The notes beneath the pieces are model-generated. The model saw only the letters and a list, made by a program, of their open reading frames with translations. It made no database searches and was not told the DNA's origin. The position numbers and the translations under genes were made by a program. Below are positions 1 to 64,000 of a DNA stretch of 64,000 bases, in pieces (the stretch's first letter is position 1; the number at the start of each line of letters is the position of its first letter). This DNA comes from Rhizodiscina lignyota. Lineage: Eukaryota. The stretch covers positions 310,001 through 374,000 of the forward strand of contig ML978122.1 of the NCBI GenBank assembly GCA_010015805.1, given 5' to 3'.

Positions 1-1288
1 AAGATCCCATGTGAGAATGATGGAGACACCAAAGATACCTTGAAGCCAGCTGCAGGCTGTCAGGGACAATTGATGCTTCAAATCGATTGTTGCAATTCCA
101 ATCATGCCACATATTCCGGGTATGAAACCCAAAATGATGGTAAGCACCAGCGTATTCGGCACTTTGCTGACAAAGATTCCGGCGGAAATGTTGCAGACAA
201 ACTGTATCGCACCGCTGGGCATCTGATATTGTACGCTTTTGAGGCTGTCGTATCCGAAGCCTTTCAGAAGTATCGACATGAAATTTGTCACAGATCCGTT
301 CAGAATGCCCAGACACAGAGCTTGGAGGGCTATGCAATAGACTTTTGGATCCCCCAGACATTCCCATATCTGGTACCAGAGGATCTTTGAGTGTTTGACT
401 CCGGTACGATTGGATGCTATGCGCCAAACAGATACCACCTTCTCCTCGTGTGAGAAGAATCGGACATCGTTGGGAGTTGACGGAAGAATGAAGAATAGTC
501 CAGCACCGGAGACGAAACTCATGGCGCCAATTACTAGGAAAACCAGTTTCCACGTGGCAATAGCAGGGTGGTCGATGGTCCCAATTCCCCAAGAGATGCC
601 GGCACCAGCGAGGGAAGACAAGCCATTCATTCCAAGCCAGCAAGACATTCGTAGCGGAGCCTCCTCGCGCGTCCAGAACATGGTCGTCAATGAGATCCAG
701 GCAGGTCCGATACATGCTTCGGTGCCTCCAAGAATAAATCGAATAGCGGCTATACCAGCGAAATTGTGCACGGCGCATGTGAGCATTAGTACAGCTCCCC
801 AAACCATCACCATGACTGTCACGAACTTTCCAATTGGAAGCTTTTGGAGAGCAATTGTAGATGGGTAAGCGCAGGCGAGATAGCCAATGTTCGTGAGCGC
901 TGCTACCCAAGAATAATCTCGTCCGACCAAATTCAGATCCTGCTGAAGACCGTATGCGCTCGAGTAGTTGAGGGTCTGTTTGTCGAGAAACTGCATGAAG
1001 TATACCCAACACATCTTCGATACGTTAGTCAACGTCAATTGCAACGGATTGAAGGTTACTTTCCATTGGTAGTAATATAAAATCAAGTTTCCTTCTGACT
1101 TTGGCTGCAACGAGTTCTCTCCGGTCAAAGTCCAGAGTAAAAGACTCCTTGTAGAGTCCCAAAGCAACGTCCGTATGGATTGGTGATGCAGTTATAATAT
1201 CGGGGTCGACAACATCCAACGAGTGTAAATTTGTGTTCTTCTCATCGCCACCTTTTTCCGGCGCAACTGGGCCGATAGGAGAAGACAT
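1..1288 (-). CDS. MFS transporter, allantoate permease (Dal5/ACS) family; 3' end runs off the window
   Basis: ATG at 1288 (MSSPIGPVAPEK...KVRRKLDFILLPM), intron 1063-1015, then MCWVYFMQFLDKQTLNYSSAYGLQQDL...DYSW...RFILGGTEA...FWTREEAPLR...WKLVFL, typical of Dal5-family permeases. The best-fitting intron donor is GAAAGT (non-canonical). Confidence 0.85.
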
Positions 1289-2101
1289 GATGTTACGAGG
1301 GCTCTCGACAAAGCAGCGCACTTTCCAAAGTTTTCCACAATGATTCCATGGAAGGCCTACCTTGGCTAGAAATAGGCCACCATATGGATCTCTGTGATGC
1401 AGATGAAAGATAAGAACTGTTTTGATATTTGAGAAGGAGCTGGTTTGCCGTCGCGCAAGCATGCTTGCGACGAAGCAACAACGACGCTATCAAACCCCCA
1501 CCGCAGCGGCGATCATTTTCGGACTACGTTCGCCGACCTACCTGGCTAAACCAGTCAAATGGCTCCGGCGACTCGTTCTGCCTGAACTTGACTTGGTGGT
1601 TGATGCTTCTTAAGACTCCGTCGTGAGTCGTGGACAGGCGCGTTATCCCGACGAGGGTTCCATGATTGGAATTGAAAAGAGGGCATTAAGACCACTGGCT
1701 TATTTATGGTGTTCAATGAGATATCGGAGCGACTTCGCAACTCCGGTATCAAGATCCTGTCGTACATGCATAGATTTATCAAGCAGAGGTGAGAAGGATA
1801 AAGTAAACGTGGACGAAGGACGAGAACCGCGCTGATAACAATTAGACGACTGCGATTGCGGAAACAAATGACGTCTTACCTGGTTAGGGAGGTCCATGCG
1901 AGGCTTGCGGCATCCACGGTATTTGATTGCATGAGTTTGGGATGCTTTACTCCAGCAAAAGAGGGAATTGAAAAGCCGTAATCCGTCCTGATACATTTCA
2001 TTTTAAGAATAAGATCTCATCCACTTCTCTCTCCTCCAAGAGGTACCAACGCGGATCATTTCTTCCACTGGTTTTGCACAATACATTATCTATTTGAAGC
2101 C

Positions 2102-4343
2102 ATGACCGCTAACGCTCGAGCCCATCCATTACATAATATCACGGACGTCGAGATCTCGCGCGCGACCACTATCGTAAAGGATCTTGCTGCCCAAAAAGAC
2201 AAAGCCAATGGCACTAGTACGAATCCATGGTTCAAGAGTGTCTCTCTAAGTGAACCACCGAAGGCCATTCTCCTTCCATATCTCGACGCCGAAGCTGCTG
2301 GCGTCCCCGTCTCACAGCGGCCTTTCGTCCCAAGATGTCTTGAAGTCATTTGGAGCTCAAATAACGAAAGAAATGTCTTCGTGAGTATTGTGAGTCTTGA
2401 CTCCAATACGGTAGTGGGCGAGACCAGCAAGGATCATGCACAAGGTCCGAATGACCGGTAAGGGTACATGAAACTTGAATTACAGTGCTCCATTACTCAT
2501 TATCATCTCAGCTTCGAGGTCAAGAAGGCATCCCAAATCATTCTCAATGATCTGAGGGTAAAGGAAGAAGTCAAGAAACTGGGTCTACCCGACGACGCGA
2601 TCATCCAGTGCGATTCTTGGATGTATGGCGCCGACAGGGACTCAACGCCTGACACGCCCAAGGCTATCCAAGCTCTTCTATATGCCCGAGCCCCACACAA
2701 TCATCCGGAGAGCAATCAGTAAGTTGTCTTATGATGCAAAATGCAATGGAGAGTCGTGCTGATTTGCCGTGGATACGCGTTCCCTCTGCCTTTCTCCCCT
2801 CTTCTTGATCTTTACCTCCAAAAAGTCGTGGAAATCACTCCATTGGCAACTGGTGGTAAGGAGGATGGCCTCGCGTATCATACTGGCGGAAGCAAACCGC
2901 TGGACCATTGTGCTGAGAATGAGTACTACCATGAGCTGATCAAGGAAACTCGGACAGACCTGAAGCCGCTGCAAGTCGTCCAACCGGATGGGCCCAGCTT
3001 CAAGGTCGAGGATGATAATTGTGTGTCATGGCAGAAGTGGCGTTTCAGAGTGGGATTCAACTACCGCGAAGGTCTCGTTATTCATGACGTACGCTACGAC
3101 AAGCGGCCACTCTTCTATCGCCTCAGTGTCAGCGAAATGACCGTCCCGTATGGAGGTTCGTCGGTCTTGTGCATGCTCTCTGTCCGGATTTGCGCTAACA
3201 CATATTGAAGACCCCCGAAGTCCGTATAATCGCAAACAGGCGTTCGACCTCGGGGACGCTGGTGCTGGAAGTACAGCTAATACCCTTTCGCTTGGCTGCG
3301 ATTGCCTTGGTACAATCTACTATTTCTCTGAATGGCTCAACGACGAACACGGAGCACCAACCCGTGCTGAGAACGTGATATGCCTTCATGAGCAAGACGG
3401 TGGGCTCGGTTGGAAACATACGAATCCGAGAACTGGGAAAGCTGCGGTGACACGAGCTCGTAGTCTTCTCCTCCAGATGGTCATCACGGTGGGCAACTAT
3501 GAATACGCCTTCGTGTTCTGCTTCAATTTGAACGGAAACATCGAGTTGGAGACGCGTGCCACAGGCATTCTGTCGACGGCTCTTATCGACCCAGGCAAGA
3601 CAAGCGACTGGGGCAACGTCGTATCTCCGGGCGTCCTTGCACCGAACCATCAGCATCTCTTCTCCTTCCGGATAGACCCGATGATCGAGGGTGCGAACAA
3701 TACTATCATCCAGGAGGATACTGAGGCTGTTCCCCAGTCCGAGCACGAGAACCCGCATGGGAACGCCTTCCGCATCGTCAAGAAGCCATTCGAACGCTCC
3801 GGTTTCGCAGATGCCGCACCCCTTCAGAACCGCGTCTTCAAGATCGTCAATGAGAAGAAGCGTAATAGGGTCAGCCAGAATCCAGTTGGGTACAAGCTCG
3901 TTCCTCAGCCTTGCCAGCTCATCCTGGCGACTCCTGGATCTGTTGCTCGACGCCGTGCCCGTTTCGCGGAACACCACATTTGGGTTACCAAGTATCGGGA
4001 CGGCGATCTCTGGGCTGGTGGAAAGTGGACAAACCAGTCTCTTATCGACAAGGACGGTGTTGTCGATGCTGCTGCTAGGAATGAAGATGTGAGGGATAAG
4101 GATCTCGTGCTATGGTGCACCTACGGCATGACCCACAATCCACGCGTAGAGGATTTCCCAGTCATGCCATGCGAGATCACGACGATAAGTCTGAAGCCGA
4201 GTGATTTCTTTGAGCGCAATCCCGCTATAGATGTACCGCAGAGCCGGCAGGAGGATAACAAGAGTGTTCTTGTTGGAAGCCCGATGACAGGCACGGCGGA
4301 GGTGGCTGGACAGATGGGAAGCTGCCATAAACCCAAGTTGTAA
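2102..4343 (+). CDS. Copper amine oxidase (TPQ-dependent primary amine oxidase), probably peroxisomal
   Basis: TVGNYEY TPQ motif, HQH copper ligands, AFDLG catalytic Asp, [14 protein letters not shown]-terminal PKL (PTS1-like). Introns 2458-2511, 2719-2772 (GT-GG), 3156-3210. Confidence 0.93.
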
Positions 4344-4497
4344 CGATGTATTTATCACGGCGCATTAATAATTGGTCGCGTTGTCTGGAGCATCTGCAAA
4401 TGAATTCAGTCATGATGGATGGAGGATTCAAAAGCTCCTTTTGTTCCAATTCCAAAAATTGGACCAGGCCTCCTTAGCCTGTGCCCGACTGTCCGTT

Positions 4498-4732
4498 CAA
4501 GTGGGTGACAAAATAGTTGAGTCATGGCTACAATATATAGAACTATGAGAATGTACATCCTCCATAGTTAATATAAGGTATACACGGTGAAGCTGCGCAT
4601 GTTAGATAAGCGAACTCCAGTATATATTTTATCGAACTTTTAGAGATGCTCTCGCTTGCGTTGAAGAGAAAACCTCGTTTCTACTAAATACGTTCAAACT
4701 TCACAGGACTCGACTATTTTGTCACCCTCGTG
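4498..4732. mobile_element. MITE copy A (~235 bp, ~26-bp terminal inverted repeats)
   Basis: Left end CAAGTGGGTGACAAAATAGTTGAGTC and right end GACTCGACTATTTTGTCACCCTCGTG are inverted repeats. AT-rich non-coding interior, alignable along its length with 10929-11162. Confidence 0.85.
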
Positions 4733-5023
4733 CCCGACTGTCAGTTCTCCACTGCAATCTCTGCGTCGGAGGGGCCAACGCAGCACCTCCTCGAAACCGA
4801 TCATTCCGCCGGTTTTATCCCCGCTGTTGAATGCAAGCACAGATGGACACGACGCCGCTTGTGAAGCGGGGGAGACCGGTTCTCGCCCTGGGCTTGAGAC
4901 CGAGGTGTGCGGGGTTGCTCCGATCAGAGACGACGAGGCATCAAAAGCTTCATGAGGTAGCAGATGACTGTACCTACATTCTAGTCTGGCCATCAAGGTT
5001 AACCTGAGAGCACATAAATCACC

Positions 5024-6294
5024 ATGGGTCTCCCAGAAAAGATGCGCGCTGTCATCCTCAAAGGCGACTTCGAAGTCGCTGTAGAGGATCGCCCGGTGCC
5101 CAAGATTCAGAAGCCTACGGACGTCATCTTGAAAGTCAGCGCTGCTGGACTCTGTGGCTCCGATCTTCATTTCTACCGTGGCCATCTTAAGTGTCCTCCT
5201 GGATTTATCTGCGGCCATGAATTCGTTGGTGAGATTGCGGAGAAGGGAGAGGAGGTCACAAAGTTCAACGTGGGCGACCGTGTCGTAGTAAGTTGCCCTA
5301 TGGTGGAAAGAAGGCACTTTGCTAATCTGCAAAACATGTACCATTCTATACGGCTTGTGGCGAGTGTTTCTATTGCAAGCAGGGTCAGGCTTCCAGATGT
5401 CCGAAAGGAGAATTGTTCGGGAACAGCGCTCCTGCAAACACAATCGACGGAGGACAGGCGGAATATGTCCGTGTACCTCTAGCGCAAACGACGTTGGCCC
5501 CGGTTCCAGATGGTATCCCGGAAGAGATGTTGGTGTTGATGGCAGAGTAAGGCGCCCTCTGAAATGTGTTCGGAACGAACGATCACGCTGACCTTTACAT
5601 CAGTATCTTTCCCACGGGCTATTTCTGTGAGTCCTGCTCGTACATGGTCCAGTAATATACTCACAGATTTGTTCTAGGTGCAAGCCGATATCTGCAGAAT
5701 CTAGGCCCTGCTAAGCGTAAGGAGACGGTAGCGGTTGCAGTTGGCTGCGGACCAGTGGGTATCTGTGGCATTACGGCGGCCTTGACTATGGTGGATACTG
5801 TGTATGCCATTGACAGTGTTCCGGAGCGCCTCGCAGAGGCAGAGAAGATTGGAGCAAAGACGATTCTCCTAAACGACAATCCAGTCGAAAAGATCAAGGC
5901 GGCCACTGGTGGAAGAGGCGCAGACGTCGCACTGGAATTCGTTGGGCATGGCGATGCACTCCAGCTTTGTATCGACCTTGTTCGGCCTTTCGGACAGATT
6001 AGCACCGTCGGCGTTCACACGGAGATGCTTCAGCTTAACGGCCTGATGCTGTATGGAAAGAACCTCACTATGGCATTTGGCCGATGTCCAGTGCGCAGCA
6101 TTTTCGAAGACGCCCTCGCACTTTTGGTCAAAGAGCAGGATAAAGTGAAGTTCTTGTGTGGAATGTTCATGAGCTTAGAGGAAGCGCCTGAGGCGTATCG
6201 GATATTCGAACAGCGCAAGGTAAGATATGCAGCACGATTTCTGTTGACCTTGAGCTTACTTCTGCAGGTGCACAAAATTATCTTCAAGCTCTAA
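5024..6294 (+). CDS. Zinc-dependent medium-chain alcohol/aldehyde dehydrogenase (MDR, formaldehyde-dehydrogenase-like subgroup)
   Basis: GLCGSDLH, GHEFVG, structural-Zn CGECFYC...C, DIFPTGYF, GCGPVG Rossmann motif. Four introns; the first (5288-5337) ends in CAT. Confidence 0.92.
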
Positions 6295-7120
6295 TGTAAT
6301 TGTTCGTACTCCACCACATAGTATCGTACTCCTCGGGAACAGTTTCCCGCAATTTCCAAAAGTCTAGAAGTCATTCGTCATTGAATAAAAGGTGAAAGTG
6401 AGAAGCGCCGTGATCCTCTGACGCAATATTTATAGTGCCCTCTGAACAGTGCGACTATTTTGACTCCAAACACTTTCGCTGAAGCATTTCATGTTGGGCT
6501 CTCCCGATTACGTAATTACCCCTGAATACATGTGCCTTTATAACACTACTTGGAGGTAAACCTCAGACCACTCGATTATACACTTGCATAAATACTTAAT
6601 TCAGTATATATACTCTTATACGATCCGATTTGTGATCCGATTTGTGTTTATGCAATTATGTGTCGATCTTGGTGTTGATCTTAGTGCAGGCCAGGATCCC
6701 CGAACCCGTGTAATCTCCGAGAGCGTTATAAGCAAAAAATTTGTCCTTCCCAAGGCCTTCCTTAGCCCGTGAAGCGCTCTATTCGCGCTCTAATCGAATG
6801 CGGAGATCGGTTGATCCATGAACGCAGAAACTACATTAGATAATCAGTTTTCACTTGGCCCCGAGCCAATATCCTCAGGTCGTCCACCTGTCCGTCATGG
6901 GAACGGCCATCACAGGTCACTCTCTTGATACCGAACTTTCTACGACCCTCGATCGCCTGTCATGTATGAGACAAAGCAATGACTGTCAGAACACGATCGA
7001 AGTACTTCGCAGGTAGTCGTACAGATATAAAATGAGGCAAGTCAGTGCAAAGCCAAGTGATATCCACTTTACGTTCGACGCCTGCATTTCTATCCAGTTT
7101 GAGCTCACAGCACAGCCGGC

Positions 7121-8909
7121 ATGTGTGTAACCCGTTCTTGCTTGCCATGCAGAGGCGCAAAGGCAAAGGTACGAGGCTGTTTCCATCTATCATATGCGTA
7201 TATGCTGATAGAAGACCATAGTGTGACCTTGTTCGTCCCAGCTGCGGGCGCTGCACCCAGCGAGGATTGATTTGTTCCGGCTTTCCAGAGGACGCTGATT
7301 TTGTCTTTCTGGACGAGAATGAGACGGCTCAGAGAAACTCTCAGCGTGCGAGGAAAGAGTGGAGGCGGTCTCCCGGGGCAGGTACTTCGAGTTCGCTCAC
7401 CCATGTACAGCAGGGCCAGCAATCGCCAGCTGCCGCAAACGAGGTGGATGAATTTCTCCGGCAACAATACTCATGGCTCAATGAACGTGCATATACCCAA
7501 GTATCAGAACCGTTGAAAAGAGACCTTGAGGCCAGAGCCGTGGAGCGATTCTTCATCAACTGGACATTGCACCCGAGCAATCACGGCGTGTCCCCGGGTG
7601 AGTCCTTGATTGTAGAATCGTTGATCTTTTCAGCTAATGATTAGCTTTCAGGCCATATGCATGATCTCCCCATGCTCTTTCTCGGTGCCCCACCAGATTC
7701 CATTCTTTGGCATGCTGTCCGCGCTGTTGCCTTTGCAGACATGAGGAATGAGAGTTCTGGAGATTCCCCGTTCTATGTCAAGTCGCGGTTGCACTACGGA
7801 GCCGCTTTGAATCGCACGAGAATGATACTACATGATCAGCAGGACTTGTCCAACGACCGTGTTCTCTCCGCTATACTACTAATTGATAACTTCGAGGTAA
7901 GGTACCATGAGGCTGTAGTATTCCGAACCCTGTCCTAACATTTGACTTTGTAGCTGATGTACCTGATGCGGACCGATCCAGTTGGTCCTCATAGTGAGGC
8001 TATCAAACACATTTTGCATAGCAGAGGTGACGGGCAACTCTATGATTCGGCACAGTTCTCACTCTGGCGTTTGGCACATCACCGGCTTTTGTCCCGGCAG
8101 GTTCTACTCCGCGAACAGCCTGATCCTGAGCAGATAGCTTGGGTGAGCAAATTGAACGTTGACCGGCCGGACCTCCATATCTGTGCTGATGTCCTGCATA
8201 TGAATATTCTCAGCGCGGCAGCAAAGAAGCTGACCCAGACTATTGATGACACTGAACCGATACGGGGAGGAAAATTAGAGCAGGCAAAGCAAATGACTCA
8301 AGAGATGCTGAATCTGATTGAGACCATCGAGAGCTGGACTTTAGAGATGACCGGAGTGTGGAAGCCGAAGATTGAAGACACCCAGAGTATCGCAAAGCCT
8401 CAAGACGTTGGCGAATCGCCCAACTTTCCGATTCCCCATTTCCCATGTCCACGGTTCCTCCGCTACCAGGACATATGGTTGGTAAGAGACATCTAGTTGG
8501 AATTGATGAACTGGACTAACTGTGAACCAAGGCTTATATGTGGAACTTCTATGCGGCAAGCCAGATTGTTCTCCGAGAGTCGTTGACAGACGTTGTCACC
8601 TACGCGGCCACACTGCTAAACCAGGAGGAGCCGGATGAGAATGGCATGTCAGTCATCCAGAAACAACGTGGTCGGGTGGACATGTTGTCTGCAGCCATTA
8701 TTCGGTCATTTCCCATGCTTCTTGGATTCACTCACAGGCACGAACGACCTGGAGGACCGCGAGTTCTTCAACAGGGCAAGATGGCAGGTAGACTGTTCTC
8801 TCTGTTCTCCATGTGGGTGGTGCAAAAGGCACAATTCACGTCATCTCAGCATAAGCAGACTGCATCTGAGGTTATCTCCTGGATTAACTTTCGTCACGGG
8901 TTGCACTGA
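7121..8909 (+). CDS. Zn(II)2Cys6 fungal transcription factor
   Basis: ATG 7121; spliced N-terminus MCVTRSCLPCRGAKAK|CDLVRPSCGRCTQRGLICSG gives the six-Cys cluster; four canonical introns link ORFs 7267-7644, 7657-7938, 7957-8496 and 8538-8909. Confidence 0.88.
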
Positions 8910-9543
8910 GCTCGATGTTGGCACCATGCGCAACCACACCAGCACCACAGGAACTTTATCACTTCCTGGATAATGAGGATTAGCATCACAGCACCGCGGC
9001 AGTAGACCTATTCGGGTTATGCATCCGGACCCTGGATCTTCACCACGTAAAATGCATCGCTCCTCTTTTCAATTCTCGCAAAGCTGATCGTCAACCGCCT
9101 CATAGGGGACTGCTTCAACATCCCGTCATCTCTGGACCTTTGCAGGTCGCTTCCGACTTGCATGTCCTGGTCCGCCTAGATCTGTCCACACCAGCATCAC
9201 GAGCACTGCGAGAGAGGTGAATGTGAGCAACTTTGCAATCAGTCATCAAAAAAGACATATCGAGCTAGATATCGACATCGATCTATCCATCTTGAAGCTG
9301 AAAAGTTCTGAAGCTACGGCTTGCCTAGCTGATTATGAACATAATAAAGGCAATTACGCAAATTACATGGTTTTTGTTCACCACAAGTCTTCTTTCGAGG
9401 TCAATGAAAACATTCTTACTAGAATGAAAATAGTGGCCAACGCCTAACTTTTTGAATTAAATCGCTCAAAGTCATTCTCAACATTTATCGGACTCCCATT
9501 GGCTCGAAGATGACCATTTACTCTAATACGGCTCTCGTCAACT

Positions 9544-10107
9544 TCAGAACCCCGCCTCCATCGCCTGTTCCAACCCCTCCACACCTTGAACTCCCTTAAA
9601 CCAACTCACTCTGCTGTTAATGAACTGCTCGACTCTCGGTCTCAACTTTGTCTCATGCAAATTGAAGTCGTCTACGGTCCCGATCCTCAGAATGCTCTTT
9701 CCCGGAAACCTGCTGCCTCTTCTGTACAGCAGGGTTCCGCACACGGAACAGAAACTGTTCTCCATGACGCTCCCCGAGGCAATGGTCTTGCTTTGCGCCC
9801 ATCTGGTCAATTTGTCTTCCCCGCGGAGGTGCTTGAGACTTCGGTCGTTGACGGTGAAGTTTGAAGCGAACATCGACGCGGTGATTTTGCGGCAATCCGT
9901 ACAATTGCAGACGAAACTGGTGACGAAGTCTTCTCCCTCTACAGGCTATCCGAAACGTAAGCTTAAGTGACGTGATGGCAGGGTCTAGTAGTGGGGGTTT
10001 ACGAAGGAGAGTTGCACGGCTCCACAATAACAAGTCGCCGTCGCCGTCCCGTCTGGCTGAATGCCAGATGCACCCTGCGAAGGGAGTGGGATGTTGCTTT
10101 CAGACAT
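9544..10107 (-). CDS. GFA/Mss4-like (CENP-V/glutathione-dependent formaldehyde-activating) zinc protein
   Basis: ATCYCGAVQLSF|PVEG...FVCNCTDCRKITASMF...FCSVCGTLLY Cys pattern; one canonical intron. Confidence 0.88.
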
Positions 10108-10928
10108 ATTTCTCTCAACTGGCTAGAGGTACTTTGATCAAGGGGCTGCGAGTGAATTGGAGAACTGATAATCTGGCCATGCTCTCATGTCTCTGCATTA
10201 TATATACATCACTGTCCTATCACGCGGGCCAATTAACCCCCGAAATAGTGTGCTTTTATGTCATCGCCAAAACGGCATTGAGGTCGAAAGCTCTAGTCAA
10301 TGCTGCACTATCTCTAGACCTCTGGCCTAAAAAGGTGATGCATCCTGCGCTAGAACTCTAAAGCCAAACCCATCACGTGATCACGTGCCGGGTGAAAAGG
10401 TATTTTCAATTATAGCCTACGAGTACACGCTGCTGCTTACAAAGTTTTCAAGTTTAATGTACGAGAGATATGAAGTTCTTCGGTAGTGCTGAGTCAAGGT
10501 TGGAAACAACGTCGTCTCATATCATGATGTATTCTCGAACCGCACAGTTCAACGAGAGAAGATTCTCAACATCTCGTTTCGCAATTCATGCAGCACTAGA
10601 CCGCGACAAGACCGTACATTTGGAGAAAATGTCTGCAAGGTGGAGTAGCACTGGGACCTTGGTATGAGTATACATGCGATCAGGTTTCAGGTAGGATTTG
10701 CTCAAGATATCATGTTCGCTACCTTGTAGTCTGCGGAGACTGCAGGAGTACTGAAAGTTCGAGGCTGACCGCATGTCCATCATCTTGCGGACAGGACTTT
10801 CCGACCCGCCAGTTATGTCACGATCAATGAGACAAGCTATACTCTCTACTCGGTCTAGCAGAACAACATTCCCTGGAGGTGGCGAGCTCGAGAACTCACT
10901 TATCAGACCAGGGAGAGCGGTAGTCAGG

Positions 10929-11162
10929 TAAGTGGGTGAAAAAAAAGTTGAGTCATGGCTGCAATATGTCGAATAGCGAGGATATATACACTCACTAGTT
11001 AATATAGATTATACATACTAACGCTACGCGTTTTAGATAAATACGCTCTAGTATATATTGAATCGAGCTTTAAGGGATGCTCTCGCTCGTACTAAAGAAT
11101 TAAACTTGTTCTTACTATAGCCGTTCAGTTAAAGCGGGCTCAACTATTTTGTCGCCCGCGTG
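10929..11162. mobile_element. MITE copy B (same family as 4498-4732)
   Basis: TAAGTGGGTGAAAAAAAAGTTGAGTCATGGCT...GGCTCAACTATTTTGTCGCCCGCGTG. Shares interior blocks with copy A (TAGTTAATATA, TTAGATAA, AGTATATATT, GATGCTCTCGCT); flanked by TCAGG on both sides. Confidence 0.85.
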
Positions 11163-11460
11163 TCAGGGCAAATGTCGTAGAGGCGAGCACGAGAACAAGA
11201 GGAGGACACCAAGCGGTCCGATGTGAACAGGTTTTGCGAACTCCTTGAACAGAGAATCTGCAGGACTTCTCAGAGGCAAAAGGTCAAGACAACCGTCACG
11301 AGGGTCACGAGGGCATTTTCATCCATTGCATTGCTGTTACGCCTGTGTTTGGATTAAACATTACGCTTGTCTCTGCTCATTGCCCATAGTCACACCAAGG
11401 TACTCTCGCTAATTCGACCAGTGCAGCCCAACGCCATCAGTGCAGTCCAACGCCACCAGA

Positions 11461-13158
11461 TTAGGCCGGAGTACAAGCAAGCTCGCCGATTGCCTTCAGC
11501 GCAGATTCGATCCATGTACCATGACTCATGATAGTAGTAGTGTCGTTGCTGAATGAATTCCCCGTCGTATTGTCAGTTGCGCTCCGAGCAATGATCAAAT
11601 TCTTGTCCGGGTTGTTCGTGCAGACGCCGTAAAACACGCCATTGTAGGCGACTTTCAGCTCCTTCGGCTTCGGGTAATGTGGCCGAAGAGCCATCCCATC
11701 CATTATTTCGACTTCATCTGTCCGTTGGTATGCATGCTCTTTGAGGAGCTCTTTCATCTTCATCGCGTGCTCGAGAGGGCTCCATGAGGGATCCCACACG
11801 TCGGGCTTGTCGGCGGCAACGGTCAGCCAAGTTGCAATCATTCCACCCTGTCTTGATTGTAATTGCGAGTCCACATGGGGTTTGAATTGATAACCAGAAC
11901 TTACGACAACCGCAGTAGCTGGACTCGTTGCAGCTCCGTACTTCTGCGACTTGGGACCACTGAGAGCCCAGGGATTGTTCGATGCTCCCCACACTTTACG
12001 GGATAGGGCATACACAGTTATGGTGCCCGATTTTGCTCCATCTCTGGTTGGAGTAGTGATTGGGTTGAGATATCCCTCGATGCTCACGCCTCCCACAATG
12101 ACGATCGGATTCTTGTCTGTTTCGAGAGTCTGCGGGAACCAATTGTCGACAAAGTCTTCCTGTTCTTGGTTTCCAGAATTGCCGGCAGATAGCACGATGA
12201 TGACTCCTTCATTTGCCAGTTCATCGAACAAGACCTTCAGCTTTTGTTGCAGCTCGTCAGGGTCGCATTCGCTCTTTTCAAAGCCTGTTCTACGGTGAGC
12301 CGCCGTAAGAATATCTCAAGATTGGAAAACATACTACTGGTGAGGACTACAACGCTTCGTTTCCTGTAGACATCCGGTTTTGCTTGCACGACGTCGCGAA
12401 TATGAGCGAATGCAGCCTCGAAGCCATTCAAACTGTTGTAGGTCATGATCTTGGGGTTCTTGTTCCCCTCTTTGCCAAAATCTGGGTTTTTGACGTCGCC
12501 CATCATTTTGATCAGATAGAGTTTCGCTCCGCTTGCAGACCCATGGATTGTTCCTGCAGCAACACTAGCCATGAGAGTTCCATGTCCACTTGCGTAAGTT
12601 CCTTCTGATGTCTCCTTGAGTTTGCCAAAGTTGTCATGAATAGACTTGGGCTCCCAGAGCTCCTTGTCATGAACATCTTTGAGGGTGATTTCATTTGGGA
12701 CAATATACTGCTGTGGAGGGCCTCCTGGCCTAGCTGTGTAGTCCTAGAGGCGTATTAGCTAAAGGAAGAAGCAATCGCTCGTTAAAGCTCACCTCATTAT
12801 CGACATTGAAGCCTGCGTCAATGACGAAGATTGTAGTACCCTCCCCATTTGACTTCGGAAAGACGTAACCCGGTTCAAGAGGTTTGCCGCTAGGCTGACA
12901 GAGAAGCTGGAGATGCTGTGGAGCAACTGGTCTCTCTGAAAGGTCGACATAGTGGGGATGCGGATTATCAACAGGAGCGCGCTTGGACTTAGAGCTGGTC
13001 TCGGACTCCGCAGTGGAGCTTGAATAGATTGTGGAGAATGTGGAGGGCGCAGAGGAGGGTGCGGAACTCGTCAATCTTTCCTCAAGTGTAGCTTGAGAGA
13101 CCGCTTGACTCGCAATTAGGAGGATAAAGGCAAGCAAAGTCAACAAGTAGCGAAGCAT
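11461..13158 (-). CDS. Secreted subtilisin-like serine protease (S8), divergent
   Basis: Signal peptide MLRYLLTLLAFILLIASQAVS; GEGTTIFVIDAG (Asp), GHGTLMASVAAG (His), SAGNSG (oxyanion Asn), ATSPATAVVGG (Ser); three canonical introns. Confidence 0.8.
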
Positions 13159-14805
13159 CTTCGATGGCAGCTGAAGCAAAAGTGGAGATGGCGTGATGGA
13201 AGAAGATGGACAAAGAGGGCCAAAGAATAATCAATGTGTTATTCGCCCTCAAGAGAACCCGCGGAATCGACAATGTTAGTCGACGTAAGGTAAGGTACCT
13301 ACACTAGTTCACGGTCCGTGGAAGAGTTCGAATTGCTCTACTAATGCGTCAAAATCGTCATTGACACGGTCCTAAGAGGTGATGATGTAGACCGCAACCA
13401 TTCCACCATCAAATTGGTATCCGCGGAAGAGAGAGTAGTTTTTCTCAATCGGACCAGAATCATCATTACCGGAAATTTAGGAGAAGTGTCCCGCAAAGCT
13501 GTCCGCGGTGTATTCCGTATAGTGATATCCAACGATGAAGTACGAATGGACGAGTTACCTGCGGTCGACCGTCAATGTGACCAAGTATTCGTCCTGCTCG
13601 AACGGGACCCTGCCCACGGACTGACCTGAGGTGTGTCGCCAATTTGAACTTTGGCATGGAGAATGCCATAGGACGTGATTACAATCCTAAAGTATTCTGG
13701 ATTATTAACTTCATGAACCTGAGAAAAGCACTTCATGTGGAGTGGCCGGCAAGAGTTGGAAGCTTTTTGGCATTTTTTGGACTACAAAGATGCGATACGA
13801 GGATAAGTAATAGGGAAAGGGAGGAGGATGAGAGTTTATTGGAGTTATTCGCAGAATTAGAAGCTACTACGAATTCAATATTCTCCAAACCCGTAGACAT
13901 ATGTGGCCATGGGAAACACCCTCAGTACAATATAGCTGCTCGAGACTAATGACCACCACTATCCTCGATTGGGTAAGAACCTCCGGACTCCGCATTATCT
14001 CTTGAAGACGAAACGCGACTGGTACTAGCCTTTCGTACAGACTCCTCACTCTGGCGCTTTGCTTGTGGTGCTCACTAGGCACTGATTACTGTTAATGGCT
14101 ACTTAGGTGCTGATGTCCGCTCTGAGCTTGAAAAACAGAAAGATGAGGTCGATGTGTGGGAGCAAGAGAGCCTGTGTTCAGACAGACAGTAAAGGAATGA
14201 CTAGGTACAGATTTACGATACGTAGCAAGCACCAGTCCATCGTCACCAGGGAAAAGGTGAAGTGGAGTCATACTTTGCTAATGTAACTTATTGGATGCCT
14301 ATCACGTAGGACAAAATCCGTATGAAAAGAATGCACCAGTGAAGAGATTACCCCTGGGCACCTTCTTGTACGCCACTTACGTGCGTTGAGGACATTGAGC
14401 AGTCCTGATCCTTGCTAGGGGCTATCGTACTCTTGAGTACCGGCCTCTTCGCGTTGCTACAAACCTTCAGTTCTCCCTCTTTGAATCAACCAAGACTCAA
14501 TGCATTCTACAAATGCCTGAATATGCATTGCAGCAGACGGCAATATTCGGTCAAATAACGGCTCTCTAATATGTAATACTCAGGTTAGAATGTTGGTGAA
14601 GTTGAGCCACCCCCGCAAAATACACCCACATCTCCGAGGTTCGCGCTAGCATTGCTGAATTCCAATCATTGCACCAGTAACATACGTTTGGGTTCCTGGC
14701 CCGGAACTCTTCGGTGTGGATATAGAAGTAGCGGTGATTACGTCTTTGATTTCGATCTTCTAACTTTCTTTCTCTGTCGGGATTTCATCACTAATTAATT
14801 GTGCA

Positions 14806-16663
14806 ATGCCTTGGTTGAGCCAGAACTACCTTCCTCTTCCTCATGAGGACTTACTCTCATGGGTTTTCGATCACACGACTTATGATCTCGATAAACCAGT
14901 AAGGAGCATGGCGGTTCTTCATTTCATGTCTTGAATTCTGATCTCGCCCGTATCAGATCTATATAGATGCCGAGAATACGTCCCGTACATTATCATGCCG
15001 ACAAGGAAAGAGCATTGTGCGCAAGCTCATCGCGGGTTTTCGAAAGGCAGGATTGAAGAAGGGAGATTGTGTGTGCATTACATCTTTCAATGATGTATGG
15101 CATCACGCCATCCAAGGTTGTCAACAGCTGATGACGATCCGGTAGATCATGTACTCGATGGGCTTCCTTGGTATTATCGGCGCAGGTGGCATCTTCTCTG
15201 GGTTCAACCCTGCCTATAAGCCTTTCGAAGTCCGTCATCACATCCGCACTGCCGATGTTTCAATGTTCATTGTCGAGCCAGAGTTACTTGCCAATGTTGT
15301 GGACACTGCGACTGCGGAAGGTATACCGAAGGATAAGATCTTCGTGTTCAACACGCGCGGACAAAAGGTTCCTGAAGGCTTTCGGTCATGGGAATGGCTT
15401 CTACAGCACGGTGAAGAGGATTGGATCCGGTTCAACGACTTGGAGACGTGCAAGGGTACCACGGTGGCCAGACTGACAACGAGCGGGACGACCGGACCTC
15501 CCAAGATGGCGATGCAGAGTGTGTACAATGCGACGAGCTTCCATACGATGATGTATGATGTACACCCAGTGCCTTGGGAGCCCCGATATCTCTACCCTCT
15601 ACCCCAGTTCCACGTTTCGACGGTACCTGGCGTCCACGCCTCGCCGTTCCGCTCCGGACATGTCGCGTACATTATGCGCAGATTCGAGCTTGAGGCGTAC
15701 CTTGCTGCCATCAAGCGCTTCCAGATTAATTATCTGGGCATGGTCCCTCCCCTCGTTATGGCTATTATAAATTCACCCCTGCGACACAAGTACTCCCTCA
15801 AGTCCATACGGAGGGTTGGCTGCGGTGCAGCTCCACTGGACAAAGGCTCTCAACTGCAATTCAAAGCATTATGCGCGCCGGGATGCACATTTACGCAGGT
15901 GTGGGGAATGACAGAGACAACCAGCGCGCTTTCCATGTTCTATTATCCCGAAGACGACGACACAGGTAGTGTCGGTAGTCAGTTTATGGCGAACACCGAC
16001 GTAATGTGAGTATGGACCGGGCCCCTCTTGCGTGTTTGGATTCTTTTGACCAACAATGAAAGGCTTCTCGATGAAAATGGAAACGACATCACGGACTTTG
16101 ACGTTCGCGGCGAGCTTTGCGTGAGAGGCCCGACCGTGATTAATGGATATTATAACAACCCAAAAGCGAACGCAGAGTCTTTCATCGGAGATGGATGGTT
16201 CAAGACCGGCGACATACTCTATTGTGACGGGAAGAGTAAGCTGTGGTATATCGTTGACAGGAAGAAGGGAAGTTCGAAGAATCACGAAAGGAAACCCTGG
16301 GGAAATGGCTGACGAAGCTGACAGGAATTGATAAAAGTACGAGGCTTCCAAGTAGCACCTCCCGAGCTTGAAGAGGTCATTCTGGCACATCCGGATGTTG
16401 CAGACTGCGCTGTGATTGGCATCAAGATGTCCAAGCTCTCACAGGATGAATCACCGCGGGCATACGTTGTACGGCAGCCAGGAGCGAAGATTACAGCAGA
16501 AGATATAAAGAAAGTCATATCAGACACGCTTGCTAGCTACAAGGCATTGACCGGAGGAGTAGTCTTCATCGATGAAATACCCAAAAGCCCTTCGGGAAAG
16601 ATGCTGAAGAGAGTACTCAGAGAACAAGCCGAAATAGAGCTCCAGACATTAGCAAAGCTGTAG
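14806..16663 (+). CDS. 4-coumarate-CoA-ligase-like acyl/aryl-CoA synthetase (ANL family), peroxisomal
   Basis: TSGTTGPPK P-loop, QVWGMTET, GELCVRGP, WFKTGD, DRKK|ELIKVRGFQVAPPELE, PKSPSGK; C-terminal AKL (PTS1). Four introns; the last (16268-16324) starts GGAAGT. Confidence 0.92.
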
Positions 16664-16708
16664 TAACAATCTGGGATTCCTAAAGAGAGAGAGAGAGATA
16701 GAGTCATT

Positions 16709-18695
16709 CTAAACTTGTCGAACATCCTTACTGTCGTCGTCATCCTTGGGTCGGACTTGGTGGTGCGTTGAAGAAGGCGGAGAGACAATGCTGGTGTCGG
16801 ATTCGTGCCTCTTCCCTCCATAGAGGACGTCATTTTCAATGTCGTCTAGAGTCTTGCCTTTGGTTTCGGGGATCAACAGCGTGATGGCCGCAGCCAGGGC
16901 CATGATACCTGAGAATAAACCAAGTGTGCCCGCAAGACCTATGCCATCTACGACTGCGCCGAAGGCGAACGCTGTTAAAACAGCGCCACATTTACCCGAG
17001 GCTGCTGCGATGCCGTGTGCAGTGGCGCGGACGCGTGTGGGAAAGAGCTCAACCTACGAGGATGGAAAACAAGTCAGCAGATTTGGCGATGCTGCACTAC
17101 AGAACACGAGGAATAGAACCAAGAAATAGAGGAACAGTGCACGCACCGGGAGGAGGAATGTAGTGACATTCGGGCCGGAATTTAAAACCAATTGCGAAAT
17201 TGTGAAGATGGTCATGAGGCCCCCTGTCGAAGTGTGATTGGTTATCCCCGCCCATATCGCGTACAGTACGGCGACCCCGAGACTTGCTCCGAACTGCAGT
17301 CGAACACGACCAATGCGATCGGGCAGAAAGATCCCAATATAGTAACCTGGAAGGTATCCCTGGAAGCACTGGTTAGCATGACGATGTCAGACCGAGGGGT
17401 CAGCTAGTCCTCACAGCTGCTTGGACTATGATGTTGCCAACAGCAGTGTTCTTCAAAGTCTCGTACGGAGTTGCTCCTTTTCCGTAGCCAATCTTTCCAA
17501 GAATGATCGTTTGGTTCAAGTTGATGCCGTAGAACGCGATGTCACTGTCAATCTACTCAGTACCCCACGGGCCTCATGTGCCAAGTGTTTGCTTACAAAA
17601 GAAACCATACTGCGGAGATTGCAAATAGCGTCAATCCATGCTTCCACTGCCGAAAGTATTGGTTAAAATCAGCAAATTGCTGTTTTAACCCACGCTGATC
17701 CTTAGCGGTTAAGCTAGTCTGCTTTGCAACGTCTGGACTAACGATAAGCTGATCTGCTCCAAGGAGGTATTTGAGGGTGTTCACATTTCTCATATGGCTT
17801 GGTCTCGGTCATCGTCAAACGCGCATAGAGCGTAAACGCGGCCGGGATGATGCCAATTCCTAGTAGAAGTCTCCAAACCCACTCGAGATGATTGATATTC
17901 TGTTCGATAGAGCTCTTAAACGCAGCAAGAAGGATGAGGTATACGATGCTCGAGGTTATTGCGCCGAGTCCGATAGAAGCAAATACCGACAAGACAAGAA
18001 CGGCCCGAGTGCCAAGGGGAGTCTTTTCGGCCGATAGAGAGGAGGACATCGGGTAATCTGGCAGGAGTCAGTGCCAATCAACTCTTGGTGTCTCTGCAAT
18101 AACAGACCTGCGCCGATCCCAAACCCAGTGACGACTCGGAATATGGTCATCCAGGCAACAATGCCATCCTTCGAAAGGGTCCTCCAGGGAAGAAGGATGG
18201 TCATCAAAGTACCAAACATGGTAATTATGAGTTCGATCCCGTATATGCGGTGTCGACCGAGCGCATCTCCAAGTATGCCAAAAGAAATCTGGCCGGCAAT
18301 CATGCCTAGAGAGAGGCCCCCTTTGATTTCGTCGCCCTGCATAACGCCCACAGTATTCTTTTCATCTTTCCAGTAAATGTAGCCGAGCATTTGGACAACT
18401 GCAAGGATTAGAAGCTGATGCTGAAAATTTCACACGGTCAAGTGCTCCCACCAAGTCCAATAGCCAAATTCAAGTAGCCATCAGAGAAGAGGCCCACTCC
18501 TGCTATCAGGAGAAATTTTATCCTGGAGAAAAGTGACACTTCCGACATATCGAGAGAATATATCGAACTGTTATCAGCCTGCGGAGAATCGGCACTGTCT
18601 TGCTCTCGTTGCTCATTTTCTGGGACTTGCTGGTATCTGATATAGGAGTTCAAACTCAGATTTCTGAAGATACTAGCCGGGGAGAAGTGCTGCAT
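16709..18695 (-). CDS. MFS phosphate:H+ symporter (Pho84/PHS) family transporter; candidate phosphonate importer
   Basis: AGVGLFSDGY, GDALGR, GIGA|DYPMSSSLSAE, WRLLLGIG, WFLF|DIAFYG, GPNVTTFLLP|VELFPTRVRATAHGIAAASGKCGA, IPETKGKTL; six canonical introns. Confidence 0.9.
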
Positions 18696-18801
18696 GCTTC
18701 CATATTGAGAGACCTCAAACTGGCGCACGGTGTTGAAGTCTATCAGCACCGAGCCATCATCAGGCTGAGCCATCGGCATGGGCCACGTCGAATCGTGAGA
18801 G

Positions 18802-18854
18802 CACGTGGGCCCCGTTCGCATCCCACGTTATCCCCACGTGTGGCTTGACACGTG
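18802..18854. promoter_or_regulatory. Cluster of E-box/PHO-box sites (Pho4/NUC-1/PalcA type)
   Basis: CACGTG at 18802, 18835 and 18849 plus CACGTT at 18824, in the divergent promoter of the PHS transporter and the Zn2Cys6 gene. Confidence 0.7.
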
Positions 18855-19058
18855 CTGAGTGGAGGAGCGGTGCGCCAAGACTACGGCGAGAAGCCCGGTG
18901 GGCGGGGGTAGCTGGATATATCTTTCTGTTCGACTCGGCGCTCGTCCGACCTCAGCTTGCCATACCGGCAGTACGTCCGCATCCTAAGGCTCGTCAGCGT
19001 CTGTGCTAAGACTCTAAAGTGAAAGAATTGGGTACGGTGCGACAGTTATCGTCCAATC

Positions 19059-21198
19059 ATGGCAGATGAAAGCCCCCTTGAGCAGATGGACACCAGTCCG
19101 TTGCCCACACCAGCCGGAGCGGACGCGCTGCGAGAGTCTTTCGGAGACCGCAAGCCCCCCGACATTACGCGCAAGATTACGGCCTGTGTTGCGTGTCGCA
19201 AGCAAAAGGTTGAAGTTCCAGAAGAGAATGAAGGGCAGAGGTTGACTGTATTAGATCAAATGTGACATGCGCGACTCGCGGCCGCCTTGCACGCGCTGTA
19301 AGAGGCGTGGCCTTTCGTGTACTGTCAACCGGAGTTTGCAAATGTTGTTGGAGGACGATGCAACGTACGTCCCGTCTTTTATAAGATCGAAAACCTTAGT
19401 ATCACGTGCAGCCGTTGACAACTGCCAGCTGGAAAGCGACGCTCGCGAAAAAGGTCCAAAGCCTCGAGGCAGCTGTAGCAGAACTACGACAGAATCAACA
19501 GTCATCTTTGCTTCCAGGTCCAGCTCGTGCAGAGCCGTCCACTAGGTATCGCAGTGACGAGCAGCGTTCTTCAGAAGCCAGCTCTAGTGCTGCGCCGGGA
19601 GACGCACCCGGTCACTGGGACGTAGTAATGGACGAAGGTGGACCAGCTACTATTCCAGCCGCGTCTGTCCGTCAAGTTGGTACTTCAATTTCTCCTACGG
19701 GTCCCGTTGGCCAGCAGGGAGCATCAGATCTGATCGTAAGAGGCATCGTGACATTGGAACAAGCCCAGGAATTGTTCGATGTCTATGCGAACCGTCTTGA
19801 TCATTTCCTCTATGACATACTTGGAGAACACAAGAACTTTACCAAGGTCAGGACAGATTCTCCCTTACTCCTTGCCGCCGCTTGTACTGTTGGCGCTCTG
19901 CATTCGGTTCGTTTAGGGCACGTCTACGATCGGTGCTTCCAAAAGTTTCTATCGCTTTGCGCAGCCCAAACTATTGCGAAGGACACCAGTCTTGCAGATA
20001 TCAAAGGTTTATGTATAGGCGCATTCTGGTTAAGCGAAGTCTCTTGGAACCTCGTTGGCATAGGTGAGTATCAACATTCTACTGGTCCTCGATTTGCCCC
20101 ATACTGACTCCATCCGTAGCTGTAAGAGCAGCAACCCAACTCCAACTTCACCGGAGCATAAAACTCGCGCTACGAGGTAACAAACGAGCCTACTACGAGA
20201 CACGGTTGTACTATCTTGTGTATACTTGCGACCATCACTTCTCACTCGCCTACGGACGCCCCCCAATGACCCGCGAGGATGAATCAATACAATCTGCACA
20301 ACGTTTTCTTGCGACAGAGAACGCGACTGAGGATGACCACAGGCTTGTCAGTCAAGTCCTCATTTGGAACATTTCAAGTGCAGCATTTGAGACGTTTGGA
20401 GTCGACGTTGACGCTCCAGTGCCTTTGGAGCTGCTTCCGAAGTTGCGGCGGTTCATGATCGCTCTGGACACCTGGCGTGCCGACTGGAATGAGAGGTTTA
20501 GTCATAATCGGCACGTACAGAATTATCCGCGCAAAGGAGTCGGCCTGCATTTCAACTTCGCAAAGCTCTATCTCTGCTCTCACGCATTTCGTGGAATGAC
20601 GCCTCATGGTAACCCTCATCAACCAGTTGTGTCAGGACATGAGTTGCAACCAGATATGGAGGAGATTGCGAATGCTGCCGTCCTCTCTGCGAAATCGATC
20701 TTGCGAGCCATTGTGAATGATCCTGAGATGCAGTTGCATCTCAATGGAGTTCCTTTGTATTTCGATACGATGATTGCTTTCGCTGTCGTATTTCTGCTCA
20801 AGGTAGCAACAAAGTTTTCGAGTGACATTCGAACAAGCGGCTCCGAAATTTTAACATTGGTCAAGGATATGAGTCTTGTTCTCAGGCAGATCACAACACA
20901 GATGCATCGCCAACATCTTCTGCGATTCATATCTGAAGGAATTGAGAAGCTACTTGGCAAGGTCGAAGAAGCTTCGCACCAGCATCCTGCGAGAACACAG
21001 CCTTACCCAGCTGCTGACCCCTCGGTGCAGCGCAACGGCCAGCCACCTGCCCAGCCTTACTACATGGACAATATGGACTTTAACTGGCTCGAAAACATTT
21101 CCAATTTCGACTTTTTGTCCACACAGAATACGTTCACTGCACTGGATTCCTGGCCCTTCGGAGGGATAACTCTGGATAGCACATCTCATGTAACATAA
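19059..21198 (+). CDS. Zn(II)2Cys6 transcription factor of the phosphonate cluster
   Basis: RKITACVACRKQK|IKCDMRDSRPPCTRCKRRGLSC; fungal TF middle region (YYLVYTCDHHFSLAYGRPP); three canonical introns. Confidence 0.92.
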
Positions 21199-21307
21199 TA
21201 TGCAACCAGCGAACCGCCCACGCATCTAGAGTGGATTGAATTCAACTAGAAGTACATTGAGGCCCGGAATTCTCCTTGGTTCAATTTTGAGGCTACATCA
21301 TTTCCAT

Positions 21308-23202
21308 TCAATAGTTCAGGACGATGTCAAATGCATCAAAGTTTCGCCACCTTCTCTTCGAATCGACAGATCGAAGCGGCTCAGAACGGATCAGTGGAAC
21401 ATGCAGCTCGGACAGGCCACCGTGTGACCTGAGACTATGACCTTCCAAATTAGAAAGGTCATGTTCTGCGGCGCTTGCTCCGATGACTGCGTTCTTTTTC
21501 GTGACAATCACGAAGTCGCCTTCTCGATCCTCCGGCATGGCAAACCGCTTTGCGGCGTCTGGTCCGGACAACACGAGCTCTACCTGCGGAAATTGTCCAC
21601 AAGTCTCGATCATCTTGTCGATGCTCTGCTCGTGACCTTTCTCCACATACACGCGAACAAAGGAGCCCAGACCAGCGTGGTGCCTCGCAAATGGATCTGT
21701 GATTGGGCATATCACTCTGCAGCAGCCCTTGCCAAAGCGGGATTCGAGTTCATCCTCCAAGAAGAGGACATTCGGCTTTCCATCCGATAGCGATTTGCTA
21801 CTCATGCCGTGATCACCGGTAATCGCCACCACCGCTCCAAGCCGTACGAGCTCTCCAACTCGTTTGTCAATGGCAGCATACAACTCATCAGATTCTTTCT
21901 CGCCCGGCGCATGCTTGTGTTGGATGTAGTCAGAAAGGGTCAAATAGAACAAGTCTGCGCGATTGTCCTTCAGCAGCTGCACGCCAGCATCGAGCACATA
22001 GATCGACAGCTCTCCGGAGTGTCGGTCTGGCTGCTCGCGCCCAACAAGTTTCTCAACGTTGTCGATTCCATTCTCCGCTTTGCTGCAGGACGCTGCAAAT
22101 TCAGAGGAGAAGCAAATCGAGGTGTTCAGGTCCAGCCCGTGCTCCAAAATTTTTGCCAGCTTGTTCTTGGCTGTGACTGCAGCTACTCGGACCCCACGCT
22201 TGGACATCTGCTCGAGGATGGTCGAACCCCGCAGCAAACGGTCATCCTGGATCATGATCTCTTCGTGAGTCTCGCGATCGAGGAAGTAGTTACCGTTTAT
22301 TCCATGCACTGCCGGCTCCGCCCCCGTAATGATCGAGACGTTGTTCGTATTCGTGAATGTAGGCATTGCCACTTCGGCTGTGACATGGAAGCCCTTTTCG
22401 ACGAAGGATGCGAGGTTCGGCATTACACCATCTTTGATGGCTTGTTGGAGGTACTCGGGGTCGAAGCCATCTACGCAGACGACGACAGACGGGCGTGTGG
22501 GGAGATTGTATGTACGCCCGTGCAATTGGAATTGAGAGCGCGAATCTACAAATTCACTGTTAAGACTCATCCATGAAGGTGTAGACACAGACACTAACTC
22601 ATGAGACACTTGGTCGCGATCGGTTCGTAGCTCTTCAAGTCTGGAGTTTTTGCCCCAGCCTCTTTGGCTTGGTCATCCCATCTGCGAACTGCGAGCTTCT
22701 CCTGCAACCATGGATCCTTTTGAGCTTCTTTCACCTGCTCTGGAGTGAAAGTCCCACCCTGATATTTCAAGGTTGTCTTGCTTGATTGCGACAGTCCGTC
22801 ATGATAGCCTTTGTCCACGGCTGTCAAATATCTCTTTGCCATCACATGTGAGCCAACCAATTGGCACACCTTCTCACTAAAGCCCAGTTGCCTCAGATAA
22901 TTTTCACCAAGGATTTCGTGGCTTGCCGTTCCAACATACGTCCCATCCGGCGCGATCATCGCGGGCATTTCAGATGCTGCAGGAATGAACCTTCCCACAT
23001 CGTGAAGAAGTGCGCCGAGCACCGTTTCATCGTCCGCACCGGCTTGTTGTGCGAGATACGCGGTTTGGAGGGAGTGCTCGAGCTGCGAGACGGCCTCGCC
23101 AATGTAATCACCCTGCCCTTGGGCGTCGATAAAAGAAAACAGCGAAGATATAGTATCACGTGCACGCGCATGTACGGAGGGTAGCACTGCTGCTTCGGCC
23201 AT
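21308..23202 (-). CDS. phnZ-phnA: PhnZ (HD-domain diiron oxygenase)-PhnA (phosphonoacetate hydrolase) fusion, 613 aa; exons 23202-22599 and 22545-21308
   Basis: N-domain DYIGEAVSQLEHSLQ, LLHDVG, HE, SHVMAKRYL, LSQSSKTTLKYQGG, RRWDDQAK (PhnZ). C-domain VCVDG, PTFTNTNNVSIITG, HGINGN, YLTLSDYIQHKHAPG, DHGM, PITDP..HH, LRSHGG, RNFDAF (PhnA). Canonical intron GTTAGT...CTTAAC...TGTAG (22598-22546) joins them in frame (CLM-N-SRSQF). Confidence 0.88.
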
Positions 23203-23473
23203 ATCGATCCGATATGCGAGACTTCGGAAGAAGTGGAAACGGTTAATACCCAATTGATGGCGCACGAGCAGGAACTATTGGGTTCCCAAAGTCGAGATTG
23301 CAATGTAAAGGAAAAGATAAGTCTTCGGCATTGGTGCGTGAATTATGGAATTTATGTCAATTCTCCAGCAAGGCAACCATATGGATTGCGGAGTCAGAAT
23401 TAATGGTAGCCTGATGGGCTACCGGCTGTCAGGGTCCGCACTAAAAGCTGCGATTTTAGGGGCGATGGTACCT

Positions 23474-23487
23474 CGGTGCGAAGTCCG
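23474..23487. promoter_or_regulatory. CGG-N8-CCG inverted repeat, candidate Zn2Cys6 site in the phnZA/phnY divergent promoter
   Basis: CCTCGG-TGCGAAGT-CCGAGG at 23471-23490; the same spacing recurs at 18884-18897 and 18966-18979. Confidence 0.5.
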
Positions 23488-23678
23488 AGGCCCCGATAAT
23501 GGTCCACCACGAGTCGATCTACGCGGCAGGAAGTTCGAAACATCTTCGGTATAGTATTGAGCTGTCCGTATTGAGATAGTGCTATAAAGAGCTCTGTTCA
23601 TTAGCGTGCTCAATTGCAATAAGCCAGCATTCCATCCTGAGTATTTCTATCATCATCATTTTTAGCTCATCTTGAACA

Positions 23679-24666
23679 ATGGCGCCAATCCAGCTCACTC
23701 CGGAGCAAGTCGAGCACTACAAGACGCAAGGGTTCCTATTGCTTCGAGCTTCAGAGCACAAGCTTGTCAACCCAAGCGATCTTCAGTCATGGACAGACGA
23801 GGTGCGAAACTGGCCTCGTGTAAAAGGGAAGTGGATGCCGTATGACGAGATCAACGAAAGCGGAGAGAAACAACTGATGCGGACGGAGAACTTCGTCGAT
23901 TACCATGAGCACTTCAAAGCGTTGCTCTGCGGCGAAGACCTGCCAGGAATTCTGCAGCAGGTATCAGGAGATGTAAGTTGACGAAGACAATGAGCGCTAG
24001 AGAAGAAGACACAACTGACGACACTTGGAAACAGGAAATGTTGCTCTTCAAAGATAAGATCAACTACAAATCCGCAAAGGGCAATGGCTTCCAGCCCCAC
24101 CTTGACGCTCCGGCGTACGATCACATCGGCAAGATTGAGCATGTCACTGCGAACTTCGCTATCGATGCCGCGACTAGGGAGAACGGGTGCCTTGAGGTCG
24201 TTCCGGGATCACATCTGATGGACGTAGAGCTTGCAGACGGAGGCCGCATATCCGATGCTTGGACGAATGCACAAGAATGGGTACAAGTTCCGCTTGATGC
24301 TGGTGATGTGCTGATATTCGGATCTCATCTGGCGCACCGGTCTGCACCAAATCGCACAAGCAAGCCTAGGGCAAGCTTGTACGCTACATTCCACGGGAAA
24401 GCGGATGGAGAAGACCTGAGACAGAAGTACTATGCGCACCGCAGAGTCGCATTTCCTCCAGATCACGGTAAGTTGTGGCCGGTGGTGTGATATTTGACAC
24501 CATTATGAGATGAAAAGTATTGCTGACTGATGGTGGAATAGAGCGAGAGCCAGGGAAAGATTACACACAGGGGTTCCAGCGATACGCCTTTGCGGCTCCA
24601 TTTATTCCAAAGCAAAGCATTTCGGTTGAGGTGGCAGCACAGCCCCAGTCAGCAACCGTTGCGTGA
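23679..24666 (+). CDS. phnY: PhnY*-type Fe(II)/2-oxoglutarate phosphonate dioxygenase (PhyH family)
   Basis: LLFKDKINYK...GNGFQPHLDAPAY (HxD), ENGCLEVVPGSH, AHRSAPN..R; two canonical introns; divergent from the phnZ-phnA gene. Confidence 0.88.
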
Positions 24667-25256
24667 GTCGAGATGGCCCGAATGTGTACGCGGTCCAACA
24701 TCATTCTTGGAAAGCGAGGAATTCGAGGCGAGAGAGATGTGCGAATAGATAGGACTCGTGTGCCGCCCGTACTGATAAAATGGAAAGACTTGTTACACGA
24801 GACACAGTGGCGGAATTGCAGCCACGTGCTGCGCTTCCCGTACCGACTAGGGAGACGAAGGCGGGTTCGGCAGCGCCCGAACACAATCACTGGCTCGATA
24901 GCCCGCCTGTCCTGACGTTGCGAGAGGGGATTGAGCGCACATCACGGGTGGTTACTCGTTTCAGTTCTAGATGGCCTGCGAGCGCAGTGTGTAAGCGTCA
25001 AACTTGACCAAAGCGTGCGTCATCAGCCCTTGTTGCCGCAGCACACCCCCACCCTTTTCGTCGCATCGGCCGCCCCCTACGGTGCGTTACGACTCTCTTA
25101 TCGAGCGAGAGCGGCAGGTGCATTTCTCTTCGTTCAACTTGCTGCAAACTCTTAACTGTGACACCCTCCTTCTAGCCATTGAAGCTTTTGCTCTTCTTTA
25201 TATGTATTATTACCCATACCTGCTTCCTTTACAGAGCCCCCTGCACACAGACAGCC

Positions 25257-26636
25257 ATGGCGCTTGCAGACAGGAGAGCGGACAGCTGCGAGATCCATCA
25301 AGAACGCCGCAAAAGTCTCCATGCGCTCCAGCACCCTCTTATTCTCTCTCCCGAGGACGCTGAGCTACAGACCGTTGCCGCTCAAGACTTTTCCGTCCCA
25401 CCTCCTGCCTTATTACGCCCGCAGCGACCGACCGTCCAGTTCAGACGCATCGAATCTTTCCAGCAATCCTACCGCGAACAAGAGTACTCTCCAGAAAGCC
25501 TGGTGCTCAATCAAGCCTTATCAAATAAATCGGCCCTGAGACCTCGTAGCTTGTCACACCACCTTTCATCGACGAAGATACCGTCGCGATTATGGCTGAA
25601 GATACAGGCAAATTGGTGGCGATCTCTCATGAGCTTTGCTGGCAATTACATACCGAAACTAAAGGCGCCCAAACGGGCAAAGCCTGCCTTTGTCCGTAGC
25701 ATATCCACTGCTCCACAGGGTTCGAAGCCGATTGAGCTGTTCTTCTACACACCCCCAGATTACGCGGACAGGAAAAAGACCGGAAGGAAATATCCCGTGG
25801 TCGTTGACTTCCACGGTGGTGGATTTTGTTTAGGCCATGCGACAGATGATCGTCATTGGGCACGAGTTGTCATGGAGGAAGTTGGAGCAGTTGTGGTTGG
25901 AGTTGGATATCGATTGGCGCCCGAGCATCCGTTTCCAGGACCTGTGGACGATTGTATCGATGCTATACTCTGGCTTAGCGCACACGCCACAGAATACTCC
26001 CTTGACATGTCTCAGACGGTACTGTCAGGTTTCAGTGCGGGCGCGAATCTGGCTATCACGGCGCCGCTTCGATTCGAGTTCTTCACGAAGATGCACGATC
26101 AAATGCTTTCAGTCCCTTCGCAAGCTTCAGACCTCTCGCGATGGCCAAGCACTCAAGCCCTGATAGAGAACTCGCATCTGGAAGAACTCAACATCTGCAG
26201 CATTGTGGCATGGTACCCAATCGTTGACTGGACAGCATCACGCTCGGAGAAACGAAGGATGAGCCGCATGCCGAAGAAGACATTGCCTAAAGTCTTCACG
26301 GATTTATTTGATTACTCATACCTGCCACCGCCTGACGTTCACGGCTACCACTGCTCTCCATACACATCTCCCGCGCTCGCTCCGGATTACATGCTCAACG
26401 AAGGTCTACCGTCGAACATCCAACTGTGGCTGTGCGAGTGGGACATGTTACTTGCCGAAGGAGAGAAGTTTGGCCACAGACTTAGAAGCCTTGGGAAGAA
26501 TGTATCTGAAACAATGATACCTGAAGTACCGCACGGATTCGACCAAAGTGCGAATCCGCTAAGAGACCAAGCCAAGATTGATGATCTGTATAGGCAAGCC
26601 TGCCAGGGCATACGAGACGTTTTGAAACAGCACTGA
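25257..26636 (+). CDS. Alpha/beta hydrolase, hormone-sensitive-lipase (family IV) esterase
   Basis: FHGGGF oxyanion motif, YRLAPEHPFP, GFSAG nucleophile, EWD and PHGF catalytic residues; no intron. Confidence 0.9.
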   Translation: MALADRRADSCEIHQERRKSLHALQHPLILSPEDAELQTVAAQDFSVPPPALLRPQRPTVQFRRIESFQQSYREQEYSPESLVLNQALSNKSALRPRSLSHHLSSTKIPSRLWLKIQANWWRSLMSFAGNYIPKLKAPKRAKPAFVRSISTAPQGSKPIELFFYTPPDYADRKKTGRKYPVVVDFHGGGFCLGHATDDRHWARVVMEEVGAVVVGVGYRLAPEHPFPGPVDDCIDAILWLSAHATEYSLDMSQTVLSGFSAGANLAITAPLRFEFFTKMHDQMLSVPSQASDLSRWPSTQALIENSHLEELNICSIVAWYPIVDWTASRSEKRRMSRMPKKTLPKVFTDLFDYSYLPPPDVHGYHCSPYTSPALAPDYMLNEGLPSNIQLWLCEWDMLLAEGEKFGHRLRSLGKNVSETMIPEVPHGFDQSANPLRDQAKIDDLYRQACQGIRDVLKQH

Positions 26637-27310
26637 TTATGCACTTCTTCTTTATCTTGTACACAACGAGCGTTGTATATATATAGCGGGCATTGCACTT
26701 GCGTCTCTTTTGTTTAATGATTGCTTTTGAGCGGAACTGGGTTAGACAGGCGTCGGTTTCGCACATGTACGGAGTATTCGCGATTCAAGCTTTTCAGGCG
26801 CATGAGACGATAAGGAATCGTCCTGCTACAGCATGGCTCATTTGGTATTAATATATGCGGCAAATCCCAGCGATGTTTCGCTCCAAGTCATGGCTCTATG
26901 CATGTAGCGACTGGTTGCAGCGCCTTTAGAAAGTACCCAAGTACTGCCGATTCAGGGAAGGTGGCAATCCCCGCAAACATGATTCATCTGACCCCGGCGG
27001 CCCTAACAACATCCTCAAGTGCCGAACACGTTTGCTTCTCAATCTCGTAAGGCGGCTCACGGCATCTGCATTCCACGCGATAGACGACTAAGGAGACAAT
27101 AAATGTCGGCAGTTCGATGGAAATTCGTGCCGTCAAGCCGCCTCCAGGGGCTTTTCATCTTATAGGCCGAGTCGCGGACTTGAAGACCGTAAGACAGTCA
27201 GCTGGTGATATACATAGGTATTCAGACTGCCGTTTGTGGATGACCCTTCCTATAACGTCTTGCACTTGTCCTCGCTCTATTATTCCAAGGTTTCTCGAAA
27301 GCACCTCAAG

Positions 27311-29024
27311 ATGATCATCGAGGAGGTATTGGGCGCCGTGCTTGATAATTGGTTTCTGGTTCCTATCTTCCTCGTCTCCTTCTACGTGCTGTACAACCGG
27401 TACGGATATGGCCTTAACAGATATCCGGGACCTTTCTTGGCATCGGTAACAGACTTGTGGCAAGTATATGCTGCCAGCAACTATGGTCGCCATTTCTTGA
27501 TCGATCTGCATGAAAAGTATGGCGATATTGTACGCATTGCGCCGAACAAGTTGTCTTTTGCCAACCCCACTGCTATCAAGGACATGCTCGGGCCGGGCAA
27601 GGACTTCCGAAAGGTATGCCATCCAGACGCTCATTCCTGATATTTGAAGAACTACATCTAATCAAACCAGAGCGGATTCTACTATGTCTCAGCAGCCACA
27701 GCGAAGGGCCGGGCTTCTCCTTCGCTCTTCTCGACGCTGGATAAAGACTACCACGATCGCATCAAACGATGTGTAAACCAGGCTTTCTCAACGACGTCCC
27801 TGGTGAATTATGAGCCCTATGTCAACCACGTGATCACGCTCTTCCTGGAGCAGATGCACGCTCGGTTTGCGAACAAGCCGGGTAGCGAGGGCATTTTCAA
27901 TCTAGTTCGATGGCTGCACTTCTATGCCCTGGATGTGATCGGCGAGGTGGTGTACGGGAAGAGCTATGGATTTCTTGAGAGCGGGACTGATGTCGGCAAT
28001 ATGGCAGCGGACACGCAGGATATGCTGGATTATGCATATCTGGTGAGAATATATTTACTCTCGTACATGTAGATCATCCGCTCTAACTTCATTCAGGCAG
28101 GTCAAGCTCCATGGGTGGATCGGTTGTTCAAGAAGAATCCAATCACTATGTGGCTGACAAGAAGAGGCTTTATTGGATCACACATCAACCCTGCCGTCGC
28201 CAGTGCGATGAAGGCCCAGTCGGCTCGTGGCCTTGGAGACGCGAAACCAGAAGAGAAGGACCTTGAGAATGCCAAAGACGACGGCTCACACGAGGACCTC
28301 ATGGACCAGTTCATTAAAGCGAAACATGAACATCCGGACATGCTCGGTGATAGAGAAATCCTCATGCTCGGCATCTCGATGGTTCTCGCTGGCTCCGATA
28401 CCACTGCCTGGACTTTGTCAGCTTTCTTCTATTATGTTTTGAGGACGCCAGGTGTGTACAGCAAGCTCGTGAAAGAGATTCGAGATGCGGGCGCGACTGG
28501 ATTGTTCCCGTACACACAAACGCAAAAGATGCCATACCTAGATGCCTGTATCAAAGAGACGTTCCGAATGCATCCTGCTGGTCGGTTCGGGTCAGAGCGT
28601 GTCGTTCCGCGGGAAGGCGCAACGATATGCGACGAACACATTCCTGGAGGGAGTGTGGTCGTGATAAACGCGTGGCCCATTCACCGAAGACGGGACATAT
28701 GGGGTGACGATGTCGAAACCTTCCGGCCCGAACGATGGCTAGAGAATGAAGAGAGGGCGAAGAGGATGTATAGTATGCTCTCTCAGTTCGGCCATGGAAA
28801 CTTCATATGCATAGGTAAGTGAGAAGCGCTTTCTGCTGAATTCACGGACTAATTCCATCACAGGGAGGAATATTAGCCTGTTGGAAATGTATAAGGTAAC
28901 GGCAGCGACGCTTAATGAGTTCGACGTGGAGCTGGTGGATCCTGAGAGGGAGTGGAAATTGCTGGCCGGGAATTTCGTACGGCCTGACCGTGTCGATGTC
29001 AGAATTAGAAGAAGGCAGAAGTAA
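27311..29024 (+). CDS. Cytochrome P450 monooxygenase (pisatin-demethylase-like)
   Basis: N-terminal anchor + YPGP, AGSDTT I-helix, KETFR (ExxR), FRPERW, FGHGNFICI|G heme motif; three canonical introns. Confidence 0.93.
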
Positions 29025-30496
29025 GCTGTTCTAGAGATATACTAAGCACTGTTATCTTACACGAACATGTCTTATTTGGCGACATTGCCCATCAGTGAGC
29101 ACCATTACCAGTGTATGTGCAAAGGGATTCGGTCACTCTGGCGAAGTTCTCTGATATTCTGCACATGCTGTGGGAAGGAGCATCTTTGAACGCTCCGGTA
29201 GCAACAATGTTCGCTCGTTGCTGAAATGTCTTTGCCGAACTTAAGGCCTTAGTTGGAGATTCGTCTAACAAGGTTTATCGTGTAAGCATTTCGCGTCGGT
29301 CAAGCCATGCATGTTTCGTGGGTTTCACTCCTTCAACGATTCCCAGGCCGATCATCCACACTTGCCCTCAGACCTCCACCACACGCCCACAGCAATGTTG
29401 ATGTTCGCAATCTCTTTCCTAGGAAAATCATTGTGAAGCTCGCAAGGCTTTCAAAGGCGCCCTGTCGCCACACTTGTCTCCGTCGGTGTCCAGACCAACC
29501 ACTCGCTTTCTTCGAACATGATTCACTTTCGGTATGATGCCAGAGAAGACTTCTACCATCCGCACGTTAAACTTATTGTGACAGAGAAGCACAATTCGCA
29601 GCCGTCCACTCAGTAACGCGCCACCTTCGCCGCCACCGTTGACAGGTCGCGCCCGCGCCAGAGTTGCAACTTTGGGGCTTCCACAAGTTAGCAATACCGT
29701 ACACCGGGAGGCGACATGGATGAATGGGCAAATCCAGTGCGCAATTGAAAAATCTGGCTCATCTCGAGGCTTGCGTTGTCTGTTTGTAAAAGGCTCATGA
29801 TCTCTCAGTTTCGGTGTCTCAAGGCCCAAAACGATAGAATAGCACCTGGATCTCATCCGATTAGCTGGGCTTACCGAGCTTGGCAGCTACTTTCCACTTT
29901 ATCACTGAATTGTAGGGATGGCGCGACGGGGTCTAGTACGAAAACATGTCTCCGGTTGTGGGAACCAACCAAGTTTGGGTGGGCGGCGCCTAATTCTGGG
30001 TGGACCCCTCCCCGTAACTCCGATAATCTCCGGGTGCCTCGCTGCGATGCTTCTGAATGACGATCCGACTTTTACAGACGCGAACTCATCAATCCGCAAT
30101 CCTCAGGCTGCAAGCCTTGACGTCTCTCTGATTGCCTCACACTCATTCAAAGACCAGAGACATGTTAGATTGACGTTGGAAATGGGGTTGGTTCTCTTTG
30201 GAGCGAGGGAGGTCCTCAACTCCGGTTGGCTGCATTTTTCTCCCACCGGGAATCGGATGTCGCAGCGTGCGCCCTTCCACATGAACTACTAACTTCGTAA
30301 AGCGACTCAAGATTCCAAAACAGGACACCGATGCAGTGGAGATCAATTGACTCCTCATTATATTTGAAGGATGCTGCCAGTCCTCCATGGACCTAAAATC
30401 GTCCACGAACAGTCTCATCTAGCGGAAGGTGAACCAGTTTCGTTCGTTCGCACTCCATAGGACCAAAACGCGTTGCTAAAGCAACTCGAATCCGCA

Positions 30497-31871
30497 ATGG
30501 AATCCGGGCCTTCCATTGAGATGCAAACTCATGACGAAGAAACGAATACTGAAGCCCCAAACGCAGACACTCAACCTGGTTTCTCTCTGCCACGCGCAGA
30601 CGGAGGGAAAGATGCCTGGCTTTTCCTCGTCTCGTGCGTTATGCTAGAAGCGCTTGTCTGGGGTTTTCCATCCATCTTTGGAGTCTTTCAAGACTACTAC
30701 AGCTCTCATGAGCCATTTGCAGGATCTGGAAATATCGCTGTCATCGGCACGTCGGCACTGGGAACGGCTTACCTTGAGCTGCCTATCATTGTCGGAATCC
30801 TCAAGAAATGGCCGAAAATACGACGATTGTCCAACGTGGCTGGTCTTGTCGTGATGTGCTTGTCTCTAGCGTTGGCATCGTTTGCGAAGAACGTCCCACA
30901 GTTGATTGCGACTCAGGGAGTGCTATTCGCAATCGGAGGAGGATTTGCGTGGACTCCGCTCCTCTTTTATCTATCAGAATGGTTTGTGCAAAGGTACGGC
31001 TTTGCGTATGGAATTATTATGGTATGTTGCAGCACTACTATTGGTATCAGTAAAATTATCAAAGCTAATCGATTGCTTTCAGGGAGGCCTAGGGATTGCC
31101 GGTACGGTCTTTCCACTCATCGTGCAATGGCTCCTCTCGACGTACGGTTATCAGACGACTCTCCGCGTCTGTTCACTCATAATATTCTTACTCACGGCAC
31201 CATCCTTGGTCTTCTTCAAACCTCGGGTGCCTCCGTCACAGGTTACGCATTCACGGCGCTTGGATTTATCTTTCTGGACGACCTCATGTTTCGCTATCTC
31301 ACAATTCGGCAATATCATCGAGGCTCTAGGGTACTTCATCCCGCCTATCTATTTGCCTTCGTACGCAAGATCACTCGGGGCAGGCGGCTTCCTCAGTATC
31401 TTGACCATTATCCTCTTGAATGCAGCAGCTTGCGTCGGAAATGTCATTATGGGTGCCATGGTCGACCGATTTCATTTCAGCACTTGCGTGCTCATTTCGA
31501 CCGTCGGAACGACACTCAGTGTATTCTTGCTGTGGGGTCTGTCCGATTCATTGCCAACGCTGTACGTCTTCTGCATCATGTACGGACTCTTTGCTTGCTC
31601 TTGGCCGAGTACGTGGCCTGGGATAATGAGAGACGTCGTGAAAAAGAAGGAGAGCGCAGACGCAGGCATGGTATTTGCCTTTTTGGGCGCCGGTAAGGGG
31701 ATTGGAAATATAGTCTCTGGCCCACTCAGCGAGGCCTTGTTGAAGAGTGCAAGTTGGAGAAGTGCAGCACTTGGATATGGCAGCGGTTATGGCACCCTCA
31801 TCATCTTTACAGGAGTTACGGCATTCTTCGGAGGTTGCAGCTTTGTGGCCAGAAGAATAGGGTGGCTGTAA
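30497..31871 (+). CDS. MFS monocarboxylate-transporter (MCT/Mch) family protein
   Basis: LPRADGGKDAWLFL, FGVFQDYY, TQGVLFAIGG, EWFVQRYGFAYG; one canonical intron joining ORFs 30473 and 30906. Confidence 0.9.
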
Positions 31872-32665
31872 TGCTAATACTCTATGCCCAACACAGCACA
31901 GTTCAGCGGACCATCGACGGACGATTGTTCGCAAGCTTTTGTTCCGCATCGCAAGCTCGGATTCCTATCACAAACTGGACGGCACAACCAGTATCCGGCT
32001 CTCACATAAGGCCTCTCATTTGAGCCAATTTCACATTCGTATCTGTACATAGAATCAAGTATGTGACGCGAATATTGACCGCTGCAACGGTACTCGCCAA
32101 AATAGGAAGCATCGTGACACGCTGCCCCAAATGCTTGTACTTCCCGGCTCACAAGATAGATGGTCCGTATTTCGGACGATCTGTCAAGATTTCTTTGATT
32201 CGCGACAATCTTTCCTCATTAAATTTTCTTTAAAACTACCAAGGTAGATGCATTGTACTTTGACATGATGACTAAAAAACGTGAAGATCGTTGTGCTTCC
32301 GTTTACGCACCAGATATCCATCTCGACGCCTTCTCCAAACGAAAAGTGCGCCCTTCAGATAACAAAAGGTAATCGGCTACTGAAGTCTCACATTCAGAAA
32401 CGGTTTAACGTTTCTAGATTTAAACTCCGCTGAACACGGAATTGCACACAACGGCTTTAAGCATGTATCTCCGTCACTGGTCTCATTCCTTCTTGCCCAA
32501 CGACCCTATTTTTTATATATATTTTTTTGGTGACAAAAGTCTTCAAGTATGTTCTGCTTGTGCCGTATAAAGATCATTTCAAGCTTCAATTCTTATCCTA
32601 TTTGGATCCAGCGTCGATTCTTTTCTCACACAAACATTTCGACAAGTCAAAAGCTAAACGTCAAG

Positions 32666-33822
32666 ATGTCCGATGTCACTCTGCTTGCCTCTGAGCCCCC
32701 AACTGAATTGGGACGTTACCGAGTCCTGAGTTCAACCGCCGGCATACGAGTATCGCCGCTCCAGCTAGGCGGAATGTCCATTGGCGACGCTTGGAACGGT
32801 ATAATGGGCACAATGAGCAAGCCACAGTCCTTCAAGCTACTCGATGCATACTTTGACGCCGGCGGCAACTTCATCGACACGGCGAACATCTATCAGAACG
32901 AGCAATCCGAGATATGGATCGAAGAACGGGTGGTACAGCGGAATAATCGTGACCAGATTGTGCTGGCGACAAAGTTCACGAACGACTATCGGAACTATGA
33001 ACTGGGAAAGGAAAGACACCAAATCAGGGCGGGAATCATCGCCGAAGCATTCATATGAGTCTGCGGCACTCGTTGAAGAAGTTGCAGACTGACTATGTCG
33101 ACATCTTCTATCTGCACTGGTGGGACTACACGACGTCGATCAAGGAGATCATGGACACGCTGCACCATCTCGTCGAGCAAGGGAAGGTTTTATATCTCGG
33201 CATCTCGGACACCCCTGCCTGGATTGTCAGCGCTGCGAACGAGAATGCGATGGCGACGGGCAAGACACCATTCAGCGTCTACCAGGATGCGTGGAATGTC
33301 TTGATGCGGGACTTCGAGCGCGAGATCATTCCCATGGCACGGCGCTACGGGATGGCGCTGGCGCCATGGAACGTTCTTGGATCCGGCAAGTTCCAAACCA
33401 GGAAGGCGATGGAAGAGAGAATGAGCTCTGGCGAGGGGGTGCGACCGCTAGTCAAAACTAGATCACACACCGGACGTACGGAAGACGAAGAGAAGATTAG
33501 TGACGCCCTCGCCAACGTTGCACACGAGCATGGAATCGAGTCCGTGACAGCTATCGCATTGGCATACGTTATGAGCAAGACACCGAACGTGTTTCCACTC
33601 GTGGGTGGCAGGAAGGTTGAGCATCTGCAAGACAACATCAAGGCGCTCAGTATCAAGTTGACCGATGAGCAAATAAAGTACCTGGAGAGTGTCAAACCGT
33701 TCGATTTGGGATGGCCCAATAACTTCATCAGCGCCGATCCGAACGTCACAGGGAAATCTGATCGGATGGCTCGTTCTTGTCAGATGGCGTTTCCGAGTGC
33801 ACACGCAGGCAGCTCGATCTAA
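32666..33822 (+). pseudogene. Aryl-alcohol dehydrogenase/norsolorinic-acid-reductase-like aldo-keto reductase with a frameshift near 33010
   Basis: [61 protein letters not shown] 1-nt deletion at GGAAAG-GAAAG breaks GKGKTPN..GNHRRS and no intron explains it. Confidence 0.8.
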
Positions 33823-34613
33823 TTCAATTCATTAGAAGGAGTGTAGGTATCACCGGCTGCTTTTAGACCGATGCCGTTCGACGTATATCGGCGAGCGGAG
33901 CAAACGTTGTAACGTGTAAGATAGCTTTTGCAGAGGGATGCACAGAAGCCATCGATTGCTCACTTGCAGAAGAAATATAGGACATGTTTCTCCTCTCCTG
34001 ACTCAAATATGTCGCAGCTGCCTGCTTTTCGGCTACGTTTGTTCCCGACGTTAAGAACGGAAAATAGTGGAAGAATTTTACTCTCCGTGCAATCTTCTCT
34101 TACCATATTAAAGAGCACTCACCCACTTCATCCTTTCCAAGTTGATAGAGACGGCCGCTATCTAATTTTGGAGAGCCTGAAATCGATTCTCGGGCAGTGG
34201 AGGCGAGACAGGGGTCATACTACGCTTCCATTGATGTCGGGAAGAAAAAGTCGGGAAAGCAGGCTGCGCTGTAGACTCTCCGCAATGAATTTGTACCGGC
34301 TTAAAAGGTGATAGAAGACCGTTTGCAGAACTCTATGAGCTTGTGGCGAACGTTTCCACGATCAGAGTACTTTTGAATGCTGTCGTGAAATGAATTCGAA
34401 GACTTTGATGAAGTCGGGATGATGGTAATCCCCAGGGGGGGGTGGCAGCGGACTAGGGATGTTTCGGCACGATTCTTTGGCGGAAAAACAGGCCAGCAAC
34501 GCGTCATGTAATGGAATGCGCTGTTATGGGCCAACAGTCTAAACGGTCAGGCTCGATTGTGGCGAAAGAAGGGTCCCAGCTTTCGGAGTCGATATGCGAA
34601 TTGTTAAGTTGGC

Positions 34614-36394
34614 TCATGAGAAGACTTCTTCAGGCTCTTCTTCTTGTCCCGCCGCTTGCGAAGTCAGATAGCTCTGTACTACAGCCGACTGCAAAAAGGC
34701 TTGTTTCTGCAGTTGCGTCAATAATGTTACAAAAGTTAATGTGACCAAAGGCTTACTTGAGTTTCAAACTCCTGATCTGCTCTTTCCAATAGTTTCCTCT
34801 CCAGTCTTCGAAGCGCCCTCACTAGCAGCACTTCCTTGTCTTCTGACGCTGTGTTCTCCTGTTGTAGCCCTCGCTCAACATCGTCAGCACTCTCGTCCAA
34901 GGAGTGAAGTTGTTGCTGAACTCGGTCCTGCAACAAGCAAACAGCTCTCAGCTGAAATACGTTCCACATCTCGTCTTGTTCCAATAAATTTACGTATTGC
35001 TGCTCATTGATGATCTCTTGCTCTTTGAAATAGGCCTTCAATTCTCTTTCTCCATCGTTGCTCTGCAGCACTCGAAAAGAAAGCCCGTCTTCTTCATTCA
35101 CGACGACAAGGTAGAGAAAAGGCCCATGCCAGTCTACCCTTGTCCCATCCTCGGCGCGAAAGATCTTGAAACCAGGCGCTGACTTCGCGATGTATTTCTT
35201 TACCCTCGCAAGCGGATCGTCCTCTGGCATATCAAACGGCAAGAACATCTCTCGTGCGTCTTCCATGTCATCCTCGAGGAATCCATAAGAAAACAGCATC
35301 TCGCACGCGCCTTTCTTGTCTCCGTACGTGATGGTGATCTCATTGCCTTCGTTGAAAGTCTTCTCGTCATGAAGGAGAAGTACAGCATTTCCATCTGAGT
35401 CACACTCGTAAAGTGCTCCCGTAGCTTCTCGGGAAGCATGATTGGCCATGTCGACACACGGCACCATTGCATCTCCAATTCCAGGGAATTCAAGTGCACG
35501 TGAGCGATACCAGTTGTCAACTTGTAGCCAGTCATCAAAAGTGATTAGAGAATCCTCTGACTCTTCGTCATGGTCATCGGCATCGTCAGTTTCTGTGTCT
35601 AGAAATGGGATCGTGGCGGTCATTCCTTCGCTTGGAGCTGGGGCACTCTTTCCCCAAAAGCTCTGAGCACAAGCCGATACCCGTTTCGACGCTTTGCGGA
35701 ATGATTCGAACTCTTTTCTGAGAGAGTTCGTCTTGGCTTGAAGAGCCGGATCGAGAGTGGTGCCAGACAGAAGGCGCTGCAGTAGTGGCAATGAAGTGCA
35801 CGATGCCCATGCTGTTGGCAGATAATTGAGAGGTAGAAATTTGACATATTCTACAAATGGCGTTCGAACGCCCACATTTGAGGTGACAGCCGGACATGAT
35901 AGTGCCGCTTGAAGGAGGAGAAAACTCAAGATCGCACCTCTGGTAGTCTTCCATCGCGATCATTAGTCACGGATGAGAAACATGATTGATATCACAGATG
36001 ATCTACCAAAGGTGGGAGAGATATAGAACTCGAAATGGGCTGAGACGGAAGATTGAAAGTTTGCGAGGCTTACTTTTCCGAACTCTCCGAGTCCATCCAA
36101 TACTGCACGTAGGGACTTGTCTGACTTTCCGTATTGTTCCACGACTTCAAGAGACAAGACTAAATCCCTTGGGACCATCATGAGCGGCGAAGCCTCGCCA
36201 TTCAAATGCTGGGTCGCAACGACACCGCAGCCTCTATGAGGGATCTCATCAATCTTCACTCCGTGGAAACGGATGTCATTAAAGTCTGCCCATAATCTGA
36301 CAGATGAAGACGGTAAGTATAACCAGCCTTCTGACCGACCTCGGCGTATCATTCCCTGTGGAATGCGAGGACTCGGAGGAGCTGCAGACGCCAT
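34614..36394 (-). CDS. SET-domain protein lysine methyltransferase (SETD6/Rkm-like)
   Basis: RGCGVVA, YRSRALEFP, MVPCVDMANH, EITITYG, MLFSYGF; two canonical introns. The start could alternatively be at MIRRGRSEGW. Confidence 0.88.
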
Positions 36395-37009
36395 TGCTGA
36401 TTCTTGCTGGGCGAAGATGGCTGCTATGATGCCAGGCTGTGTGGGCTGCGAGTCGTCATGCCCCGGAGCAGAAGATCGCGCCGTGATGTAACCCATATTC
36501 ACAGCATGCCTGAAAAAGAGCAGCAATTGGCCATCGTTGAAAGCAGTCCCGACTCCCGTCTAACATTTGAAGTTTCGGAATCTTCAATCACGTGCAGGCG
36601 AGATGGGCGAGACGGATTATGTCAGCGGTCGCCCCTCGTTGTCGTGGTTACTGGACTGTATGCAAACAATGGCAATTTCCGAAACGAGCTAAAGCATCAG
36701 CCAGACTAAAGAAGGCGCCGCTCGCTCTCGACCAAAAAGTTTCCCACATCTCCGCATCTTCCCACTCGAAGCGACTGGCTTTACCCGCGCCGCATCTCTA
36801 TTATTCTTTGCTATTGCAACGCGCTGGGAATCCAGACAACGTGAGAGTGCAGCAGCTCAAGCTTCTAACACCTCGTCGTCTCCAGCTGCGCCAATCAAAA
36901 CAAGAGCCTGATCGCAACTCCCCTCACGCGACCACATCGACACGTCGCATAGCACAGTATAGCGAAGTGAGAGAACACCAATTCAGTGGGAAAGGACAGT
37001 GGACACACG

Positions 37010-39154
37010 ATGCCATCGTCCCCAGCGCGCGGCGCTGTCGACGTGGCTCCTTCCCTCATGGCCAACTATGGGCAGGTGATCGAGTATATCCAAGGTGTGT
37101 ACCATCGCCATGTTTTCATCTCAAAACAAACTGCCCTATATACTAACCTTCCGATCTTCCAGACCGCCTCTATCTCGCCTCATACACTCATGCTCCGAAC
37201 GCGCAAACTCCCTTCCCCTATCCCACCAGACAACAAACTCGCTCACCGACAAAACGCTCCTCGAAGGCCCAACAAGGTCCAGTATCGTCAAGTGGCCCAA
37301 AGAATACTCCTCCTGTATACTTCTCAGTAGACAAGAACCTGTTGTACAATGCTTTCCATGCAGACTTCGGCCCGCTGCACATCGGCCACCTGTACAGGTT
37401 TGCAGTGCAATTGCATGAGATTCTGGCAGATCCAGCCAATGAGGAGAGAGGAGTGGTTTTCTGGTGCATGGCAGATGCTAGAAGTATGTGTCTTGTTAAG
37501 ACCCTCTGCAGAATCATCTACTTATTTCTCTTCAACAGGCCGAGCGAACGCGGCATGCATATTGGCCTGCTACATGGTTTTGATACAGAGCTGGCCACCT
37601 CACCTTGCTCTTGCGCCAATTGCACAGATGGATCCACCATGCATGCCATTCCGCGATGCAGGATACAGTCAAGCCGACTATGTGCTCAACATCCAGGATG
37701 TTGTTTACGGTGTCTGGAAGGCAAAAGAGGAGGGCCTGTGCGCACTCAAAGACTTCAATCTCGAGGAGTAAGCAGATTCTCACCTTCAACAACGGCATGT
37801 CTAATATTGGTACAGATACGAGAAGTTTGAACGTGTCGACATGGGAGACTTCAACTGGCTTACGCCGAGCTTCCTTGCCTTTGCATCTCCACAGCACGCC
37901 CTTCCTACCGTCGATTCAATACCAGCCTCTTCATCAGACTATGCTAAGCTTCCGAAATCGCTGTCAGAGCTTCAGCGGTCGCAAGGTATTCCGACCCCGT
38001 TCAAGAACGTCCTCAGCCACTTCGTTTCGCGTAATGTCGGTCTCGTCGTCCGTCTAAACAGCGAACTCTACTCGCCATCGTACTTCACCGCTCTGGGCAT
38101 CCAACATCTGGATATGATCTTCGACGATGGTACATGTCCTCCACTGCAACTCGTTCGAAAGTTCATCAACCTAGCACATGAGATGATCCAGGTACACAAG
38201 AAGGGGATTGCCGTACATTGCAAAGCTGGCCTTGGCCGAACAGGTTGTCTCATTGGCGCCTATCTGATCTATCGCCATGCGTTCACGGCGAACGAGTGCA
38301 TCGCATTCATGCGCTTCATGCGACCGGGAATGGTCGTGGGACCACAACAGCATTGGCTGCACCTCAACCAGCACACCTTCCGCGAGTGGTGGCACGAGGA
38401 CGCGATGAAGGACAAGCTGTCCATGATGATGCCTGCCACACCAACCAAGTCATCCTCTCCAAACAAACGCCTTGTTTCCAACAGTCAGACCTACACCCCT
38501 CCCAACGGCAGCCAGAAGCGCCATGCTCTCGGAGAGATCTCGCACAACGACCATTCTCCTCAAGGTCGCAGCACCTCTGCGGCCTTCAATGCAAGCAAGA
38601 ACGACTCATCATATACTGTTCATGAGGACAACCTGCCTGCACCTACGCCAGGCCAGCCGCGCAAGACCTCCAAGATCTACGGAGCAAACAGTTCTGCGGT
38701 CCGCCATCGAGGCTCGGAGAATGTCCCGTTGCCTGATACCGAGATAGTCAGCATGACTCGCCATACACGCGGTGAGAGTGAGAGTGAGGAAGAGTTCCAG
38801 CTGCGCATGCTCGCGCGCCGCTCCTCTCGCTCGCCAGCTGCCCGCTCTCCGGGTGGTAACAAGAGTGATGGAAAGAGGAGGGCTGTCAGCTGCACGACAA
38901 CTACAACAACGACGTTCAGCGAGAGCTGGCTCGATGACAATATGAGCGATGTCGAGAACTGTAAGCCAGAGGACCAGCTGGTCGGCGCGATGAGTCCCAC
39001 ACCGAAGACACCTGGCCGCGAGAAGAGTGGAAAGGGGGAGAGCCTTGGTGTCGGAAAGACGCGGGGAAGTCCGTTAAGGAGAAGCACGGAGAGTAAAGTG
39101 AGAAAGACCAGTGGAAGAGTTGGCAGCGTTGGCAATCCCACTGTCGCGCGGTAG
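37010..39154 (+). CDS. CDC14: Cdc14 dual-specificity protein phosphatase
   Basis: YNAFHADFGPLHIGHLYRF, PFRDAGYS, GDFNWLTP, FDDGTCP, HCKAGLGRTG, RPGMVVGPQQ; three canonical introns. Confidence 0.97.
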
Positions 39155-39749
39155 TCAAGCTGGTCCATATCGATGTCGATGGAGCTTTAAGTGTAAAAAC
39201 ATAAGCGGGCGACCATGGTTAGCATTGCGTACACTCAGCATGGATTGTCTTTTGAGATTTCTTCTTTCTTTTCAGGTTTCGTCTTGTTCATCATGGGATT
39301 CTGGCTGTTCTGATGCGTACTCTTGTCTTTAGTTTCCGTTTAGCATGGCGGTGCGTGTGCCGGTCGCGAGTCGTCATGTGTATTAGCCGTGGGCAGCAAC
39401 ATTAATGAATTTACGATATGTGACATACAAGCGGCACCTATCTCGCATCGCAGTGAATGATGAACTGCCACAACTATGCAACGGCTACTAGCCGCACTAT
39501 CAAGGGGCCGAGACTGACCGTTATGTAAAGGGCCTCACTTCACATTCTGTGAGGGCTCTTCATCACCCATCTCTTTCAAGAGCAGAGCGAGCTGTCACAC
39601 ATTCCTCACAAACTTGACAGCTTACAGGCGTGTCAATTATAGTAAGATTACCTTCGGTTATCACGATGATGGCCTAGACATGGAATTTGGCAAGGGTTTA
39701 AATTAACAATCAAGCCGTCGGCCTGGGTGTCCTATGCTACAGATTATAT

Positions 39750-40463
39750 CTATTCCAGAATCAATTCTCGCCGCCGAACTCCCTCAATTTCACTGGTCTC
39801 TCCATACATGATGCCATGAATATAGCACTCTCCAACAAATCTGTACGTGGAGGCGGAGGCTGGTCTGACCACGAAAGGAACAACCGCCCCCTGGAAAACG
39901 CATATTTTGTCGCCACCCTTAACTTCATTCAAGGCCACTCCAATAAACCCATTCACTGTTGCACAGTATCTTCCGTTTGAAATGCGCTTCATAAAGGCCG
40001 CTGCTGTATACCAGTATTTCCAGCCCAAAGCTCTAACATCCCCATTCTGCTTTAGAAAATCAATCATGTCCTGTACCGAGTCTATATGGACAACAGCCGA
40101 GTTCCAGTCGAAGACGTTGTCCTCTTCGTCCTCTTCGAGCGTTGCTATTTGGAACGGAGCGCTACCGTCTACACATGGTGCCATTGCATTTCCAATCGGT
40201 ACTTTCAGCTTTAGTTCGCCTTTCGTCTCCCCAGTCGGATATTGTCCGATGTCGTCAATGAGCGTGTGAATGCTGTTGATCACAGTAATGATATCATGGT
40301 CGGCAGTAGTTACCTCTCCGATGCTACTAATAGTGTCAACGAGCATTCCGGACAGCTGCAACTTCTTTGCGCTGCTGCGATTTATGTGAGCATCCGAAGT
40401 GTCCGGTGGGCCTGCTGCAAAAATGCCGTTTGGGGTAATCGGAAACAGGCGTACTCTGTTCAC
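39750..40463 (-). pseudogene. C-terminal remnant of a HET-6-like heterokaryon incompatibility protein
   Basis: GFIGVALNEVKGGDKICVFQGAVVPFVVR...YRFVGECYIHGIMYGE is the characteristic tail of HET-6-like proteins. The frame is closed upstream and only ~70 bp separate it from the GH53 stop, so the HET domain is missing. Confidence 0.7.
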
Positions 40464-40529
40464 ACATATTCAGATCAACGAACTCGCGATGTCTCAGGCT
40501 AAATGCTGATGTATTCATGTCGATCAATA

Positions 40530-41714
40530 TCAATGTCTAAACATCTCTACGCTCTTCCTAGATATCCCGACTGGATGCGCTAGATCACTCCAATCCTGGT
40601 CGAACAACAACGAGTCCGGACATGCTCCACCTAAGCTGGTCGAGTTGAGCCAGGCCGGCTCCCAATAAAAAGTACCCTGCCCCAGACCGTTTGGCAAACT
40701 CCTCACAATCTTTGTGATCTCAGCCATCCAATCAAGCTGTCCTTGAACGCCCAGAGGCACCAGTTCCGGCTCCGAGAAGAATGCTGGGAATGTCTCGTTT
40801 TGATATACACCACCGGTGCAGCCTGTGGCCGGGAAGTCCGTCTCGACGACCATGATCGGCTTGTGATATTTCGCGGCGAGAGTATGCAAGGAATGGTACA
40901 GATTGTCAAAGGTAGCAGCAGCGCCATAAAACGGATAGAAGCTGAAGCCAAAGACGTCCCAGTCCTTCGTCGTAACGATGCCCTCAGCCGTGATAGCGCC
41001 AAACCAGCGCTCTTGGAGCGTAAGGTTCCACCCGTTGTCGATGTGGATCATGACCGTGGGCTTCTCCGCGCCTTTGGACACTGCATCAGTCACGCCGCGC
41101 CGCGCGGAGGCGTATATGTGCGCGAGATTCGTGAAGTTTGCGATTACCGAGGAGAACGGCTCCCTGTCTACGTCGGCCTGTGCGTAGGGCCAGAGAGTGC
41201 CGTGACGGATCTCGTTGCCAAGGCTCACAAGGTCGAGCTTGATGCCGGCTTTATGGAAGGCGAGCAATGTGTCGGCGACATACTCACGAATCTTAACCTC
41301 CAGAGCAGCAACGGTAGTGGTGTTTGTCGCAGGGTCTAGCCATGCTACAGGAACCAGTTGATGTTGCGGATCGGCCCAAGTATCACTGAAGTGGAAGTCC
41401 AGGTAGATTTTGTAGCCTTTCTTCACGAGTTGGGAGGCGAACTTGATGTTGTACTCCAAATTGTAGTTGCCATCAGGCGGATTGACCCATATTCGCAGAC
41501 GTACGGTGTTCATGCCTCCAGCTCCAAGAATGTCTTCCGCACATTTGGTGATATTCCCATGCTGGCCGTCTTTGTAGATTGCACCGCCTTCGACAAGAAT
41601 CGGGAGAGATGACAAATCATGGCCTTTATAGAAATATGCTCCTCCTCCATGGTACGAAGGGGGAGAAGCGAGCGCTACAAGAGCAAGAGAGAGGATTTGC
41701 AGAAGCCACAGCAT
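40530..41714 (-). CDS. Secreted arabinogalactan endo-beta-1,4-galactanase (GH53)
   Basis: Signal peptide; KGHDLSS, NTVRLRIWVNP, YLDFHFSDTWADP, GNEI (acid/base), SFYPFY, VVETD (nucleophile), YWEPAW; intronless. Confidence 0.95.
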   Translation of the reverse strand: MLWLLQILSLALVALASPPSYHGGGAYFYKGHDLSSLPILVEGGAIYKDGQHGNITKCAEDILGAGGMNTVRLRIWVNPPDGNYNLEYNIKFASQLVKKGYKIYLDFHFSDTWADPQHQLVPVAWLDPATNTTTVAALEVKIREYVADTLLAFHKAGIKLDLVSLGNEIRHGTLWPYAQADVDREPFSSVIANFTNLAHIYASARRGVTDAVSKGAEKPTVMIHIDNGWNLTLQERWFGAITAEGIVTTKDWDVFGFSFYPFYGAAATFDNLYHSLHTLAAKYHKPIMVVETDFPATGCTGGVYQNETFPAFFSEPELVPLGVQGQLDWMAEITKIVRSLPNGLGQGTFYWEPAWLNSTSLGGACPDSLLFDQDWSDLAHPVGISRKSVEMFRH

Positions 41715-43192
41715 GACTTGGCTGCCAGAGGAGGTATATTGTGGGACGATATATGGAGCTCCACTCGAATCGCGATGAATGTGGAAGAAACAACTTACCT
41801 TATATGCAGGAACTTACCAGCCGGTTTGCAGATCTTACTGACGACATGAATGATCTCGGATCTAATTGTCGAGGAAGTGTCCAAATTGAGGAAGTGGAGT
41901 GCATGGTTGACGGAAAAATAATGAGCGACAGCCAGGAACGAACTTGGCCGAAGTCGCTATTCCAATTTTTGCCAGAAAGGAGTCTTGCGGGGTACGGTAA
42001 GTACCTCCCCGAATGATATGTTAGTGAACTTTCGGATAATTGTTCAACAGTTTGGATTCATCCAAGTGAGCCGAAACTAGAAGAGGGACGAGAGCTCAAG
42101 GATCAAGTTGACCTTGAGGGTTGTCGTAGAACTTAGCAGTGAGCTCCGAGGAACAGTGCTACTCTTAAAAGGGGCAAGGGGGTCTGCACTGGGCGTTCTA
42201 CTACTCTGCAGTTCATTGTTCGCTAAGTTTCGAGTTAATTAAAAGAACGCGGACGTAGGTAAGATTATAACGAAATGGTTTCGATGGATATGTGAAGCTT
42301 GATCTCTTCTCATCAAAGAATGAAGTATCAAGTTTCGAGGCTTGCGTGCTGCGGATATCCTAAATGTCGGCCCCGTCCCCGGCCGAGTGGTGATGCCCAC
42401 TTTGCCTCATTAGGACAATGTACCTGGCGATTGGCGAGATCTGGCAAAGAATAGGCCATGGCTTGCGAGCTTGCGATTTGGCTGACGTGAGTATGTATGC
42501 AACGGCCAAAGGTTGATATTCCCAAGAAAAGGCAAGATGTGACATCGCAACGCGCCCGCATGTGCAGATTTTGACTGAAGAGTCTCAAATTTTCGTCACC
42601 GTGGAAGGATGAGACCCTGAAAATCGGACAAGTTCACGTAATTCGGTACCGAGATTGGTCGGATTACCCTTTATGGCACTAAAACATGACAATAGAGGCA
42701 TCGCTAGGGACTGGGACTGCTATGTATATGTGTAGCAAGACTCGCATCACTGGGCAGCTGTGTGAACAGGCGTGGAACTTTAAATGAACCTCTGCTCGGT
42801 AATATGGATAAAAGGTTCAACTTTTATTTCGGCAATGAAACTAGAACTGGAGCAGCTACATTACATTCGATCCATCCCCTGAAGGAAATTCCCGATTCTC
42901 GAATGGAGTATGAAAGCCGTCTCTCCGTATCTGAGCGTCCCCTTGCTCCCTTCCATCCACTGTCTAGTCCATGATATTTCTAATTCGTCAATGTCTAGTT
43001 TCGGGTTTAAAACCAGATCATGTCTTGGTGGTATCGTCGTAAAGAAAGTACTGACGAGCGCGAAGCAATCGTACAGCAATGTCCCATCCGAAACCAAAGA
43101 ACTCCGTGAAGCTATGCAATACAACATATGAAAGAGCTAGATAAGAGCCCGCGCCGGCCAATAAGAGACAGAAATGGGGCGAGGGCAGAGTT

Positions 43193-44485
43193 CTACTCAA
43201 TGATATCGTCCTCGACGGCGGTAGCAGAGAGCACCTTCTCCTTTAGAAGGCGTCGATACTCGCGCTCCATGCCGTGCTTGACGGCATCAAGAACATTGTC
43301 AACGGTTGCCTTAGGGGCAAACCTTGGAGTAGTGCCAGCCTGGAAGACGCCGGTGCGGACGAGGATGGAATACCATGTGTTCTCAGCATGCTGGTTGAAC
43401 TCATTGGTTCCGCGAATGTCGGACTCTGGAGTGTCGCCGACAAAGTAAACAGTGTCTGGTGGGCAGTTGATGCCGTGCGTATCCTTGCGCCACTGCTGGA
43501 GCAAGCGTGTCGCAAACTCGAAGGTACCAATCTGAGGTTTGCCAAAGGCCGTTGTCTGGAGATCCTTGCCGGTTACAGCCTTGTACATGGCCTCGAGAGA
43601 AACGCGCAACGCACCCATGCCGATTCGGGTCAGGTCATGAGAAGTGCTCCATACCATATCGTTATGAGAGAAGAAAACTGGTGGCCCTTCGTCGAAATTC
43701 TCGGAGCGAGTACCGAGGCGTCCGTTCTTAGACATGAGGAGATCAAGGATGATCTGCTGGTCTGAGGCCCAGTCACGGCTGTCGGCGAAGACGAAGATAG
43801 CCTCAATCTCGACTTCGGCAAAGTTGCGGGCCCTAGAGTTCTTATACTCCTCATCCGTAAGTTTACGGAAGGGAGTCGTGTCTTTATTGTCTTTGATAAT
43901 GTCGCCTGGCGTGACGACATCCTTAAAGCCGTAGCCTTCTGCAACATGGCGGCACTTCTCGCCCTCGCCACCGACGACAAGGACAGTCTTGTAGCGCTCA
44001 GCCATCTCCCTCATAGGAGTGTGGCCGCAGATAAATTGGCCTGGGGAGACCTCCATCTCAAGTTGCTGACTGAGTTGCAGGCAACGTTCTTGCTCCGTTT
44101 TCCCGCCACCGTTTGTAACGAAAATGTATGGGACTTTGATGCCATAGTCGTTCTCGCCGTTGAGCATCTTCATCGCCTCAACGGCTGCTGGAATGACCTT
44201 GCCGCCGCGGATGAGAACGCCGTCGATATCGAAAGCGAAGGCGAACTTATCCGTCACGATAGATTCCGCGACGGACTCCGGGGTCGTCTGCGCGGAACGC
44301 ATCTCGTCGAGCTCATGGCGAGCGATTTCCATGCTCTCGGCGACCTCGTGAGCATCTGACTTTGCCATGAGATGCTTGGGAGGGACGACGACCGTTGGGC
44401 CTTGGGTCAAGTCCCGACGGGACGCCTCCTCCGAGCTCAGCCTGCGCACGACGCCGCGCGAGGGGATTGCGAGTGAAGCCGACAT
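43193..44485 (-). CDS. HAD-superfamily subfamily IIA hydrolase (CECR5/YKR070W-like)
   Basis: FAFDIDGVL motif I, VTNGGG, FGKP, FVGDTPESDIRG, SILVRTGVF; intronless. Confidence 0.92.
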   Translation of the reverse strand: MSASLAIPSRGVVRRLSSEEASRRDLTQGPTVVVPPKHLMAKSDAHEVAESMEIARHELDEMRSAQTTPESVAESIVTDKFAFAFDIDGVLIRGGKVIPAAVEAMKMLNGENDYGIKVPYIFVTNGGGKTEQERCLQLSQQLEMEVSPGQFICGHTPMREMAERYKTVLVVGGEGEKCRHVAEGYGFKDVVTPGDIIKDNKDTTPFRKLTDEEYKNSRARNFAEVEIEAIFVFADSRDWASDQQIILDLLMSKNGRLGTRSENFDEGPPVFFSHNDMVWSTSHDLTRIGMGALRVSLEAMYKAVTGKDLQTTAFGKPQIGTFEFATRLLQQWRKDTHGINCPPDTVYFVGDTPESDIRGTNEFNQHAENTWYSILVRTGVFQAGTTPRFAPKATVDNVLDAVKHGMEREYRRLLKEKVLSATAVEDDIIE

Positions 44486-46500
44486 GATGATGGTGGATGG
44501 ATGCGACGAGAAGATGGAATTGGTTGGGTTGGGTGGTGTGAGGTTTGGAGGAAGAGAGGGAGTAGACGAAGTGCTTGAATATAAAGGACGACTTTGCGCG
44601 CGATCGTCACACTAGAGAATAGAAGAGAGGGTCTTTGGTGGGGATGTGGAACCACTCCGCGACAAGTCAGATATTATAGTGGACAGGACGAATTGCGGTG
44701 AGTAATCTGCTGTTGACGAGTCTTCGCCATTCCAACGGGCGGCAATTTATCATAAATGTCTGGCATTAATTGCATACAGCTCCCAACGCGTCGCAGGTTG
44801 GTTGACGTCGTCAAACAGTAGCAGACTTGGAGATTACCTCTTATCGCAGGATGTGCACAGCACTTACCCTCTTCGTCAGTGGAATACCACGCTACGATGA
44901 GATTTTCAAGGAACATAACATTGCTCCAGTTTTCCAAGATGACAGCAGCGCAGGCGGTGTTGGGTCCACCTATCAGTCGGTCGAGGCAAAGCACAACATC
45001 GGAAGCGTCCGGGGCACGCAGGCTGCCAGCTCGGATAGCGATTTATCCAACATGACGGTGGAGACGGGGTGGTTTGATATCTGGATGCTAGTGGTGGTTG
45101 TTGCAAGGTGTTGAAAACGGTGCTGCAGATTTTGCGCGAAATGACGTCGTGCTGGGGCTTGGGGCTCACTTTATCCCGCGCTGCGAGCGCGGGCGCCTTG
45201 GGCTGGTGAGGTTGATGCCCCTGTCGCTCCGCCAACTTAGGTCAGCAACCACCCGCTTTTCCACCCAGACGACGCGTCCCTGGCGTGCCTTTTCTAGGAA
45301 CAAGAAGGCCTCCGCGCACTCGCCGAGAAGAGCCGTCGAAGCCTCCAGTGTTTCGAGTCAGCCGGCTCCAGTACTGCTCTACGACAGGCGGGCGTGCACA
45401 CGCAAACCGCTCCATTCGGCAACTGCCCGAGGATAATATGTCGCCTCATCAGAGGCTCCTCGCGATCGTCGGGCATCCTGGCGCGACTGCTCCTCCGATT
45501 TGCAGCGTCAGAAGCGATACGGCTTAGTTTGCCGCCCTTGGCACACTGACCGGTTTGGTCGGCTTGCGCCGACTCGACGTCGTGGCTCTTCACATGCTAA
45601 CTCTCAATTCAAGCTCATCAGGCCCTGTCAGGGACCTCATGGCTCCCGCGTCGACCGCACCTCATGCACACATGCAAGCCACTGCACGGCGACTACTTGC
45701 AGCCGCCCTACACTTTCGCAATACGTCAGATAAGAACAGCGTCATCATCAACGTCCTCCAAGCGACAGTCTTTCTGACCTTTTCGACTACTCTCGTGCGA
45801 GCTGAATGCTTTGGAATATCTGGACACGCTGGAGTAGTGGGCTTGGCAATTCGAACCTGCCGTAAGACGGTATCCAAGTACCTTCCACACGGGGTCTTCA
45901 GAGACCCATTTTGCTCGCGTTAAGGTCCCACTTTTCCAAAGCTTGACATCATGGTACATCTTCGCGAAATCTTGCAATGTACTAAGGTACCTCTCCTGCG
46001 TTTGAGTGGACCCTGAAAGGATTTCAAAACACATGTTTGGGTACCGGCGCATACTCCAACTACACTGGTACATTCTCCTGGACGTCCCTTCGTTAGCCTC
46101 AAGCAGGTCATCCGACCCCGTATATGCGGCCCCCGAAGCGGAGGAATGACTGTACTTCCGGACGATGCATCTAGAGAATGCTGCAGCGTGGAGGAATACG
46201 GAGTCTCCAGATAAATGAATAGTTGGGGTAATCATCGTCATTCTGCGTGGCATCGAGCCGGACCGAAGGAGCTGCAAGGTCGGTGAATGTCTTGTCTCTA
46301 TCTTGCCTTGGAATATGATTGACAAGAGTGAAGAAAAATGTTACATACAGGGAAACTAATGTGCTCAGCGCCGCCCAAAGCGATGCAACCCATTGACTTG
46401 AAATTATCCGCACGAACCGAGAGCAGAAAGGACATTGCAACTTGAAAAACTGCGCTTACTACATTGATGAAACAGTTATCCCTGAAAGGGAAGTAAGTAA

Positions 46501-46520
46501 ACGCGTTGTGACGCGTCGCG
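46501..46520. promoter_or_regulatory. Tandem MCB (ACGCGT) boxes upstream of the 46869 gene
   Basis: ACGCGT at 46501 and 46511, the second running into CGCG, ~360 bp before the ATG at 46869. Confidence 0.45.
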
Positions 46521-46868
46521 AGAAGAGTAGTGAGGCGGTGAGTAACTATGAGACTGAATTGCAGTTGATTCTGGGTGAGTCGTTGAAATCGAAAACATTC
46601 ATCGTACGCTTTGATGCTTAAGACTAATGTGAATACCTCTGATGTAAATGAAATCACTGTTGGCGAGGTGCGCAGTACATGCTCATGAAACTCGTAGTTT
46701 GGTGCTGAAGGGAGGGACGAGAGGCAATGTAAAGTTCCATTTTAGATCCATGCATCAATCGTCTCTTGAGACCAACTCCGCAATGTCAGAACCTGGTGGT
46801 AGTCGATTTCGCAAACTACGTATTGTTGTTTGCCTCGCTTTTCTCTATCCGTCATTTCAATTTTCACG

Positions 46869-49382
46869 ATGAACTGGACCGGCGGGCGCCTTCAACGCCA
46901 TTCCCATCGCAGCCAAAATACCGTACTCCAACGCCAAAAGCAGCATTTTGCTAGAGTTCAGACGCGTCTTCAGCAAACTCCACAACCGCAAACTCTTCCT
47001 TTTCAACTTAGCTTCTTGCGTCACGATACCGCCACCCTTGTTGGCTGTGTGACTCCATTCGGAGACCGCTCTCAACGACATACCGGTCACGCAAAGGGTC
47101 GCCAGCAGACACTCGAGAAATTCGAGTCAACAAGACTACTTGCGACGCGTCTAGCTTCGCTTAAGAGGCGTATATCACCATCGGCAACTACGAAGACGCC
47201 AAAAACACCCAACAACGCGTCGCAATCGCGGTATTTATCGCCGCTTCAAGATGACGACCAGTTGTACGAAGCTCCGCCACAACGTTCGTCAAGACAGCCA
47301 CCCGTTGAAGCAAGGGGCCATCAGCATGTGTCTTCAGGATACAACCATGCACCAAGCTCTCCGCAACGCCGAAGAAGGCGAAAGGCGTCGTCATCCGGTG
47401 AAGAGCTAAGGCTGCTTGAAACCAAGAGGAGGCGTCTTCTTGCACAGAGTGACTGGGCTGGTTTAGGGCCTTCCCGCCCTGTACACATGAACCATCGACA
47501 ACGGAGTGACAAAGGTGAGATGGGTAAGAGGAGGAAGATTGACAAAGGCGATCGTAGGCATGCCATGACACACATCGAGCGCCATTCGCCTCTACTTGGC
47601 GCAGCTCATGGACCCCTTGGATTTAAGAGCAAGAATGAAATTCGGGCAGCGATTAACGAGATCAGCATTCGAGTCGGTACAGGAGCCCTATCTACACAGT
47701 TGTCTCAAGGTGCCTCTACCGAGATGCAGCAAAACGCAGAACGACCGACACCCGATCTACCGCAACCACTCCACCGTTACAAAGAAGTAATCGAGATCCC
47801 AGAAACATCATCAATCGAAGGTGAACAAGGGTCAGGTGTGCTCCATGAAATGGATACACATCCCGAGCTAGATCGCTCAAGCTCAATGCTTCTTGATGCT
47901 GAAGCTGAGTACAGCATGGCGCCTGCTCTGGAACATTCCGAGCGCATACCGGAGCAAGAATTTGTTAGATACTCTGACGGAGTTCATAAACGTTATGAGC
48001 AAAGCGATCTGGCCACCAATGCCTCCTCTGAAGATGAAGTTCGTACTGGATCCGTGCATGCGATGTCTCCAACCCCTGTATTGGCAGTGTCTCGAGATGG
48101 CGAGACTCAAACTTATGATAATGCCCTTCCCTTGTCTCCGGAGGCACATTTCCGACTTGTTTTTCAAACGTCTTCGTCGCACATGCCCAAGTCACCAACG
48201 CACATGAAGGCTGTCGGACGCCAGTCGCGGGAACCGAAGTCGGTGCTGGACACGAGCTGGACAGACACAAATTCACACGGCTCAGAGCATGATGCTGTTG
48301 GTGAGGAAACCTGGCGAAGGATCTTGTCATTTCGGAGTGCAGACTCAGCATACACTGCTCAAACGGGCTACATCGGCCTACCCAATCGGCGAGGGAGCGT
48401 GTCAAGCCACGAAGACCAAGTCGTGAATGTGGCCTCGCAGGAGGCTGAAGCTTTGAATCCACGCGGAGATACCTCCGAACGCTCATTTGTCGAGGCTACG
48501 GGACATCCAAGTCATGATCGCTTCCATGATGGCAACTTTTCACTATTCATCGATCAGTCAACGTCGAATTTACGCGATCATTTCGCTGAACCTGTTGAAG
48601 TACTGCATGAACAGCGCAACAAAGCCATCACACCTAAGACATATGACCCAGACGAGGTCTGGAAGAAGTTTGTATTTGGCGATATCGAAGTCGATGAAGA
48701 TGTTGCTCGACAGGTGGCCGAATCCAGTTGTGATAAAATCGTCAGTGAGGGCATGAGCACTGCTGGAGGTCAGATAGCCGACCGGAGTACATCACGATTC
48801 TTCGCTCCAGCGCCAACGATGCGGCTGTCAAGTGAGCTAGCATTCAATGAAAGCAGCACTGTTTCGTCACCAACGTCACATACCCAAAGCGTGCCCGGCC
48901 GAGACCTGCCTCCGGCGTCGATGGTCAACCATGCACCTGACACAATAGCGAACGTGTCCGTGTTATCACAGCCCACCGAAGGATCGCAAATAGATCATTT
49001 TGCGGCGAATTTAGCAAATTCAATGGTTGCTCAAGCATCTTCACATCAGCCAATTTCCTCTTCGCTCTCACCTCCTCCGGTCGATCTGGATAGCCCAACA
49101 GAGACCGGAACCAGTAATTTCCATGCACCAAGCAGAAGCGCAGGTACATCCGGAGCAATATATGCGACTTCTGAAATCACCAGCACGCGGGCAGTAGGAC
49201 GTTCCAATTACCGCCGCGCCGCTCCAACGATGAAAGGCCCAATGACTCGAGCCAGCAAGAGACACGATGAACAAGGTGCAAAGGACGTACCGACATTCTC
49301 CACAGAGAGAAGTGGTAGGAAAAACTCCCATGTTGGAAAGTCCGTATCAGTCTATGACTTTCCAGAGAGCGATGCTCCGTAG
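46869..49382 (+). CDS. Large, mostly disordered protein with a HEIP1/REDIC1(C12orf40)-like N-terminal motif
   Basis: 837-aa open frame starting MNWTGGRLQRHS...QRQKQHFAR; the rest is Ser/Pro/Arg/Glu-rich low-complexity sequence with short aromatic motifs (LLAQSDWAGL, EETWRRIL, DEVWKKFVFG). Confidence 0.7.
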   Translation: MNWTGGRLQRHSHRSQNTVLQRQKQHFARVQTRLQQTPQPQTLPFQLSFLRHDTATLVGCVTPFGDRSQRHTGHAKGRQQTLEKFESTRLLATRLASLKRRISPSATTKTPKTPNNASQSRYLSPLQDDDQLYEAPPQRSSRQPPVEARGHQHVSSGYNHAPSSPQRRRRRKASSSGEELRLLETKRRRLLAQSDWAGLGPSRPVHMNHRQRSDKGEMGKRRKIDKGDRRHAMTHIERHSPLLGAAHGPLGFKSKNEIRAAINEISIRVGTGALSTQLSQGASTEMQQNAERPTPDLPQPLHRYKEVIEIPETSSIEGEQGSGVLHEMDTHPELDRSSSMLLDAEAEYSMAPALEHSERIPEQEFVRYSDGVHKRYEQSDLATNASSEDEVRTGSVHAMSPTPVLAVSRDGETQTYDNALPLSPEAHFRLVFQTSSSHMPKSPTHMKAVGRQSREPKSVLDTSWTDTNSHGSEHDAVGEETWRRILSFRSADSAYTAQTGYIGLPNRRGSVSSHEDQVVNVASQEAEALNPRGDTSERSFVEATGHPSHDRFHDGNFSLFIDQSTSNLRDHFAEPVEVLHEQRNKAITPKTYDPDEVWKKFVFGDIEVDEDVARQVAESSCDKIVSEGMSTAGGQIADRSTSRFFAPAPTMRLSSELAFNESSTVSSPTSHTQSVPGRDLPPASMVNHAPDTIANVSVLSQPTEGSQIDHFAANLANSMVAQASSHQPISSSLSPPPVDLDSPTETGTSNFHAPSRSAGTSGAIYATSEITSTRAVGRSNYRRAAPTMKGPMTRASKRHDEQGAKDVPTFSTERSGRKNSHVGKSVSVYDFPESDAP

Positions 49383-50380
49383 CGCTTGCCGTAGTTGTTT
49401 TGCTGCCGTGGCATACATGTATGTTGCAGCCGTGCAGGATTATTACTTCAGAGTCCACAGTGAGAATTGCTTGGCTCTCAGGAACACTCTCAGCAAAACG
49501 TTGTACGCAATAAAATTAGGCATTTCATCTTTCCTGAATATTAAGGGCCTGATCCAGATCCAGCACAGTCATAAGCCTCCTCTCCGAATGCGTTTGGAAC
49601 AGTGCTTGATGTACCCTGCGGGGGACCTGTGTCTGCAGAAATAACGACAAATACCCTCTTTACGCATTTCGCTCGGAATGTGAGATCTGGATACGGATCA
49701 GATTGAGCGGGGGTTACAAAGATGGAGACTGATCGTGGTTATGGAGAAGTTGGTAAAAAGAGTTCTTTGAGTTTCGGTATGAGAATGATGTAATATACTC
49801 CTACCTTGTATAAAATGAGAGTAGGCGCAACAGTGAGTCTCAAGATCTTATACTTGCCGCTATCAATGATGCTTAGACCAAAGATGGATTGCTGAATAGG
49901 CAATCGGCATTCGGCAATGAAGTTAGCAGGGGATCGTAGGCACGTAGAAGATACAGATTTGAAAAGGCGATGATTAAGTTGAGAGGGAAACGGTCTAAAT
50001 AAAGGAGAAGGGGGAAGGGGAGTGAAGATGTACGAGGCTTCCAAATATCGAAGCAAGTCGTGCTGCAGATAATCGGTCTCCTTTAGTCCCTGAGTCCGAG
50101 ACATCCTTGACATGACATGACATTGACCAAGAAAGGATTAGCGCCATCCCTGTCATATCTAAATGACATGACTTGTTCTGGCGTCTCAATGAAAAGCTCC
50201 TTTTTCGATCTCGTGCAGCAATCGAATTTCAGTGTGTTCAATCGTGTGCTATTGAAAGAATGGTACCTTATCTCATTTGACCCCCCCTTACATGTCGCTC
50301 ATGTCCTCTTTCACCTTAAAGCTCTCACTACCCATCATTCATCCGTGGCCTTGAACGATTCTGAAATTGCGATCTAAAAG

Positions 50381-52788
50381 ATGGCCAGATTCACACCAGA
50401 GTGAGATCAAGAACTGTTTGAAGCATTACAAAACTTACGCCGCTAGGGTCTTCATTGAAGCTCCGCGCCGGTCCTCGGCTGTACCAAGTGATGATGGTAC
50501 ACTCGCTTTGTATACAGTCTCGAGATATTCCATCGAGGCGAGATTAGAGTCGAAAGAGATCCGGGTAATGAACCTGGACACTGGTGACTCTACGTTATTC
50601 TCGGACGATCAGAATGTGAAAGAGCCGACCTGGTTTGGGGAGAGCAATCAAATTCTTTGGCAGCGGTCGCCGGAGGATGGATCCACCGAGCTGTGGGTAA
50701 GCAATGCTGTGGGCGAGAAAGAGTATTGGCCAGATTCCCCTTTTTATCTAATTGACGCTGATATTTGGTACAGGACATATCGTCTTGGAGAAATCGATGG
50801 AAGCATATCCGATTTGAAACTGAAGCCTCTCCCAAACGGAGAAATTGCGATCGCATTTACTGCAACCAAGGCCGAGGGCGGTAAACTGTTCAAATCTGGT
50901 TCTGTGAAGTCACCAGCATCAACAGCTCGAGAGTTTGATACGCTCAAAGTGCGTTATTGGGACCACTACCATAAAAAGGAGAAGGGTACATTATGGTACA
51001 CAACCTTGGAGAGAGTCAAAGCGACACCTCGCTATGCGCTAAATCTTGATCATCTAGTTGACGCCCTAAAGGGCACTGGCATCGAATTTCCATGGTGCGA
51101 TGGCCCGTTTGGAGAAGGAGGACAGTACAATCTCTCGCCCAAAGGCATTATACTAACTGTTCTTGACCCTGGAACCGACTATACTCGCCGCATCACCAAC
51201 GCGCTGTATATGATCCCGGTGAAATCATTCAGGGAATCTGCATCGCCTCCAATTAAGATAGACATTCCGAATTTCACAGGGTCTGCATCAGGAGCTGTCT
51301 TTTCACCAGATGCCGAGCGATTCGCATTCTTGAAGGCCAAGGATTGGCATGGAGACGAATCCCAAAGGATGCTCTTTGTTGCTTCCACTGCCAGTCCAGA
51401 AAAGCCACAACAAGTCAAGCTCTGCACCTCCGAGGCAAACACCAAAGAGTGGGACCGATCCCCAGAGTCAATACTCTGGTCAGAAATCGATCAGGAGCTC
51501 TATCTTAGCATTGAAGATGCCGGACATAAAAAGGTTTTCCGTATCCGGTTTACCGAAGACGGTGAATCCTGGCAAGCGGTCCCACGAGTCCTTACTGGAG
51601 GTGGAGTTGTCAACGATGTGTATCGACGGAGGAATCCCCATTCGCTTCAGATCCTGGTCACCAGATCGTCTTTAGTCGACAGTAGTTGCTTCGATATTAT
51701 AGATGTAGAGCCCGTAGAGATCTCACTCACAAGCTCATTCACCGACCACGGCGCTTCATTCGGCCTTCATCCTGGCCAAGTCTCGGAATTCGCATTTCAA
51801 GGTTATGGTGACTATACCGTCGAAGCTTTCCTCACGAAACCGTCGAACTTCTCTCCGAACAAAAAATATCCTTTGGCTCTGCTCATGCATGGTGGCCCAC
51901 AAAGTTCCTGGCTCAACGCCTGGTCGACGCGATGGAATCCTGCTGTGTTCGCTGAGCAAGGATATGTCGTTGTGTCGCCCAACGTGACTGGATCGACCGG
52001 ATTTGGAGATGATTTCAGCCGCGCAGTGCTGGGCGACTGGGGAGGGAGGCCGTACCAAGATCTGGTCAAATGCGTTGACTACGTCGAAAACAACATGGAG
52101 TTCATTGATATGGAGAGAGCTGTTGCTCTTGGCGGTAGTTATGGAGGCATGTGCTCTCCGATGCAGACTATTGAGACTACTATCACTGACGTTTTCAGGT
52201 TACATGGCTAATTGGATTGCCGGACAACCGCTGGCGAAGAAGTTCAAGGCTCTTGTCTGTCATGGTCAGCCACAATTATCCCAGCACAGCGTCTTACATA
52301 GGATTTAACTAATTCTCATACAGACGGTATCTTTACAATGGCCAACCTGCTTTCCTCTGACATTCCCGCCACGCTACCAGAAGATATGGGTGGGACTCTC
52401 TGGGAGAACCAAGAAGCCTGGGATAAATACGATCCCTCCCGACACACTGCCAACTGGACACAACCGATGCTGTTCATTCACTCCGATAACGATTTCCGCT
52501 GTCCGATCACCGAAGGCCTAGCGGCATATACCGTGTGCCAGCAGAAGAAGATACCATCTAGGTTCTTGAATTTCCCCGGTATTGAGAATAAATCCTCGCC
52601 ATGATCAAACAACACTAACAGAGGTGCGCATAGATGAGAATCATTTTGTGTTGAAACGAGCGAACTCGTTACACTGGTATCGAACCGTTCTCGGCTGGGT
52701 CAACAAATACGCTGGGGTGACAGATGGTGTGGTACTTCAGTCTCCTGTCACTGAACCGAACTGCAGCAAAGCCGAATCAGAAGAGTAG
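50381..52788 (+). CDS. Dipeptidyl-peptidase V-like S9 serine peptidase, lacking a signal peptide
   Basis: VRYWD, HGGPQSSW, STRWN, TGSTGFG, GGSYG|GYM nucleophile (split by GC-AG intron 52147-52198), HSDNDFRCP, FP|DENH; five introns. Confidence 0.92.
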
Positions 52789-52973
52789 ATTAGTGATGGA
52801 ATCGTACGGCATGCCATCTGGAGGAGCATCTGGGTTCTGGAAACCGTAACCGATCGAGAGAACAAAAGTCCAATCTAGCTACAATATGTCGTCCTTTAGA
52901 GTCATACACTATGGTCTCCTTACATAATGTTTGAAGATCACGATTCTTATACTGCGAGATGATGCTTAGAGCT

Positions 52974-53242
52974 TGATAAAGCGACTACAGGCGTAATCGA
53001 GTATAGAGTCCCCCCTTTTTCCTCTTCGCTGGATACGACGTTAAGAATGCGCTTAGGCCCTATTTTACAGCTACTTAACTAGTAGTACTTAGACCTTCGC
53101 TATTTACCCTATTATGGAGGATTTATACCTTACTACTACTAAGTATTATATATATATTTCGAATTTAGTCTTAAGGTTTTAGAGCTTTATATACTTATTT
53201 TATACTATATTACTATTAATATACTAACCTAATAAGGTATCA
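52974..53242. mobile_element. RIP-like AT-rich repeat relic, possible solo LTR
   Basis: 269 bp bounded by TGATA...TATCA with GCT on both flanks; rich in TpA and poor in CpA/TpG relative to its neighbours. Confidence 0.5.
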
Positions 53243-53431
53243 GCTTATGATAGACTTGAGCGCAGCAGGTGGGTCAGAATTACCTACGATGTAGCGTCGA
53301 GGTACGGACACGGCCCGGTTCCGATTCCAAACGATCCGCTTGAAGACTTACTATATTACACTACTTGTTACGAACATCCGCTTGATAATACCAATGAGAG
53401 CTCATGACATTCAATAATATTAATATATTTG

Positions 53432-55054
53432 TCAAAGCATACTCTTTCCCTTTGGCCGAGCAGCCATCAAATCCCTCCCCTCCTGTGCAAATGCTAACTC
53501 GCTCAAGATCTCCTCACTGCCACCCCCCACAACCATAACCCTCACATCGCGACTAATCTGCTCGATCCTCGCTCCCTTTCCAGTTCTAGAGTAGCCAAGT
53601 CCGCCCATGATCTGCTGCGCTTCACGCACAGTTTGCTCGAGTGCCCTTCCGGCTATGACTTTCAATAATGCTACCAGCCCGCCAATTTGTGCTGGTTTTG
53701 CATCAGGAACGATTTCCTTGTTCTGATTGTTGGTTTTGGTGGAAGATTGAGAGGCGTTGTTGGAGAGCGCAACAATCGATTCCATGAATGCGTGAGCGGG
53801 CAAGATACTGGCTCCCATTGTTGTAAATTTGGAGCGGATGGCTTGGTGATTGATGAGAGCGGTGCCGAAGGTTTCCCGGGAAAGGGCATAACTATAGGCG
53901 TCTTGCAGACAGGTTCGTGCGAGACGGAGACCTGTGCAGGCTAGCCAGAGTCGTTCGTGATTAAAATCCGGGGGGATGTTAGCAGATTTTCCGACAAGAA
54001 TTCAGAAGAGGAACGCACTTGACATTATGATTTTGAAGCCTTGGTTTTCCTTTCCTAAGAGATTCGAGACTGGAACTTCGACGTCGTCAAATTCAATGTA
54101 TGTAGAGCCTGTGGCATGTTAGAGCAAGCGACTGCTAATAATACAGCTGAAACGAACCGCTTGCAGAGACGCCAGAATTCAAGATCTTTCTCCGCGTTAC
54201 GCCTTTACTGGTGAGTGGGATAATGAGAGCTGAGATACCGCCTTTGCCTGGGCCGCCAGTGCGTACTGCTGTGGTGCTGTAGCTTGCCCACATGCCGTTC
54301 GTGATCCATTTCTTGGCGCCGTTGACGATATAGACGTCGCCTTTGCGTTCGGCAGTTGCGGCGATGTTTGATACGTCTGAGCCAGCTATATGAAATTCCC
54401 TATTAGCTTCCCCTCCTGTTGAATATCGTTTGTACAAGTTGAACCTCACTTCTCATGTCTATGAATCTGCGAAGAAGAGAACGTAAGGCATACCATCTGG
54501 CTCAGTAACAGCTAGACAAAACCGGCTTTGGCCTTGAATCACCTTTGGCAAGAATTGGCGTTTTTGAGCCTCTGTGCCAAAGTTTATTACGGGTGGAAGG
54601 CCAATGGCGTCTCCGCATCCCAGTGCCCAGATCACGCCCAAGTAACCACAGCGTGCAATTTCATCGATACAAATGAGATCGTGGAATGCGTCCCATTGTT
54701 CTGGTTTGATACCGCTGGGGAGTTTGATGTCCCCAAGATAGGGACCTATGGCAGCTGGATTGACAGTGACGGCCGTGAAGCCACGTAGTGAATGTTCGAG
54801 GAGAACCTACAAAGTGGATTCGTTAGGAAGGAGTAAAAAAAACGAGCGTGTGAGAAGGGAACAAGAACCTTTGCGGGGACAAAACCTTGTTCTTCCCATT
54901 CTGCGCAGTTAGGGGTGATTTTTTCTGAGATGTAGGCCCGTATGGTGTCTCTTAGACGTATGTGAGAGTCATTGTAGTAGGCTTCTGTTGGACGGGTGTG
55001 CCAGAGGGGTTCAGCAAAGGGTGCGATTTCTGGGGCCTTGCGGGGTGAGGACAT
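53432..55054 (-). CDS. Acyl-CoA dehydrogenase (long/branched-chain, AtuD-like)
   Basis: LAVTEPD|AGSDV, NGAKKWITNG, FNHERL, ETFG, QIMGGLG, VGGGSEEIL; C-terminal SML. Four introns, one (54018-53968) ending in CGG. Confidence 0.92.
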
Positions 55055-55565
55055 TGTGAATGCAACAATGATGTTTTATTTCTATTTGTGCCAGTTCTAT
55101 GAAATATTGAGAGGAGTCCCTGGCGACGCCGAATAGAGTTTTTCATGGCTTCCTATCTTAGAGAGTGTTCCTCTGCAATATTACCGACTCGGTCCGTCAC
55201 CGTGTATGATCGAGGCGGCCTCGATGGATGCGTCGTCGGAGAGCAGGTCTAGGCTTCTTTCCGAATATACGAGTTCGCAGCCGAGTTCGCAGTCCCAGTT
55301 CGTGAGTGTTGTTTGGCTGGCGCCTGCCGCCACGGCTTGAACGGACCGCATCCGGATTGGACTCCCTGCGACCTGCATGCGTAACGAGGCGAGGAGAACC
55401 AGGAGGCCGTACGTTGATGGAAACTTGGGGAAACTCGTAATACGGAGAGGTACTTGTAATTTGCCCAAAGGTTCAATGGTTCATCACATAGTTGACCGTT
55501 CGTGAGTGCAGGAAACAAAAATCCGAGCATCAAGCAGACATAGAATATATTACCTTCAGCCTAGA

Positions 55566-57377
55566 TCAGAGTTTAAACGACCGTGATTGCTGTGATCTGA
55601 CTTCCCAATCAATCTCCTTGATTCCTTTCTTGAATTCCGAGCGTGCATAACCGTGCTCTGATCCCGCCGACATCATCTTGTCGAACGAAGCCTTGATAAC
55701 CCGTGCTTGTTCTGATCCCCCAGCATCTGTGTATGCTACTCTAACAAGATCTTTGCTCAATTTCGACGCTCCTGGAGCTGTGAGTTTCAGACTTTGCAGC
55801 AGCTTCTCCAGGGTAGCTTGAAGTTTAGCCTGGTCTTCCACCACTTCCTGTAGAATTTTCAAATCTGCCAACTCCGAAGCTTTGATCGGCCTAGCTGTCA
55901 ACATCGCTGCGCGTGTGTAGCTGATACCCCACTCTCGTATGACGTATTTCGATATCGTCGCCGGGCAGAGACCGAGACGAACTTCGCTCAGAGTGAAGGT
56001 TGCTTGGGAGGTTGCAAGCCGGATGTCACAGACGATCGCGAGTCCAACACCACCACCGAAACATGGACCGTTGATCATAGCAATCGTAGTCTTTGGACAT
56101 TCGTCGATCGCGTCGAAGAGATCTCTCAAATTCTGGAACTGCTCTTCTGCTGTGCTTACTCCTTTCAAGTCCATTCCCGTGCAAAAGTACTTCCCTTCGG
56201 CACACAAAATAATCCTGAATACGCTCTGATCGAGGGAATAGCTTTGGAAGAGCCTGATAAGGGCTTTGATCATAGCCGTTGTTAGAGCGTTACCATTTTC
56301 ACCCCGCGTCAGGCAAATTTCCACGTTCACGCCATTTCGACGAGCTCGATAATCCTCAGTGCATTCCAAGACTTGCCAGATTCGAGGAGGGGATAATGAC
56401 TTTGGCTCGGGCTTTGAATCAAACAGTTTCGCTGCAATTGCCGATCCGGCACGGCTGCCATTCGGGATTCCGAGTTGTTGAGAAATCCAAGTCCCGATTT
56501 TGACCAGCTCGTTCAGATTGACACCAGTAGAGACGCCCAACTTTTCAAGCGTATAGACAAGATCCTCAGTCGAGAGATTTCCCTTTGCGCCCTTCGCAAA
56601 TGGGCAGCCTCCCAGACCGGCAATGCTGCTGTCAAATGTACGAATTCCTAGCTCGTAAGCCTTGACCACGTTGGCGAGGGCCTGTCCGTAGGTATCATGA
56701 AAGTGTCCCGCCACTGCTGCGGCAGGAATTGTACGCAGCAGTTTTGTGAACAGTTTCTCGACATCGGCTGGCGTTCCAACTCCGAGAGTATCTCCAAGAC
56801 TTACTTCGTAGCATCCCGCATCTAATAGTGCTTGGGTGACATTCACAACTTGATCGGAATCTGTCACTCCCTCATAGGGATCCTCAAAGATGCAAGAAAC
56901 GTACCTAATCTCCTGGTTAGAAATGTAACTGTAAATCTACGTTCACGCGACATACCCTCGAACCTTAATCCCCAGCTCTTGTGCCCGTTTTGTGACATGT
57001 CGAACTCTGACGAGAGACTCAGCTACACTGCAGTTGATATTCTTTTTGCTGAATCCCTCTGTCGCAGAAACAAACACTGCCACTTCTCTTGCCCCGTTTT
57101 GGTTTGCTTTTTCAAGGCCTATGACGTTGGGCACCAAGACTGGGAACTGGATCTTCGGCCGCGAGGTCATGACACTCTGGATACTCTGTAACACTCCAGC
57201 ACCGTCCGCCAACTGAGGTATCCACTTCGGCGACACAAAAGATGTTGCTTCAATTACCGGGAGTTCAGTACGTGCCAACTTGCGTATCAGCTCAATTTTG
57301 GTCCCTGTTGGAACAATTTGAGAGATGTTTTGTAAACCATCACGTGGTCCAACTTCAACGATTTTGACATCCGCCAT
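55566..57377 (-). CDS. HMG-CoA lyase - enoyl-CoA hydratase (methylglutaconyl/isohexenylglutaconyl-CoA hydratase-like) fusion
   Basis: N-domain VEVGPRDGLQN, SFVSPKWIPQLAD, SLGDTLG, HFHDTYG, GLGGCPFA; continuous frame into crotonase motifs FCTGMDL, GGGVGL..CD, SEVRLG; ends SFKL; one intron. Confidence 0.92.
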
Positions 57378-57691
57378 TTTTCTTCTCTGATGTCAGCACA
57401 AGGTTCCCCAAAATAATGAGAATCCACGAAGACAAGCAGAGGGATTGTATAGGCTTTGAATTCATCCTCGGAAAAGCCGTTCTTGCATCCTTCGGCTACG
57501 GTTCCGTCCCTGGAAACCACTTCGGTGAACTTGCACGGGAACGGACCGCGTTAAAGAAGTCATGAAATGCATATGCCCAAAGCAGGTGCTCGACATTACT
57601 TCTGACATGAGAACTCTCCCAGTGGGTCTTGATACACCAAGTTTCTTTCGACTCGCGACTCCGATCCTCGCCCACCACTCAGAAACTCAAA

Positions 57692-60107
57692 ATGCGTCAT
57701 AGTATTTCCTCAGCAAAGCCGTCCATATTTCCTATGGATAGACTTCCAACACTACAATGCCCACAACTTCGTAACAGATCTGGAGACCCTGTCATCAAAC
57801 GGGTATTGATTGCCAACCGTGGGGAGATTGCTTGTAGGGTCATTACAACCTGCTGGAGGCTTGGCATCACATCGATAGCTGTTTTTACCGAACCGTAAGC
57901 GTAGCTTCTGTATCCGAGACATTGAAATCATCTGTTTATGACCTCATAGGGATGAGACTGCGCTGTACGTTAAGCAAGCAGACCAGGTCGTTTTTCTTGG
58001 AGCCATCAATGGACCAGCCGGAAATCCGCATTTGAACATTGATCTCCTCGTCAAAACCGCTCACGAGCATCAGGCCGACGCTATACATCCAGGCTATGGG
58101 TACCTGAGCGAAAACGACGAGTTTGCTCGTGCAATCGAGAATGCCGGGATGAAATTTCTCGGACCCTCTCCAGAAAGTATGGCTGTGCTCGGAAACAAGC
58201 GGTCGGCGAAAGATTATCTGTTGAAGCATGCACCGGAAGTGCCGCTCATTCCTGGCTACAATGGCTCTGAACAGAACCTTTCTCGTCTTACAGAAGAAGC
58301 AGACCGCATTGGTTATCCAGTCTTGATCAAAGCATCTGCCGGGGGCGGAGGAAAGGGCATGAGAATCATACATGAGCGCAATCAGCTTGCGGATGGGTTG
58401 GCTCGAGCACAATCCGAAGCGAAAAGATCATTTGGATCATCGGATTGCATCATCGAGAAGTATGTCGAACGGAGCAAACACATCGAGATTCAGATTGTCG
58501 GTGATACCCACGGCCAAGTGGTATCATTGCTTGACCGTGAATGCTCGATCCAACGACGACACCAAAAAGTTATTGAAGAGGCACCCTCACCTTGGTTATC
58601 TGCGGATCTCAGAAAATCAATGAGCAAGACAGCCATTCAAATCGGAAAATTGTTAGGTTATACAAGTGCTGGAACCGTGGAGTTCATCGTGGACGTCGAC
58701 ACTGCGAAATATTACTTCCTCGAAGTGAATACTCGCATCCAAGTCGAGCATCCCATCACCGAAGAAACCACCGGAACCGATATCGTCGCTCTCCAGGTGT
58801 ACGTTGCTAGTGGTGGCTCGCTCGATGATCTGAATTATTTCCGCGACGGGATGTCCCCTCAGGTTGGCCACGCCATCGAATGTCGACTTTGCGCTGAAGA
58901 TCCGTCTCGTGACTTCTACCCAGATCTGGGTACTATCCAGCGCTGGACACCAGCATCAGAGGTGCTCCCAACCTCGAGGAATGAATATGCTCGCTTCGAC
59001 ACAGGGGTGCACACAGGTTCGCAGATTTCAGTGCACTTTGATTCGCTCATGGCAAAGATTATCGTGTGGGCGCCCACCAGGTCGCGGGCCATAGCATACA
59101 TGGCCAAATTGATAGCCCACACGGTATGCATCGGCATCCGAAGCAACCAATCCTTCTTGCAATCTTGCCTGCTTCAAGCGAAATTCCGCGATCCAGAATA
59201 CACCACAAGTTTCATCCCGAACCTGATGACCTCGCTCATCAAAAATCCCTACGTCAGCCAGCTGGACGAGACTCTGCAACTACTCTCATTCATTCCATCA
59301 ATGCTGCAACAACAGCGGGCTGCCTCTGATCTAGGACGACAGCGGTTTTCGAGAATCCCACCCTCGTTCAAGAACCAGAGAAAAGACCCAGCGAATATCC
59401 AAGCCAGCGTTGTGCAGATTCCGCTTCTTTCCAACAAAGCAATTCTCGTGGTGTGGTCAACAGGGGGTCACTCTGTCAAAATTATTCCAATCTCAGCAAC
59501 GGAAAAAAAGGAAAATTCCGATGCGAGACTGAAACCAAGTGTCAGACTTGCGAGGGAGTATAATGATGATATTAGTGCGCACATCAGGAGGTTGTCAAAT
59601 CATAATGGTCTGGATATTCCGGCACATCGAGTCACAATGCAGATCCTCAGCAGTAGGAAAGCGAATCAGGCCAGCTCGGACTCATGGATTCTCGATGACC
59701 TCTCAGTCACAGTGGATGCGCAGAGATATACAGTCTATACAGCCTGTACCCCCTCGCCTGGAACTGAACCCGGCTTGCAGCAAGAAGTGTATGCACACAT
59801 TCCTGCTCTTGGTACAGCCGTCAAGTATCACTCCTTCTCCTTGCTATCATATGGCGAATCTCGTCGAAGACTGGTCGCCGCTGACGCTGCGGTGATTGAC
59901 AAGTCTCCAAAAGCATCCATGCCTTGCAAGGTGCTGAGTGTGTTGAAAAAGGAGGGTGATGTCTTGAAAGTTGGGGAGATCGCAATGGTGGTTGAGAGTA
60001 TGAAGATGGAGATGAATATCCTCGCGACTACGGAAGGCAAATTCAGTGCTAAGTTTCAAAAAGGAGATGCTGTCCAAGAAGGACAGGTGCTCTTTACAGT
60101 TACTTGA
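57692..60107 (+). CDS. Biotin-dependent acyl-CoA carboxylase alpha subunit (MccA/AtuF-like: biotin carboxylase + biotinyl domain)
   Basis: [55 protein letters not shown] biotin site; one intron. The start could be 57734. Confidence 0.93.
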
Positions 60108-60414
60108 TGTATTCCAAATAATGTTGATTGGATTAAAGAAATACACTGGTGAGGGGCCTGAAGAAAGTACTATGACAAACTCCGTCGTGATCGGCAAGCA
60201 GTTCAATGCCTAGGCCATACATGATTCCTCCCAAAATAATGTTATATAAATTGCTTGATTCCATCATCAATGAGAATTCAAGGACCGGGACTGCAGTCTA
60301 TGGCTTTCAATACACAAATCACGTAAAGGTGAAGTAAAGCCTTACGACGCGTACATTTTGGAAGGCGGCACGTGATGGAATCGGCAAACCACGCGCCGTC
60401 GTGATGTTAGGAAG

Positions 60415-62832
60415 TCAGCCGCCGAAACTTGTCCCGCCGCCATCAAAAAATGAAGTGAATGGCGAGACTTGACTGAATGCCATTGTATCATAATAAGCCC
60501 CATTCACCTGTGAACTTAGGCTGCCGCCTAGCTGCTGTTGAGGTACAATTGGGGGATAGAGTCTAGATCCTTCTAGAACAGTGAACGGATCCCATCGAGA
60601 GCAACTAAGAGACGTATGGGGTGGCACGGTTTCTTTTGGCGCTTGTGACATCGTGTTGTAATCGGCTGCAGCCCAGATGGTTTCCAGCTGGTCGCTATCA
60701 AATGCTTCCCAATTAGGGGTTGGTGTCACCAGCGCCGCAGAGAAAGCAGATTGCTCGACGAGACTTTCCAGAATTCGCAACTATCATACTGTCAGCTTCA
60801 AATAAATTCGACCCGGGTGGAAAAGCGAGGCAGACGGACCATCCACTGAGCATTTTTCCAATGATGAGAGAGGGATTTGAGATATTCTTTGTCGGACCGG
60901 AAGTACTGAGCTGCTCTCTGTTGGACATCAATATCCGGGTCTTGCAGGTATAAAGTGTGTATACTAGCAGCTAAGGTCGCGCAATATCCCATGAAAGAAT
61001 AAATTGCGGGATAACCTGTTGTTTGGACCTCTTGAAAAAGCTCTGACAGAGAACAGGCGTTTTCTCTGCATGTTTGCAAAGCCCGATTCCAAAAACTTGG
61101 AGGCACTTTGGTGCCGGAGACTCGCGACAGCTGATGGAGTAGGAGTGGGTGCTGTAGGATGCAATGGCAGGTCCGAAATAATGCTCTGGAAAATATGATA
61201 GGGCCGGCAAGCTGCATATCGACTTGGCCGTTTCGTTGGCATTCCTGCTTTATAACTTCCCCGACACTGCCACCTAGCTCAAATTTTGTCTCCAGCTGGA
61301 GGAGAATCGAGTAAATCGTAGCATATAAGGATTTTGAGTCCCATGGCGGAAGACGGCTTTCGCCTCTCAGATTCTGATGGATACTGTGTTGCGCGCATCG
61401 GCCAAGAACGGATGCAGTTAAAACCACCAGGGCGAGGTCGCTGGGATTCTCGGACATAGCCTCTGTTGCTGAGAATGCTTGTTCTAGAGTTGGCGTTCTT
61501 TTCCATTCACCATTTCGAAAAGTAATCTCGTCGCAAGGAAGCTGCAAGAAGCAATGTGCATCAGCGAGCGCAGCCGGTCGGGCCCGACCACAAGAGCACA
61601 ATTTGTCAAGTACATAAATGGACCAGAAAACTCTTCGACGCTCTTCTTGTTCCGAAAAGTTGAGAGTCTGGCTGGGTTCCATCATCAAGTGGAGATCTTG
61701 TGCAATTCGGATCGACAGCCCGATCTTTAGCCAGCCAGGATGCCGCCTACCAGCTACACTAGAAATCAGAACCACCATTGAAATTAGTAGAATGAGGCTT
61801 GGAAGTACCTGTAAAGTCGATGATAGACAGCATCGTCACCGCTTGACATATATAGATGTCAGGGTCGCTTTCTGGTCCAAACCAAACAGACACTATCAGC
61901 TTCCAGGATTCACTTGCGTATGACTTGATTGCCTCAGCGCTAGCGTCTCCATAGTAGGGATCGGATGAAAATCGCATTGCTGAAGCCAAAACGGCAAATA
62001 GCAAAAAGTCCGGTAGGGAATTGAGAGCAAGCCGTTGCCTAAAAGATTGTTCATGAAAAAAGGAATACGGTTGATTGTGTACTCGAGCGAAGTAGAGGTC
62101 GACCAGAGAATCTCGTACCTCTCGCGGCGGAAGCATCTTGAAGGAACGTCTGAGACAGGTGGTTAATGACGCAATTTCGGAGTCACTACAAGAACACTCA
62201 CGGCTCTGACATATCATGTTGGGAGGCGACGACTTTTGCCGCTTGCGAGAGGTCGGATGCGTGTGTACTCGCGGCATTCGTGGGATAGATTATCCCTGAC
62301 TGAGAGGATGCACTGGGAGTACGAAGGTTCTGGTTTATCAGGTCAGGGAGATAGCTATACATGGTTATTATAGAATAGACTATTGGTGCTGGAAAGTGTT
62401 CTTACCTCATAAGTATGTCTCGTAGGTCATTCAACTTTGCTTCGATTGAAGCGACTCTTGTCGAGAGACTATCCTATAATTGATCTTATAAGATCTGTCT
62501 TATCAATGGAGTATATGAACGTACATCGGCGTTCGAGGTGGCAACATCGCTCCCACTTTGAGCACGCTGGGGATCGGGTGTGATGCTACTGCCATTGCTG
62601 GGCATCCACTGGCAGTCTTGTGACAACCGCTTGCAATAACTACACACGGGACGCTCCCCAGAGCACTTGGCTTTCTTACGTCTGGGTGAGAGTCAGCGAG
62701 GAACTCGACTGGCGGAAGCTCTAAACTCGTCCAGCTTCTGTGATGAGCGGTCGCATACCTGCAGTTCAGACATGCTTGCTGGATTCGCCTGATGCCGCGA
62801 TACCCGTTAGGGACAGACCGCTCTGGGGGCAT
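60415..62832 (-). CDS. Zn(II)2Cys6 transcription factor embedded in the carboxylase cluster
   Basis: ACLNCR|RKKAKCSGERPVCSYCKRLSQDC; HNQPYSFFH, EERRRVFWSIYVLD fungal TF domain; about five canonical introns. Confidence 0.9.
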
Positions 62833-63315
62833 TCTGAGGTGGAATGGAAGCCAATACGTCGTCGCTTGACAGGAAGTCCAATGGGCTCACTCTCGATCTA
62901 GACAATGAAGTGTTGGTGACTAGGAGAGGGGAGCAGAAGTTTGGATGTCGGCTGAGGAGTTACTGTAAGACCCGCATTTCGGCTGCCGCATGGGCCGAGA
63001 TTTGTCCTTATGTACGGCACTTCCCTACTACACTGCCGCCAGATTCCTACTTGGGACCAAATCACAATTCCTCAACCGCGGAAAGTTAAAAAAGAAAAGA
63101 GAAAGACTCTTCTTCTTTGGACTCTACGGCATTGTGCTATCTGTTATCCATGCCGCAGGGTAGATCCGAATCTATACGCCTTCTGGGCGACATTTTGTAG
63201 CTGTTTCTCTTGCTTGTACTGATCAATATCGGATACAGTCACCCCCATGCCAAGCTGATCTCAAAATGCCGCCGCGACTGCAAATAATATATTCCTATAA
63301 TATTTGTCTTGGTGG

Positions 63316-64000
63316 TTACATCCTCGCCAACCCCCTGAATCCGACATTGCCATACACAGGATCAATTGTGACAACCTCCAGACACATTCCAAGCACATGC
63401 CTCGTATCTCGAGGGTCAATGATCCCATCATCCAATAAGTAAGCAGAAGTCTTGTAAACTTCAGAATCTCTCTGCACTTGATCACTGAGCTTTTTGGTTG
63501 AAGCTTTGAGCTCATTTTCATCGACGGCACGGTTTGATCGAGCAGCTGCCCCACGGGCAATTGTCTCCATGACTCCACCCAATTGATCAGGACCCATCAC
63601 TGAGCATCGACTGTTGGGCCAAGAGAAGAGGAATCGAGGGGCGTAGGATCTGCCGCACATTGCATAATTGCCGGCCCCATACGAAGCTCCGCAGACGATA
63701 CTAATGTGCGGAACTGTGCTGGTGCTCACAGCGCCCACGAGCTGCGCACCTTTCTTGATGAGACCAGCTCTCTCAGTCTTGAGGCCAACCATGAATCCGG
63801 TGACATTGTGCAAGAAGACGATTGGGATCCGGCTACAGGCAGCAAGTCTGTTGTCAGATTTCATTCGGGGGAAGAATTTGGAACGGGGAAAAGCTTACTT
63901 CTGATTGCAGAGACGAATAAATTGCGTTGCTTTATCCGCTTCATTGCATAGAATGACTGGATTTTGATTCGCGATGATTCCCGTTAGATGTCCTGATGGT
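63316..64000 (-). CDS. Acyl-CoA carboxylase beta (carboxyltransferase) subunit, MccB/AtuC-like; 5' part outside the window
   Basis: GIIANQ, IPIVFLHNVTGFMVG, GASYGAGNYAMCGR, FSWPN..SVMG, DDGIIDPRDTR; ends LARM. Confidence 0.93.

Follow-up and report, generated by a model that had tools for sequence, protein, structure and literature searches.

Five intact genes in a 64-kb window of Rhizodiscina lignyota carry short introns that are each one base away from GT-AG

Five intact metabolic or transport genes in a 64-kb window (the window being the whole stretch of DNA that was analysed, 64,000 nucleotides) each contain one intron whose terminal dinucleotides are a single base off GT-AG. These are real, ancestral introns of the major spliceosome (U2-type). 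From the sequence we infer that they are most likely still removed at their ancestral junctions, probably with lower efficiency than before the changes; this is the best explanation that we can offer, and we hold it with about even confidence.

The intron of the MFS transporter (positions 1015-1063, minus strand, 49 nt) is of the GA-AG class (atg/GAAAGT...ACTAAC...CGAAG/atg) and that of the copper amine oxidase (2719-2772, plus strand, 54 nt) is GT-GG (tca/GTAAGT...GCTGAT...CCGTGG/ata). The Zn alcohol dehydrogenase intron (5288-5337, plus strand, 50 nt) is GT-AT (gta/GTAAGT...GCTAAT...AAACAT/gta), the AMP-dependent ligase intron (16268-16324, plus strand, 57 nt) is GG-AG (aag/GGAAGT...GCTGAC...GACAG/gaa), and the acyl-CoA dehydrogenase intron (53968-54018, minus strand, 51 nt) is again GT-GG (caa/GTGCGT...GCTAAC...CCCCGG/att). 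A preliminary description of the window had reported five such introns, of normal length and with good branch sites, in otherwise intact genes. When we re-read the sequence and followed homology across each junction, all five positions and dinucleotides proved exact. The lengths of 49-57 nt compare with a median of 55 nt and a range of 48-117 nt among the introns that we curated (n=47), and a CTRAY branch lies 11-13 nt before the 3' end in every case. Once the off-consensus introns are removed all five genes are clean open reading frames, with no stop or frameshift in their 7,335 coding bases. Shifting any of the five boundaries by 1-3 bases gives worse dinucleotides or alters a conserved residue.

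The transporter gene (allantoate-permease type; 1-1288, minus strand) runs off the window start and has 413 open codons in the window; at its junction none of the seven full-length homologues has a gap, and all read ..LP[MAFLS]MC.. Alignment of the copper amine oxidase gene (2102-4343, plus strand; 693 aa, three introns, otherwise intact) with six homologues gave, in each of them, one 18-codon gap between ..HP[DE]SNQ and YAFPLP; no full-length model of the gene's own (at least 659 aa) was present in the protein collection searched. The Zn-dependent alcohol dehydrogenase gene (5024-6294, plus strand; 346 aa, four introns, otherwise intact) aligned with residues 1-82 of 4cpd and then, starting one residue into the following exon, with 84-147; its alignment with 2dph ran to residue 88 (residue 87 of 88 in the query) and resumed at 90. 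In the ligase gene (4-coumarate-CoA-ligase-like; 14806-16663, plus strand; 545 aa, four introns, otherwise intact) the intron sits between ..DRKK and ELIKVRGFQV. Against solved 4-coumarate-CoA ligases and a luciferase (5bsm, 5u95, 6abh, 5bsw and 3a9u) its upstream exon extends to residue 437, 436 or 434, and its downstream exon begins at 438, 437 or 435. The acyl-CoA dehydrogenase gene (53432-55054, minus strand; 448 aa, four introns, otherwise intact) has a 17-codon gap between ..IMS and NFNHERL in all seven homologues. We also observed that the transporter, amine oxidase and alcohol dehydrogenase genes are adjacent (1-6294) and look like one amine-catabolism unit, and that the acyl-CoA dehydrogenase gene adjoins leucine-catabolism-type genes.

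With respect to intron type, all five have the length of short U2-type introns, carry the CTRAY branch, restore the protein when removed, and fit an RNGT-like pattern at donor positions +3 to +6. They depart from U2-type introns at the start in two cases (GA and GG at positions +1/+2, in place of GT or GC) and at the 3' end in three (GG, AT and GG, in place of YAG). Minor (U12-type) introns have a [AG]TATCCTT donor and a TCCTTAAC-like branch; the donors found here (GAAAGT, GTAAGT, GTAAGT, GGAAGT and GTGCGT) do not fit, and this type was rejected. U2-type AT-AC introns were rejected because none of the five has the AT/AC pair. Stwintrons, i.e. nested twin introns, were rejected because each intron has one donor and one usable branch, and because 49-57 nt is too short for two introns when the shortest curated intron has 48 nt. 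A-to-I RNA editing was also rejected, since it needs an A at places where the DNA carries G, and editing of GA to GI would yield GG instead of GT. The base changes (T>A, T>G, A>G twice and G>T) are not the C>T or G>A of RIP-type mutation.

Hand curation gave 47 introns in 18 genes (41 GT-AG, one GC-AG and five of other classes); uncertain introns were omitted, namely seven predicted in a regulator gene (60415-62605), introns of unnamed genes and introns in the 5' portion of a Cdc14-like gene. A crude gene finder returned 57 introns in 21 models. The figure of roughly 58 introns in the preliminary description was therefore reasonable, and the GC-AG intron that it placed at 52147 is real and ordinary (52147-52198, plus strand, gag/GCATGT, in an S9 peptidase gene). 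The striking excess of non-canonical ends that it claimed was also confirmed: the published fungal rates for introns outside the GT-AG and GC-AG classes are 0.257%, 0.31% and 0.593%, and five among about 47-58 introns exceeds them 15- to 90-fold. Under these rates the probability of at least five is 2e-7 to 3e-5 per window. The highest published rate leads to an expectation of 0.1-3 such windows across 1e4-1e5 fungal windows, and a chance cluster is an unlikely source of the five introns. When non-canonical sites were allowed, the gene finder recovered the ligase intron exactly, the sole off-consensus intron that it placed at the exact coordinates; in the amine oxidase it chose the same donor and an acceptor 3 nt away (2719-2769). 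A non-canonical site that it proposed at 52558-52633 was false; the true intron there, at 52579-52633, is of the ordinary GT-AG class, and its GTATTG donor is weak. A screen for splice signals plus an open frame surrounded the true introns with numerous shadow hits and gave no discrimination, and scans of the window for Rfam families and tRNAs returned no matches.

The transporter intron is the one for which a position common to orthologues was seen. At this codon boundary two environmental relatives (L001 and L002) have GT-AG introns, 61 and 63 nt long. The read-through ORFs P0346 and P0347 of other relatives read ..LLPM-V-C at the junction, from which it follows that their donor is GTN, and a further relative's read-through ORF, P0345, is ambiguous there. 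Across these five relatives the donor is GT in four, ambiguous in one and GA in none, and the closest relative (87% identity) is among those with GT. Because the closest and the environmental relatives have GT, the GA of the transporter is young and specific to this genome. Comparison of the transporter protein with that of the 87% relative gave 12-15 versus 11-17 unique changes, i.e. no excess, with five of six outgroups; with the sixth, P0123, which may not be a true outgroup, the counts were 23 versus 9 (p=0.013). The amine oxidase gene was absent from the two environmental contigs.

The splice signals that remain in the five introns are strong. When the dinucleotides were left out, their signal scores, from matrices set by hand on general consensus frequencies, were 10.3-16.0, as against a median of 9.7 (range 3.2-14.6) for the 41 GT-AG introns (one-sided Mann-Whitney p=0.019). 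AAGT occupies positions +3 to +6 in four of the five off-consensus introns and in four of the 42 others (Fisher p=0.0018); a CTRAY branch is found in all five and in 28 of the 42 others (p=0.15). Better remaining signals would be the pattern of tolerated sites, not of dead ones.

We therefore propose a mechanism in which a single base in the GT or AG of each intron would have changed recently and the intron would nevertheless still be recognized. U1 and U6 may still bind the donor because it is optimal from +3 to +6, with AAGT in four of the five introns, and the branch site stays at the consensus in all five. The 3' cut in introns this short could be set mainly by distance from the branch (11-13 nt). 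Given the optimal donor flank, the branch and the branch distance, one off-consensus base would be predicted to slow splicing without abolishing it. The weakened alleles may then persist in accessory catabolic and transport genes under weak selection, from which null mutations (stops and frameshifts) would still be purged. One point against tolerated splicing is that in yeast and mammals splicing is usually lost when donor position +2 or the AG is changed.

The main competing explanations are that the introns are artefacts, that neighbouring canonical sites have replaced the ancestral ones, or that splicing is dead. An artefact, i.e. read errors, mutations present only in the culture or mis-modelled junctions, is highly improbable. 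Logan contigs of run X1 (word depth ∼155-159), built independently from raw reads, showed no differing letter and no gap on 1-4526, 4706-11024 and 11124-20000. This comparison spans the first 20 kb, and the contigs, at ∼155x word depth, agree at every base of four of the five introns, so that these four are not errors of assembly; the acyl-CoA dehydrogenase intron (53968-54018) lies outside it. X1 was the sole run found and may be the sample from which the window was assembled, and its agreement therefore excludes assembly and polishing errors, not sample-specific mutations. However, errors would not fall five times on the splice dinucleotides of the best introns, and homology fixes the junctions to the residue. 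If instead cryptic canonical sites had taken over, a nearby GT or AG would be used and in-frame variant proteins would be made, which we consider distinctly unlikely. The preliminary description had credited every one of the five introns with an in-frame canonical alternative that either damages a motif or is abnormally short, and this holds for four of them. In the transporter, the 31-nt GT-AG alternative (1015-1045, minus strand, with a poor GTTGCA donor) is the one used by public model P0121, but it is shorter than all 47 curated introns (48-117 nt), has a signal score of -2.0 as against 12.4 for the 49-nt intron, and adds six residues (ESNLQS) found in no homologue. Gene predictors mis-model these genes whether or not the off-consensus junctions are used, examples being P0121 with its six foreign residues and the absence of an amine oxidase model of at least 659 aa from the collection searched. 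The alternatives in three other genes would cost 9-21 residues that are conserved and have counterparts in solved enzymes: in the alcohol dehydrogenase (5288-5364, plus strand, 77 nt, ending at the first AG past the branch) nine residues are deleted, VPFYTACGE, including two Cys of the CGECFYC stretch; in the ligase (16236-16355, plus strand, 120 nt, signal 10.3) 21 residues around DRKK/ELIKVRGFQV; and in the acyl-CoA dehydrogenase (53941-54018, minus strand, 78 nt, to the first AG past the branch, signal 12.1) nine residues, NFNHERLWL. For the amine oxidase no canonical alternative that keeps the frame is plausible (best signal 0.2), and the first AG past its branch, another 53 nt along, would throw the gene out of frame.

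The serious rival to tolerated splicing is that these are young null alleles, with splicing dead, the introns retained or the transcripts mis-spliced and degraded, and the genes very recent pseudogenes of dispensable catabolic functions. We regard this as possible though doubtful. Fresh knock-outs would give the same picture: all five introns are one step from GT-AG, the GA of the transporter occurs in no relative examined, and intron retention would give a premature stop in each of the five genes. The three neighbouring genes of the apparent amine-catabolism unit could have been lost together as a pathway, and public models avoid the off-consensus junctions. The window is also not free of decay, as an aldo-keto reductase gene elsewhere in it has an apparent 1-nt frameshift. 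(A frameshift suspected in a Pho84-like transporter gene proved to be none, being explained by a GT-AG intron of 52 nt at 17733-17784 whose donor is weak.) Against null alleles stands the spectrum of lesions. The five genes offer 834 single-base targets at which a stop would be created and 176 at which a splice dinucleotide would be broken, which upholds the earlier argument that random decay would strike splice dinucleotides less often than coding sequence. That all five visible lesions fall at splice sites has a probability of 1.6e-4 when substitutions alone are considered, and of 6e-6 to 7e-8 when indels are allowed at 5-20% of the substitution rate; if the frameshift elsewhere in the window is counted, at least five splice lesions out of six has p=8e-4 to 4e-7. 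Plain gene decay therefore fits poorly, because most of its lesions should be nonsense or frameshift changes and the five genes contain neither. Random hits would also not favour the introns with the best signals, there is no damage to DRKK/ELIKVRGFQV, the CGECFYC stretch or NFNHERLW, the motifs that align across the junctions with solved homologues, and the transporter protein is not accelerated with five of the six outgroups.

Several known systems resemble the five introns in part. Excerpts of a study of Fusarium graminearum (PMC3577648) report GT-GG and GA-AG introns from RNA-seq, confirmation by Sanger sequencing of seven genes with non-canonical sites, and non-canonical ends in 0.31% of 2,604 inspected introns. 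That fungus is, like this one, a filamentous ascomycete with short introns, and the two share the GT-GG and GA-AG classes; the difference is one of frequency, 0.31% there and five among 47-58 introns in 64 kb here, and of source, RNA-seq there and DNA sequence here. The manually corrected annotation of Ganoderma lingzhi, as excerpted (PMC11590231), lists 38 GT-GG, 35 GA-AG, 20 GG-AG and 18 GT-AT introns among ∼92,000. All four classes seen here thus rank among its commonest minor classes; however, it is a basidiomycete, and the four classes make up ∼0.12% of introns there and ∼9-11% here. GC-AG introns are likewise one base off GT and are tolerated with optimal donor neighbours. According to the same Fusarium excerpts (PMC3577648) AAGT is enriched in them, an enrichment that the five introns share. 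However, GC is a standard donor class (∼1%, in the excerpted part of PMC7072748), and GA and GG at the donor and GG and AT at the 3' end are 25-50 times rarer than GC. In Oikopleura dioica and Eurytemora affinis, the excerpted account describes a lineage-level rise of GA-AG introns in the major spliceosome, for which a U1 variant was proposed (PMC7072748). The likeness lies in an off-consensus donor class within the major spliceosome. Those lineages are animals with one dominant class, conserved flanks and partial RNA-seq support, whereas the window has four classes with one or two copies each, at least one of them young. Splice-site loss-of-function alleles and unitary pseudogenes also differ from GT or AG by one base while the rest of the gene is intact, but such alleles are normally far outnumbered by stop and frameshift alleles and fall on introns without preference, and neither is the case here.

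Of the interpretation given in the preliminary description, the argument from decay holds, and the two explanations offered with it are not supported. Relaxed spliceosomal fidelity across the lineage is not borne out, since in the sole comparable case, the transporter, the closest and environmental relatives have GT; nor is the idea that inefficient splicing tunes catabolic genes. A bolder version of tolerated splicing would be that the major spliceosome of this organism accepts one-base departures from GT or AG in otherwise optimal short introns, so that in weakly selected genes the dinucleotides drift at about one intron in ten. We think this unlikely, but if true it would make the fungus a naturally occurring example of relaxed splice-site proofreading. 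Should the junctions be unused, the window would hold a small cluster of very young catabolic knock-outs with an odd lesion spectrum, of local interest only. If they are used, four rare splice-site classes would stand side by side in introns whose other signals are ideal, at least one of them recently derived from GT. They would form a natural series with which to ask how far GT and AG are enforced by the catalytic core and how far by proofreading, and would show that under weak selection splice signals erode earlier than coding sequence.

The five off-consensus intron sequences listed in the preliminary description proved identical to the window DNA, and their junctions were set by homology rather than by eye. 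In the copper amine oxidase (GT-GG, 2719-2772, forward strand) all six aligned homologues read ..HP[DE]SNQ|YAFPLP.., with a single 18-codon gap in the window; these homologues were 51-55% identical over the N-terminal alignment, and the homologue P0003 was 62% identical over a shorter one. The acyl-CoA dehydrogenase junction (GT-GG, 54018-53968, reverse strand) gave ..IMS|NFNHERL.. in 7/7 homologues, with a 17-codon gap. For the ligase (GG-AG, 16268-16324, forward strand), the match of the upstream exon to solved 4-coumarate-CoA ligases and a luciferase ended at residue 437 (5bsm, 5u95, 6abh), 436 (5bsw) or 434 (3a9u), and that of the downstream exon to the same enzymes began at 438, 437 or 435. 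The alcohol dehydrogenase (GT-AT, 5288-5337, forward strand) matched residues 1-82 of 4cpd and then 84-147, with the downstream exon aligned from its second residue, and was likewise contiguous with 2dph. The transporter junction (GA-AG, 1063-1015, reverse strand, 49 nt) aligned ungapped as ..LP[MAFLS]MC.. in all seven full-length homologues. Moving any of the five boundaries by 1-3 bases gave poorer dinucleotides or altered a conserved residue. With the introns removed, the genes form clean ORFs of 693, 346, 545 and 448 codons, plus 413 transporter codons up to the window edge, in agreement with the earlier statement that they carry no other lesion.

The striking excess of non-canonical introns that had been described is real and statistically unusual. 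The curated set of 47 introns in 18 genes, which omits uncertain ones including seven predicted in a regulator gene, comprised 41 GT-AG, one GC-AG and five other introns; rough automated gene finding yielded 21 models with 57 introns. The share of introns outside the GT-AG and GC-AG classes is 0.257% over fungal annotations (PMC7072748, Table 1), 0.31% for those F. graminearum genes that were inspected (excerpted text of PMC3577648) and ∼0.59% for Ganoderma lingzhi after manual correction of its annotation (PMC11590231, Table 1). At these published rates, as excerpted, the probability of at least five per window is 2e-7 to 3e-5. The window was chosen from a very large scan, and the highest of these rates predicts 0.1-3 windows of this kind per 1e4-1e5 fungal windows, so that a chance cluster is unlikely. 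Two canonical introns, 17733-17784 (reverse) and 52579-52633 (forward), have weak donors (GTGAAC and GTATTG) and were missed by signal scoring, one of them being first mistaken for a frameshift.

The DNA letters were checked against Logan contigs of the sole public run found with this DNA (word depth ∼155-159), which were built independently from reads; the search for runs, made with window 1-10000, listed none of RNA. Over 1-4526, 4706-11024 and 11124-20000 there were no differing letters and no gaps, confirming four of the five introns; 53968-54018 lies outside the 20 kb compared. Assembly and polishing errors are excluded for these four, and sample-specific mutations remain compatible since the run may come from the assembly's own sample. 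It is highly improbable that the off-consensus ends are artefacts. A ∼198-nt repeat, with two copies 73% alike at 4499-4696 and 10930-11127, is a short, dispersed, high-copy repeat of the R. lignyota genome: word depth climbs there from ∼155 to peaks of ∼4,800, and numerous contigs break off.

In two environmental relatives (70-76% identity), the exact codon boundary that carries the transporter intron is occupied by a GT-AG intron, 61 nt long in one and 63 nt in the other. As a further donor check we used ORFs on relatives' contigs that read through this donor. That of the relative matched to P0122, the closest relative's transporter (87% identical), reads ..LLPM-V-C-stop and that of another ..LLPMVCSRT..; the valine at the junction implies a GTN donor codon. 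Among five relatives the donor is GT in four, ambiguous in one and GA in none, which indicates that the intron is ancestral and its GA donor a recent T-to-A change. Relaxed spliceosomal fidelity of the lineage, as proposed earlier, is not supported, as relatives carry GT at the transporter donor, the one site compared; nor is inefficient splicing as a means of "tuning" catabolic genes. Each of the five introns differs by a one-step change, and at least one change is young.

Pfam matches indicate ∼27 genes, mostly of accessory metabolism and transport, densely packed in this filamentous ascomycete genome, whose introns are short. An allantoate-type MFS transporter, the copper amine oxidase and a Zn alcohol dehydrogenase adjoin within 1-6294, the first two divergently transcribed, and plausibly form an amine-utilisation unit; each bears one off-consensus intron. 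Elsewhere are genes for the AMP-dependent ligase, a Pho84-like transporter, a P450, an aldo-keto reductase, a GH53 glycosidase and an S9 peptidase. HMG-CoA-lyase-like and enoyl-CoA hydratase domains share one long ORF (55566-57377, reverse), flanked by the acyl-CoA dehydrogenase, both biotin carboxylase subunits and a fungal transcription factor, a leucine-catabolism-type cluster in which lyase and hydratase are apparently fused. The uninterrupted 859-codon ORF at 46803-49379 (forward) had no Pfam match at E<=0.1.

We put the chance that splicing persists at the ancestral junctions, probably in weakened form, at about even. In yeast and mammals, splicing is usually lost after one-base changes in splice dinucleotides, and the changes seen here could instead be young null alleles that silence the genes, a somewhat unlikely reading that gains from their one-step nature, the youth of at least one, and the adjacency of three affected genes that may form one pathway. 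Real decay does happen in the window: the aryl-alcohol-dehydrogenase-like aldo-keto reductase (32666-33822, forward), beyond the read-checked stretch, changes frame near 33004-33012 without an intron, the solved homologue 9wk1 being collinear over the break (residue 88 then 90), and one nucleotide appears to have been lost from a GGGAAAGG run. However, random decay should hit coding sequence more than splice dinucleotides, as had been argued: in the five genes 834 substitutions would make a stop versus 176 breaking a splice dinucleotide, so that five of five lesions in splice sites has p=1.6e-4 (6e-6 to 7e-8 with indels at 5-20% of the substitution rate). If the aldo-keto reductase lesion is included, the probability of at least five of six at splice sites is still 8e-4 or less. 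With 5/6 outgroups, the transporter protein also shows no faster evolution than that of its close relative.

The introns that were hit are also informative, because knock-outs are expected to strike introns randomly and tolerated sites to be those with compensating signals. Scored without dinucleotides, using matrices hand-set from consensus values and a curated intron list, the five reached 10.3-16.0 against a median of 9.7 in 41 GT-AG introns (one-sided p=0.019). AAGT at +3 to +6 occurred in 4/5 versus 4/42 others (Fisher p=0.0018), and a consensus branch in 5/5 versus 28/42 (p=0.15). Lesion spectrum and choice of introns together speak against plain decay. Use of cryptic canonical sites is improbable. 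In-frame canonical alternatives, earlier claimed for every intron, exist for four, but lose 9-21 conserved residues except in the transporter; the amine oxidase has none, its first AG past the branch being 53 nt further on and frame-shifting. The public transporter model P0121 bypasses the GA donor with a 31-nt GT-AG intron (1015-1045, reverse) that has a poor GTTGCA donor, scores -2.0 versus 12.4 for the 49-nt intron, and inserts ESNLQS, six residues absent from all homologues. No R. lignyota amine oxidase model of at least 659 aa was present in the protein collection searched.

Continued splicing at the ancestral junctions would make the five introns resemble GC-AG introns, described in excerpted text with compensating signals (PMC3577648), in combining an off-consensus dinucleotide with strong remaining signals. 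Their dinucleotide classes are already known in fungi, as excerpts of PMC3577648 and PMC11590231 indicate; what would be new is the density of off-consensus introns and the compensation pattern.
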